64,000 bases of DNA from assembly GCA_973895155.1 (NCBI GenBank), contig OZ316898.1, forward strand, positions 6,683,079 to 6,747,078, given 5' to 3'. Below, one piece after another: positions 1-64,000 of the stretch. The notes under the pieces were generated by a model, which saw only the letters and a program-made list of their open reading frames with translations, did no database searches and was not told the DNA's origin. This DNA is from Marsupella aquatica (taxonomy: Eukaryota; Plantae; Marchantiophyta). The position numbers and the translations under genes were made by a program. Every line of letters starts with the position of its first letter. Within the stretch, counting starts at the first letter, position 1.

Positions 1-75
1 ACCTTGGCTAGGAGCAACAACTACACAAAGTAGAGTGTCAGTGTGTGTGAGCTTATATTATTAAATAATAATAAA

Positions 76-2014
76 TTAAAGGATTGTGAGTAAAGTACCT
101 AGGCTTGAGATGTAGGCAATGTCATCCTCAAATGCTCTAAGGACACTTGCCTCCAAGATATCTTTTCTCCCAAAAAGGAGGTCTTTAAAAAGACTTGTCG
201 AGTCTGGCCCCTCCACAAGTGATTTGATCATTGGATTTGGGTTTTCCAACATCCTTAGTATTGAATCAATTAACCCAATAGTGATGTTGACATCACCTGG
301 CCACACTCCAACATGATATTGGGCTATGGCCTTGGGACCATGACCATGAGTAAGGATACCACTCAGTGACAGTAATTGGGAACTTTTGGGCACCATCCAC
401 ATGCTTAGGATTGAAGGGCATTCAGATTGGGAGAGCTGTCTTTGAATGATCCATCTTATCATGAATAAGGCATAACACTTCCTTGGGACGATGGATGGAC
501 TCATATCTCCAGGTATGATAACACATTCTTTGCTGTGTGTGGTCTTGGTGATGTTCCTCCTCGTCACGCCTTAGGCCCTCTAACTCTTCCTTAGCTCCTG
601 TAAGGTTTGCTTTCCGTTGAAGCAACTCACTACAAGTTGTACACTTTGAAAAGTTGTTGCCCTTTTTGTGACGCGAGAACTCCCTGAAATACATCTGATG
701 TAGATGACTCAAGGTGGGTTGGGAAATTGGAGGAAGACCAGCCTCCTTGTTGACAACATTAACCCTGTTTCTAATATTCTCCCAAGTAAGATTCGTTGGC
801 AATTCCCTCAAAACCATCCTTGTATTATCTGCCATGGTTCTCAACTTGGCTGGATGATGATCAGCTGCCTCCTCAATAATCTCTTTCATTGACATGAATG
901 CTTGAGATACTTTCTCGGACATACGCCTTTTTCCAACATTACCATGGGTACCTATGTTCATTCCAGCCATCACAGTCTTCTTCAAGGCATAAAATTGAGT
1001 CTTTCCTCTTGAATGAATGATTCTCCATGCCTCCAAGCACAATACTTTGCCCTCCACTGCTAGAATCCTTTCTCCAGTACCCAAGTGTATTGTATTTTTA
1101 ATAGCCTTGATTTCCTCCTCCTTGCGCTCCGCAAACGATTTTGACCACCACTTTTGCCTAATTGCCATAGCCAAGTTGCGGTCCAAATATTGGCAACAAT
1201 GTTCACTACAACAGTCCTTAGTGTTTATCAACAACACATCTTGACGTGCCAAAGATGTGTCTCTTCTAGATGTCTGGGAAGATGGACTCTTTCTTTTCCT
1301 ACTTTTATGGACGTAGGACCGCTTGCCACTTGTTGGAGATGTGTTCCCTCCCACAGCTTGCTTGATGTTGTGGAAAGACAACAAGTTGCCATCCTTGGCA
1401 ATGAGTTGGTCCATCGACCAAGCTTTTAAGCAATCTCTATGCTTCAGATGATCTATGGTAGCTCCCTCTACAAAATCGTTGATCAGAATTCCCACATGTG
1501 TATTCCCAAGGGTGACATCCCCAAGCTTCACTATAGGATCTAGAACATGTATAGTTGCCACTGCAAAAATCAACTTGTTCTCATCCACCACCTTTACAGG
1601 CATGCCCATCCACAAGGCCTTTGGTAAAACTACTTCCACACCAGACCGACTCTCATTATGGTTGTTCCCATCAGAATTTTGATTGACTGGATCTTGATCA
1701 TCACCAACATTGCCAAACACATCCTCCGATTCCATGGGAGCTCGAAAAAGCTGATTCCTTTCCCATACAAGGTAACCCCCAATCATGTCCTTCAAAAGTT
1801 CGCCATCTTCGCATAGAATGGCCTCGTCAAAAACTTCCTCCAATAGAAGAAGAACTTTGTCCGCCCCAAGAGGAACATTGTGACAAACCCTGGAAGGATC
1901 AAGACTTATCACGCGACCTTTTCCAACCTGTTTCTCATGTATGCCTATAATAACTTGTCTGCCTTCCCTGATCCAGACTGTCGATGTCACCATAATAATT
2001 ATGATCCTGCACAT
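76..2014 (-). pseudogene. Disrupted DDE-type transposase (Sola-like / DUF7869-like) with two N-terminal Tnp1/En/Spm-like domains
   Basis: The 530-aa ORF (likely ATG at 1993) has CCSEHC, FSKCTTC, H..H..QR..Y and LIHDKMDHSKTALP motifs. After a TGA at 422-424 the frame reads MPFNPKHVDGAQKFPITVT. After a frameshift near 361-370 it reads GILTHGHG..AQYHVGVWPGDVNITIG, the expected continuation. Possible splice donor near 98. Confidence 0.7.
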
Positions 2015-2031
2015 CAGAGAATATCACTGTA

Positions 2032-2700
2032 AGCGTACAGTCCTGTCACGTCCGTCAACTTCACTGCACTGTCCTGTCACGTCGGTCAACAAGCAGAATG
2101 TAGTCAATGCACTGAACTGCACGCGACTGGTCGCGTGACCCTAGAGGTACCACACATACCGGCAACGACTACAATCAATTATGATCAATCATTTCACATC
2201 CACTCAAAAAAAATGAGTGGACAGTACCAGTTTACCAATGAGTGGACACTGCACAGTCAGTAACTATTGAGGACTGTAAGCAATAAGCACCAGTAAAACA
2301 TCCGTGAACTGCATTGTCCTGTCACGACCGTCAACAAGTAAGCAGAATGAAGTCAATGCACTGTCTTGCACGCGACTAGTCGCGTGACCTTAGTCAGAGG
2401 GTGTAGGGATAATAGGGTCTACGACATAGAAGCTAGAAGCCTAGGCCCAAACTCTAGCTCGTACTTGGTACTTCAGAAGTAAGATACGATTGCGCGTGAG
2501 ACAGTAAGATACAATTACGGATCTGAAGGCATCACACATAGTTACCGGCAACAGATTATGCATGGTCAGTCAGTCATTTCAAGTGAATGAGAACGACTAC
2601 AATCGATTACGAACAATCATTTCAATTCCACTCAGAAAAATGAGTGGACAGTACCAGTTTACCAATGAGTGGACACCGGACAGTCAGTAACTACTGACCC
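2032..2700. repeat. Local duplications upstream of the transposase, with dyad motifs
   Basis: Blocks GTCCTGTCACG..GTCAACAAG..GCAGAATG..AGTCAATGCACTG and ACGACTACAATC..CCACTCA..AATGAGTGGACAGTACCAGTTTACCAATGAGTGGACAC each occur twice. Perfect 18-bp palindrome CACGCGACTAGTCGCGTG at 2369-2386. Confidence 0.8.
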
Positions 2701-3013
2701 TCATAAGCAATCTCAGTACTTCACTAGCAATCAGTATTCCCGGGGCGGTCGCCAAACATGAAATTAAATGCAAAAATTGGAGGGCAACTGAACTTCCCGC
2801 CAATTCTAATACGCGCCAGTCAAACGCGCACTCTCTTCTAGAAACCACTATGTACAGTGACTAGTGGAGACTAAACAGTATAAAGCATTGAGATGATCCC
2901 TACTGCTCATTCCCCCACGAATTCCACTTTCTGGCTACTGGATAATCTATTCGCACATCAGCTCTCTCATTTCCAATTCTTAGTCTCGGTCCGCATCCCT
3001 TGTTTGAAGGGCG

Positions 3014-3555
3014 ATGACTACTCCGCTGAGCTCGAAGAATGAGGATTTTCCGACGGATGATTCAAAAGATTCGACGTATCGAATTCGTGGTACTCCTTAT
3101 AGAACGTGTCAGCGATGTAATATAATGTTTACGGTGACTAAATCGGGTCAAATGTTTTGTGAGAGATGCCATTGTTTGCCACATTTGTCGATGGAAGATC
3201 AGATGGAGAGCAATCCGACAGAGATGACAACAAAGATGGCACCAGGGGAGAAGTTAAAGGGCAAAGCCCTCGTCGAATCCGTTTCGGGGGGGAGAAGTTG
3301 AAGGACAAAGCATGCGTCGAATACATTTCGGGTGAAGCAACAGTAGACGCTAACACAGTCAAGAAGGAGGCCAAGAAAGTGGACGCTCCGAAGAAAAGGC
3401 AATTAGAGATGAACGAAGATTCTGATTTGTATTACAGAAAGAGCAAGCCGAGAAAATCTATGGACGTTAGGACTTGGGCAAAGGAAGAATTCCTGGATTC
3501 AAGGGAATCCACACCAGACACCAATGAGTGGATGCCTTCATCTTGGAATGACTGA
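3014..3555 (+). CDS. Possible small zinc-ribbon / charged protein, split over two overlapping frames (transposon accessory gene or relic)
   Basis: ORF 3014-3301 has CQRC-x13-CERC. The overlapping ORF 3166-3555 is K/E/D-rich with protein-like composition. It is transcribed divergently from the transposase. Confidence 0.3.
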
Positions 3556-3803
3556 CTCGATCGAAGTCTACAATATTTTGAGTATTCGAAGATTAGATCT
3601 ACAGATTCAAGAGTAGTTCAAGTTAGAACTTGTTATAGATACTGTGTAGCTTAATTTCGTCCCGTGGAAAATAGTGTTTGAAAGACCAGGTCAATTAAAT
3701 TCTTGGATAGTGCTAGTGGATATGGATTCCACATCCGAAGTCCTTCGGGATCGATGTAACCATTTTAGCAATCAAGGAAAAATCTTCCATGAGATTCCTC
3801 TGG

Positions 3804-5535
3804 CCTCTAAAACATTAACGCGACCAGGCGAAGACGTTGGTTTTAAATTAGATTGCTGGCCAATTCTCTGGGCTGTCGACTACAATAAACAATATAAAAA
3901 AGACCTGAGATAAATTGGTTCACGCGACTGTACGCGTGATGAAGTACATGTGTAACCGAAAAAAGAGGTCATCCAACTAACAAGTTGAGATCAGTCAAAT
4001 CTAAGAAATAAAGCGCGATTACGTTTAAGAGTGCAAAGCTTTCGATGACCTCTAAAACATTAACGCGACCGGGCGCGTCATGATACAAAGACGTTGGTTT
4101 TAGAATAGATTTCTGGCCAATTTGCTAGGCTTTCGACTACAATAAACAATACATAAAAAACCTGAGATAAATTGGTTCACGCGACTTTGCGCGTGATGAA
4201 CTACATGTGTAACCGAAAAAACAGGTCATCCAACTAACAAGTTGAGATCAGTCAGATCTCAGAAATAAAGTGCGATTACGTTTAAGAGGGCAGACCTTTC
4301 GATGACCTCTAAAACATTAACGCGACCGGGCGCATCATGATACAAAGATGTTGGTTTTAGAATAGATTTCTGGCCAATTTGCTATGCTTTCGACTACAAT
4401 AAACAATACATAAAAAACCTGAGATAAATTGGTTCACGCGACTTTGCGCATGATGAACTACATGTGTAACCAAAAAAACAGGTCATCCAACTAACAAGTT
4501 GAGATCAGTCAGATCTCAGAAATAAAGCGCGATTACGTTTAAGAGGGCAGACCTTTCGATGACCTCTAAAACATTAACGCGATCGGGCGCGTGATGATAC
4601 GAAGACGTTGGTCTTAGAATAGATTGCTGGCCAATTTTCTAGGCTGTCGACTACAATAATCAATACATAAATTGGTTCACGCGACTGTGCACGTGATGAA
4701 CTACATGTGTAACCAAAAAAACAGGTCATCCAACTAACAAGTTGAGATCATTCAGATCTCAGAAATAAAGTGCGATTACGTTTAAGAGGGCAGAGCTTTC
4801 GATGAACTCTAAAACATTAACGCGACTGGGCGCGTGATGATACGAAGACGTTGGTTTTAGAATAGATTGCTGGCCAATTTTCTAGGCTGTCGACTACAAT
4901 AATCAATATAACCAGAGATAAATTGGTTCACGCGACTGTGCGCGTGATGAACTACATGTGTAACCAAAAAAACAGGTCATCCAACTAACAAGTTGAGATC
5001 AGTCAGATCTCAGAAATAAAGCGCAATTACGTTTAAGAGGGCAGAGCTTTCAATGACCTCTAAAACATTAACGCGACCGGGCGCGTGATGATACGAAGAC
5101 GTTGGTTTTAGAATAGATTGCTGGCTAATTTGCTAGGCTGTCGACTACAATAATCAATATAACCAGAGATAAATTGGTTCACGCGACTGTGCGGGTGATG
5201 AACTACATGTGTAACCAAAAAAACAGGTCATCCAACTAACAAGTTGAGATCAGTCAGATCTCAGAAATAAAGCACGATTACGTTTAAGAGGACAGAGCTT
5301 TCGATGACCTCTAAAACGTTAACGCGACCGGGCGCGTGATGATACGAAGACGTTGGTTTTAGAATAGATTTCTGGCCAATTTTCTAGGCTGTCGACAACA
5401 ATATAAAAAATACCTGAGATAAATTGGTTCACGCGACTGTGCGCGTGATGAACTACATGTGTAATTGAAAAATCAGGTCATCCTCCTAACTAGTTGAGAT
5501 CAGTTGGATCTGAGAAATGGACCTCGATTACGTTT
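3804..5535. repeat. Tandem array 1: 7 units of about 243-257 bp
   Basis: Unit starts (CCTCTAAAACATTAACGCGAC, minor variants) at 3804, 4049, 4306, 4563, 4806, 5057 and 5308. Units typically carry two ACGCG-N6-CGCGT dyads. Confidence 0.97.
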
Positions 5536-7056
5536 CGTTTCGCTACGCCGTCAACTACAATAAACAATACCAAAACGTACGGACAACTATAATTGAACGC
5601 CATACAATTTTAGACTAGAGAATTCATTCGGATCCTCTACTAGTACTTCTGATACATTGCTTCTATATTGGACTTGAAACACGGATTGATCAAAATCGGA
5701 GTGTGGAATTGGACCATAACTTCATTGACTCAATTCATGCATTGAATGCATGATTTAAGGCAACTATTCTCCTCATTTATTGCGGAATTAATGCTGATTG
5801 ATACTTACAAGCTATTCAGTTGCGTGTGGACTCAGCGATGTTGGCGGCAACCCTCCAATGTTGGCGGAAACCCTCCTCCCAGCAAAGCCTCTTCCTTCCA
5901 GCGTAGCCTCCTCCTCGTCCCAGCAAACTAATCCTCCTCCTTCGAACTCCAATTTCCTTGAGTATCGTGACCGAATCCCACCACCAGAGAATGAAACCTT
6001 GTTGATCGTATCGAGATCAAAATCCTCGACCAGACAGTGATTTCAGACTAGCCGCACTTTGTTGGTCCGCTAGAATGCTTCGATGAATGAGGCAGACTGG
6101 AGGTTCTAAATCTTTTGTTGTCCCACTTGATCGGATGTGCCCTCCCCAAGAATGGGATACAATAAGAACTGCGCCAACGTTGCTTGAATGAGCTCCGCCT
6201 CCGCCTGGAATAGTCGAATGATCCAATCTGCTCCACCTCAAATGTGCCTTGGATCAGCCTCCGCTGAGAGCCCAGCTAGTATCCTGGTCAGGAGAAACTG
6301 AAAATGAAGAATGATCCGTGAGCAATGAGATCAGTCTATTGACTCCATGAGGGATGTGTTCATCTTGACTCGATTTTGATTTTGAAAATTGGTTCAGTCT
6401 CCAGTCGTGAGAATCATTGTACAGGATTTGGCACGATAGCTTCTTGAGTTTTGAATTGAGTTGCTATTCAACGCGCGAATAATCATACGGATCCGGTGTT
6501 CTCCACTTCCAAAATGGATTGATTTTGAATATCGGTTCTCCCCGACCGTGAGAATCGTTTGACGTTGTTTAGAGTTTGGGTTTGAATTGGCAAGATAGAG
6601 AGTGGAGTACGGATCCGGATCCGACGGTCTCCACTACCAAAATGGAATGATTTTGAAGTTCGCCTCACTCCGATCGTGAGAAACTTGTCATTCGTTCAGA
6701 TTTTGGATTTGAATTGGCAGATATAGTGAAGATACGGATCCGGATCCGGGGGTCTCCACTAACAATCTATCGCAGTCGCATAATTACCGGTTTAAATTTC
6801 AAATTGGCGATCAAATAGAAATCTCCTTTACCGGAATCCTTTTGATTTTCCGTACTAATCTTTTTTTCACGATTGCATAGTTTGTTGAGTCGTTGGTGGA
6901 GTGTACGGAGATCATCTGGAACCTTCCTGTCGCTAGGCTGTTATTAGGGTTATGCTAAAACGATACCCTAATTAGTCGTTCCTTAGTGTCGGCGCCCACG
7001 GTCTCGAGTTCACTGTTCATTGTTGTTGATTCTCGCTCCTAGACTTTCGCGCGCCT

Positions 7057-7141
7057 GCTCTCGTCGCTCTCGCTCTCGCTCTCGCTCTCGCTCTCGCTCT
7101 CGCTCTTGTCGCTCTCGCTCTCGTCGCTCTCGCTCTCGCTC
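7057..7141. repeat. (GCTCTC)n hexamer microsatellite
   Basis: Directly visible; it explains the RA/RS dipeptide ORFs. Confidence 0.95.
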
Positions 7142-8272
7142 CTGCCTTGGATTTCATTTTCGTCGTTGCAGCTCGTTCGTTGTGGACAGGTGCTGGTCGG
7201 CGCGTTGCAACTCTTAGTAGTTGTCGATCGTTTCGGTCAGGAGCTCGTTGGCGCGTTGCAGCTCGCATTTACAGCTCATATTCACTTCTAGTTTGCTCGA
7301 AGGGATTCTTAGGAGCTCGTTGGGTTCGTTGCAGCTAGTTTGTTGGGAGTGTTCGTATCAGCTCGTGTCAGCCAATTTTAAGCTCATATCAGCTCGATCA
7401 ACGTGTTTCAGCAGCTCAAACTACTTTTTGGCAGCTTGTTTCAACTCCTTTCATTCATCATTCAGGTTTGTTTCAGCTCTTTCAATCTTCAGGTTTAGTG
7501 CACTTTTATTCATGCTCAGTTTGTCTATCGACAGCTTTGATTGTACTTCAGGAATAGTCTTTTTAACTCGACATAATGAGTTCCATAGCATTAAGCACAT
7601 GTTATTCAATTGGCAGCAGCGAAGCTCTATATAGAAGCTGTGTTGTTGTTGCTTAGCATATTTACTTTCTGAAATGCCGCAGCAAGGTCTTCAAGTGCTT
7701 GGACGTCAATCTCTCAAACGATTACAACACTTTTTCAGAATTCAGGTGCAATTTCTACATTTTCTGCTGGTGTTGATTGTTGTTTGCTAAAATTTCTCTT
7801 GATTGTTAAGCTAAGTTTGTCTGTAAACTCAAATATGTCTGAATCATACAAACTCACTAATTAAAATACAACCTGAATTGTATTAAGTAAGTCATTACAA
7901 ACCTGCATGCTGTGAAATTTAATCATATAAACTCTCATGTTATGTGAATCTCATTACACTGAATCATTTAATTGACGAATACAACCAGTAGACTGCTAAA
8001 TTGAATCATCTTAGCTGAATCATTCTCTAAACTGAATTCCATGCAATCTGAAAACTTCTGATATATAATAGTTTCACAATGACAGAGCTCAAACATCTGA
8101 GTTATTGTAAAGTTCACGAATGAATACTAGTGTGCTTGAATCCATTCAATAAATGCATCATTGCACTTTTCTAGTTCAAAACCTCATGGTTACTCGGATT
8201 TCCCTGTCCGTGCGGGTCAGTAATCACAGTTGTATCACTGTATTATCCTAGTGTCCAAAAGTGGTTTGAGCT

Positions 8273-9365
8273 GTTGACGCGACCAGTCGCGTGAGAAGAT
8301 TGTGAGGTTCCATTTTAGGGTCAGTTGACGCGACCAGTCGCGTCTGAGGGAGCTCTCTCATTGACTGGTTCCGTTAGAGGAGGTATGGTTCCATTTAGGA
8401 CCAGTCGCGTGTGAAGGAGACAGGATAGATTATTGAGCGCGTTTAGGGTTTAGGGTTTAGGTTCAGTTGACGCGACCAGTCGCGTGTGAGGTAGCTCTCT
8501 CATTGACTTGTTCTGTTAGAGGTATGGTTCCATTTAGGATTAGTTGACGCGACCAGTCGCGTGTGAGAAGGAGAGGATAGATTATTGAGCGCGTACCATA
8601 TCCAAATCTCCACAAGAAAGGTTCAGTTGATATAGTTGTTTAGGTTTAGTTGACATGACCAGTTGCGTGTGAGGTAGCTCTCTCATTGACTGGTTCTGTT
8701 AGAGGTATGGTTCCATTTAGGATCAGTTGACGCCACCAGTCGCGTGTGAGTAGGAAACAGGATAGATTATTGAGCGCGTATCATATCCAAATCTCCACAA
8801 GGAAGGTTCAGTGGATATAGTTGTTTAGGTTTAGTTGACGCGACCAGTCGCGTCTGAGGTAGGTCTCATTGACTGGTTCTGTTAGAGGTATGGTTCCATT
8901 TAGGATCAGTTGACGCGACCAGTCGCGTGTGAGAAGGAGGATAGATTATTGAGCGAGTACCATATCCAAATCTCCACAAGGAAGGTTTAGTTGATATAGT
9001 TGTTTAGGTTTAGTTGACGCGACCAGTCGCGTGTGAGGTAGCTCTCTCATTGACTGGTTCTGTTAGAGGAAGTAAGGTTCCATTTAGGATCAGTTGATGC
9101 GACCAGTCGCGTGTGAGAAGGAAACAGGATAGATTATTGAGCGCGTATCATATCCAAATCTCCACATGGGCGGTTCAGTGGATATAGTTGTTTAGGTTTA
9201 GTTGACGCGACCAATCGCGTCTGAGGTAGTTCTGTTAGAGGTATGGTTCCATTTAGGATCAGTTGACGCGACCAGTCGCGTCTGATATAGCTCTCTCATT
9301 GACTGGTTCACGTGACCCAAAAAATCACAATCTCCAAAAGAATTGTTCAGTAGACGCGACCAGTC
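8273..9365. repeat. Tandem array 2: about 6 units of about 180 bp, each with two GTTGACGCGACCAGTCGCGT dyads; includes (TTTAGGG)~3 at 8442-8461
   Basis: About 14 full or partial copies of ACGCGAC-CA-GTCGCGT, separated by two alternating linker sequences. Confidence 0.95.
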
Positions 9366-9373
9366 CATTTGGC

Positions 9374-9926
9374 ATGGGGGAACCTGGTCTGGAGAGCTTC
9401 AGATATCTATGCCCAATATTTGACGTTTTGGACAGAAGCCAAGATGGTCTACTGGCGGGATATTCTGTATTTGTTGAAAGACTACTACCTGGACTTCCAG
9501 ATTTCATTGTCGCGGAATTGATATGGCCTCGCATCAAGGAGTCCTTGAATTCCTCGGCTAATGCAGGAAATTTCTCAATAAAGGAATTGGATGAGTTTGT
9601 AGGACTATCTTCGGTATGTCACAGATGGCGCCACCTTGTTGGGAATACCTATCTTCTGGGTGTAATCAAGTTGAGTTTATTAGATTTGGCTTTCCCAGGA
9701 AATCCTAGTAAACCGATCCAAAATGAGTCTCTCTCATCGACAGTTCAAAGTTTCTTCCAGAAATACCCAAAGAATTAAATTCATGGGGTCAATGTCCAGA
9801 GATCTAAGGGAACTCTTCACGAAGACTTACGATGCTCTTCACCCTCTTGAAAAATGGAAATTTACAGTCAGATGCCACGAAGTTGGATACCTTGAGGGTG
9901 ACATCTACGCTTTTAAGGAATTCTAG
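9374..9926 (+). pseudogene. F-box-like protein, frameshifted (cargo 1)
   Basis: LLPGLPDFIVAELIWPRI...LSSVCHRWRHLV matches the F-box consensus. Protein-like sequence continues in the next frame (9723-9926) after the stop at 9778. Confidence 0.55.
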
Positions 9927-9990
9927 TTAACTTACGTGACCAAGCGCGTCGTATGTCTTCTAACAATGTTTTGTATATGATAAAAGCAGG

Positions 9991-10502
9991 ATGAGCCAAC
10001 TTTTGAATGAGGCTCGAGATTTCCTTTCATCTCATGAAAGGAAACAAAAAACAATATGGGATACGCTGGATGAAACCTCCTCTAGTCTCATTGGAGGAAT
10101 ACCAGATGTTTTGGTCATTTCAAACATTTGGCCAATACTCTACAAACACTTTATTTCAATTGAAGAATTTATACGAAGGCGTATCTGCAGCAAAATATAA
10201 TGCTTATCGATTTCGATGCATTTTATGCTTGTTTAGATCCTGTTGTTGGATCATTATTTCCGCCCAAATATTTTGGGTCGGTCGACGACAGTTTCCTGGT
10301 TAACTTGCTGATTCCGTATCTTAGCAAGCTAGCAAAATCTTGTGAGCCGCTTGTCATTGCCAATGGAAGAGATTATCCTGATTGGTCAGTTAAATCTATT
10401 TTTAGAGATTATGATTATAATCATACTATATGGGAAGACCCTGTGATTCAGAGGCATGGAGATAGATATCTAGTAGAGCAATTTAACAGACGCCCAATTT
10501 AG
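9991..10502 (+). pseudogene. Second F-box-like protein, split at 10200 (cargo 2)
   Basis: SLIGGIPDVLVISNIWPIL..RRICSK resembles cargo 1. A TAATG stop/start overlap at 10198-10202 leads into a 100-aa ORF. Confidence 0.45.
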
Positions 10503-12037
10503 GACGCTTCCGAAATAATAGTCGGCATGAGATCAGATTAATTTGTATTGTCGTTCTAGAAACGATTTGTAATCTCCCTATATACTGGTTATCATATATA
10601 AAGGATCTCAGAGATTTATTTCTCTTTTGTTATTATTTGCATGAGCATGTCTCTTGGTCCCGTCAAGTTGGAGTGCGTCAAAAATCTTAGTTGCAGTCAT
10701 TTTCAGGGTTTCACGCGCAATGACGCGTCATGTCGCCCCCTTTTCATATTAAAATAATAATATTTAGTGATTTTCGGAATTTCCAAAGTTCGGTTTTCCT
10801 TAAATTGGGGTTAGGTTGCAAGCAACGCCTATGGCGCCGCTTGCCCCAGCAAATGCCTATGAGGTCGCTTTGGCCAAAAAAAAAGGCAAAAGAATAAGCA
10901 ATGAGAGGAGAATAGAAGAGAAGAGAAGAGAATCAGGAGAATGAACTAAGAGACTCTCCCTTTTATGCTAACATCTCTTAGTTCCTAATTAATGTCACAA
11001 CTAACTTCATTAGCTACTAATTAATATCACACCTAACCTAATTAAAAGCACACCCACCCATTCTTCTAGAATTACTCAAATAATAAAAATCTATGTTGAA
11101 AAATGAGTGAGAAGTCTACAAAAGGAATAAAAGCACATTTTTTTGTTTTGATGTTGACCCCCCTCTTGCAAGAAAAAGGAACGATTTATAAAACCTGAAA
11201 TCTCTCCATTCTTTGTCTTTTTTGTTCCTCCCCTTAAAAGACCCTTAAACCATATATCGCTCCCCACTTCTAAGATAGAATATAGGGGTTAGCTAGTTTG
11301 ATACACTAACTAGTATTTGCCCCCTCTAGCAAGAAAAATATATAAACAAAGACCATTTTGAAAATCTCTCCCTTAAATACCCTTAAACCTCTCAACAATT
11401 AAAGAAAAAATTCTTTAAACCCTTTTTATTTCTCCCCTTAAAGTAATCCTCCATCCGGGCCAAAAAATAAAAATGTCTCTTTTTGTCTTTTTTATTTTCC
11501 CCTTCTTTAAAATACCCTTGATTCTCTATCTGTTTTAATTCTCAAAGAAAATAAAATAATGAGATGAACCATGGGGCATGCTCCTTACTCATCGTTTTTT
11601 CTAAACAAAAAAGAAGCCCCCTTTAAAAATCTTTTCGAGTTGACCAATTTCACCCAAAAACAAAAAGGAATCCCCTTTAAGAGTCGTACTTTTTCAAGGT
11701 GACTTTGGTCCCAAAGGGAAATATATAAAAGCATTAAGAAATTGTAATAACTAAAAGACAAAAGCATTAAATGGTGAGAGAATATTGAGGGGGGAGCATT
11801 TAATGTACTTTCATTTGTGTGTAATACAATATACAATATACACCCCAATACCCCATGGTTGAGTACTGTATACAAACCGAAGAGTCTTAGTGTGAATGAA
11901 AATAATCTGACCAAAATATATTTGTGTGCCTCTATACGTATGAGAAGAAAACTGTATGCTGAGAAAATTGTATGCAGAGAAAATACTTTGGAGGCATTTT
12001 TTGCACCCCGTCACATAACTGAACTGAAAGTTCAACC

Positions 12038-12289
12038 AAAAATATCGTATACTCAACACAAAACCCGATGATATGCACCAACGATTGCTTGATCTATGAT
12101 AAGATTCAGCACATGACTAGCTCTTTCATTACACAAAAGGAGGAACCAGTATTGTTACAAGACCTTTCTCTATAGTCACATCGAATGTTGGGCCATAAAG
12201 CATTGGGTCTTCGCTCCCATCACAATAAGCACCTTGCTCTCTTCCCAGGATTTCTTCGTGAAGGTCCACAAAATCACCTTGCATTGAGC
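12038..12289 (+). repeat. Dispersed ~250-bp repeat, inverted partner at 38423-38669
   Basis: Aligns by eye to the reverse complement of 38423-38669 (for example GCCATAAAGCATTGGGTCTTCGCTCCCATCAC is shared exactly). Visibly more diverged than the Roco 3' flanks. Confidence 0.9.
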
Positions 12290-12684
12290 CTCTGTAATAC
12301 AGTACATTAGTTAGAAATGATAAAAAAATTATAAATTTTGAACTTTTTCTAACTCAAAGGTGCAATATAGTTACCTTTTGTAACAATTTAGATCAACTGA
12401 ACACTTTACCTAATGTTATGTTTCATCGGAGACTATTGCCTATATTGGACAAGGATCGTCAATATAAATCTTTGCTCTTTACATGCTACCAAGAAAGAAG
12501 ACTGGACATCATTGGAGAAGCAATGTAGACTAGAAGATTCAACAACCGGACTCCAAAGCACTTCTTCATCAAGAATGAGCTCTGTATACAATTATCACAA
12601 TCAGTCGATCTCTTCTATTTTAGTTAAATAGCTAAAGTGGTCAAAAAAGTCTCATACTTTTTCAGGAGGTAGTAGTTACGTAGT

Positions 12685-13531
12685 AGAATCATCCCTAAAA
12701 GTTTCATCTCAAACTTACATGTGGTTTGAAAGTTAGAATTATTTTAGTTTTACTGTTTTTAGCCTAGCCGCGACTTTACCGACGCTTTCAAAAGCGTCCA
12801 TTGTATTTTTGGACGCTTTGAGAAGCGTCCACCCAAGACCACGACGCTTTGAGAAGCATTCACATGAGAAGCGTCCACCCAAGACCACGACGCTTTGAGA
12901 AACGTCCACATGAGAAGTGATGCCTTGAGAAGCGTCTGTCCGTGTTCGACAGCAAAGGAGAGCCGACGCTTTTGGAAGCGTCCGCCAAGTATCAACGCCT
13001 GACAGAAGTGTCCGCACCCCAAAGGCGACATCGACACTGACGCTGACTGAAGCGTCCGCTACAGGCCCCAACTCTTTGCAAGGTGCCCACTTGAAAGCCA
13101 GAGACGGATGCTGCGACCTAAACCTCAAAATTTCAGCCGATGCTTTGAAAAGTGTCCACAAAAGTTCCTTTGTAATTTGGACGTTTCGTGAAGCGTCCAC
13201 CAAAATCCCGGTACTTAGAATTTTTTTTGGTTTTTCACTTCTTATAATAACTATGATACTTTTACCGATTTATTTGAAGCACTTAGAAATCTCAGGAAAG
13301 TCTGAAACTTTGCAAGCATAGAGATTATACGTAGTTGAGTACCCTGAAAACATTTCATCTCATTCTGACTTTTAGTTTAGAAGTTAAAATTCCGACAAGA
13401 TCATTGTTTATTAGTTTTACTGCAAACATCGACGCTTCTCAAAGCGTTCGCTCAAACCTCGACGCTTTGAGAAGCATCCCCTACATTTTCGACACTTTTA
13501 GCAATGTCCATTCACTTTTCAAGGATGACTG
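12685..13531. mobile_element. Non-autonomous TIR/foldback-like element with repeated GACGCTT-N4-AAGCGTC hairpin motif
   Basis: More than ten variants of GACGCTTTGAGAAGCGTC between 12780 and 13510. Weak terminal inverted match ATCATCCCTAAAAGT / ACTTTTCAAGGATGAC. Confidence 0.5.
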
Positions 13532-15050
13532 TTATTAAGTTTATTCAAGATCCTTTAGATATGAAAAGGCATGTCCTTTCAGTATCTCAGTCTCCTTGGG
13601 TTCTTGCTAGCCTATATGAAGTAGAATTTGTGTCATTTTCAAATGTGAAGAAATAAAGTAAGTGCTTGTGGCATGTGCCGCAACATTGGAATCACCTTCT
13701 TCTCATTTCTTTGGTCTGAATGATTGAGAGTTTAGATCATTGAAGTAAAATTACTTGTATGAAATTGAATCTCAGAAGTATGAGGGAACAGATTCCTTAA
13801 GTGATGACAACTCATTTTCTTGAGTTCTCGATGCATAGTTTTTGGCGTGACATTACTTGTGCACGGGATGCAAAGATTGTTACTCACCAATTACTTGTGA
13901 CTTCAATTTGATCATAATGATGTTTATGATTCATGATGCAAAATACCGATTGGATGCAAAATTAATTAATTACTAATTTCTTCAGAATACCTTTGGAAGA
14001 AAAAGTTAAGACGTGTTGACGACATTTTAATAATCATTCTAGTACAATAATCCATTCCAAAAATGTTCTTATGGATTTATCACCCAAATCACATTAAATG
14101 AAATATTGATGAAAAGTTATTTTGGTGTTTTCCAGACTTTCTCATGGTACCTCAAAATTTCATTGTGTTTTGTTATTTATTTTCATTTTATTAATTGTAT
14201 TTACAATGTTCAACAAACATTCAAATCTATATCTTGCTAAATAATCATTGTAAAAGACTCAAACCTATGTTTTTGTTATCTTAGTCATTCATAAGACACT
14301 ATTAAATGATAGAAAATTATTACTTTATTGTTCTTCAATGGAATCAAATATCGAGTTTTGTACATTAAATATTGATTTATGTCCTTTGTGCAATACTAAA
14401 GCCTCCTTCTATCCCTCCTGGGGCCAGGCGAAAGGCCTTTTCATGAACTTCGGTCTCCTCTAGACCTATGATTGGATCTCCGATGTTCTCTGATCCTGCT
14501 GCTGGAATGTAGGCGAGGCTGCCACTATAGTACCAAAAGAGTTGAATATATGCCTCTCATTGACATATATTGGAATGAGGGTGGAAAACCTGTCTACACA
14601 AGTTTGACAGCCATATCTAGAACATCAAAAGTTCATCCCACAGCTCTTTCAAACCCTCACCCTTTGCTTTGCTGATATAAGAAGTGATATGCACCTAATT
14701 TGAAAATCCAGGGCATTTTATGGCTAAGATTACTATCTTCATCAAAGCTAAGTGAGACTCTATCGTGTCATATGTAACTCCTTAAACTGTGTAATTTGTT
14801 GCAACTAATTGCCGTCCTGCCAGTTGTTACTAGGCGATCGTGTCAACAGACTAAAAACAAGAGTGCCGCAAAACACGCAAGGACTTTATCATATAGCTTT
14901 AGAAAACAGACTCTTTACCTGAAGATCACTTCGAAGACCACCAAGGTATCTATGCTTTTCCGAATCGAAGCCAACATCGCTGACAAATCCTAAAATAACC
15001 GTCACGAAGACAGGTGGTCTGTAAAATGACTATGATACTTGACTTCCACT

Positions 15051-18000
15051 TGTATACAAGTGACAACATCTAGTGCCTGCATCTGACCTGAACAAGACAA
15101 GACAACTTATCAGGTAGGCACTGTCGAATGTTCATAGACTATTCTTCGACGCAGCAGAAAGATCTTCTCACACTATTTACTTCAAATTTCATAAAATAGC
15201 TGCACCTGGATTCTACTATTGTCGACAAAATACGACCTACAGTGGGACTCACAGCAAAGTATGAAGGGCTAAGAGGCACCTCGAACGGTACGAAAAGTTA
15301 CACTCGCAGCATTATATTCTTCATTTCCAGCTTCTAAAATAGATTTTGCCATTCCATTCCCTGTCCCTGTAGCAGGAGAAGTCAGTAGTTTGCATCAGTA
15401 CTGGGCAGCAACAACAAGGAGCAAGAGAAATCTATTGCATTTTGCCAACACATTACTAATTCAACAATAGATGAAAAAGTAGAAACGAAAATGGTATCAC
15501 AATCGCACGTAATAGTTCCCAAGATATGTCCAATCGCCTTAGTTTGGGAATCAACGGAATTTAAGATCAATTCAATTTAGATCAAGCAGTTTGGGATTCG
15601 CGAAACACCATTTTCACGACCTACACTCTTACAAAACTCATCCTGAAAAAGGTTCACAAGTGCGAGACTGCATTGAACTGTCTGGGCGAAAGCAGAATCT
15701 AAAGGAAGACCCGAGTGAAGGTGAGTTGCACTCAAGATGATCAAATAGTTGGAGAACTGGAGACAATGGGTCACGTTTACCTGCCAAGTGGAAAGTGCCC
15801 ATTCGTTACTGCCGGAGAAGATCCCTTCTTGGTTGTGACAGGAGCAGTGCAATCGATCTTCCATCATGGCTCAGTCTCTTTATCCTCTGTTAATGAAATC
15901 CTCTCCACAGTTTGCGCCAACTTCGTCAATCTAAAGCAACGAACTCCTATTTGGCATGCCAAACCAATCCAGACGTCTCTAGTGGGGGGCCAGTCAATTC
16001 ACATGGTTCCTAGAAATTATTGCATAATCATTTCCTCTGACCAACTACAAGATTGAGGAAGCTCAATCCCATCACGAATTACGCTGTGTACCGATTGCAA
16101 CCTTCCCAACTCCGATTCTCACAACTTTAACATCAGGACATTCCAATCGAGACTCGCTGGAGCAAGCTACCTTGATTATGGACTGATGGCCGTGGCTTCT
16201 GCACCATACTTCTCCAAGCATTTCTCACAAACCCATAAAACCGAATCAGGCGCTCGTGAGCGTCTACTAGAATCAATCTGAGCACTTGCTTTGAGCACCA
16301 CTCTCCTTAATTTAGTCCCCTTTACAAACTTACCCATCCCAATGTCAACTATCAGATCCTTCACGACACCTTCGGCGATCAATTTCATTGTAACATCTGT
16401 TAGTTTGTCGCTGGTACCTACATTTCCATGACCCTCAGCAATCAGTCTCTCGTTTAGACCTGTTAATTGTTCGGCGGGACCTGGCTTTCCATGATGATCC
16501 TTTTCGTCCTCGTCTTGCAGCATTCTCACGGCCGTATCCCTAGCTCTATCGTGCACCTCCGTGGACGTTGATATGGTTGGAATTGCACCGGCAGTACCCG
16601 GCAGCAAGACCGTAAGTGCGATTTTAGCTACTGTTGTAGCCACAAAATAGGACCATCGCACCCAAGGCTCCACATCCTTCAGCCATTCTTTTACAGCAGT
16701 ACTTTTGCTTAATTTGACTCCTTCTTGATCTTCGACCCAGTGCAAATTGCCGTCATCGAATTGAGACTCGCAGAGGAAGTGCAGTCTGTAGTCTTTTCGA
16801 AAAGGTCCTTTGGCAGTATCTTTGAAGCTTGTCCACAATCCCGAAGAGTCTTTCCGTTTCAGAATCAGGAACCTGGGTACACTTTTCTCTTTCTCTGCTA
16901 TGGAGAACGAGTAGTGCGCTTGAATCCTTAACAAGACTTCATCCCTCCCCTCGTCGGCATTTAACAAAAGCTTTTGGTTTCCTTCATCAAAGTGCTGGCG
17001 TATGGCATAGCCCTCTCTGTACATAACCTCGCCAAGATGTGAACGATTGTCAAAGATAAGATCCTTCACTTCCTGAATTTGAGCAAGTAAAACTTGGTGT
17101 CGATGCTCAACAGATGCTCTCTCCTTGTCCAGAAGTAGTGGATTGGAACTATTCCCTTCCTCTGAATCTTTGATTTGGGGCAATGAATCTTCTTTCCAGT
17201 ACCCGTTAGTATCATCCTGGGTCTCGGCAGCATGCACCGCGTCTTCAACCGCCTCTGAAGACACATCTGGGCTTTCATTTGCCTCAACCCCACCCGGTAT
17301 CACCTCGGAATCTCCCGAACCTTCAGAAAAGTCTGAGTAGTAATAGTAATCTGCCCCTTCACTCTCCCATTCATAGGCATGAGCACCAGGTGTCCCTTCA
17401 TCGGTCCCAGCCTCCATCCCGGCCTTGATCTCGAGAACCTCTTTCAATTCAACATCTGTCAGGAAGGTCTTTAGCTCCACAGCATTCCCACTGACCCGCC
17501 AGCTTGAATATGCTTCGCCTTGCATCACAAGACGCTTGATCTCTAGTAGGGACATCAGCGGCCTTTCAGTCATTTCGGGAGTTTTTTCCGTGGCTCCCCA
17601 CGGCTTAATGACCTGTATATCATATCTTAACCCTGGACAACATGCAACGCAAAGAACCTCCAGTTTCTTCATTATCTCACAAGCACGTTCAACTTGTGAG
17701 AACCTTCCCGTTGTCGGATCCACAGTTTTCACCAGAATGTCTATCCTATCGTCATTGGGATTTGAAGGATTTCCAGCAACCTCTATTAAGAACGAAAGCT
17801 CGCCAGTTTTGAAAGTAGACGAGAATTTTCCTGCTTTGTACCCACTGTCCCCACGACCACCAAAATTGATGTCGTGGGCAAGTTCCACCTGTAATCGGCG
17901 AAACAGAGTCATAGGAATTGCAGTCCTTTCACGATCCTCAGTAGCGAGACACCGCCCAATCACCAAGCCGGATCCTTCATCTTCCCACTCCATTCTGTGA

Positions 18001-21000
18001 TCGTCTTTCTGCGTCAGAGCTGGCACCATGATTTCGTTGTTACCTTTCCTGTAACACAAACCCACTCGTTCCAGCATGGAGATAATATCACCACTTTGAG
18101 TACCTTCGACGAGCAAGTGCCCAAAATAGCCCTCGAATCGGTCTACGGGAATTAATCCATTCATATTCACTATCACAGGGCAACCTTCTTCCAGCATTTC
18201 TTCTGGGAGGAGCAATTCTCCCACAACTCGTCTACAGAACCATTCTGGATGCGGGACCACCACGCTCCTATTGTTGGACCCAGAATCTGTGCATTCTTTT
18301 TGGTCAAAATAGACTATTCCCCCAATCTCATGCAAATACAATGCTGCAACTTTCAAATGCATTACACTTAAACGATGTTCATTGCGCCTCAAATTGACGT
18401 GCTTCTCAAAAGCCTCCCAACTCATAATAGGAAGGTGGCTCTTGGTATCAACTTCTGCCCATCTTTTCAGCTCCTGTTGAAGTTCCAAACAAACTCTTGG
18501 CACCGTGATATTTTGCAGCAGTTTTTGAGCCTGACCAAACAGAAAGCCTTTCAATGGGTAAACCGATGTAGGAAAGCGGACATCCAGTGAAAATGGAGCT
18601 AGACGAATGTGGAGTAAATCCCGAAACTGTTCCTCAAACTTTCTGATCAGGCTCATCCATAGAGTCATAGCAGCCTTTGCGCACTGTTGACCACCAAAGC
18701 AATTTAAAACAATCACCACATGCCGTTTAACATGCTTTTGCGAGCTTGAAGCTATAAACCGAAACCAATAGAGAAGGTCTTTTTCCAAATCTTCCGCAGT
18801 TTTTAGAAAACCAGCTCTGAAGACAAGAACAAAGATAGTTGCTTTCCCGCCCACTAACCCTGAATCAGCAAAGAACGTACCGTGCAGGACACGATATTCC
18901 TCCTGACCTGCCATATCCCAGAGAGTTAGAGTTAAATTCCCCTCCTCAAGTTGGCTTAATTCTATTCCTCTAGTCCGTGCATCCTTCAGTGGACAAGTCT
19001 TCGGTGACAAATGGGTCAGAGCTCTTCTCACTGTAGTTTTTCCTACTTCAGGAAAGCCACAAAGAAATATTTTTGCAGAAGTAAGGGGTACTACATCCTC
19101 AAGTACGTCTTTGTGCTCCTCCTTCAAAGCCCTGAGTCGAATGTTCCGAGCTCTATACTCATCCACCTTTGTCTTCAATGCGGGATCACTCACTTGAATC
19201 CAGTCAATGTCTACTTGCGTTGTGAGGCCTTCATTTGCATAGTAAGATTCTACCATGGCCTGTGCACCTACGTCACCTACTGGAGTCCCAACACAAATGA
19301 GTCTCTCTAAGCGGCAAAGGTGGCCCCTTTGAATGGTCTCCGTCAAACTTTTGAAACCTCCCACATCTATTCCGTTGTTCATTCCCAAATTCAATTCTTG
19401 CAGCTGAGGTAACTTATCTGAGTAGGAGAGGTTTACCAAAGCATCAACCGCCCTATTTGACAGCAGATTGTCACTGAGATCGAGCAATTTCAATGCCACT
19501 GCAGTCCCGGCGCAATTCATTAATACATCTGCCAATGCCCAAACTTGTTCCGAGTTGATAAAACAGCCATCCATGACCAGTTTTACGAAAGAACCTGTCA
19601 AGAGCAATGGGTGCAAATCCTCCAAGCTAATTCGATTCAATGCATTCTGGCTGAGGCGCAGTGATCTAATATTCGGCAGCTTTCCGGATACTATTGCCCG
19701 AGTGAGAACCTTCCAGCCATGGCCATCGTCAAGTACCCCGTTACATAATTGGACCTCCTCCAGTGAGAATCTAGTCCCCGGACCATTAATTATTGCATCC
19801 GCCAAGCCCCAAACTTGCTCTGGGTTGACCCAACAGCCATGCATGACCATGAGGCTCCGATGAAAATCAAACATAAGCAAAGGGCCCACTTCAGCTGATC
19901 CATACTTCCTTACGTGGACAGATGCAATACTGTCCAAGTTTCCAGAATTTATTGCCCGGGTGAAAACCTCCCAGCCATCCACTCCATCAAGCACCCCGCT
20001 CGATAGTTCAAGATGTTGCAAGCTTCTCAAGAACCCACTTTTCAAAGCTGAGTCGAGTTTCTGATATAAAATTCTCCGGGAAAGATCGTCAAGGCCCTCC
20101 ATGCTCAAGATAGAAAATGCGCGCACATGAGATATATGTTTCTCATTCCAGGACCCTAGAACTCCACTGAGATCAAATGCCGACAGGGATATAATAGGCA
20201 CATTGACACCACCGGCGGAGAGGGCCCTTGTAAGCAGGCTTGTGAACTGGCCAGTCATTAACGCTGCTGCTAGACGTGCACTTCCCTCCCGTCCCTGGGC
20301 CAAAACTGCTGGATCCTGAGACCTCAAAGAGGTAATTCTCAATCTTAGCGCCTCTACCGTTGAGATTCTATTGCTTTCGAGGATAGTTTCAAAATGGTCC
20401 ATTCCAGAACTGGCGCCCGATATTAAGCTGAGCTCCACTCCAGGAATGGTGCCAGATCCACTTGCCGGCAGACAGTGTGGGGGATCCCGATGCCAATCTA
20501 CTTCGTGTTCCCTCATATCATTGGATTGGATTCTTTGAACTCTGCACTGCGTTTCCTTTGTCTCTGATAGACGAGTGGCCCCAGTCACCTTGGGAAAACG
20601 GTAAAGCACTTGATACCACTCATCTGGCAGGTTGGCATCATTTCCGGCGTAGAGTCGCACAAAAGCCTCTGTTGCAGGTGCATCACTATCTGGATTTCTC
20701 GTCCAAATCAACACCTTCAAGCTGGGATGGTGGCCCGTTTGAATGGTCTCCATCAAAGTTAGTAGAGTTCCTGAAACTATTCCTGAGTTCATACTCAAAT
20801 CTAAGTCCTGCAACTGAGCCAACTTGTCTGAGCCGGCGAGAGCATGAACCGCGATACCATCGAGCTCATTATTATGGAGATCGAGACGCCTCAACGCTAA
20901 AGGATTCCGAGCGCCTTTCATTATTGCATCTGTAAAGCGCTCAACATCGAACGAATCAATCTTACAACCATGCAGGACGAGGTTCTCAAGGGTACTCGAC

Positions 21001-22442
21001 AAAAGGAAAGGAACCATATCCGCCAACTTAACTCCTACATTCTCACTCAAGCTGAGAGACTTCAGACCTGGCACGTTTCGAACTGTTAAGGATCTAATGA
21101 AAGAACTCCAGCGAGAGGCATTAACGAGGAACCCATCAGATAAACCGAGATGCTCCAACTTTCTAAACAACCCCCGACCCAAAAAGGCGCACAAGATCTG
21201 CAACCCGTTGTGTTGGCGCAAACCCCTTGCGCCCGTGATGGAGAATGATCGCAGTCGAGAACCCCTTGCGCCCGTGATGGAGAATGATATCAGTCGAGAA
21301 GACCTTTGCTCCGAGTCCAACAACGTTTCCATATCAAAGCAGGCGGGGAGTGATAGTGTATGCAGGTCTGGGAATTTCCTGATGCATGAACGTAACGCGG
21401 CTGTTACACCTCGAGCAAACCAACCTACCGGGTAATTGTACTCGGAGGTCATTCTAATTCTCAGTGTCCTTACACCTTGGAATGTACGGTTTTCACGGAA
21501 GATGTCTGGCACTTCATACCCAGTAGAGTCTTCTCCAAGACATGGAAGCTCCAACTCCATGTGTTCCATCCGAGAGAGATCGATACAATCCAAGAGTTCC
21601 ATTATCGAATACCACTGAGTCATATGTAGGGTTTTCTGGATTCTGAAGTGTGAATTTGGATGTCTGAAAGACGTCAGCTCGAAGCGACGAGAGCCGTCCG
21701 GCACTAAAAACCTATCTTCAAGAAAGAAATCAGAAAATTTCTTCCGATAGAAGTCCCAGTCGTCCCATCCTTGTTGGCTCCCAAAGCTCCTCCAATTCGA
21801 ATCTTCAATCCAATAATCCATCGATAAAATTGACTTTGACAAAGATGGATTTGGCTGTCCACTCCTTCTGGAAACAAAGTTGTCGAACCCCGAACTCTAC
21901 AATGCTTGCCGCCGCTCAAGTCAAAAGCTTCTACAATTATCTGGACCCGATTCACTCTCGACTCACCCAGCTAGTACCGCACTGAGACACGAGAACAATC
22001 ACTCAGAATCTCGAAAGGTAGTAAGCAGACGCACCATACCGAGCATCCACAATCAGCTATTTTCCCACTGCATCGTTCCGTAGAAAAGCCTGGAAGTTGC
22101 CAACCGCAAGACCTCTCTTACGACGGCCAGGAGGGGGAAGAAAGGACTAAGATGGCCACGACATTCAGCTAGGAGAAGTGGCTCGTCAGTTCATAATCAA
22201 GGAAGCACTCCCCAAAGCGACTCTCATCAGCAAACACGGAGCTTTTGTTGAAGTCTCTCAGTCCTGCTGCTCGCAGCTTTCCACCCAACTTCACTGGTAT
22301 TCTTTCTACTTTTCGCGAATCGAATGCGGTAGGACCCAACGCGAGCTGTCACACTGTTAATTAATTTCCTCCTGCTGTTCTGCAGCTTCTCTGAAGCTCT
22401 GAAGCTCTGAGCTCCGTGATTTCTCTTCACTCGTGCTGAAGG
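15051..22442 (-). repeat. Left arm of large inverted duplication (Roco gene A with 5' and 3' flanks)
   Basis: Reverse complement of 30292-38210. The 3' flank 15051-16175 is nearly identical to 37081-38210. Confidence 0.95.
16176..21821 (-). CDS. TORNADO1-like LRR-ROC-COR protein, full length (copy A)
   Basis: Uninterrupted ORF; first ATG at 21821 (MDYWIEDSNW). RNI-type LRRs; ROC motifs GFPEVGKTT, RTRGI and WDMAGQEEY; COR (LHEIGGIVYF, PEWFC, LFRRLQV); TRN1-type C-terminus (VPRF..LHFLCE..HWVEDQEG..LRRV..WVC). Confidence 0.92.
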   Translation of the reverse strand: MDYWIEDSNWRSFGSQQGWDDWDFYRKKFSDFFLEDRFLVPDGSRRFELTSFRHPNSHFRIQKTLHMTQWYSIMELLDCIDLSRMEHMELELPCLGEDSTGYEVPDIFRENRTFQGVRTLRIRMTSEYNYPVGWFARGVTAALRSCIRKFPDLHTLSLPACFDMETLLDSEQRSSRLISFSITGARGSRLRSFSITGARGLRQHNGLQILCAFLGRGLFRKLEHLGLSDGFLVNASRWSSFIRSLTVRNVPGLKSLSLSENVGVKLADMVPFLLSSTLENLVLHGCKIDSFDVERFTDAIMKGARNPLALRRLDLHNNELDGIAVHALAGSDKLAQLQDLDLSMNSGIVSGTLLTLMETIQTGHHPSLKVLIWTRNPDSDAPATEAFVRLYAGNDANLPDEWYQVLYRFPKVTGATRLSETKETQCRVQRIQSNDMREHEVDWHRDPPHCLPASGSGTIPGVELSLISGASSGMDHFETILESNRISTVEALRLRITSLRSQDPAVLAQGREGSARLAAALMTGQFTSLLTRALSAGGVNVPIISLSAFDLSGVLGSWNEKHISHVRAFSILSMEGLDDLSRRILYQKLDSALKSGFLRSLQHLELSSGVLDGVDGWEVFTRAINSGNLDSIASVHVRKYGSAEVGPLLMFDFHRSLMVMHGCWVNPEQVWGLADAIINGPGTRFSLEEVQLCNGVLDDGHGWKVLTRAIVSGKLPNIRSLRLSQNALNRISLEDLHPLLLTGSFVKLVMDGCFINSEQVWALADVLMNCAGTAVALKLLDLSDNLLSNRAVDALVNLSYSDKLPQLQELNLGMNNGIDVGGFKSLTETIQRGHLCRLERLICVGTPVGDVGAQAMVESYYANEGLTTQVDIDWIQVSDPALKTKVDEYRARNIRLRALKEEHKDVLEDVVPLTSAKIFLCGFPEVGKTTVRRALTHLSPKTCPLKDARTRGIELSQLEEGNLTLTLWDMAGQEEYRVLHGTFFADSGLVGGKATIFVLVFRAGFLKTAEDLEKDLLYWFRFIASSSQKHVKRHVVIVLNCFGGQQCAKAAMTLWMSLIRKFEEQFRDLLHIRLAPFSLDVRFPTSVYPLKGFLFGQAQKLLQNITVPRVCLELQQELKRWAEVDTKSHLPIMSWEAFEKHVNLRRNEHRLSVMHLKVAALYLHEIGGIVYFDQKECTDSGSNNRSVVVPHPEWFCRRVVGELLLPEEMLEEGCPVIVNMNGLIPVDRFEGYFGHLLVEGTQSGDIISMLERVGLCYRKGNNEIMVPALTQKDDHRMEWEDEGSGLVIGRCLATEDRERTAIPMTLFRRLQVELAHDINFGGRGDSGYKAGKFSSTFKTGELSFLIEVAGNPSNPNDDRIDILVKTVDPTTGRFSQVERACEIMKKLEVLCVACCPGLRYDIQVIKPWGATEKTPEMTERPLMSLLEIKRLVMQGEAYSSWRVSGNAVELKTFLTDVELKEVLEIKAGMEAGTDEGTPGAHAYEWESEGADYYYYSDFSEGSGDSEVIPGGVEANESPDVSSEAVEDAVHAAETQDDTNGYWKEDSLPQIKDSEEGNSSNPLLLDKERASVEHRHQVLLAQIQEVKDLIFDNRSHLGEVMYREGYAIRQHFDEGNQKLLLNADEGRDEVLLRIQAHYSFSIAEKEKSVPRFLILKRKDSSGLWTSFKDTAKGPFRKDYRLHFLCESQFDDGNLHWVEDQEGVKLSKSTAVKEWLKDVEPWVRWSYFVATTVAKIALTVLLPGTAGAIPTISTSTEVHDRARDTAVRMLQDEDEKDHHGKPGPAEQLTGLNERLIAEGHGNVGTSDKLTDVTMKLIAEGVVKDLIVDIGMGKFVKGTKLRRVVLKASAQIDSSRRSRAPDSVLWVCEKCLEKYGAEATAISP

Positions 22443-23882
22443 AATTGGTACAGTCAACTGTACACAAGTGCACGTGTATAAGTGCATTCCGTGGGAGGTC
22501 GTCTAATCCCCTAGTATTACATTTCCTTTTTGGACAATGCACCAAAAATTGAACCTTGTATAAGTGTGGGAGGGACCTTACCGAATGACAAATACATAAG
22601 TGCATTTCAGTCGAAAGTGCTCACATGTGTTTATCTGTTAGTGCAATGCATACAGAGGAATGTTTATTGATAAGTGGAATAGACAATTACATAAAAGATT
22701 TTCTTGCACAAATCCAGTAGAGTTGTGGCTCAGGGTATGACGAGTCCTATGTGTGTGACTTGACAACACATATGAGAAAGTGCATACGCGTTTCCCTTGC
22801 ACTTGTTGGGTAGTGCAACCATGCACATATGGAGAAAAGCATGCAAGCATATCCTTGCACATAGAACATAGGCTCTGACTGGATTGTTCAACCCTTTTTT
22901 TCCCCTCTAGAAACCCAATTGAATTTCATTCAAAAAGCCAGGCAGCATACAACAGGGGTGGCCCACAAAGGGGGTTGGCACCCAGGTGGACCCAAACGTC
23001 ATGAAGCCACAAAAACAGGGGGGGGGGGGGAAGCATACCCAGAACAGGAGCTGTTTAACCCTTTTCAAGTGAATAGCTGCTGTGACTTCACGATCATAGT
23101 CAGGTTCAAACTCTATAAGACAGTGCAAACTGGCTGAACGATCTGTTCCTTGTTTTTAAGAATTAGGCGAGTAGCTCTAGGAGGGCATGAACAGTACAGT
23201 ACAGAAAGGCATTTGACCTGGTCATGCAGTACAGATAGCATATATATATACTGTGCAAACGAACAAAAATGTCAAACCAGGAGATATGGTCCCAAAGGCA
23301 AAACAACCCAATAAAGGGAAAAAGAGGGGAAAAAACCCAGATCCACGACTGAAGAAGCCAAACAAGCCAAAGGGATAGTCAATTGTATAGTACTTTTGCA
23401 CAAACTCTCCCCTTGGGTGGAATCCCATGGTGGCAAATGGCAGGGAATTTTTCAAATTTTAGCCCAAGTATTATTTGCCAGCTCATCTTTGAAGTAGGTT
23501 CTTGGCGATTTTTGCCCACAAAAGATGTCTGATAGCCCACATCATCAACATTGTCCAAAGAGAGACGAGGGCTTTAAAAAAGTGAGGTAACAGCAAACAT
23601 CAACTGAAAATAGGAACAAAATTGATTGAAACCCAACAAGAAAAACCAATTCTCCACCTTAGACCCAGCCCCTCGGGGCCAGGAAGCTTTAAGGGGGGAG
23701 ACAAACCCAAACCACATCACCAATGAATCAAAAAAATAAACAAAGAAAACCTCTTCATTGACTGCTCCACTTTTTAAGCTTTTGTGGAGTGCCTGCCCAT
23801 AATTGCAGTAAGTACCAAAGGGAGCTCAAGATTTAATCAATCGGGCTTCCAAAGAATAAGTATACAGCCTGGATTTCATTTC

Positions 23883-24003
23883 TCAGACGTGTCTCCAAGG
23901 CCTACGATTAATTTTTGGGGGCCTAAACAAAGAAATGGAAATCAGACGTGTCTCCAAGGCCTACGATTAATTTTTGGGGGCCTAAACAAAGAAATGGAAA
24001 TCA
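23883..24003. repeat. 59-bp tandem duplication
   Basis: TCAGACGTGTCTCCAAGGCCTACGATTAATTTTTGGGGGCCTAAACAAAGAAATGGAAA occurs twice. Confidence 0.9.
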
Positions 24004-24219
24004 GTTTTGGCCCAGAGTGGGGACGTGGAGAAATTGCCAAGGCAGGCTGCCCAGAGTCTGGAAAATCAAACCTTAGTTTTGGGGCATGCCAAATCTCTCT
24101 ATACGAGACAGGGCCCAAGGTGTCCCACTTGGAGCACCATGTGCACCAAGTCTACACCATGGGCCAATTTTGTGATTCCAAAATGCTGAACTCCTGTTTG
24201 GCACGCCAACTCTCAATCT

Positions 24220-24247
24220 ACAAGACAAGACAAGACAAGACAAGACA
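24220..24247. repeat. (CAAGA)n microsatellite
   Basis: Five full CAAGA units. Confidence 0.85.
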
Positions 24248-24564
24248 CTTGTAGACAGAGATTTCACTGATTGTAATCTACAGCATGAGCCAACTTTCTG
24301 ATTCTGAAACGCTCCACTGTTGTTTGCATGCAAAATTCTATATAGGAGACAACGCAGTGCGTTGCCAAAGGCATCCCTCAATCAACTGTTCTCCAATACA
24401 CCGGCGGACAGCAGTTCATAAACATATATGGTTACTAGAAACTACCTCTCGAAACTTTTTTTCCTAGTGTGACCTACACACAACACTCCCTTCCTCAGCG
24501 TCTTTGGCTGTTGACAATAAATCTTCTTTCCAGCAGCCCTCCACTTCAAACTCTGTCTTAAGAG

Positions 24565-27500
24565 CTACTCCGACTCTTCAGCGGCCTGTGAAGACACATG
24601 TGGGATTTCACGCGCTCCAACCCCATCAACTGAGACCTCGGAGTCTTCCGAACCTTCAGAAAACTCTGAGTCGTAATAGCAATCGGTCCCTTCAGTCTCT
24701 TCAATGGCCCCTTCGGAGACATGAGCACCAGCTGTCCCGTCATCGCTCCCAATCTTCATCCACTTCTTAATCTGCAGAACCACTTTCATTTCACTATCCG
24801 AAAGGAAGATCTTTAGATCCACAGCATCCCCATTGACCCGCCAGCCCGAGTTTTGCTTGTCGTCCATCACGAAATTCTTGAGTTCCCGGAGGGACATTAG
24901 CTGCCTATCACGCATTTGCGGAGCTTTTTCGGTGGCACTCCAGGGCTTTATCACATTTATACCATACTTCAACCCCGGACAACATGCAAAACAAAGAACC
25001 TGCAGTTTCTGCATAATCTCACAAACCAGGTCAACTCGGGAGAAGCTCTCCTTTGCGGAATCTACAGTTTTCACAAGAATGTCTATCCTATCCTCGTTCG
25101 GATCTGCGGGATTTGCATCAACCTCTATCAAGATCGAAAGCTCGCCAACGTTGAAACTGGAACAGGATTTTCCGGCTCTGTATCCACTGTCCCCCCGACC
25201 ACCAAAATTAGTATCTTGCGCCAGTTCCACCTGTAATCTCCGAAACAGGGTCATAGGAATTGCAGTCCTTTCATGGTCCTCAGTAGCGAGACATCGCCCA
25301 ATTACCAAGCCGGATCCTTCACCTTCCCACTCTGCTAGTAGACTGTCATCGTCTTCCTGAATGAGAGCTGGGACCATGATTTCGTCGTTACCTTTCCTAT
25401 AACACAAACCCAAGCGTTCCAGCATCAAGATAATATCACCACTTTGCGTACCTTCCACCAGCAAGTGCTTGAAGTAGCCTTCGAACAGGTATGTGGGAAT
25501 TGATCCATTAACATTCTTTATCAGAGAGCAACCTTCTTCCAGCATGTCTTCTGGGAGAAGCAGGTCTCCGACGATTTGTCTACAGAACCATTCTGGCTGG
25601 AGGACCACTACGCTCCTATTGTTGGCCCCTGGCTCTGTCGAAACTTTCTGCTCGAAATAGATTATTCCCCCTATCTCATTCAGAAACAATATGGCAGCTT
25701 TCAAATGTTTTTCACTTAATTGATTTTCCTTCCTCTTCAAATTGATGTGCTTCTGAAACGTCTCCCAACTCATAATAGGCAGATGGCTATTCTTATCATC
25801 TTGCGGCCATCTTTTCAGCTCCTCTTGAAGCTCCAAACAAACTCTTGGCACACTAACATTTTGGAGCAGTATGTGAGCCTGACCAAAGAGATAGTCCTTC
25901 AGTGGTTGTACCGATGTAGGAGAACTAACATCCAGGGGAAATGGAAACAGATGAATATATAGAAGATCACAGAAAAACTCCTTGAAATGTTCTACCAAAG
26001 CCTCCCATATGATCATATGAGCCTTCGTGCATTGTTGACCACTGAAGCAGTTCAAAACAACCACCACCTGACGCTTGACATGCTTCTGAGAGCTTGAAGC
26101 TATGAACCGGAACCAATAGAGGAGGTCTTGTCCCAAATCTGCTACATCTTTCGTAACACTTGCTCTCAGGACAAGAACAAAGATTGTGGCTTTCCCGGTC
26201 ACTAATCCCATATCAGCGAAGAACGTACCATGCAGAACACGATATTCCTCCTGACCTGCTATGTCCCACAGAGTTAACGTCAGGCTCCTCTCGTCCACTT
26301 GACTGAATTCTATTCCTCTGGTCCGTGCTTCATTAGGTGGAGGAGTCTCCAGTGTGCAGTGGGTCAGAGCTCTTCTCAATGTGGTCTTTCCTACTTCAGG
26401 AAATCCGCAAAGAAATATTTTTGCAGAAGTAAGGGGTACTACATCCGTAAGCACTTCTCTATTCTCCCCCCTCAAAGCTCTCAGTCGAATGTTCCGAGCC
26501 CTGTACTCATTCACCTTTGTCTTCAATGCAGGATCATTCACTTGATTCCATTCAATATCAAATGTCATTGTGAGGTCTTCATTTTCACAGTAAGCTTGTA
26601 CCATGGCCTCCGCACATACGTCACGTACTAAATTTCCTACCCAAATTAGAGTCTTCAAGCTGCGAAGACGGCCCCTTTGAATGGTCTCCGTCAACTTTTC
26701 GAAAGCTGTGAAACCTATTCCCTTGTTCATTCCTAGATTCAATATTTGCAAATCCGGCAAAAAATCTGACTCGACCAGATTTACCAAAGCATCAACCGCC
26801 CTATTTCCCAACTGATTGTCATGGAGATCCAGCCACTTCAATGCCAATCCAGTCCCGGGGCCAGTCAATAATGCATCTGCAAAGCGCCAGATTTGCTCCG
26901 AGTTGATCCAACAGCCATCCAAGACGAGCTTTACAAAAGATTTCGACAAGAGCAAGGGCACCAAATCCTCCAAGTTAATCCGCATTAACGTATTCTGGCT
27001 GAGGCGCAGTGATTTAACATTCGGCAAGTTTCCAGAATTTATTGCCCGAGTGAAAATCTCCCAGCCATCGACTCCGTCAAGCACCCCGTTAGATAAGTCA
27101 AGATGCTGCAAGCTTTTGAAGCACCCATCTTTCAAAGCTGCGTCTAATCTTTGATGTAGACTGCTCCGGGAGAGATCGTCAAGACCTTCCATGCTCGTGA
27201 TAGAAAATGCGCGCAGATGAGACATATGATTCTCATTCCAGGCCGCTAAAATTGCACTCACATCACATTCAAGAGTAAGCACACTGACACCAACGGCGGG
27301 GAAGGATCTTGTAAGCAGACTTGTGAACTGGCCAGTCATTAACCATTGTGCGAGATGAGCCCATCCCTCTGGTCCCTGACGCAAACCTTCCGGATCATAG
27401 GTAATTCTCAATTCTAGCTCCTCTACCGTTAAGCTTGCGAGATGAGCCCATCCCTCTGGTCCCTGACGCAAACCTTCCGGATCATAGGACTTCTCAGAGG

Positions 27501-29019
27501 TAATTCTCACTTCTACCGTTGAGCATCCACTGCTTTCAAGGATAGTTCCAAAACAGTCCATTCGGGACCCAGCGCCATATCCAGTCCCCCGCTGATAGTG
27601 TAGCAGTTCCTGATTCCGATCTACTAGGTGCCCCTTCATATCGTCGACTTCAATTCTTTTAACACTGTAGTGTGTCACATTTGCCTCCGGACGACCAGTG
27701 GAGTACTTCGTAACATGCTGACGGTAGAGCACTTGATACCACTCATCTGGCAACCTGGCGCCATTTCCGTCGTGGAGTCGCACGAAGGCCTCTGCTGCAG
27801 AAGTATATCGATTTCTCGACCAAATCAAAAGCTTCAAACTGGGATGGTGACCGCTTCGAATGGTCTCCATCAGAATCATTAGCGCACTTGAATCCAACCC
27901 CCGGATCATACTCAAATCTAAGTCCTGCAACTGGGCCAGCTTCTCTGAACGGACCAGACGTACCAAAGCAGCAAATCCCCTAGAATCCAACTCATTATTG
28001 TGGAGATCGAGACGCTTCAACACTAAAGGACTCCGAGCTGCCTTCATTATTGCATCTGCAAACCGCTCAACTTCAATTGAGTTGATCTCACAACCATCCA
28101 TGATGAGGTTCTCAAGAGGCGTCGACAGCAGGAATGGGACTAAATCTGCCAACTTTGCTCCTCTGTTCTCACTCAACCTGAGAGATGTTAGATTTGGCAA
28201 CTTTCCAGATTTTATCGCCCGAAGAAAAACCTTCCAGCAATCCGAATCAGAAAGGAAGTTATCACTTGAACCGTACTTACCACGAGATAAATCGAGATGT
28301 TGCAATCTTTTCAAGCACCCGCTTTGCAAAACTGCACCCAAATTTTGAGACAGATCGCGTCCGCGATAAGCTTTTTTCCCCATGACGGAATATGACTTGA
28401 TCGCCAAAGAGCGACCAGCCGATCTGATTGAAAATGACCGCAAATCATATATATTTCCAGCCTTCAAGGCCCCTAAAATCGCACCGACTCTACACGCGGG
28501 GAGGGATAGTGTACGCAGGTTTGTGAACCGGCCAAATTTTAACGCTTCTGCTAGATGTGCACTTCCTTTACTTCCCAGATAACGGATCTGGGTATCCGGC
28601 TTCCTCAAGGCCAATCTCAATCCAATTCTTAGTGTCTTTAGCCTCGAGAATCGACCGCTTCCAAGGACAGGTCCCAAGTGGTCCATTCCCATGGGTTCCG
28701 CTTCCAATCCGCTCCGTAAAGTAGTCTCTGCTGGAGCTTGAGGAAGCTCGAGCTCCATGTGCTCAATTTGAGAGACATCGATGCGAGCCAAAATCTGCAT
28801 TATGTACTGCCACTCATCCGCATCAAGCAATTTCTTGATTCTGAAGTGTGAATTTGAATGTTTGTAAGAAGCCAAATCCTTCAAAGGCCCTGAATCCCAG
28901 TCTACAGATACACCTCGAGAAAAGTATTGACCAAATTTCTCCAGATAGAACTCCCAGTCATCCCTTCCTTGTTGGCTGCGAAATTCCCTCCAATTCGAAT
29001 CTTCGACCCACAACTCCAT
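24565..29019 (-). CDS. TORNADO1-like LRR-ROC-COR protein lacking the C-terminal domain (copy B)
   Basis: First ATG at 29019 (MELWVEDSNW). LRR, ROC and COR are intact; the ORF stops in the acidic linker. Homology continues out of frame (EGCWKEDLL..KDAEEG) to about 24488 and then ends. Confidence 0.88.
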   Translation of the reverse strand: MELWVEDSNWREFRSQQGRDDWEFYLEKFGQYFSRGVSVDWDSGPLKDLASYKHSNSHFRIKKLLDADEWQYIMQILARIDVSQIEHMELELPQAPAETTLRSGLEAEPMGMDHLGPVLGSGRFSRLKTLRIGLRLALRKPDTQIRYLGSKGSAHLAEALKFGRFTNLRTLSLPACRVGAILGALKAGNIYDLRSFSIRSAGRSLAIKSYSVMGKKAYRGRDLSQNLGAVLQSGCLKRLQHLDLSRGKYGSSDNFLSDSDCWKVFLRAIKSGKLPNLTSLRLSENRGAKLADLVPFLLSTPLENLIMDGCEINSIEVERFADAIMKAARSPLVLKRLDLHNNELDSRGFAALVRLVRSEKLAQLQDLDLSMIRGLDSSALMILMETIRSGHHPSLKLLIWSRNRYTSAAEAFVRLHDGNGARLPDEWYQVLYRQHVTKYSTGRPEANVTHYSVKRIEVDDMKGHLVDRNQELLHYQRGTGYGAGSRMDCFGTILESSGCSTVEVRITSEKSYDPEGLRQGPEGWAHLASLTVEELELRITYDPEGLRQGPEGWAHLAQWLMTGQFTSLLTRSFPAVGVSVLTLECDVSAILAAWNENHMSHLRAFSITSMEGLDDLSRSSLHQRLDAALKDGCFKSLQHLDLSNGVLDGVDGWEIFTRAINSGNLPNVKSLRLSQNTLMRINLEDLVPLLLSKSFVKLVLDGCWINSEQIWRFADALLTGPGTGLALKWLDLHDNQLGNRAVDALVNLVESDFLPDLQILNLGMNKGIGFTAFEKLTETIQRGRLRSLKTLIWVGNLVRDVCAEAMVQAYCENEDLTMTFDIEWNQVNDPALKTKVNEYRARNIRLRALRGENREVLTDVVPLTSAKIFLCGFPEVGKTTLRRALTHCTLETPPPNEARTRGIEFSQVDERSLTLTLWDIAGQEEYRVLHGTFFADMGLVTGKATIFVLVLRASVTKDVADLGQDLLYWFRFIASSSQKHVKRQVVVVLNCFSGQQCTKAHMIIWEALVEHFKEFFCDLLYIHLFPFPLDVSSPTSVQPLKDYLFGQAHILLQNVSVPRVCLELQEELKRWPQDDKNSHLPIMSWETFQKHINLKRKENQLSEKHLKAAILFLNEIGGIIYFEQKVSTEPGANNRSVVVLQPEWFCRQIVGDLLLPEDMLEEGCSLIKNVNGSIPTYLFEGYFKHLLVEGTQSGDIILMLERLGLCYRKGNDEIMVPALIQEDDDSLLAEWEGEGSGLVIGRCLATEDHERTAIPMTLFRRLQVELAQDTNFGGRGDSGYRAGKSCSSFNVGELSILIEVDANPADPNEDRIDILVKTVDSAKESFSRVDLVCEIMQKLQVLCFACCPGLKYGINVIKPWSATEKAPQMRDRQLMSLRELKNFVMDDKQNSGWRVNGDAVDLKIFLSDSEMKVVLQIKKWMKIGSDDGTAGAHVSEGAIEETEGTDCYYDSEFSEGSEDSEVSVDGVGAREIPHVSSQAAEESE

Positions 29020-30178
29020 TGACACAAGAATAACCTGTGCCCAAGATGGGGGACAAATCCAAACGTGTCCACTCCTTCCGGAAACAAGTCTTCGAACGTC
29101 AACTACAATGTTGGATGTCGCTCGATCAAAAGCTTGGACAATCTGCACTCGATTCACTCAAGTCACTGAGAAAGCACCATGACACACGAGAATAATGACT
29201 CAAAATCTCGAAAGCTAGCAAGCAGACACATGAGACACAGCATCCAGAACCACTATCTTACTGCTACGTCTTTCCCTGGAGAAACCTGTAAGTGGCCAAT
29301 CCCAAGAGCTCGATTAAGACGGCCATCAGGCCCGAGAAAGGACTCAGATGGCCACGAAGTCAGCCAGCCGAAGCATCTCTGTTGGTTCCAAACACTCCGG
29401 ACCTACATGCAGTGGAGCAAGAGAGGAAATTTGCTTCAGGTCCTCGATTTGCTGGTACATTTCGACTCAACTTGCGTGGATTCTTTCTAATTTTCTCAAA
29501 ACAGGAGCAGCGCCAATGCCACGATCTTCTCTGGGCATGATGATCGAGACTCCTACATTGTGCCTCCCGCGGCAGAGACCCGAGGGGAGCCGTGAAGTCC
29601 AAGCTCCGTAGTGGAGATATTTTGCCGAGCGTGGCTTCTCTGAGGCGCCGGTAGTTGGGCCGGCTGAAGTCCAAGCTCCGTCAAGGAGTGAAGAACACTC
29701 TGATTCGATTGGCTTCATCATTTTTAGTAATTTAGGAAGATATTTTATCGTTGCATTCGTCGTATGCCGTAGCGTCGTTTAGATCGAGGACAACTCTGTC
29801 GCAGATTTCCCAGACTAGGGGGAGCTCGTTTCCACTACCTTGCAAGCAGTTTCGAGACCTGATTTTGCCTCAAGTCCCTCGGTGTACCCAGCGTGATTTC
29901 GCTATTCTCGATCCACTCGGCTGCCCATTAACCACCGATCCCTCAATGTGGTGCGAGCTTGGAAGCATTTAAAGTAGATTCCACACGGAGGGGCATTTGA
30001 TAGATTCGCTACTTACTATTGGAACTTACGGGGGCTCTGTACAAGAAGCACAGAAGCAGCCTTGTAGACACAAATTCAAGCATGCAAAAAGTGAAACTGA
30101 GCGAGGAAAAAGCAACACCAAATATGTGTGAGCTAGAGGACCCTTTATTGGGCTTCTTTGCCGTTGGGCACTGTGATA

Positions 30179-30262
30179 TATATCCAACACATGGGGATTG
30201 CGTTGTGCTTTCCATCTTTGACATATCCAACACATGGGGATTGCGTTGTGCTTTCCATCTTT
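30179..30262. repeat. ~40-bp tandem duplication in the B/C divergent intergenic region
   Basis: ATATCCAACACATGGGGATTGCGTTGTGCTTTCCATCTTTG occurs twice. Confidence 0.85.
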
Positions 30263-30918
30263 GGTCTGAATCCTATAAAATCCAGTAAGAGCCTTCGGCA
30301 CGAGTGACGAGAAATCACGGAGCTCAGAGCTCATAGCTGAACCTACAGAGCTTCAGAGGAGAAGCTTCAGAGAAGATGCGGAAGGCGATCAATAATAGTG
30401 TGACTACTCTTGTTGGGTCGTAGTTGATTTGGGAAAGTGGAAAGAATCTAGAGAAGTTGGGAGGAAAGCTGCGAGCTGCAGACTGAGAGAGGGCGTCAAT
30501 ACAAGCTCCGTGTTTGCTGATGAGAGTCGCTTTTGGCAGTGAATAGAAACAGAGGAGCCCTTTTCCTGGCTAAATTTCGTGGCCATCTTAGTCCTTTCTT
30601 CCCCCTCATGGCCGTCGTAAGAGAGCTCTAACGGTTGGCAACTTTCACGTTTTTCCACGAAACGATGCAGTGAGAAGATAGCTGATTGTGGATGCTCTGT
30701 CTCGTGTGCGTGCTTACTACCTTTCGAGATTTTGTGTGATTGTTCTCGTGTCTCAATGTGGTACTAGCTGGGTACTTGAGTGAAGCGAGTCCAGATAATT
30801 GTAAAAGCTTTTGCTTGGGCGGCGGCAAGCATTGTAGAGTTCGGGGTTTGACAACTTTGTTTCAAGGAGTGGACAATTTTGAATTTGTGATCTATCTTTG
30901 TCAAAGTCAATTTTATCG

Positions 30919-33900
30919 ATGGATTATTGGATTGAAGATTCGAATTGGAGGAGCTTGGGGAGCCAACAAGGAATGGATGACTGGGACTTCTATCGGATGA
31001 TATTTGGTGGTTGCTTTGCTGGAGATCATTTCGAAGACGGGGACCCTGCTGTCGACTCTCATCTCAAGAATCTGAGGTCGTTCAAACATCCACAGTCACA
31101 CTTCAGAATCCAGCAAACCCTAAATTACACTCAGTGGAGATCGATAACGAATATCTTGAGTTATGTCGATGTCTCTCGGATAGAACACTTGGAGTTGGAG
31201 CTTCCTCAGCCTCAATATCCGCGAGAGGGGTTTATTGGGGATGGACTTTACTTGCTAGAGGACTTCATCCATCTAACCTTTAGACGTCTAACCTTTGGAC
31301 GTCTAAAAACACTGAGAATTAGACTGACCTCCAAGGACGGTCACGCGGCAGTTTTGGAGCGGGAGGAAATACAAGCATTCGCGTTAGAAGATTGGCTCGG
31401 GACCTGCCCGGACCTGCATACACTATCACTCCCCGCCTGCATTGATATCGGCAAAATGTCGTGGCACTTGGAGCCAACGTTTTCTCGACTGCGGTCATTC
31501 TCCATCACGGGCGCAAATGGTTTGCACCAACACAGATGGTTGCCGATCTTGTACGATTTTTTGGCTCTGGGGTGCTTCAGAAAGTTGGAGCATCTCGATT
31601 TATCTGATGGGTTCCTCGATGATGCCTCTTGCTGGAATTCTTTCATTCCATCCTTAACAGTTCGAAACGTGCCAGGTCTGAAGTCTCTCAGATTGAGTGA
31701 GAATGTAGGAGTTAACTTGGCGGATATGGTTCCTTTCCTTTTGTCGAGTCCGCTTGAGAACCTCGTCCTGGATGGTTGTGAGATTGACTCGGTCGATGTT
31801 GAGCGCTTTACAGATGCAATAAGGAAAGGTGCTCGGAATCCTTTAGCGTTGAGACGTCTCGATCTCCATAATAATGAGCTCGATGATATCGCGGTTCATG
31901 CTCTCGCCGGCTCAGACAAGTTGGCTCAGTTGCAGGACTTAGATTTGAGTATGAACTCAGGGATAGTTTCAGGAACTCTACTAACTTTGATGGAGACCTT
32001 TCAAAGGGGCCACCATCCCAGCTTGAAGGTGTTGATTTGGGCGAGAAATCCAGATAGTGATGCACCTGCAACAGAGGCTTTTGTGCGACTCTACGCCGGA
32101 AATGATGCCAACCTGCCAGATGAGTGGTATCAAGTGCTTTACCGTTTTCCCAAGGTGACTGGGGCCACTGGTCTATCAGAGACAAAGGAAACGCAGTGCA
32201 GAGTTCAAAGAATCCAATCCAATGATATGAGGGAACACGTAGTAGATTGGCATCGGGATCCCGCACACTGTCTGCCGGCAAGTGGATCTGGCACCATTCC
32301 TGGAGTGGAGCTCAGCTTAACATCGGGCGCCAGATGTGGAATGGACCATTTTGAAACTATCCTCGAAAGCAATAGAATCTCAACGGTAGAGGCGCTAAGA
32401 TTGAGAATTACCTCTTTGAGGTCTCAGGATCCAGCAGTTTTGGCCCAGGGACGGGAGGGAAATGCACGTCTAGCAGCAGCGTTAATGACTGGCCAGTTCA
32501 CAAGCCTGCTTACAAGGTCCCTCTCCGCCGGTGGTGTCATTGTGCCTATTATATCCCTGTCGGCATTTGATCTCAGTGGAGTTCTAGGGTCCTGGAATGA
32601 GAAACATATATCTCATGTGCGCGCATTTTCTATCTTGAGCATGGAGGGCCTTGACGATCTTTCCCGGACAATTTTACATCAGAAACTCGACTCAGCTTTG
32701 AAAAGTGGGTTCTTGAGAAGCTTGCAACATCTTGAACTATCGAGCGGGGTGCTTGATGGAGTGGATGGCTGGGAGGTTTTCACCCGGGCAATAAATTCTG
32801 GAAACTTGGACTGTATTACATCTGTCCACGTAAGGAAGAATGTATCAGCTGAAGTGGGCCCTTTCCTTATGTTTGATTTTCATCGGAGTCTCATGGTCAT
32901 GGATGGCTGTTGGGTCAATTCAGAGCAAGTTTGGGGCTTGGCGGATGCACTAATCAATGGCCCTGGGACTAGATTTTCACTGAAGGAGGTCCAATTATGT
33001 AATGGGGTACTTGTCAATGAGCATCATGGCTGGAAGGTTCTTACTCGGGCAATAAAGTCTGGAAACTTGGACAGTATTACATCTGTCATCGTAAGGAAAA
33101 ATGGATTAGCTGAAGTAGGCCCTGTCCATACGTTTGATTTTCCCCGGGGCCTCATAGTCATGGATGGCTCCTGGGTCAACTCAGAGCAAGTTTGGGGCTT
33201 GGCGGATGCACTAATCAATGGCCCTGGGACTAGATTTTCACTGAAGGAGGTCCAATTATGTAATGGGGTACTTGACAATGAGCATGGCTGGAAGGTTCTT
33301 ACTCGGGCAATAAAGTCTGGAAACTTGGACAGTATTACATCTGTCATCGTAAGGAAAAATGGATTAGCTGAAGTAGGCCCTGTCCATACGTTTGATTTTC
33401 CCCGGGGCCTCATAGTCATGGATGGCTGCTGGGTCAACTCAGAGCAAGTTTGGAGCTTGGCGGATGCACTAATCAATCGCCTTGGGACGATGTTCTCACC
33501 GGTGGAGCTCCATTTGTGTAATGGGGTACTTGACGATGGCCATGGCTGGAAGGTTCTTACCCAGGCAATAGAATCTGGAAAGCTGGGGAATATTAGATCA
33601 CTGCGCCTTAGCCAGAATGCACTGAATCGAACTAGCTTGGAGGACTTGCTCCCCATACTTTTGACAGATTCTTTCGTAAAACTGGTCATGGATGGTTGTT
33701 TTATCAACACGGACCAACTTCGGGCCTTGGCAGATGTATTAGTCAATTGCGGCGGGCCTGCATTGGCATTGGAATCGCTCGATCTCTCTGACAATCTGTT
33801 GTCAAATCAGGCGGTGGATGCTTTGGTAAACCTGGCCGACTCATATTTGTTGCTCCACTTGAAAGTGTTGAATTTGGGAAGGAACGTGGGAGTGGGTCTG

Positions 33901-36900
33901 AGAGATTTCAAGAGCTTGACGGAGACCATTGAGAGGGGCCGCCTTCCCAGCTTGGAGACTCTCATTTGGTTAGGAAATCCAGTAGATGACGTAGCTGCGA
34001 AGGCCGTAGCACGGGCGTACTATGAAAATGAAGACCTCACAACCACATTTGATATAACTTGGAATCAAGTCAGCGATCCTGCATTGTGGACGATGGTGAA
34101 TGAGTCCAGAGCTCGGAACATTCGGCTCAGGGCTTTGAAGGTGGAGCACAAAGATGTGCTTGAGGATGTAACACCCCTGACTTCTGCAAAAGTATTTCTT
34201 TGTGGATTTCCTGAAGTAGGAAAAACCACATTAAGGAGAGCTCTGACCAATTCGACACGACCACTGAAGGAAGCACGAACTAGAGGAATAGAGTTAAGTC
34301 AACTTGAGGAGAGGAATTTAACTTTGACTCTGTGGGATATAGCCGGTCAGGAGGAGTATCGTGTCCTGCATGGTACGTTCTTTGCTGATTTAGGATTAGT
34401 GGGTGGGAAAGCAACTATCTTTATTCTTGTCCTCAGAGCTAGTTTCGCGAAATCTGCGAAAGATGTGGAAAAAGACCTCCTCTATTGGTTTCGGTTCATA
34501 GCTTCAAGCTCTCAAAAGCATGTTAAACGGCATGTGGTGATTGTTCTAAATTGCTTTGGTGGTCAACAATGTGCAAAGCCTGCTATGACGCTATGGATGA
34601 GCTTGATCAAAAACATTAAGGATTTGTTTCGGGATGTACTCCACATTCGTCTGGCTCCATTTGTACTGGATGTCCGCTTTCCAACATCGGTTCAACCATT
34701 GAAGGATTTTCTGTTTGGCCAGGCTCAAACACTGCTGGAAAATGTCATGGTGCCAAAAGTGTGTTTGGAACTTCAAAAGGAGCTGAAAAGATGGGCAGAA
34801 GATGATACCAAGAGCCACCTTCCTATTATGAGTTGGGAGGCTTTTGAGAAGAACGTCAATTTGAAGCGCAAGGAAAATCGATTAAGTGGAACGCATTTTA
34901 AAGCTGCAGCACTCTATTTGCATGAGATTGGGGGAATAGTCTATTTCGACCATAAAGAATCGACAGATTCACGGTCCAAGCATAGGAGCGTGGTGGTCTT
35001 GCATCCAGAATGGTTCTGCAGACAAGTTGTGGGAGAACTGCTCCTCCCAGATGGAATGCTGGAACATTGTTGCTCCTTGATAGTGAATGTTGATGGATTA
35101 ATTCCCACATACCTATTCCAAAGCTACTTCGAACATTTGCTGGTAGAAGGTGTTCGAAGTGATGATGTTCTGTCGATGCTAGAACGAGTGGGTTTGTGTT
35201 ACAGGAAAGGTAACGACGAAATCATGGTCCCAGCTCTGATTCAGAAAGAAGATCATAATCTCAGAATGGGGTGGGAAGGTGAAGGATGCGGCTTGGTGAT
35301 TGGGCGGTGTCTCGCTATTGAGGACCATGAAAGGACTGCAATTCCGATGACCCTGTTTCGGAGACTACAGGTGGAACTGGCCCAAGATACTAATTTTGGT
35401 GGTCGTGGGGACAGTGGGTACAGAGCGGGAAAATTCTCGTCTAGTTTCAATGTTGGCGAGCTTTCGTTCTTGATAGAGGTTGATGCAAATCCTTCCAATC
35501 CAAATGACGACAGGATAGACATTCTCGTGAAAACCGTGTGTCCCCACGAGAAAAGATTCGCACAAGTTGAACGTGTTTGTGAGATAATGCAGAAACTGCA
35601 GGTTCTTTGCTTTGCATGTTGTCCAGGGTTAAGATATGATGTAAAAGTCATCGAGCCCTGGAGTGCCACTGAAAAAGCCCCCGAAATGACTAAAAGGCGG
35701 CTGATGTCCCTACGAGGGATCAAGGTTCTTGTGCTCCAAGACGAACTATACTCAAGCTGGCGGGTCAACGGGAATGCTGTGGAACTAAAGACCTTCCTTG
35801 CAGATGTTGAAATGAAGGCGGTTGTCGAGATCAAGGCCGGGATGAAGGCTGAGACCGATGACGGGACACGTGATGCTTATGCCTCTGAATGGGAGATTGA
35901 AGGGGCCGATGACTATTACAACTCAGACTTTTCTGAAGGGTCGGAAGACTCCGAGGTGTCACTGGGTGGGGTTGAGGCAAATGAAAAGCCAGATGTATCG
36001 TCAGAGGCGGTTGAAGACGCGGAGCGTGCTGCTGAGTTGAAGGATGATATAAAGGGGTGCTGGAAAGAAGATTCATTGCCACAAATCAAAGACTTTGAGG
36101 AAGGGAATAGTTCCAATCCACTGCTTCTGGAAAACGGGGGAGCATGCGTTCAGGATAGACAAGTTTTGCATCCTGAAATTCAGGAACTGAAGGATCTGAT
36201 CCGTTACACTTGCTCACATCTTGGCAAGGTTGTACACAGAGAAGGCCATGCCATACGCCAGCACATTGATGACGGAAACCAAAAGCTTTTGTTAAATGTT
36301 GACGAGGGGAGGGATGAAGTCTTGTTATGGATTCAAGCGCACTACTCGTTCTCCATAGCAGAGAAGGAGAAAAGCGTACCCAGGTTCCTGATTCTGAAAC
36401 GGAAAGACTCTTCGGGATTGTGGACAAGTTTCAAAGATACTGTCAAAGGACCCTTCCGAAAAAACTACAGACTGCACTTCCTCTGCGAGTGTCAATTCGA
36501 TGATGGCAATTTGCACTGGGTCGAAGATCAAGAAGGAGTAAAATTAAGTAAAACTACTGATGTAAACCAATGGCTGAAGGATGTGGAACCTTGGGTGCGA
36601 TGGTCCTATTTTGTGGCTACAACGGTAGCTAAAATCGCACTTACGGTCTTGCTGCCGGGTACTGCCGGTGCAATTCCAACCATATCAACGTCCACGGAGG
36701 AGCACGATAGAGCTAGGGATACGGCCGTGAGAATGCTGCAAGACGAGGACGAAAAGAATGGTCACGGGAAGCCAGATCCCGCCGAACAACTAACAGGTCT
36801 TAAAGAGAGACTGATTGCTGAGGGTCACGGAAATGTAGGTACCAGCGACAAACTAACAGATGTTAAAATGAAATTGGTCGCCGAAGGTGTTGTGAAGGAT

Positions 36901-37080
36901 CTGATAGTTGACATTGGGTTGGGTAATTTTGTAAAGGGGACTAAATTAAGGAGAGTGGTGCTCAAAGCAAGTCCTCAGATTGATTCTAGTAGACGCTCAC
37001 GAGCGGCTGATTCGGTTTCATGGGTTTGTGAGAAATGCTTGGAGAAGTATGGTGCAGAAGCCACGGCCATCAGTCCATAA
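30919..37080 (+). CDS. TORNADO1-like LRR-ROC-COR protein, full length with expanded LRR (copy C)
   Basis: First ATG at 30919. Same domain order as copy A, with two extra 86-aa modules. Confidence 0.92.
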   Translation: MDYWIEDSNWRSLGSQQGMDDWDFYRMIFGGCFAGDHFEDGDPAVDSHLKNLRSFKHPQSHFRIQQTLNYTQWRSITNILSYVDVSRIEHLELELPQPQYPREGFIGDGLYLLEDFIHLTFRRLTFGRLKTLRIRLTSKDGHAAVLEREEIQAFALEDWLGTCPDLHTLSLPACIDIGKMSWHLEPTFSRLRSFSITGANGLHQHRWLPILYDFLALGCFRKLEHLDLSDGFLDDASCWNSFIPSLTVRNVPGLKSLRLSENVGVNLADMVPFLLSSPLENLVLDGCEIDSVDVERFTDAIRKGARNPLALRRLDLHNNELDDIAVHALAGSDKLAQLQDLDLSMNSGIVSGTLLTLMETFQRGHHPSLKVLIWARNPDSDAPATEAFVRLYAGNDANLPDEWYQVLYRFPKVTGATGLSETKETQCRVQRIQSNDMREHVVDWHRDPAHCLPASGSGTIPGVELSLTSGARCGMDHFETILESNRISTVEALRLRITSLRSQDPAVLAQGREGNARLAAALMTGQFTSLLTRSLSAGGVIVPIISLSAFDLSGVLGSWNEKHISHVRAFSILSMEGLDDLSRTILHQKLDSALKSGFLRSLQHLELSSGVLDGVDGWEVFTRAINSGNLDCITSVHVRKNVSAEVGPFLMFDFHRSLMVMDGCWVNSEQVWGLADALINGPGTRFSLKEVQLCNGVLVNEHHGWKVLTRAIKSGNLDSITSVIVRKNGLAEVGPVHTFDFPRGLIVMDGSWVNSEQVWGLADALINGPGTRFSLKEVQLCNGVLDNEHGWKVLTRAIKSGNLDSITSVIVRKNGLAEVGPVHTFDFPRGLIVMDGCWVNSEQVWSLADALINRLGTMFSPVELHLCNGVLDDGHGWKVLTQAIESGKLGNIRSLRLSQNALNRTSLEDLLPILLTDSFVKLVMDGCFINTDQLRALADVLVNCGGPALALESLDLSDNLLSNQAVDALVNLADSYLLLHLKVLNLGRNVGVGLRDFKSLTETIERGRLPSLETLIWLGNPVDDVAAKAVARAYYENEDLTTTFDITWNQVSDPALWTMVNESRARNIRLRALKVEHKDVLEDVTPLTSAKVFLCGFPEVGKTTLRRALTNSTRPLKEARTRGIELSQLEERNLTLTLWDIAGQEEYRVLHGTFFADLGLVGGKATIFILVLRASFAKSAKDVEKDLLYWFRFIASSSQKHVKRHVVIVLNCFGGQQCAKPAMTLWMSLIKNIKDLFRDVLHIRLAPFVLDVRFPTSVQPLKDFLFGQAQTLLENVMVPKVCLELQKELKRWAEDDTKSHLPIMSWEAFEKNVNLKRKENRLSGTHFKAAALYLHEIGGIVYFDHKESTDSRSKHRSVVVLHPEWFCRQVVGELLLPDGMLEHCCSLIVNVDGLIPTYLFQSYFEHLLVEGVRSDDVLSMLERVGLCYRKGNDEIMVPALIQKEDHNLRMGWEGEGCGLVIGRCLAIEDHERTAIPMTLFRRLQVELAQDTNFGGRGDSGYRAGKFSSSFNVGELSFLIEVDANPSNPNDDRIDILVKTVCPHEKRFAQVERVCEIMQKLQVLCFACCPGLRYDVKVIEPWSATEKAPEMTKRRLMSLRGIKVLVLQDELYSSWRVNGNAVELKTFLADVEMKAVVEIKAGMKAETDDGTRDAYASEWEIEGADDYYNSDFSEGSEDSEVSLGGVEANEKPDVSSEAVEDAERAAELKDDIKGCWKEDSLPQIKDFEEGNSSNPLLLENGGACVQDRQVLHPEIQELKDLIRYTCSHLGKVVHREGHAIRQHIDDGNQKLLLNVDEGRDEVLLWIQAHYSFSIAEKEKSVPRFLILKRKDSSGLWTSFKDTVKGPFRKNYRLHFLCECQFDDGNLHWVEDQEGVKLSKTTDVNQWLKDVEPWVRWSYFVATTVAKIALTVLLPGTAGAIPTISTSTEEHDRARDTAVRMLQDEDEKNGHGKPDPAEQLTGLKERLIAEGHGNVGTSDKLTDVKMKLVAEGVVKDLIVDIGLGNFVKGTKLRRVVLKASPQIDSSRRSRAADSVSWVCEKCLEKYGAEATAISP
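32767..33546 (+). repeat. In-frame 258-bp tandem module x3 within copy C
   Basis: GGC-TGG (GW) unit starts at 32767, 33028, 33286 and 33544 (periods 261, 258, 258). Confidence 0.95.
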
Positions 37081-38422
37081 TCAAGGTAGCTTGCTCCAGC
37101 GAGTCTCGATTGGAATGTCCTGATGTTAAAGTTGTGAGAATCGGAGTTGGGAAGGTTGCAATCGGTACACAGCGTATTTCTTGATGGGATTGAGCTTCCT
37201 CAATCTGGTAGTTTGTCAGAGGAAATGATTGTGCAATAATTTCTAGGAACCATGTGAATTGACTGGCCCCCTACTAGAGACGTCTGGATTGGTTTGGCAT
37301 GCCAAATAGGAGTTCGTTGCTTTAGACTGACGAAGTTGGCGCAAACTGTGGAGAGGATTTCAGTAACAGAGGATAAAGAGACTGAGCCATGATGGAAGAT
37401 CGATTGCACTGCTCATGTCACAACCGAGAAGGGGTCCTCTCCGGCAGTAACGAAGGCGCACTTTCCACTTGGCAGGTAAACGTGACCCATTGTCTCCAGT
37501 TCTCCAACTATTTGATCATCTTGAGTGCAACTCAACTTCACTGGGGTCTTCCTTTAGATTCTGCTTTTCTCCCAGACAGTTGAATGCAGTCTCGCACTTT
37601 TTCACACACCTTTTTCAGGATGAGTTTTGTAAGAGTGCAGTTCGTGAAAATGGTGTTTCGCGAATCCCAAACTCCTTGATCTGAATTGAATTGATCTTAA
37701 ATTCCGTTGATTCCCAAACTAAGGCGGTTGGACATATCTTGGGAAGTATTACGTGCGATTGTGATACCATTTTCGTTTCTACTTTTTCATCTATTGTTGA
37801 AATGGTAATGTGTTGGCAAAATGCAATAGATTTCTCTTGCTGCTTGTTGTTGCTGCCCAGTACTGATGCAAACCACTGACTTCTCCTGCTACAGGGACAG
37901 GGAATGGAATGGCAAGATCTATTTTAGAAGCTGGAAATGAAGAATATAATGCTGCGAGTGTAACTTTTCGTACCGTTCGAGGTGCCTGTTAGCCCTTCAT
38001 ACTTTGCTGGGAGTCCCACTGTAGGTCGTATTTTGTCGACAATAGTAGAATCCAGGTGCTGCTAGTTTATGAAATTTTAAGTAAATAGTGTGAGAAGATC
38101 TTTCTGCTGCGTCGAAGAATAGTCTATGAACATCCGACAGTGCCTACCTGATAAGTTGTCTTGTCTTGTTCAGGTCAGATGCAGGCACTAGATGTTGCCA
38201 CTTGTATACAGATATGTTATTTTAGGATATGTTATTTTAGGATAACACAGATCTCCTGCCTGCCCTCAAGCCCAAGGTAGGGTGATGTGTTTGTGGGGTT
38301 ATGGATGCTGTCAACCCTGCAGGGGGCGTAAATTGGCAGTTAGGCTTGTGGTGTAGTCTATACTGAATACCCTGATCACAATCTAGGTCCATTTGTTAAC
38401 TTTACTCGGTTTGGTCTATGTT

Positions 38423-38669
38423 GCTAAATTGAAGTCATTTGCGTGCAGTTGACGGAGAAATCGTCGGAAGAGAGAAAGGTGCTTATGGTGATGGGAGCGA
38501 AGACCCAATGCTTTATGGCCGAACAATCGATGTGACTATAGACAAAGGTCTTACAACAATACTTGTTCCTCCTTTCGTGTAAAGTGCTAGTCATGTGCTC
38601 AATCTGATCATAGACCAAGCAATCGTTGGTGCAGATCATCAGGTTCTGTGTTGAGTGTACGATATTTTT
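38423..38669 (-). repeat. Dispersed ~250-bp repeat, inverted partner of 12038-12289
   Basis: See the partner feature at 12038-12289. Confidence 0.9.
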
Positions 38670-41600
38670 AGATTAGAGGTGCGTTCTGAAGTCAGTGTTC
38701 GCCAAGTGTAATATGCTGTGGAAGAAAGGCTCTTAAATCTTGATTTTCTCCCTTTGTCAACTTTGAAATAAGTTTTATAATCCACCAATTATTGAGAAGG
38801 GGTAGTGAACTCACTTGGCGTCAGTAAACGAACTTTCGCGCTGTTGACAGTGAAATGCTTTTTCTTTCCTCTCTGCCGCATATAATGGGTAGCAGAGAGA
38901 TCAGTATATACGAGGAACTGGGCCCAAAGCACAATAATTCCAACGTTCTCTACTGGTCTAGATCTTCCTTGCTGCAGGCGGCGTTCTTTACTCACTGGCT
39001 AGGATTCTCTAGGGGTAGAATTCTGGAGTAGTAAAAGAACAAGGGTAACATCACCAATTTATTTTGCTAAGATTGAAAGTCCGAAAGGATGTCCTCTTTC
39101 CAGGTCAACATGTGGACTCAAAGTCCACGATAGAACACTTGCTAATTGCCTTGGTAAGTCTTTAGCCAAGGATACGTATCTCCGCACCGACTATTGCGTC
39201 TCAGTCTCGTCTACCTTTGCATTGTTGATAGTTGGACGCCACGTCTGTACTTCATGATTGCTCCAGCCTCTGGTCGCTGTGTGACTTAATCAGTGCCTAA
39301 AATGTCTTATGAAGCTCTACAAAATGATGTGTCCAATCAACTTTTTGGCTGCAGGATCATTTCCTCCAGGCCTGGCTGGAAAGCATGTCGTCCCTGTCCC
39401 TTCACTGCGCGTTCCTGAAAACAGCTGTGTAAGTAAGCAGTTTGACTTGGAAGGTCATTAGAACTTCAACAGAATGGGGAATCCATCAAAAGAACTGGTG
39501 ACACTCTTCAAAGGAAACTATATTGGCTTGAAGACACGTTTGGAATTGTGAGCCACGTGAAAGCATAGAAATCATGGTAGATGGGATTTTCAGGCGTCCA
39601 AGAAGGGTGGGTATACCATAACCATAAATTAGCATGCCTAACCATAAAGAAAGTGGGTAAACCATAATCTTTTGTAACTAAATTTTTTATTTACTTTTGG
39701 AATCATAGAAAATCATTTCTTTATATTTAATATTTTTATGTCTACTTCAAAAACTAGGATGATTGACTCTATTTGTTAGATCTGATTGATTGGTCCATTT
39801 GATAATCATTAGCTAACAATTGAAAAAGAACGATGAACAATAATGCATAGTAGTCACAAGAAAAGTTGCATTGTTGTCAATTTGTTTGTAGATTGATGGA
39901 TGAGATCATTTGTTGATATTTTGCAACATTCACAAGAAAAGATCATATTTTGATAATTAGCTCTAATAGTGAACTGTGTGTACTTTAAGTTCGAACGTTA
40001 GTTGTTCTCTCTGGGTTACTTTGATGATGCTCTTTTGATGCTATAGTTTGGGTAAGTCAACATCCTAAGACATGCTCATCAAATAAGTTTTCTTGGCATA
40101 ATTTAGTCACCTCAGGTTTGAGCTTAGATTGTTTATGTTGCTACCTAGCTTGGGGACCTACATGATAAACAGATTTGAAAAAAAAGGTTGTTATATAACA
40201 TAACTTTCTTATGATCCTCAAAACACTAATATGAAATAGATTTAAGAGAAAAGAAATTAAGTTAGGATTTGTGGACAATAGAAAGTAAGAAAACAGGAGG
40301 GAATTCAAGGTGCCTGGGCAAGGAGGGGAAGAAATTTTGGGTTGCAAATTTCTGTTGGATTGAGCTTTTGTTGAGCTTTTGTTTAAGGTTAGCCACGATA
40401 TAGATATTGAAATTTGTGGAACGGCAATATGGAGATATGTGGTAAAACTGATAAACTTTTAAACTTTTTGACATCATTTGGAGCTAATTCAAAGCAATCA
40501 GCCATCCCTGAACCTGTTGTAATCCTTAAAGGAAAGTTATGGAAGAAGTTGAAGAAGATTGAGTTTTGACAGAAGAATCGCTTTCAGCGAAATATCGCTT
40601 TGGAGTTGAAGAATCGCTTTGTATATTTTGTGGCAACTTTGAATGACCATTGTGAATCGAACTGATGTCAGATGAATGAGCTTTTAGGCTTATTGGAAAG
40701 CTTACAACAAGGGCTACATGGAGAATTTCTTAAATCTTGAAAAGTTGCTACTTCAAAATATGCCAAACCGATTCTCTTAGAAGTTTTGGCACTTGACTCA
40801 TAAATCGTTTTACCTCTTGTTACTTTCCTGTTTGAGCTTTAGTTGTTTTAACTAGGTAGGATTAGATTTAGGGTGACACCACTTGTCACTTTAGGGGTTT
40901 AGATCTAGATTTGTAAGGATCTTAATCTTACCTTGTCTCTTAGAGTCTAGAATTCCTTTTGGATATATAGGAATAGGTTTCTCACCTTAGGAGAAAACCC
41001 TTTGATTTCTCCCAGGTTATAAGGGAGCCTATACTTGGACTCCCAAGCAAAATACTTATGTCTTTTCTTCTGAATTGATTTGTGACCAATTTGTGGGTCT
41101 TGATCTCATGCCAAATTGGGCTTAGGAGAGAGAATCTAATGAAGGAGAATTGCCCCATCATCTAAATTGAATTCAAGCATTTCATGCACCAATCTAAGTA
41201 TTCAAGTTTTGGATGTATGAATTAGAGATATAGAATAGAATTGAATGAATGAATAAGGCGAGGCTCTGAAATCTAGTAAATAGGGAATTGTATTGACTCT
41301 TACAACATAAAACCGATCACCATTGGTGTATAAGGAAGTTGGAGAGAAGAGAAAAGTAACCTATTTATCCATTGAGAAAAAGGAGAGCCTAAGGAAATTC
41401 ATTGTAGGATTTGTGACATAAAAATAGTTTCAGGATTCTGTGTTACCAAAACAGTGAAGAAATTGCTTTAGGATTTCAAATCACATAAAACTGGAATAAA
41501 TTAATTGCTTTCCTTATTCCTACCGGGAACGAACTTTGGTGTTTTTAAGCATAATCACATACATTCTATGTGATTACACTTACCACAAAATTTGGTATGT

Positions 41601-42059
41601 TTATTGACCAAAAACATTGCAGTCTAATAGTGAGACATTATGGTTGTTTTTTGCGTAAATTGCATAGAAAATACCTGAGAAAATCTAGCAATTAAGCAGG
41701 CTGACAGTAGAAATACAAAGGAAAGTATTATTCATTCAATCTTCATCGTGTGTTACATTATTAATTATAAGGTGAATACCATTCATTGAGTCTTCACAAG
41801 TCACACTATTTTAAGGCTTTGGAACTTGAGATTTATACTTTACTCCTTTGAGCACCATGTTCGTATTGTCAAAGTTCAATATCACCCCCAAACCTAACAA
41901 TAAAATTGGGATTTACTAGAGTGTCACTCTTTTGTGGCATAATCACTACATTGCCACTCTTTTACTGGTATTTATCAGTCTGCCACTCTTTTGAGTCATC
42001 TGTTAAGAAAAGTAACTCAGGTTAACTACTGAAGATCTGACGTCTGAGATTTCTTTTGG

Positions 42060-42810
42060 TCTCCCCATCGGACGGTCGTCGCTTCCCTCATGGTTACATT
42101 CCAAACCCTCAGTTTAGTTTGCGGAGGGGTGGATCGACTGCTCCATTTCTCCGCCCCTCCTCCATTTCTCTGCCACCATAGTCAAGGCATAATGGCTGCG
42201 TCTTTGCTTCCTGCTCAGGCCAATGCCACTTCTCCGCTGCATCCTCACTTCCCTGGGCCCTGTTGTTGCTGACCCCGGCTGCCTCTAGCCTGGCCGTGGC
42301 TGCATTGTTGCATGTTGCCTGCCGGCCTCTCCCGACTCTGCCCAGCTGCTGAGTACTCGTTGCGTGCGGGGGTTACATTGAACTTGAAGGTTGCCGGGAG
42401 GTTGGAAGTACTCTCTCCTGGGGCAACGGTGGAGCACTTTCCCTGTGTGCGGCCACCATAGCCAAAGCTCAAAAATCAGCCCCGAACCAATGATGGACAC
42501 TACAACACCATCTTGTTCCTGCCTGCAACCAGTGTCGTTTGAGACGATACCCTGGACGATACATGAAGTGCAACTCAAGGTGGTGTCTGACTCCTTCCAG
42601 ACTCTTATTTGACGCCCAATCTGTAATTAAGCTGAGTTGAACGTCTTCTCTGCCTGCTAGTGCTTGTACCTGTGGATTGCTAAGAAGAGTACTAGTAACA
42701 ATTTTGAGTGCTCTAGCATCAAAGGGAACCAGGCGCAACATTCAGGTGAAGTGCTGCAATTCAAGTCCTACTGCTCTACGTATAGCCTTGAATGTCTATT
42801 TTGAGCCTGC
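42060..42810 (-). mobile_element. Possible degenerate LINE ORF1 relic
   Basis: GC-richer island with broken frames. FLSFGYGGRTQGKC could be a decayed CxxCxxxGHxxxxC zinc knuckle followed by Q/G-rich low complexity. Weak evidence. Confidence 0.25.
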
Positions 42811-45139
42811 CGCTAACAGTAAACAATGCCTCCCCCCAAAACCTGTGTAAACCCATGAAAGAAACGTCTATCCTAACCCCCCCCCCCCCCCCGGGGACAA
42901 AAGACAACTCTTGCGCTTCACCCTAAAGCACATCCCGAATTTGTGCGCCCTAAAACAGAAAAATTGAATACACAAACCTATATGTCTTCAATTCTTAAGG
43001 AACCATGTCAGTGCGAGAAAACAGGAACCTGTGTTACCGTGGCCCTACGACATACGGAGTGACAAGGTCAAGTACAGGAGGCAACAGTGTGTGTCAACAT
43101 GGTAAGACAGTTTTGCCTTTTAGAGGACATTCAATACAGATCATAAAGAGGGGGACTATTGGGGCATAAAAGTTTGCTCAAGAGGCTAATCAAACAAACT
43201 ATCTCCCAAAAGGGGCCTATTAAGCATATCCCTCGGTATTTTTGAAAGTAAAAAATCAAATTGGATTGTGGGTATTACTTTTACAACTAAAAAGTAATGA
43301 AAAATAAAGAGAATGACATGCATTAAGTTCATTAGGATACATAAATCTAGGGATACATGCACAAACGAATTATGCTTATATTAGCAAGCACTTCCTGGTC
43401 AATCACCATCAGGTATTCTTCGCTTTAATTAGGGCTGTCTTGCATGTGATGGTCCTTGCAATTCCAGTCCTTTACAAGGAAAAAGTATATGGTTTGTCCA
43501 CAAGATCTCTGTAAATGATGATTGTATGTGATTTGCTCTTGTGATATAAAGTTCTTTGTTTGTTATGAAATTTGAAGGTCTTGAAGGGAAGGGCCCCAAA
43601 TGTTGCCTTGCCCTTAGTTTTCCAAATCAGTTGGGTCAGGCATGAACCACTCTGTCAATGATAAAGTGACAAGAGTGAATGAAAGGGCCTATTTTCAAGG
43701 ACCTTGCACATGCAAGACGGCCCTTAAACTCGTTCTGTCTTGCTAAGCGGAAATCCTGAATTCAGGACGAAACACAAAATCAACACCCTGAACTCTAATC
43801 AAAGCAACTCGGGCACCTGTGTTCATATTCCCGCTAATTAGCCTTATTCTTGCTACGCAGAGATCGTGAATTCGGAAAGACACCCGCAATCAAGACCATG
43901 AATCCAATGAAAGCAACTAGCGTGCGTGCTCTTCCACACGCTAATTCATTAGAAAAAAACAAACACTGTACTGCATTAGAAAACAAAATAATAGCAGAAG
44001 GTACTAATTCCCCGTTGCCTGGATCTTGGCTTGCCAAAAATAGATCGAAACATCTAATATTGTAAGACGTTCGGGGAACATCCAGCTGCGAAACATCCGG
44101 ACCGTTAGGAGCGACCAAAAGGAAAGGAAGGTCAGAACGAGATGTACAAAAGGGAAGTTGGACGCACTGATTGATCGCTCCTTTCCTTCTGAAAGTGGTC
44201 CACTGGTATCAGCAGCCGCGACAGAAAATTAATTACTATATATCACGAGGGCCGAGTGTTTAGCACCGAATTATGGTCTATCTAGCCTGGACTCAACTAC
44301 AGTGCAGTCGACAAGCTCAAGTCTTGTAAATCTAGAATCCTATTAGTTACTAAGGTCTGAACAAGAACTGCCTCATTTCTTAAACTCAGAGGGGATCTAT
44401 CTACTTGTCCAGTTGAGGCTGCTCAACAAGATTAAGATATCCACCGAAAATCCCGTCTCCCTCGGGAAGGGACTGTCGATGACAAATGTTCCACCCTTCT
44501 TCTTTTTCTCTAGGTATGTTCGAACTTCGAAGCATAATTAATTATACTAACATACTGTCGAGGACGAGCTGTGGGACGCTTATCTCATGGTCATACTAAA
44601 ATCTGTTTGAAATTAACATTCTCCGGATTTACACTCTTTATGCATTGCTGTAAATTTGCTCGATTCAAACCGTTTCAAGTATATTGCCAGCTCGTGAGCT
44701 TCCCCTCAACGTCAAAGTTGATGCCCAGACTAGTAGCTATCTATACGGTACACGTACGCGCGCAGAGTCCCTCATCAGGGAGTTAACTAAAAGAGAAACA
44801 AAATTCCATGCCATAGAAGCTCAGACACTCGCAATGACGGATATAAGTGAAGCAAAAATTGGATATAAAACAATGTTAAAGACCAGAAAAATTAATGCGC
44901 ATAACTGCATGGAATTGTAACCATTCAAGACCTGTTTTACTTGAATCAAAGTGACCGTGTCTTTCAGGCTTGTCCTGTGCATTCATTCGCGAATTCTGGA
45001 CAAACAGATATCATATATCACGTTCATATTTGATATAAAACTGAAGTGCACTCAACACAGTGCTACAGACATTCCGATATCGAGATATGGATCATTGCTG
45101 ATCTCGACCTGCGTGTCCACATCTATTCGATCTCCTACC

Positions 45140-45370
45140 CTATAGACCGAAAACTTCCTTGGAATCTATAGACCGAAAACTTCCTTGGAACCTATATTCG
45201 ATCTTCCTATAGACAGAAAACTTCCTTGGAACCTATATTCGATCTTCCTATAGACAGAAAACTTGGAACCTATAGACCGAAACCTTCCTTGGAACCTATA
45301 GAAAGAAAACTTTATTGGAATCTATATATAGACCGAAAACTTACTTGGAACCCATAGACCGGAAAACTTA
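45140..45370. repeat. Minisatellite, about 9 copies of a 26-bp core CTATAGACCGAAAACTTCCTTGGAA(C/T)
   Basis: Directly visible; abuts the F-box stop codon. Confidence 0.92.
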
Positions 45371-46555
45371 TACTCGGATAAAGGGATTCAAACCAGGCTG
45401 AAAAGTCATGTCATACCATTCACAGGGTGCCTTGGGCATAGAGAAGAAATTCCACTCATTTTTGCGTTTGTCATATGCTACCATTACACCGTCCACTTCC
45501 ATCTTCACGAAGTAGCAATTCAGTTCTCTGAGACAAATGTTGCTCATGTCCAACTTAAAAGCAGCAGGCTCACAGCGAGCCACCTCCGATAGGACACGTG
45601 TCCCCAGATCAATTTGCATTATACGTACAGTAAAAGTAACGGCCTCCATCAAGATAACCAGAAGATCCGCATTGCAAGCTACCAACTGGGTATGGAACTC
45701 CCCATGTACTGTAAGATTCACTTCGGTAGGCTCGAATATCAATTTGAGCCTCCGCGTGCAAATGTCATTGGGAGAACTGAAGTCTCCCACGTCCAATGTC
45801 AGCAGAAAGTCGAAGAGGTTGTCCATCATGATGTAAAGCATTCCATCGAGATATACCGTAGAGGCTTCAACCTCGATGTTAAGATCGTCTAGGTTGATGT
45901 CCGAACCTAAAGTAGTCCACGTCTCTGACTTGGAATCGTACACGTGCACAGAAGATGTGTTTGGAAGGGGATATATCTCCTCTAGATCGTAAAAAAAAAT
46001 GTCGTAAGAGACAACGAGCAGCTTGTATGATTCTACAGAGATATTGCTCAACAGCTTGATTGAACATACATGATTGTGACAAGCATAAGGGAGATGTGGC
46101 AGTCTTTTCCACTCGTGAGTCAAAATGTTGCCCACATACATCAGTTTCAGGCAGGGACTCGGCCCCTCGTGATCTGCGATCCCGTAGACGAGGGGTCCCT
46201 CTATCTTCAGCATTGAATTGGTCGGGAAAGCATTCGCAGGGAACAAGGATGGTAGTCTTTGCCACTTTCGAGCTGCTTGATCGTAACCCATGAGATTCTT
46301 CGCTGTTGAAAGACCTACAGGGCAAAACGTCGGCCAACTCTTGATCATGTTATCCTCCATCATTTGTCTCTGAAACATTACTGCAAGGCGTTTCATCTCT
46401 TCATCGTCATCTAGTGACGAAATTGGCGAGAATCTCGCTAGCCATGATTTCGACAGAAATCGAGCTTTCAAGATCGAGGGAAATGGCATTCCTAGCACAA
46501 TTTTTTCCACCCACTCGTTCGGTAGAGTCCTCTGGCTCGTCATCACCCTCCACAT
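45368..46555 (-). CDS. F-box protein with kelch/FBA-like beta-propeller, single ORF
   Basis: LPNEWVEKIVLGMPFPSILKARFLSKSW F-box; VGNILTHEWKRLP, VYDSKSETW, VYLDGMLY and AYDKRKNEW blades; FQPGLNPF C-terminus. The first ATG is at 46555 and the ORF is open from 46609. Confidence 0.9.
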   Translation of the reverse strand: MWRVMTSQRTLPNEWVEKIVLGMPFPSILKARFLSKSWLARFSPISSLDDDEEMKRLAVMFQRQMMEDNMIKSWPTFCPVGLSTAKNLMGYDQAARKWQRLPSLFPANAFPTNSMLKIEGPLVYGIADHEGPSPCLKLMYVGNILTHEWKRLPHLPYACHNHVCSIKLLSNISVESYKLLVVSYDIFFYDLEEIYPLPNTSSVHVYDSKSETWTTLGSDINLDDLNIEVEASTVYLDGMLYIMMDNLFDFLLTLDVGDFSSPNDICTRRLKLIFEPTEVNLTVHGEFHTQLVACNADLLVILMEAVTFTVRIMQIDLGTRVLSEVARCEPAAFKLDMSNICLRELNCYFVKMEVDGVMVAYDKRKNEWNFFSMPKAPCEWYDMTFQPGLNPFIRV

Positions 46556-47186
46556 TCTCTCCCCTTCTATTCTTCGTGGCTTATAGACTGATGTGCGCTT
46601 TCTGATCAATCAGCCTTCTCATGCAGCGAGATGATCACACAGTCTCGACGCTAACCGTCTGCTGCTCGAATTCCCAATGCGTTCTCGATCTTACACTGCT
46701 CGGCTCTTCATCGAGACGCAAGCAAGACAAGCGGAGAACCCTGGACCCTACTGTCACTCTGAAAATGATGAACAGCAAAATTAGAATGCTCGCACATGCT
46801 TCACTGCACTTCAAGCAAATATATAGTAGTCAAGTGAGAAAAGAGTGTCACTGTCCTCTCAGCACCAAAGAGCGTCGGGCGTTCCCCCTAGACCAGAAGC
46901 GACCAAACGCTAGATCGCTCACTTGGAGTAGTCAAGATCACTGGCCGCTAAACGGAATGTGATCGAGCAAACTATACGCTACGTAGAGATACGACTCAAC
47001 AGCTAGCTATACTGATCAACTACGATCGCTCCTCATGCAATTATAATTAATTGTCGATATAGACAGCAGAATACAGGATCACCCATCATCCAATTGTTAA
47101 ATGTCAATCTAGCAGACGGCAAGTGACACCTACCAAGTCGTACTTGCGGTAGAGTGACTGTGCAGGAAATAGCGTTGAGTGGGGAT

Positions 47187-47434
47187 CCTGAAGCTGTCGC
47201 AAACTTTTGCGGATAGAAGGGTCTCGAAGCTCACTCTGAGCGAGCAATGGAAAACGGATAAACAGAAACCAGACAACAAATGAGACTGATAGCTACCTTC
47301 TCCAGACAACCCTGAAGCTGTTCCAAAGCTTTGCTGGATAGAAGGGTCTCGAAGCTCACTCTGAGCGAGCAACGGAAAAAGGATAAACAGAAACCAGACA
47401 AGGAATGAGACTGATAGTTACCATGTCCAGACAG
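47187..47434. repeat. ~124-bp tandem duplication upstream of the F-box gene
   Basis: CCTGAAGCTGT..GGATAGAAGGGTCTCGAAGCTCACTCTGAGCGAGCAA..CCAGACA occurs twice. Confidence 0.9.
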
Positions 47435-47984
47435 TCAATACTCCAGTCAAGGTCATAGCTGTTCGAGTCTCGCTTGGTCTCTGGCCAGTTCTCCTGCTGT
47501 GCTGTCATTGCTTGCGCATGACTCTCTTGGGTACAGAAGTGCGATTTAATCTCTCTTCCGGCGATAAGACGTCTGGGGTGTCGCTCTCAGTATATTCATT
47601 AAATCTATTATAGATAGCTGCAAAATGTACCATATGTATCCGGAGCCAGATGGTCCCAATAAAGGTGGGGAGGAAGAGCCAAAAAGTAAATACATGGGTC
47701 TTATCAAGTGTCGTAATATTAGTCCGTGTTTACAAGTACAAGCCATAGATTGGAGCCATGTGGGTACACTCTTAATCAATCCGTGTTTGCCAGTACAAGT
47801 ATGTGCGTATACTCATCAAGATACCTATATGTGTTACAAGGACAGCTCTAGAATGGAAGTAGACTCAGGTTCTCTAGCGTACAACACATTGGTTAGTCAT
47901 ATCATTCTCTAAGTAATTCACGCCTTCCGTATCTCTAATTTCATAGCAATTTTCAATTTTGGTTAAATTCAAAAAACGGTTTGA

Positions 47985-48061
47985 AAATGATGCTCCCATG
48001 GACCACAAAGTTAAAATCCATTTCTATGGATTTCAAATTTGTGGTCCATGGAGTATCATTT
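47985..48061. repeat. Imperfect ~37-bp-arm inverted repeat (MITE/foldback relic)
   Basis: AAATGATGCTCCCATGGACCACAAAGTTAAAATCCAT-TTCT-ATGGATTTCAAATTTGTGGTCCATGGAGTATCATTT. Related GTGGTCCA motifs occur at 48377-48440. Confidence 0.8.
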
Positions 48062-50086
48062 AACTCACATTTCTCAAAATTTGAGTTAAATTACAATAAT
48101 TTGATATTTATATATTCAAATAATTGTTTTAGTTCTGAGTATGTGCTAGAAGAATAGGTAAGCTATACTTCCTTCAAAGTGACTATGATTTTTGGCCATT
48201 TTGGTTGAATTATTCACCATGGAATGCAGAGGGGTAAATTCTAATAGATTAATTTTCATTGCATTGATATGAAATATTAGGGCTTGTGCTTTGTTGTCTC
48301 TTCCTTCTCTAGTTGCCTTGCCAGTGAAAAACTAAATTATTATAAGACTCATAATCATCAAATTACAAGCCCAAAACTCCCATGGATCAACCAAATGTGG
48401 TCCACGGGAGCAACATGCCCAATGTGGTGGTCCATCTGGGCTTCACTTTCAAAATTGTTTTCATTATTCATTTTTTCAAACAATATTTCATAACTTGCAA
48501 GGAGGATTGAGGTCACAAATTTAATATTCGGAATGAGTAGGCACCAACTATTTCCCCCAAGAGAAGACCAATCTTCAATTAGTTGGTGGACTTGGCAAAC
48601 TTTAATACTTGTAAGGAACTAATACAAATTTCATTCAACATTGTGATGAGACCTAGAGTTGAATGTACAAAAAGTTTGCACTATATGGATGTAATATAAA
48701 GATTGCAACTTAAATGTAGCTAATGATATTGGATCGAGAATGGCTAGTGATGTCTTGAGTGTGCTAGAGTATAAATGTGCAGGATGATCCAACAAACACA
48801 TCCTCATCAACAGTGGTCCTCACCAGGACATCGATGCACAGACTGTCCTTGCGGGTCTCCTTCGGCTTCTCAAGCAGTGACATTGATACCCCGATTGGTA
48901 CTCATCAACAAGTTCCAAGGCTCCAAGTTATCCTCCAAAGCAAATTTCCAAGCTCCTCATCCTGATGTCAATCAACAAGCTTCTAGTGTCCATAGTCCTG
49001 CTGTCTAGCTCATCCAGCCTGTCTCCCTTATCTACAATTCGGTGCTCGGTAAGTGAAGAACCTCTTGACTTGAGGGATTCCAACAGGTTGTCACTTCTAG
49101 CAATTGTTAAATTCTTCATTTTAGAATTCTCCAGGTTGTTTGAATTAAGTTTTAATATCAATTTGTCTGGTTATTTAATTTCCTCCTGCCATCTGTTATT
49201 TGAGCATCTACTTTGAAATTTTTTATTTTTTCAAAGTATAGGTCTAATTGTTTTTCTTGTATTGATTTAAACACATATAGTCTTGCTTGTTAAGAATCAC
49301 AGAAAATTTGCATTCAAAAAATCTAAATATTAGGTAACCTTGTCAGCCATTTATTTTAGGAGCCCATGGGAAGTGGCTTCCAAATTCTCTAGCACCACCT
49401 TGGGTGCATGTGACCACATCAACATTTTTAGCCACAAATAAGAGTTTGTATCCAAGTGTGTATGCTTGCTGCACAATAAATTAACAATAAAGATGGTGTA
49501 CATATCTGAATCAAGATCAAAAAAATTGGCTAGACTTGAGGACTGAAACAAGTTAGAAAATTAAAAAAAATTAAGACCTCAAGTAACTCAATTAGACAAA
49601 ATTGGACTTTGTAAAATTGGAAATTGACAAGGCATATATATCAAAGTAAATGATGTATTAAATATGACTATAAACTTATTTGTCCAATTGATGACAACAC
49701 AAATTGATTGATTAACACAATATATTCAATCTGGGTTTGAACTGGTCTTCATATGATTTAACTTAATTGAATTATATTTTATTGATATATAAAAATCACT
49801 TTTGTCTTAATTGGGGCTAATTTATTACGGACCCCATTAGAGGTCCCTTCCAAAATTTGAGACTCCACAGCATGCCACATCATCATGGCGTGCTACAAAC
49901 AAGAACAAATTGGTTTCCAAAATAAAATTACTCCCCCTTTCATGTTTGTGGCAAGTTCTCGATAAAAAATGAGAAAGCCATGCCATAAAACATAATGTAA
50001 TTTTATGTGACATAACTGCTTTAGTTACCATTTTATTTACATCAAAGTAAATCCTGGACAAACGGGGTTCCTGACAATACCCAAAG

Positions 50087-50241
50087 TTGAATGGATTGAA
50101 TGCAAGATTGGCATCAAGGTGGCAATGCAAGCTTTCGGAAAAAAGATTGGAAGATGGCCTAATTCCTGAACTTGAATGGATTGAATGCAAGATTGGCATC
50201 AAGGGTGGCAAGCTTTCGGAAAAAAGATTGGAAGATGGCCT
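50087..50241. repeat. ~70-bp direct duplication
   Basis: TTGAATGGATTGAATGCAAGATTGGCATCAAGG..GCAAGCTTTCGGAAAAAAGATTGGAAGATGGCCT occurs twice. Confidence 0.88.
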
Positions 50242-53000
50242 GCACTATTACTAGTCATACGAGATTTGAAGGTGATGTGGGTGTGGAAGTTTAGGTAGAC
50301 GAGTTTATAAATGAAGATTCTGGACAATCATACCAACAAATTTGAGATCCAATTTCCCTCATGATACAATGAACTAAATAGCCACTAAAAATGGTGCTCG
50401 AGATGTTCAGTAGAAATGTTTCTGAGGACTTTCTATGGCTGAATACGAAAGGAAAAATTGAGAGATTGAGGAGGAGCAGCGATCAGGGGCTGCTAACCGA
50501 CGTGCCTGCCCAAATAGTAACAGAAGAGCCAACTCAAATCATGACATCCAAGCGGAAATTCAACTCCATGTGATTCAGTGGGAAAAAAAACATAACATAG
50601 TTGTTTCCATGTAGTAGCAAGTTTTACATTGCAAAACACATAATGTATCATGCAAAAAAATCAACTAGGAGTAAAGACATCTTCAGCATCACACATTGTA
50701 TAACTCATATACCAACATCACACATTGTCCAACACATATCTCACTACTTTTCAATCTCAACATTTATTGAAGCTACAAACACAAAATAGATAGGGGTCCA
50801 CAAACTAATTTCTACTATAGCAAAAGATTCAGTTCTTTTCTTGAGGCGTTGATCTCAATAATTGAGAAGAAATTTTAATGGCAATTGTCAATCCTGGCAC
50901 CATTAGAGTCCCAATTATTTAGAATGTGCAAGAGAATGTGCTAAATTTCTTGTGTTATATATCTTTGCAATATGTGTTATTCATGCTCTGCTAGAAGTGA
51001 ATCAAACAGATCATTCCAGCAAACCCAAATGCACAACTTTTTGTTCAATACAAAGGGTATGAGTTTGCTCTAGTATATCAGATTCTTGTGTTGCATGTAT
51101 ATGTGAGGTTCATGAACCCGTTCATGAACCTTCAGTCAAATCTTGTTCACACTTCTAATTTTTTCTGTTTAAATTTTTACAATAAATCTGTTTTTTTAAT
51201 TTAAGTGTATGTGAGACCCTTTTGACTTGTGACCATAAATAACTAGTATTGATCGTACCATCTTAGTGTCACACACTAGTATTGGGAGTGCAATTTATTG
51301 AAAAACATTTACACAACCTATGTGGACGAGTGAATGTGGGTCCCCACTCCAATTCCAGCTTGATCAGATTGGATGGGCTACCGTAGGACAGGTAATTCAG
51401 TGCCCACTCAATCTCATCTTCAACTTACTACAGATCTCTAGGCTTGAAAACATTCTCACCGAGAATAATATAATCTACATGCACACACCTTAGTTACACT
51501 CTCCAAGATATGCTTTCGACGGGTTGAAGCTGATGGATCAAGTCCAAGTTGTAGGAGCCCAGTGTACCAATGACCTCCAGCTAATTCAAATCTCACTGAA
51601 AATCTACCGTTGACACAACTATTAAGTCTTTCCTAAGTCTACTATATTGATTCGAACAGCTTCAGCTATTAAGCCCTTTCTAGTATAAATACATTATATT
51701 CCCCTGTACTCCCTCATATAGATCTTTTGCATTATTTTACCCACATATCCTCTTATTATTCCCTTAAGGAAATGTTTCCATTCCACATTAAGAAAACACA
51801 AAAGTTCCATGCACCCTAAACCCATACAATTCTATAGTTGCAGGTGTTAAACCCCATCCTTACAAAAGTTGTGCTGCCTCTATTCTAATGCACAATGAAT
51901 TTCAAGGATACCTTATGGGCCAAATATTCCTGACAGCAAATCATAGTTTTCTTGAATAGGGACATAATTTATATTTGCATAATAGGCTGTAAAATAGGTT
52001 CCCAACAGGTTGCAAAATTTCAACAATTCAGTAGTGTATGAAACTCAAAACCTTTTGCACTCATTCCTCTTCCTTGTATTACAAGGCATGCATTGGCAGT
52101 ACTTGTACCGGTTTGGGCAAGATAGAAGGTGACTTTTCAAATTGGATGTCCCTAGCCTGAATGATTCAAAAAACTTGGAAAACTTGTGCTTGGACCAGTA
52201 ACCGTTCTAGCGTTCTAGCCAGAGAGAATGATAGAATGTCCACATTCTGTTTTAGAAAGTTTGTATTAAAACTTGCGCTTGGACCAGAAAGTTAGTTTGA
52301 AGAGAACAACAAGATGAATCTAAATCCAAAGGTAGAGCTGGTCAATTGAAAACAAAACAAAATTGTTCCTGAGTTGTCCAGTCTCCAGTCCAATCTTGAA
52401 TTGCAAGACACTAGACATCAAAACATGTAGAATGAGATTTAATGTGCCAAAACTTGCTACCGTTGGCAAGGTCACATAGTATGTTGCCTTAATGGTCAGT
52501 GCTCCTCGCAACATGCCAATAACTGCAACACTACTTTAAAGTTGATTGTCTTGTTGACTGCCATCTACAATGTTCTGCATTGGATCTAATTGCCATTGGT
52601 CAATCAGCTAAGTATCCCATGAAAGCAAAGTATAGAAGCTATTCCTTGCATGGGATCTCATTTGGGAATGTGATGCATTTGAAAAGCAGAACCACATGAA
52701 ATTCAGAAAATAATTTAGACCAAGCTATTCCATGCCAATGATCAATCATAAGAAACTTGCCCAATGAGACAAATCTCTAAGCCCCAGCTTTGGCCGCTTC
52801 ACACCTAGAATAGATACAATGCTACATGATAGCAACCCTCGTACACCAACATCCACATGCCTCTCACATATGTTGAAATGAAGGAGGTTCTCGAGATCAA
52901 GGCTGGGATGGGGGCCGAGACCAATGAAGGGACAGCTATTGCTCATACCTCTGAATGCGAGATTGAAGGGGCGGAGTACTATTACTACTCAGACCTTTCT

Positions 53001-53251
53001 TGTCTTGAACTGAAATGGGTCCGAAGAACACTTCGTAGTCTCTCTCCACCCCAATAGTGACACTTTCTTTGTAGGGAACCCATTTCAGGGTGAGCCCCCA
53101 CATATCCGAGAGGGACCCGCACCAGGAGGGAGAGAGGATTAAACAGGGCTACAAAATGGCAACCAGGGATCGAGTAGATAATCAGAACTCTCATCCACTA
53201 CCCACACACATATACCTGTGACTTTTCAGTTCCACGCTCATCCTCTAGCCA
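53001..53251 (-). mobile_element. 251-bp non-LTR retroposon-type insertion
   Basis: Flanked by a 14-bp duplication, ACTCAGACCTTTCT (52987-53000) / ACTCAGACTTTTCT (53252-53265). The minus-strand 3' end reads CAAGACA, running into AGA of the target. Confidence 0.7.
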
Positions 53252-53278
53252 ACTCAGACTTTTCTGAATGTTTGGAAG

Positions 53279-53406
53279 CCAGTTTGGACTTGTCTGACAA
53301 ATAAGTGGTCTGGACCCCAACAGATGACATTTGTCACACCCGGTCATCCCGGCCCCGACCTATCTGGGCCCAACCCCGGCCTGGCCGCCCCCCCCTCCTC
53401 CCCCCC

Positions 53407-53437
<31 letters not shown>

Positions 53438-53633
53438 ACACGACCTTACCCAGGGGGGCGGCTTGCTAAACCAGGGAAGTCCAGGACCGGGCCGGGAGGG
53501 GGTCAGGAAAGTTCGGGACCAGGCCGGGAGAGGGTCAGGAAAGTTTGGGACCGGCTGGGGATATCGACAAATATGCAACAAATGACCCCTTTTGGAGCCG
53601 ACAAATGACACGTTGTCGTGTTCAAATGGGGGC
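53279..53633. mobile_element. 355-bp GC-rich MITE-like insertion
   Basis: Flanked by TTGGAAG direct repeats (53272-53278, 53634-53640). Imperfect TIRs (G)CCAGTTTGGAC / GTTCAAATGGGGGC; internal inverted CCGG-rich repeats, poly-C and (CA)n. Confidence 0.65.
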
Positions 53634-56600
53634 TTGGAAGACCCTCACTGGATGGGGTTGAGGCCAGTGAAGACTACATCTTCAGAGGCGGTTGAAGACT
53701 CAGAGCATGCAGCTGCTGAGACAAGTCAAGGATGATATTAATGGGTGCTGGAAGGAAGATTCATTGCCACAAAACAAAGAAGCTCAGGTAGGGAATAGTT
53801 CGCGGAATAGTACCAATCAACTACTTTTGGACAACGAGTGAGCATCCGTTGAGCATCAACACAAATCTCCGCTTGCTCAATTTCAGTGAGTGAAGGATCT
53901 TTGACACTCGCTGACATCTTGTCTACAGAGAGGGCCATGCCACTGGCCAGCAGATTGATGAAGTAACCTGGGATTGGGAATAAATTCCGTTACTCTGCTG
54001 TTCCTGAACTCGGAGGTTGTTAGCCAGTAGTTTAAATCTGTACTGATTAGATTAATTGTGATCCTAGCGAAGAGTTTCAACCAAGCTCAAGTCATGTTAA
54101 ATGCTAACTAAGGGAGGGGGATTTCAGTGAACTACTCATTCTGCTTTTCTCCCGGACAGTTCAATGCAGTCTTGCACTTGTTTACATAAGTTATTCAGCA
54201 TGAGTTGTGCATGAGTGCAATGACCCAGTACGGATCGCTTATCGTGGATGAGGTGTTCAGGGTCGTCTATTGGAGAAGGACTATGCAGAGGAAGAAGTAT
54301 TTGTAAGTTCGTGTTTGACTGGACTGGAGCCAAGCTTGCGACCCCAGCTTGCTAATCTGTATTTGGACCTCGTGATGTGTGTTCAGCAGGTACAATGTGG
54401 GAAGGCCCTTTATTTACTCCTTCAAGTAGGCCGATTGTCCAAATCGCTACTTCTTTTTCTTTGCATTCTTCTTTTCCGTTGCATTACAACAATGTCTTGA
54501 GATTGGGGAAGGTGCTCTAGGGTCATTATTTATCAGAGCGCTGGTACCGGCACAAACGAAAGTTCCTCGTTAGCCTCTAGAAGAAGATGAGCAGTTGGAA
54601 CCCAATTGTGGCCATTTACAGTCTTCTCTTTTGCATGAATGCTCACATTTTTTGGTGTCACAACATGCTGTGTCCATCAGATGAGTATTTGGTGGTGGGC
54701 CATTACTGCGTCAACTTCCGAATTTGCCAAGCACAAGCAATATATGCAGAACACATCAATTCGAAACAAAGCTCCCATAAACTTCAATTTTTCACAAAAT
54801 GTTTGAATGGAACCCAAATTTTAGTGTTTGCTTGCAACCCAAATTGGTAAGCCCTACCCTTCAATTCTTTTGATACTAGAGAATTTGGTTTCCAGGTTGA
54901 ACCGAACCGCGGACTTGAAGTCCACGTCATATAATGTACAAACTTCCTTATTGCCGTCTATTTCAGCGTATTTTGCTGCAGATGGCTTTACAAAGCTTCT
55001 TGGGATATTGTTACTCTGCACCAACCCCACTATAGCTTTCGCATAGGGTCCTGTGTACCTTCGACACACCCTTCATACCTTGGAGTCCACTTCTTTTACT
55101 TCCTTACCGCTTCTCAAGTCAGCATCTGGTCCGCTTCGTTACTTAGACAATGCCTAACAGTCATGGCATAGAAATCTGTCCAAACCAGGTGCTTACAGGA
55201 GTGAACGAAGAAGTACGTCACACTCCCTCCTTGCCTAGCTCCCTCGATTTTAACAGCTACCCTACCCTCGAGTACCGCACCCTGGGAAACGCCTTAAGTA
55301 TTTTGGCTTCCCAGACCAATGCTTGACTTCTCTCGGTCTAAAAGACGTCATTGAGTCAATAATCCAATACGAGCTTCCAATCCACTTTTTGGCTGCTATT
55401 TCTTTTCCCTGAGGGATGGCTCGAAAGGATGTCCTCCCGGTTATCCTTCCCTGGAAACTATGGTTTGATGAAACAGCCTGTATGCCACAATAGTCTAACT
55501 TTGGAAACGCGTTATTTAAAAATTCAATGGAACTTCAGGAGAAAATCCTCACCAAGAGAATTAAGCAGGGTTCATGCTCTAGTAACTCGACAGGCTTGAA
55601 GAAAGATTTACATTTGCGAGAAACCAGAAATCAGTGTACATCGATCTACGGTCCGCGACTTTCTAAGTCCAGAGTAGACCAAGATTGCATCGCTCAGGCA
55701 TCCAATAAATAAGGATGGACAGTCTTCGAACTGAGCCGGCCAGTTTCATAGATTTCATTGAACACTCCATGCGTCTGCAACTCGTCGATATATACTACTT
55801 TCTTTCCCGGACCTTTTCTAAATTCTGAAGCGTACCCCAGCTCCGAAGATAGATCATCCTGAACTTTGTAGACAAACAGATGAAGGACGTCTAGCTTGTT
55901 GCCCCGGATGAAGTTGTATCTTCAAGCAAGGAAACAGTGGCTTTTGGAGAACGAACATCGTCCGCAATGTATCTTGAAAACTTGACAGTCGGGTCATGTC
56001 TTTGCTGGCCAACCATAATAATTGGTGTCACTGACTGCATTCAACTCAGAAATCCAGGAGGTCAATTGCTTCCCTGTAAACCTCAGCAACACCAAATTAA
56101 GATGGAAATAACAACTCATCAATTCATCGATTCCCTTGTTTTGGAGGGTCCTCTAGCTCCGCTTCACTTTCCACATGCACGTACAGTCACGTTTGTCTAC
56201 AAGGCTGCTTCGTAGCTTGTACCGAGTCCTCGAGAGCTATAGTAGTTGGCGAAATCTATCAAATCACAATGTCTGGATACAGTGAGGGACCTCAGCCCAG
56301 ACCCCGACTCGAAACAACCTGCAATTCTAAGGTAGAGGAACGGAGATCTTCTCGTCATCTACAAAGATCCTGCGTTATACGGTACGTGCTGTAGAAAAAT
56401 GGGTAAAATGGGTTTGCGTAGGTACGCAACTACTGCATCTAAATATCCTGAGCTTAAACTCGGGCTTAAACTATTCGACAACTGTGACTCCCATCCAACG
56501 GAGCGCACTGCATCGCACTGATAACTCCGTCACCGCACGAGGAAGATACCTTAGTTTACGGTGAAGGAAAGAACTCTGAGGCTTAGAATTCACAGCTCAA

Positions 56601-57212
56601 CAACAGATCGAGCTTCAGAGATGCCGCGGATTGAAGACAAAGTGTAATATGTAGGACTTCGTCTCGATCATGTCGCCCGGTGAAGATTGAGGTTCTCATT
56701 GGCGCTGCTCTTGTCTAGTAGTCTGTTCGGAAAACTAGAAAGAATCCATGCATGCTAGTTGGGTGGAAAGGTACCAGCAGACAGAAGACCTCAACCAAAT
56801 TCTGCGATTTGTGTTTTGCTGAAAGACGCAATTGGAAGTGTTTCGAACCAAAAGAGCATCTTAATTTCACTGGCTGACTTTGGTGGCCATCGTTTGCGGA
56901 TTCTTACGGTTGGCAACGGGTTGGCAACTTACAGGTTTGCTATTTGAAAGATGGAGACTTGGGAAGATATATAGCTGCTGGTTGTGAACGCTCTGTCTCG
57001 TGTGTCTGCTCACTACCATTCGTGATTTGGAGTGATCTTTGTCCTACTAGTCAGCTTAGGGACTTGAGTGAATCGCTCCAGGTACAAGCTTTTGATTGAG
57101 CGCCGGTAAGCTTTGTCGAATTTGAGGTCGACAACTTTGTTTCAGGATCGGGAAGGAGTGGGCACAGTTGTACTTAGTTGTCATACATCTTTGTCAAAGA
57201 TCAATATTATTA

Positions 57213-59654
57213 ATGGATCTCTGGGTCGAAGATTTGAATTGGAGGAAATTTGGGAGCCAACAAAGAGCAGATGACTGGGAGTTTTATCTGGAGAAATATG
57301 GTCAATACTTTTCTCGAGGTATATCTGTAGACTGGGATGCAGGGCCTCTGAAGGATTTGCCTTCTCACAGCCATTCAAATTCACACTTCACAATCATGAA
57401 ATCCCTTGATGCGGATGAGTGGGAGTACATAATGCAGATTTTGGCTCGCATCGATGTCTCTCAAATTGAGCACATGGAGTTGGAGCGTCCCCATGCTCTT
57501 GCAGAGAATAACTTAAGTACGTCGTTCAGGGAAGCCGTCGGAATGGATCGGTTCAGAAGTGTCCTTGGAAGCGGCCGATTCTCAGGGCTCAAGACGCTGA
57601 GAATTAGAGAGACTTCCATAATGAAGTCCGGTTACCAGGTAGATATTTTCCTGGGAAGTGAGGGAAGTGCAGATCTAGCAGAAGCATTGGAATTTGGCCG
57701 GTTTACAAACCTTCTTACACTATCCCTCCCACAATGCGATGTCAAGGCGATTTTAGGGGCCTTGAAGGCCGGACATATTTCTCAACTCCGGTCATTTTCC
57801 ATCAGAATCGACGGATTTAGTGATTTCATTCCTTCATCCAGCGAGAAACGCTATCTTCAACGCAATCTGTCTCAAAATTTGTGGGAAGCTTTTGAAAGCG
57901 GGTGCTTTAAAAGCTTGCAGCATCTCGACTTTTGTGGTCCAGTCCTCCGTAATATAACAAGCTGGAGGGTTTTTATTCGCGCGATGGAGTCTGGGAAGGT
58001 ACCAAATCTAAGATCTCTCAGCTTGAGTAACGATAGTGGATGTAAGCTGGCGGATTTGGTCCCGTTCCTTTTGTCAACGCCTCTTGAGAACCTCATCATG
58101 GATGGCTGTCAGATCAACTCAGTACAAGTTGAGCGCTTCACAAATGTAATAATGACCCTGGGCGCTCGGAGTGCGTTAGCGTTGAAGCGTCTCGATCTGC
58201 ATAATAATATTCTGGATGATAGGGCGGTTCCTGCTTTGGAACGCCTGGCCTACTCAGAGAAGCTGGCTCAGTTGGAGGACTTGGATCTGAGTGGGAACCC
58301 CGGAATGACGTCAAGAGCTCTAATAGCTTTCATGGAGACCATTGAAAGATCCCACCATCCCAGCTTCAAGCTTTTGATTCGCGCGAGAGACCTTCGATTT
58401 GAATCACTTGCAGCACAAGCCATTGTGCGACTCTACGATGAAAACGATGGGCTGGCAGAGGAGTGGTATCAAGTGATTTACCGTTCTCCAAAGGTGACTG
58501 AGCGCATGGACACAAGGGTGACTCAGTACAGTGTTCAAAAGATTCAAGTCAAGGACATGAAGGAGGACAGAGTAGATTGGAATTGGGATCTCCCACACTA
58601 TCTGCCGCCGAGTGGATCGGGCTTCAGGTCCACAATGGAGCATTCTGGAACTATCATTGAAAGAAGTGGATTCTCAACGGTGGAGGCGCTAAGATTGAGA
58701 ATTATCTCTGAGAGGTCCGAGGATCCAGCACCTTTTGGTCTGGGACAGGAGAGAAGAAGTACACATCTCACAGCAGCATTAATGACTGGCCAGCTCACAA
58801 GCTTGCTTACACGATCCCTCCCCGCCGGTGGTGTCAGTTTGCTTACACTATCCCTGCCTATCTGTGATGTCAGTGCAATTTTGGGGGCCTGCATAGAGGG
58901 ACTCGACAATCTTTCTCGGAGCAAACTACATGTTCAGCAACTGGACGTAGTTTCGAAAGGTGAGTGCTTCAAAAGCTTGCAACATCTCGAACTATCTAAC
59001 GGGGTGATTGATGGACTCGATGGCTGGGATATTTTCACTCGGGCAATACATTCTGGAAGCTTGCAGCATATTACATCACTGCGCCTCAGCCAGAATGCCT
59101 TGAATCGAATTAACTTGGAGACTTTGGTCCCCTTGATTTTGTCGAATTCGCTTGTAAACCTCGCCATGGATAGCTGTCGGATCAACTCACACCAGATTTG
59201 GGGCTTGGCAGATTCATTGGTCATGAATGGCCGCGAGACTGGATTGGCATTGAAGTGGCTAGATCTCTATGACAATCTGTTGGGGAAAACGGCAGTTGAC
59301 GCTGTGGTAAATCTAGCTGACTCATATTTGTTGCCTCATTTGCAAGTATTGAATTTGGGAAGGAACGTGGGAGTAAGTCTGAGAGATTTCAGGAGCTTGA
59401 CGGAGACCATTGGAAGGGGCCGTCTTCCCAGCTTGGAGACTCTCATTTGGGTAGGAAATCCAGTAGATGACATCGCTGCAGAGGCCATTGTAAGGGCGTA
59501 CGATGAAAATGAAGACCTCACAACGACATTTGATATTACTTGGAATCAAGTGAGAGATCCTGCATTGAAGACGACGGTGAATGAGTACAGGGCTCAGAAC
59601 ATTCGACTCAGGAGAAGCTACATGATTGACAACAGCTCCGACATATCAATGTAG
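57213..59654 (+). CDS. LRR-only TORNADO1-like protein, truncated before ROC (copy D; gene or recent pseudogene)
   Basis: First ATG at 57213 (MDLWVEDLNW). Colinear with the copy B LRR region up to NIRLR (about 59612), then 13 unrelated codons and a stop. Upstream 56650-57210 is homologous to the copy B upstream region. Confidence 0.8.
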   Translation: MDLWVEDLNWRKFGSQQRADDWEFYLEKYGQYFSRGISVDWDAGPLKDLPSHSHSNSHFTIMKSLDADEWEYIMQILARIDVSQIEHMELERPHALAENNLSTSFREAVGMDRFRSVLGSGRFSGLKTLRIRETSIMKSGYQVDIFLGSEGSADLAEALEFGRFTNLLTLSLPQCDVKAILGALKAGHISQLRSFSIRIDGFSDFIPSSSEKRYLQRNLSQNLWEAFESGCFKSLQHLDFCGPVLRNITSWRVFIRAMESGKVPNLRSLSLSNDSGCKLADLVPFLLSTPLENLIMDGCQINSVQVERFTNVIMTLGARSALALKRLDLHNNILDDRAVPALERLAYSEKLAQLEDLDLSGNPGMTSRALIAFMETIERSHHPSFKLLIRARDLRFESLAAQAIVRLYDENDGLAEEWYQVIYRSPKVTERMDTRVTQYSVQKIQVKDMKEDRVDWNWDLPHYLPPSGSGFRSTMEHSGTIIERSGFSTVEALRLRIISERSEDPAPFGLGQERRSTHLTAALMTGQLTSLLTRSLPAGGVSLLTLSLPICDVSAILGACIEGLDNLSRSKLHVQQLDVVSKGECFKSLQHLELSNGVIDGLDGWDIFTRAIHSGSLQHITSLRLSQNALNRINLETLVPLILSNSLVNLAMDSCRINSHQIWGLADSLVMNGRETGLALKWLDLYDNLLGKTAVDAVVNLADSYLLPHLQVLNLGRNVGVSLRDFRSLTETIGRGRLPSLETLIWVGNPVDDIAAEAIVRAYDENEDLTTTFDITWNQVRDPALKTTVNEYRAQNIRLRRSYMIDNSSDISM

Positions 59655-62227
59655 TGAGTACAATTCAAGGACCCTTTCGCCTGGCTTTGCTCTATAGATG
59701 CCCGTCTAATTGGAAGGATCGTCGGGGAGGGCAATGTGGCACATCTGCGCCGATTTCCAGGGAAAGATGCATAGTTCCATTAGACTCACAAGTCGCTCCT
59801 CAAGCGGTCCATTAGTCCATTGGGAGGGTGACAGCCCAATCTTCGTCAGCTGTGGCAAGACAATGGATCAGTCACCGTGCTGTCCTTGACAACTGCGTCC
59901 TCTGGCACTTATTACACCATACCCCAGCAGCTCAGCATTGGCGTAATCCCAACCTGAAAGGAAATGTGGTGCAAGATGATTTTACGTTGCTTCTGTGAGT
60001 GAAATTTCTGTCACCGTCTGGGTGTGGAGTGCACAGGTTCTGAGTGTGGCTGCCCACCCATCAAAGTTTGTAGTCTGCTATTTTGAACTAAACCAATATG
60101 TGTACTCCTTGCGGTACTAATATCGTAGAGCAATGACTCGAGTTTTATTTATAAAGTGCACTCATGACCCATTCGCAATACTTTTAGCCGGTTTTATTAG
60201 CAATTGGCAGATTTTGGGGGAGAGGACCAGTAGCTGGGTAGTTTAGACTCCTCGTTCAGCTGTCCACTTGGCTTTAATTAGTTAGTCGCCAGGCACTTGT
60301 TTGTCACCCTGGTCCCCGGCTCACCTGGTTTGCACTTCTAGGTTTTGTCCTCGCAGACTTCCCTCGTATTGTATCCTGTCAACTTTTTTATAAAATGTAA
60401 TTTCCAAGGCAGAACAACTCTGAAAGGAGACTCGTCCATTTTACGGGAAAACGCAAACCATAGGAGTAGAATTGATTCAGCTTGAGGAGAGAAATATGAC
60501 CTTTACTTTCTGGGATTTAGCAGGTTAGGAGGACTGTCATGTTGGTACTTTCTTGGCTGATCTGGGTTTTAGCAAGTCAGAAAGCCTCAATCTTTGCTCA
60601 CGTCTTGAGAGCAAGGTTTACAAATTTAAGTGACAGATTTGGAAAAGGACCTTGCTGTCGGTTCACAGCTTGTATTTCTTGAAAACGTGTCAAGCGTCAT
60701 GTACTGATTGTTTCAAATTGCTTGTCTTAAGAGCAAGTTTCACAAAAGTGGCAGATTTGAAAAAGGACCTACTCTGTTAACTGCAGCTCATAGCTTTTCA
60801 AGTTTTCAGAACCATATCAAGCTTCATTGTTTTAAATTTCTTTATCAATGGTCTACAACGCACAATGGCTATGACTTTATGGATGGCCTTGATCGAAATG
60901 AATTTGAGGAATTGTTCGGTGATGTAGTACACATCGTCGAGTTTCATTTTCACCGGATGTTCAATCGGTTCAGCCATTCAAAGACTGGCTCTTTGGTCAG
61001 GCTCAATCACTGCTGCAAATGTACTGCTTTTCTCCCAGACGGTTCAGAGCAGTCTTCGACTCCTTTACACAATTTGTTCAGCATCAGTTTTGTATTGCGT
61101 GGAGTGAGCCTGTGAGAACCTTGCATCTTGAATTTAAGATTAGAATCTGGAGAGGAAGTAGTATTTGTGGGTTGCTGTTTGCTTGGACTACAGCCAAGCT
61201 TTGAGACCCCGCTTGCTTAAGTGTTTTTGGACTTCTTGGTGTGCGTTCAGTCAGCTGGTGCAACTGTCAGATGACTCTGTGTACAACTCAAGCATCCCGA
61301 TTGTCCGAATTACTTTTCTGTTTCCGTTGGATCCTCATTCAGTTCACGAGGTAGTGGGAACAGCTGGACATCGGTTCTTTATCATTTAACGATAGATATA
61401 TTTGTAGTCACAATGCTTTAGTCCTTGCTCATTGCAGTCTTTGATCTGAGAATAAATTTTCAAGTGAGGTTTGAAATAGACGATTCACCTAGTTCAATTT
61501 TAGCTCCATCCCAGCCAGTGATCAAGTTTTAGAAGAGAAGGATTCCTGCAAAATTCGAAAGCATTACTGATCGGGTACACTCAACCAAAAGGTATAGCAG
61601 CAGAGGGCCTCCTACTAGTAAGGACCTTACTTGTTCAATCATGTGTTTTTGGTATTTAATCAGATACCAACAACAGCAAACTTTTTGAATGGAGAAGCGT
61701 AGTCCAGACGTGCTTGCCGGACTTTGCATTGGCCGGACGAGAATCAATGAATGCATAGACTTTTTAAGTCTTCTGGGACCCAAATGGGCCATGGGCCAGA
61801 GAGTTTAAATCTGCTTTGCAAGTACGAGCCGAGTCACGATCCACAGAGCTTGTGCTATGAAGTCCGGAGAGAGGTTGCCAAGGAGAAATAATTAATCTTG
61901 ACAAGATGTCTTCTGATCTCAGTGTGACAAAAATGCATTGAAAGAACAAGGTGTATTAACTCAGGTCTAGATCTAGGCTACTCTTGGAAGGTACATTCTA
62001 ACAAGAAGTTGTTGTTGTCGTAAACGTAGCCTTGTAATTTTCCCCGCTGCAGCTTTTGAAAGGGAGCAAGTAATGAAGTGCATCACAATGATACGGTTTC
62101 AAAGAGAAGCTGTTCTGCTCCTGATGGATATACCGGTCAAGGCATATCGAAGCAAAGAAGCGCATTTAGAGGGCTTATTCAGAACTTTTCGAATAATTTC
62201 ACTTTCGACACTTTCGACGTGTAATGG

Positions 62228-63987
62228 CTAAAGTTTCCGAAGAATCTCTTCGCCTACTTTGATATAATATGCAAGACGCTGCGTCCATGACACTGCTCGT
62301 TTAAGATCCTCATCTCTGAAGGAGCTCTCCAATTCCTTTTCACAGTTCAGAATCCTGTCATTGTTTTCAGCTTCAGCAGCCTTGAGTGCTTCAGCATCGG
62401 AGATTTCACTGATTGATTCACGAATTTCCATAATCTCCATAAGGAGTTCAGGATCATCAATGGTTCCCTCCTCTTCAACTTTAATACCATGGAGTCCTAA
62501 CAGGTATCTCGCTCTTGACAAAGGACGGAGCAGGATGTAATATGCTTGAATGACAAGCGATGACTGATCTGCTGAGTATTCTCTTTCTCTCTGCGACTTT
62601 GACCCAGCTAGGTCAGGGTGGAGTTTTTTTTGCAAGGACTTATAACTCTGCTCCAGCCCTTTAAGGTCCACCTTAAAGCTTCGGTCTCTGGACATACCAA
62701 CGGAAACATAAGACTTCGATGCCCAACAATGCCAAAACCCTATTATCTTGTCCTTTGAAGGGAGCAGATAGACTCTCTGAACAACTGCACTGAGAACCCT
62801 CAAACAGAACACAAGAGACCTAAGCCCTAAGCAGGCCCTTCTTTCATGAATGAGACTGTTGAATAGTTGATAAGCGATGTAACGACAGATCGCTTCGTAC
62901 ATCGCTTCGTTAATATCTGTATTGAATAAAGACCAGAATGTCTCTCGTTTCCAATCTTTTAGGCACGTCGTGACTTAAACCCGCATCGGCAAATAACGGC
63001 GCTGTTGCAAATTCTATGGAAGTTGTTGACATTTAGGTACAAAAATCATTGTGAAGGGTAAATACTCAAACTTCAAGAATATGGAGTAGAGCTACTCAGA
63101 CTCGCGGTTTAAATTATTCTTAGACCTCCATAAAAGTCAAGCCCCACATCCTTGCATTATGAACGGAACTCGAATTAGAGGAATTGTGGTACAGACAATA
63201 ATACCTTGAGAATGAAAGATGGGACCTTCGCAGCTCGAATTGTACCCTTACAAACCTCACTGGTTTCCCAATGAGTAAAACGAACAAATGTAAACAAACA
63301 AGCCAAACAGCGATGATCTCTGACATCCTTGAGAGCCCATATTAATAGTTCACAGCAGAGTGGGCATTGGCACGTCGAGCATGGGGGTATTATGCCCATG
63401 AAAGCAAGGCCTCAGACCGACATGTCCCCAAATCCTGATATCACATTCTCTTCTAGAGGGAATCAAAACAGAGCGGAAAGGGACTACTCTGGCTTGTTCG
63501 CAGTAAGAACTTACAAACTGAAAATTTGGAAGAAGTCAACCGTCGGGTCCAGAGGTTGAATTGCCTTGCAGGAGGGACAAAGTAATCCATTCCCGGTAGA
63601 TGCTTCGTGCTCACACGACCAACACCGACGTTCCGTCCGCTTGGCTGAAATATCCGTAAACCTCCTTCTCCACAAGGATTTTGCATCGGTGGATGCAGCA
63701 AAGCACTGTGCAAATGTGCTTTGACAGGATACAGACTTCGAAATTGACCTAAGTGGAAGCAGCTCACGGTGGCAGGTCGAAGATTTAGAAGCGGGACATG
63801 GGTGTGAATCTTGTAGCAAGCCCTCCCCACCTGAGAGTTTACGAAAGGGAGGACGGACACGGGAGGCAGAGGAACAACTTTCCCCCAGTGATCCGGAAGT
63901 TGTGGAGCACAGAAGAGCAGAAAATGGTCGAACAACTTGAATGACAACTTGCGAAAACTTTGAGCGATACGCAAGTTGTCCTCTCAT
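62228..63987 (-). CDS. HSCB: Mitochondrial Fe-S cluster co-chaperone HscB/Jac1, 2 exons: 63987-63515 and 62687-62228 (310 aa)
   Basis: Transit-peptide-like N-terminus, CWSC..CPSC motif, DFFQIFSL|DRSF..LQKKLHPD J-domain and HSCB C-terminal domain (LMEIMEIRE). The phase-2 intron GTAAGT (63514) .. TCCAG (62688) joins the exons in frame (933 nt). Confidence 0.95.
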
Positions 63988-64000
63988 GGCTGCTCGTAAT

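What the first reader, a model, noticed from the sequence alone, without database searches (positions are those of the whole stretch)
15051..59654. TORNADO1-like Roco (LRR-ROC-COR) gene cluster evolving like an NLR immune-receptor locus
Seen: five paralogues in 45 kb with intron-free coding regions, in two subtypes (A/C and B/D, distinguishable in both N-terminus and upstream DNA). They show full-length, C-terminally truncated, LRR-only and pseudogene states, LRR module copy-number change, mosaic sequence and TE-rich spacers. Known: Arabidopsis TRN1 is a developmental gene; Roco proteins are LRR-GTPases that dimerise through COR; diversifying LRR-Roco genes were proposed as immune receptors in the brown alga Ectocarpus; birth-and-death clusters typify NLRs. 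Inference: this is a non-NLR, GTPase-switch family of intracellular recognition receptors in a bryophyte-type plant, with the LRR as sensor and the TRN1 C-terminal domain as output.
Basis: partly seen in the sequence, partly recalled or inferred. Interest (0 to 1): 0.88.

Follow-up and report, generated by a model that had tools for sequence, protein, structure and literature searches.

The report
Fast-evolving TORNADO1-like Roco gene cluster
A liverwort genome carries a 46-kb cluster of five copies of a large LRR-GTPase gene related to the plant developmental gene TORNADO1; the copies are duplicated, recombined, truncated and lost the way immune-receptor genes are, but nothing here shows that they work in immunity.

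Summary
Window 15051-61023 has three intact intron-free LRR-Roc-COR ORFs: A (1881 aa), B (1484 aa) and C (2053 aa). It also has an LRR-only ORF (E, 813 aa) followed by a decayed Roc remnant, and a short fragment pseudogene. A and C are arms of an inverted duplication around B. C holds two extra 258-bp three-LRR modules made by unequal crossing-over. The quartet topology switches within the LRR, so the copies are mosaics. "TE-rich spacers" was not supported.

The genes are not TRN1 orthologues. They sit in a liverwort-only sister clade of canonical TRN1, yet A and C keep TRN1's C-terminal domain (hhalign 99.8%). Calypogeia fissa has comparable clusters with intact, truncated, frameshifted and decayed copies.

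The immune-receptor reading is only partly supported. Omega is about 0.3-0.4 in Roc-COR and 0.26 at LRR scaffold positions. It is 0.58 on the concave strand face, 0.93 in the beta-alpha loops and 1.4 (borderline) at the A/C N-terminus. The concave face is less variable than the rest, unlike in NLRs. The guanine-specifying G4 aspartate is lost. No RNA data exist.

The same scan noted a second such array about 3 Mb away. I found no paper describing this expansion.

The parts
15051..16178 (-). 3' flank of gene A. It is the outer part of the inverted duplication shared with C (partner 37078-38210).
   Evidence: 96% identity over 1133 bp; inverted-repeat arms I2 and I6 at 95-97%.
16176..21821 (-). 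Gene A, a full-length intron-free ORF of 1881 aa from its first Met. Order of parts: N-terminal motif, LRR solenoid 1 (aa 58-395), disordered linker, LRR solenoid 2 (aa 490-875), Roc, COR, acidic linker, TRN1-type C-terminal domain (aa ~1560-1881).
   Evidence: ORF. Pfam Roc 33.2 bits against cutoff 27, COR-A E=2.8e-4, LRR. AlphaFold model of aa 1-910 with ribonuclease-inhibitor-like matches, E=3e-9. C-terminal domain hhalign 99.8% to the TRN1 clade.
21822..22442 (-). Upstream region of A, shared with the upstream region of C. The proximal ~300 bp are shared by all four genes.
   Evidence: 80% over 652 bp with C; 71-74% over 250-320 bp with B and E.
24565..29019 (-). Gene B, an intact ORF of 1484 aa: LRR-Roc-COR without the TRN1 C-terminal domain. 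It ends in the acidic linker.
   Evidence: Only a faint out-of-frame continuation at 24485-24565. Roc-COR omega against A is 0.32.
29020..30918 (.). 1.9-kb spacer between the divergently oriented genes B and C. The boundary of the A/C duplication lies at 30292.
   Evidence: Contigs of public runs break at 30292 and 30331 (table 7).
30919..37080 (+). Gene C, a full-length intron-free ORF of 2053 aa. It has the architecture of A plus two extra 86-aa LRR modules.
   Evidence: Roc 42.8 bits.
32764..33540 (+). Tandem array of three 258-bp (86-aa, three-LRR) modules inside C. The middle module combines the 5' half of module 3 with the 3' half of module 1.
   Evidence: TRF period 258, 3.2 copies, 91% matches. 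Repeat family D3. Block pattern of differences between the modules.
37081..38210 (+). 3' flank of C, partner of 15051-16178.
52863..53962 (+). Fragment pseudogene of the A/C type. It covers the COR end, the linker and the start of the C-terminal domain (A aa ~1454-1613). It lies in three frames and is interrupted by ~680 bp that hold a poly-C run and 32-bp repeats.
   Evidence: tblastn 52-77% identity in frames 3, 1 and 2. TRF rows at 53388-53559.
57213..59654 (+). Gene E, an LRR-only ORF of 813 aa of the B subtype. It ends 13 codons after the last LRR-domain residues.
   Evidence: Omega against B is 0.44-0.66. An open frame is very unlikely under neutrality (P<0.006 at 0.05 substitutions per site).
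60385..61023 (+). Decayed Roc remnant belonging to E. The P-loop lysine is replaced, the frame is broken, and about 11% of alignment columns are gaps. It is separated from the ORF by a ~770-bp insert. No COR or C-terminal domain follows.
   Evidence: tblastn 31-37% identity in two frames. Sequence read directly. Nucleotide alignment.

Best explanation
This is a lineage-specific array of paralogues of the plant Roco gene TORNADO1 in a (probably leafy) liverwort. It belongs to a liverwort-only sister clade of canonical TRN1.

Shown. An inverted duplication (A and C) flanks B. Copies are remodelled by unequal crossing-over of a three-LRR module, and by gene conversion between copies. They also lose domains step by step: first the TRN1 C-terminal domain, then Roc-COR, then everything. 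Selection still acts. LRR scaffold residues, Roc-COR and the C-terminal domain are under purifying selection. The non-scaffold LRR surface, above all the beta-alpha loops and the N-terminal solenoid, evolves close to the neutral rate. The LRR-only ORF has stayed open while its own Roc decayed.

Inferred. The proteins are nucleotide-gated LRR binding modules. Two ribonuclease-inhibitor-like solenoids bind partners. Roc-COR acts as a dimerising switch, by analogy with other Roco proteins, although it may no longer be guanine-specific. A long helix plus a small Cys/His-bearing domain couples to downstream partners. The binding partners change quickly. Whether those partners come from pathogens is open.
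For: Architecture: Pfam Roc above its cutoff in A, B and C, with COR-A and LRR hits. Two RI-like solenoids are predicted.

TRN1 link: an Ipomoea protein named TORNADO 1 matches at E=2e-23. The C-terminal domains match at hhalign probability 99.8%, E=3e-28.

Phylogeny: A+C (95), then B (86), lie inside a 7-row clade with Calypogeia (100). That clade lies inside a 31-row clade (99) whose named members are all liverworts. A separate 39-row clade (100) holds canonical TRN1 and Chara.

Dynamics. Calypogeia loci hold intact, truncated, frameshifted, stop-split and decayed copies side by side.

Selection: Roc-COR omega 0.31-0.41; C-terminal domain 0.36; scaffold 0.26; strand face 0.58; beta-alpha loops 0.93; helices and rest 0.77. 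Retention of the E ORF against its decayed Roc is shown.
Against: No expression data exist for these genes, so activity is inferred only from open frames and omega. Near-neutral omega over much of the LRR, frequent pseudogenes and the lost G4 aspartate also fit a family that is partly decaying. COR-A scores stay below Pfam's gathering cutoff (21-28 against 35.3 bits). The fold of the C-terminal core could not be assigned. Selection estimates rest on four to seven sequences, Nei-Gojobori counts, and an LRR register taken from a model with mean pLDDT 70.
Confidence: 0.75

Rival explanations
1. One reading: a dedicated non-NLR family of intracellular immune receptors. The LRR senses pathogen molecules, Roc-COR is the switch, and the TRN1 C-terminal domain triggers defence or cell death.
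For: NLR-like locus behaviour: tandem and inverted copies, module copy-number change, conversion mosaics, truncated and LRR-only derivatives, pseudogenes. The pattern recurs in Calypogeia. The family is expanded in leafy liverworts against three genes found in Marchantia polymorpha. The A/C N-terminal 300 columns have omega 1.43 (CI 1.00-2.11). A converted tract has 16 non-synonymous and 0 synonymous differences (p=0.013, window chosen after the fact). The most variable positions are the beta-alpha loops, which are contact sites in ribonuclease-inhibitor complexes (the contact role is from general knowledge). There is a precedent in brown algae (PMC11378527).
Against: The concave strand face is less variable than the rest of the LRR (Fisher p between 0.0002 and 0.02 in five of six pairs, in the opposite direction to NLRs). 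No site class has omega significantly above 1. There is no STAND ATPase. The G4 aspartate is lost. There are no expression, infection or population data. The only studied relative, TRN1, is described as developmental (PMC11378527, PMC4104024).
Confidence: 0.22
2. Neutral birth-and-death of redundant duplicates. A housekeeping or developmental TRN1-like gene was amplified by a recombination-prone inverted and tandem structure. The extra copies drift under relaxed constraint toward pseudogenes and have no recognition function.
For: Omega is 0.6-0.9 over most non-scaffold LRR positions, and about 1 in linkers. Two of five units here are broken or fragmentary, and more than half of the Calypogeia copies examined are broken. 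The G4 aspartate is lost in all three Roc-bearing copies. No transcription evidence exists.
Against: ORFs of 1484-2053 codons stay open at dS 0.2-0.5. Scaffold omega is 0.26, Roc-COR 0.31-0.41 and the C-terminal domain 0.36, each with a confidence interval below 1. The 813-codon LRR-only frame is intact beside an indel-ridden Roc remnant. The first 28 residues are conserved across both species.
Confidence: 0.2
3. Artefact: contaminant DNA, mis-assembly of a single gene into several copies, or a gene carried by a transposon.
For: Short-read contigs of public runs break at the duplication boundaries and show paralogue cross-mapping.
Against: The copies differ by 20-55% at protein level, and each has its own flanks. 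Four runs from two studies hold the stretch. The closest relatives lie on 24-41 Mb liverwort contigs. No transposon protein domain or terminal repeat surrounds the genes.
Confidence: 0.02

Closest known systems
TORNADO1 (TRN1/LOPPED1) of Arabidopsis and its orthologues across streptophytes
   Same: Ribonuclease-inhibitor-like LRR, then Roc, then COR, then the same C-terminal domain. That domain shares a conserved Cys-Glu, a His, and a terminal Trp-x-Cys-x-x-Cys/His. The ORFs in the window are uninterrupted.
   Different: The window genes belong to a separate, liverwort-only clade. They carry an extra N-terminal LRR solenoid of ~470 aa with its own conserved 28-residue start. The TRN1-clade G4 motif (Thr-His-x-Asp type) is replaced by Asn-Cys-Phe-Gly/Ser. 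They are multi-copy and fast-evolving, whereas the literature speaks of one or two ROCO genes per plant (PMC11378527).
LRR-ROCO genes of brown algae (Ectocarpus and relatives), proposed immune receptors
   Same: An LRR-Roc-COR family expanded in one lineage, with variable LRR number and a proposed receptor role (PMC11378527).
   Different: Brown algae diversify by shuffling single-LRR exons and by alternative splicing. Here the genes have no introns in the ORF. LRR number changes by unequal crossing-over of a 258-bp three-LRR module, and copies exchange sequence by gene conversion. The brown-algal proteins were not compared directly here.
NLR resistance-gene clusters of plants
   Same: Tandem and inverted paralogues, birth-and-death, conversion mosaics, truncated and LRR-only derivatives, LRR repeat-number change.
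   Different: No NB-ARC or other STAND ATPase is present. The LRR lies N-terminal to the switch. The concave LRR face is not hypervariable, and omega is below 1 there.
MFHAS1/MASL1 and prokaryotic Roco proteins (e.g. Chlorobium tepidum Roco)
   Same: The simplest Roco layout, with LRR preceding Roc-COR (PMC4104024). A dimerising G-domain switch is expected.
   Different: A doubled RI-type LRR, a plant-specific C-terminal domain, and a divergent G4. Biochemistry was not tested.

Membership tests
Roco proteins (Roc-COR GTPases) | Roc G domain | tested here: met
   PF08477 at 33.2, 39.4 and 42.8 bits in A, B and C against cutoff 27. Absent from E except for a decayed remnant.
Roco proteins (Roc-COR GTPases) | COR domain directly after Roc | tested here: met
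   PF16095 COR-A E=2e-6 to 3e-4 at the expected place, but below the gathering cutoff (21-28 against 35.3 bits). Collinear homology over ~570 aa to proteins that UniRef names COR-domain proteins, and to TRN1.
Roco proteins (Roc-COR GTPases) | Intact nucleotide-binding motifs G1, G3 and G4 | tested here: not met
   G1 (Gly-x4-Gly-Lys-Thr) and G3 (Asp-x-Ala-Gly-Gln) are intact in A, B and C. The G4 aspartate is replaced by Gly (A, C) or Ser (B). It is kept in two Calypogeia relatives and in the TRN1 clade.
Roco proteins (Roc-COR GTPases) | GTP binding and hydrolysis, and COR-mediated dimerisation | not testable with these tools
   Needs purified protein. No complex prediction was run, because two Roc-COR copies exceed the size limit.
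TORNADO1 family | Ribonuclease-inhibitor-type LRR N-terminal to Roc | tested here: met
   AlphaFold model of A aa 1-910, mean pLDDT 70. Best PDB matches are ribonuclease inhibitors (E=3e-9) and NLRP LRRs.
TORNADO1 family | TRN1-type C-terminal domain | tested here: met
   For A and C: hhalign of the liverwort-clade profile against the TRN1-clade profile gives probability 99.8%, E=3e-28 over 216 columns. Iterated HMM search reaches Ipomoea TRN1 residues 1100-1368. B and E lack the domain.
TORNADO1 family | Orthology to TRN1 (placement inside the clade that holds angiosperm TRN1) | tested here: not met
   The Roc-COR tree puts the window genes in a 31-row liverwort clade (99). The TRN1 clade is a separate 39-row group (100) that has its own liverwort members from Riccia. 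This was a quick LG+G4 search with midpoint rooting only.
TORNADO1 family | Developmental patterning role together with the tetraspanin TRN2 | not testable with these tools
   Known only from Arabidopsis genetics, as cited in PMC4104024 and PMC11378527.
NLR-type immune receptor loci | Central STAND NTPase (NB-ARC or NACHT) | tested here: not met
   No such Pfam hit. The switch is a Ras-like Roc domain.
NLR-type immune receptor loci | Clustered paralogues with birth-and-death and sequence exchange | tested here: met
   Also seen in Calypogeia.
NLR-type immune receptor loci | Diversifying selection focused on solvent-exposed xxLxLxx residues of the LRR | tested here: not met
   Strand-face omega 0.58 (0.41-0.83). 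These positions are less variable than the rest of the LRR. Beta-alpha loops have omega 0.93 (0.73-1.21), not above 1.
NLR-type immune receptor loci | Presence/absence and allelic diversity among accessions; induction by pathogens; cell-death output | tested here: inconclusive
   Four runs from two coded organisms all hold 28001-34000. They are short contigs with paralogue cross-mapping, and none is RNA. Induction and cell death are not testable here.
Brown-algal LRR-ROCO candidate receptors | LRR diversity generated by exon shuffling and alternative splicing | tested here: not met
   The ORFs are uninterrupted. LRR number changes through a 258-bp tandem module. The feature is described in PMC11378527.

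The most novel reading that the evidence does not exclude
Leafy liverworts may have built a second intracellular recognition system on a Roco (Ras-like) switch instead of a STAND ATPase, in parallel with brown algae. In this reading a doubled ribonuclease-inhibitor-type LRR is the variable sensor and the TRN1 C-terminal domain is the output. Truncated LRR-Roc-COR and LRR-only derivatives, which arose independently in two species, would act as helpers, decoys or regulators.
Probability: 0.2. Interest if true: 0.85.

Novelty: new variant of a known kind. Interest (0 to 1): 0.55.

Why it matters
Papers held here describe plant Roco genes as one or two per genome and poorly understood, known only through the developmental gene TRN1 (PMC11378527, PMC4104024).

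This locus, a second array noted in the same genome, and the Calypogeia clusters point to something different. One plant lineage has turned a TRN1 paralogue into a multi-copy, recombining, fast-turnover family with modular domain loss.

That gives a concrete, testable candidate for non-NLR intracellular receptors in bryophytes.

It also gives natural domain-deletion series (full length, no C-terminal domain, LRR only) and a natural G4 variant. These could help work out what the uncharacterised TRN1 C-terminal domain and the Roc switch do. Marchantia polymorpha has only three genes of the clade, so a genetic test is feasible there.

Tried and rejected
Fold of the C-terminal domain. The model has pLDDT 73. 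Foldseek against the PDB gave nothing at E<=0.001. VIA-align wide gave only generic long-helix matches (Z about 7) to residues 18-107, so the core was effectively untested. The ESM Atlas gave nothing above 0.9. No fold is assigned; this is not evidence of a new fold.

Expression. The look-up of sequencing runs listed no RNA run.

Accession comparison. Read laying on 28001-34000 (6000 letters, four runs) returned only short contigs. The differences are largely explained by paralogue cross-mapping, and the low-support joints have sides of 20-26 letters. I draw no presence/absence or haplotype conclusion.

Transposons in the spacers. Twenty spacer ORFs had no Pfam transposon hit, and repeat search found almost nothing outside the genes.

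Tree. The mixture-model tree did not finish in two attempts, so an LG+G4 quick tree was used.

Protein searches. A word-indexed search from a Calypogeia relative did not reach angiosperm TRN1. The exhaustive HMMER search did.

Literature. Searches for liverwort or bryophyte Roco expansions, and for the three Marchantia gene identifiers, found nothing. Cnops et al. 2006 is not held.

Other points. The 16:0 non-synonymous excess in the converted A/C tract is nominally significant but the window was chosen after the fact. Widened to columns 301-720 it is 25:5, which is not significant. No spliced gene model was used, and no joined-exon search was needed.

Full report
WHAT IS THERE

The window holds three very long uninterrupted ORFs: 16176-21842(-), 24565-29157(-) and 30898-37080(+). 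A fourth ORF of 828 codons lies at 57168-59654(+). Counted from the first Met they encode 1881 (A), 1484 (B), 2053 (C) and 813 (E) residues.

Pfam finds Roc above its gathering score in A, B and C (33-43 bits against 27). COR-A sits at the expected place (E 2e-6 to 3e-4, below the curated cutoff), and LRR families cover the N-terminal half. E has LRR hits only.

tblastn of these proteins against the window finds two more pieces:
- A 1.1-kb fragment at 52863-53962(+), in three frames, matches A residues ~1454-1613.
- A Roc remnant at about 60385-61023(+) lies behind E, in two frames, at 31-37% identity.

Read directly, E's frame leaves the family alignment right after the last LRR-domain residues and stops 13 codons later. 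About 770 bp of unrelated DNA follow. Then comes a P-loop remnant in which the lysine is replaced.

B stops in the acidic linker after COR. Only ~27 residues of faint out-of-frame similarity follow.

ARRANGEMENT AND SEQUENCE EXCHANGE

A and C are arms of an inverted duplication with B between them.
- Their 3' flanks are 96% identical over 1133 bp (15051-16178 against 37078-38210).
- Their upstream regions are 80% identical over 650 bp.
- All four genes share about 300 bp upstream at 70-74%.
Public short-read contigs break at its inner boundary, 30292.

Inside the arms, identity is uneven. There are 95% tracts at 19719-21268/31475-33024 and at 15689-17096/36160-37567. Roc-COR is 82-88% identical, and the first ~250 residues are only 35-61% identical at protein level.

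In alignment columns 421-720, dS between A and C is zero. That marks recent gene conversion.

C contains 3.2 copies of a 258-bp unit (32765-33581), each encoding three LRRs. That is two units more than in A. The middle unit equals unit 3 in its first 48 codons and unit 1 in codons 53-83, which is the signature of unequal crossing-over.

Quartet-informative nucleotide sites support AC|BE throughout columns 1-1020. In the last ~120 LRR codons they support AB|CE (16 against 5 sites), so exchange also crossed the two subtypes.

TRANSPOSONS IN THE SPACERS

I could not support "TE-rich spacers". Twenty spacer ORFs of 90 aa or more have no transposon domain. Apart from one 134-bp pair, the spacers hold no dispersed repeats within the window.

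PROTEIN ANATOMY

An AlphaFold model of A residues 1-910 (11-sequence alignment, mean pLDDT 70) shows two strand-helix solenoids. The first has about 11 repeats at residues 58-395, and the second about 13 repeats at 490-875. A disordered stretch joins them. The best PDB matches are ribonuclease inhibitors (E=3e-9) and NLRP LRRs.

Relatives such as Marchantia Mp2g10020 align only to the second solenoid. The first ~470 residues are therefore an extension of this subclade. The extension begins with a 28-residue Trp/Asp-rich motif, found only in the window genes and three Calypogeia proteins.

In Roc, G1 and G3 are intact. The G4 aspartate contacts the guanine base in Ras-like GTPases (general knowledge). 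It is replaced by Gly in A and C and by Ser in B. Two Calypogeia relatives keep it, and the TRN1 clade has a Thr-His-x-Asp-type motif.

The last ~320 residues of A and C were modelled with a 54-sequence alignment (pLDDT 73). The model has an 85-residue helix, a small strand-containing core, a hydrophobic helix and a C-terminal hairpin. Invariant residues include a Cys-Glu pair, a His and a terminal Cys next to a conserved Trp. I read this as a likely zinc site; that is inference. No solved fold could be assigned.

RELATION TO TRN1

An exhaustive HMMER search with Roc-COR plus the C-terminus of A found only 288 representatives at E<=1e-3 among 1.84 billion, and 30 at E<=1e-30. Named hits include "protein TORNADO 1 [Ipomoea batatas]" (E=2e-23), plus proteins of mosses, ferns, Chara and liverworts.

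The C-terminal domain is homologous to that of TRN1. An iterated search reaches Ipomoea TRN1 residues 1100-1368. An independent profile-profile comparison of the liverwort-clade and TRN1-clade alignments gives probability 99.8%, E=3e-28, over 216 columns.

In a Roc-COR tree of 103 rows:
- A and C are sisters (95) and B joins them (86).
- Together with four Calypogeia fissa proteins they form a clade (100).
- That clade lies inside a 31-row clade (99) whose named members are all liverworts: Calypogeia, three Marchantia polymorpha genes, M. paleacea and Riccia.
- Canonical TRN1 forms a separate 39-row clade (100). It includes Chara and its own Riccia members.

The window genes are therefore TRN1-like paralogues, not orthologues. 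The best database identity is 65%, to Calypogeia. Other agents of this scan also took this genome for a liverwort.

THE SAME DYNAMICS IN ANOTHER SPECIES

In the Calypogeia fissa assembly the relatives are also clustered.
- One locus has an intact intron-free ORF of 1869 codons (L001).
- About 80 kb away on the same contig, L002 holds a copy split by a frameshift, next to a frame-broken partial copy.
- A second contig has an intact ORF of 1546 codons that ends in the same acidic linker as B. In the tree this copy is sister to a full-length copy, so the truncation is independent (L004).
- Beside it (L003) lies a copy that the assembly's annotation splits into two genes (P0170 and P0024), although the window protein A aligns across the gap in one frame. 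I take this for an in-frame stop; the stop codon itself was not read. A decayed copy follows it.
- A fifth copy is split after COR (L005).

Some of the breaks could be assembly errors. An earlier first-reader note reports a second such array 3.04 Mb from this window in the same genome. I could not check it.

SELECTION

All values are Nei-Gojobori estimates with bootstrap intervals.

| Comparison | Omega |
|---|---|
| Roc-COR, A-C | 0.40 |
| Roc-COR, A-B | 0.32 |
| Roc-COR, B-C | 0.31 |
| C-terminal domain, A-C | 0.36 |
| Linkers | about 0.7-1 |
| B-E, along the LRR | 0.44-0.66 |
| A-C, first 300 columns | 1.43 (1.00-2.11; binomial p=0.06) |

The converted A/C tract has 16 non-synonymous and 0 synonymous differences (p=0.013). 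That window was chosen after the fact. Widened to columns 301-720 the count is 25:5, which is not significant.

I took the LRR register from the modelled strands. Concave xxLxLxx positions differ at 16-38% of residues against 27-51% for the remaining LRR positions. The difference is significant in five of six pairs, in the direction opposite to NLRs. Eight sequences from two species give the same ranking, with a variability peak at offsets +7 to +12, the beta-alpha loops.

Pooled over three phylogenetically independent pairs (A-C, B-E, and two Calypogeia genes), omega by site class is:

| Site class | Omega (95% interval) |
|---|---|
| Scaffold | 0.26 (0.17-0.38) |
| Strand face | 0.58 (0.41-0.83) |
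| Beta-alpha loops | 0.93 (0.73-1.21) |
| Helices and rest | 0.77 (0.63-0.96) |

The family is thus constrained in its fold and switch, and close to neutral on much of its LRR surface. Diversifying selection is not demonstrated.

E looks maintained by selection. Its 813-codon frame is open, whereas a neutral sequence would keep such a frame with P<0.006 after 0.05 substitutions per site. In contrast, its own Roc remnant has gaps in 11% of alignment columns and a broken frame.

EXPRESSION AND POPULATIONS

No RNA run holds the locus. Four runs, from two coded organisms and two studies, hold 28001-34000 as short contigs at 95% identity or more. The differences are confounded by paralogue cross-mapping. 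I use them only as evidence that the locus exists outside this assembly.

LITERATURE

[quoted passage not shown] An older review even says that only flowering plants have them (PMC4104024). Searches for Roco expansions in bryophytes, and for the Marchantia gene identifiers, found nothing.

VERDICT

Only the transposon-richness of the spacers is unsupported.

It is extended here by the clade placement, the doubled LRR, the lost G4 aspartate and the parallel in Calypogeia.

The functional half, immune receptors, remains a hypothesis. The one sequence-level prediction I could test, a hypervariable concave LRR face, failed.

Noticed in passing
window 45368-46609 (-), with tandem 26- and 41-bp repeats at 45139-45370: Intact 413-aa ORF with an F-box-protein-type Kelch beta-propeller hit (PF24750, E=6e-6), in the spacer between C and the fragment pseudogene. 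Short tandem repeats abut its 3' end.
   Followed up: partly
window 62228-62902 (-): A 224-aa ORF with the HscB C-terminal oligomerisation domain (E=5e-19) and a weak DnaJ hit. It is probably an exon of the iron-sulfur co-chaperone gene that borders the cluster.
   Followed up: partly
window 3831-5535 and 8517-9233: Two non-coding tandem arrays: about seven copies of a ~250-257-bp unit (75-93% identity) and four copies of a ~180-bp unit. No ORF of 90 aa or more overlaps them.
   Followed up: no
window 422-2014 (-): A 530-aa ORF with no Pfam match. Nature unknown.
   Followed up: partly
window 59655-60384: About 770 bp of unrelated DNA inserted exactly at the LRR/Roc junction of gene E. It has no ORF, no repeat partner in the window and no convincing splice signals. 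Origin unknown.
   Followed up: partly
L002:1117-5850 and L004:22433-24641 (Calypogeia fissa): A diacylglycerol-kinase-type gene (DAGK_cat) lies next to the Roco clusters on two different Calypogeia contigs. This suggests that the clusters are segmental or homeologous duplicates.
   Followed up: no
L001:10001-15610 (Calypogeia fissa): The deposited 1952-aa model (P0002) is spliced, but the locus holds a single open frame of 1869 codons that is collinear with window gene A. The annotated extra 3' exons are probably an annotation artefact.
   Followed up: partly
window 12129-12262 and 38449-38582: A 134-bp inverted pair, 90% complementary. It is the only dispersed repeat found outside the Roco genes and may be a small non-autonomous element.
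   Followed up: no
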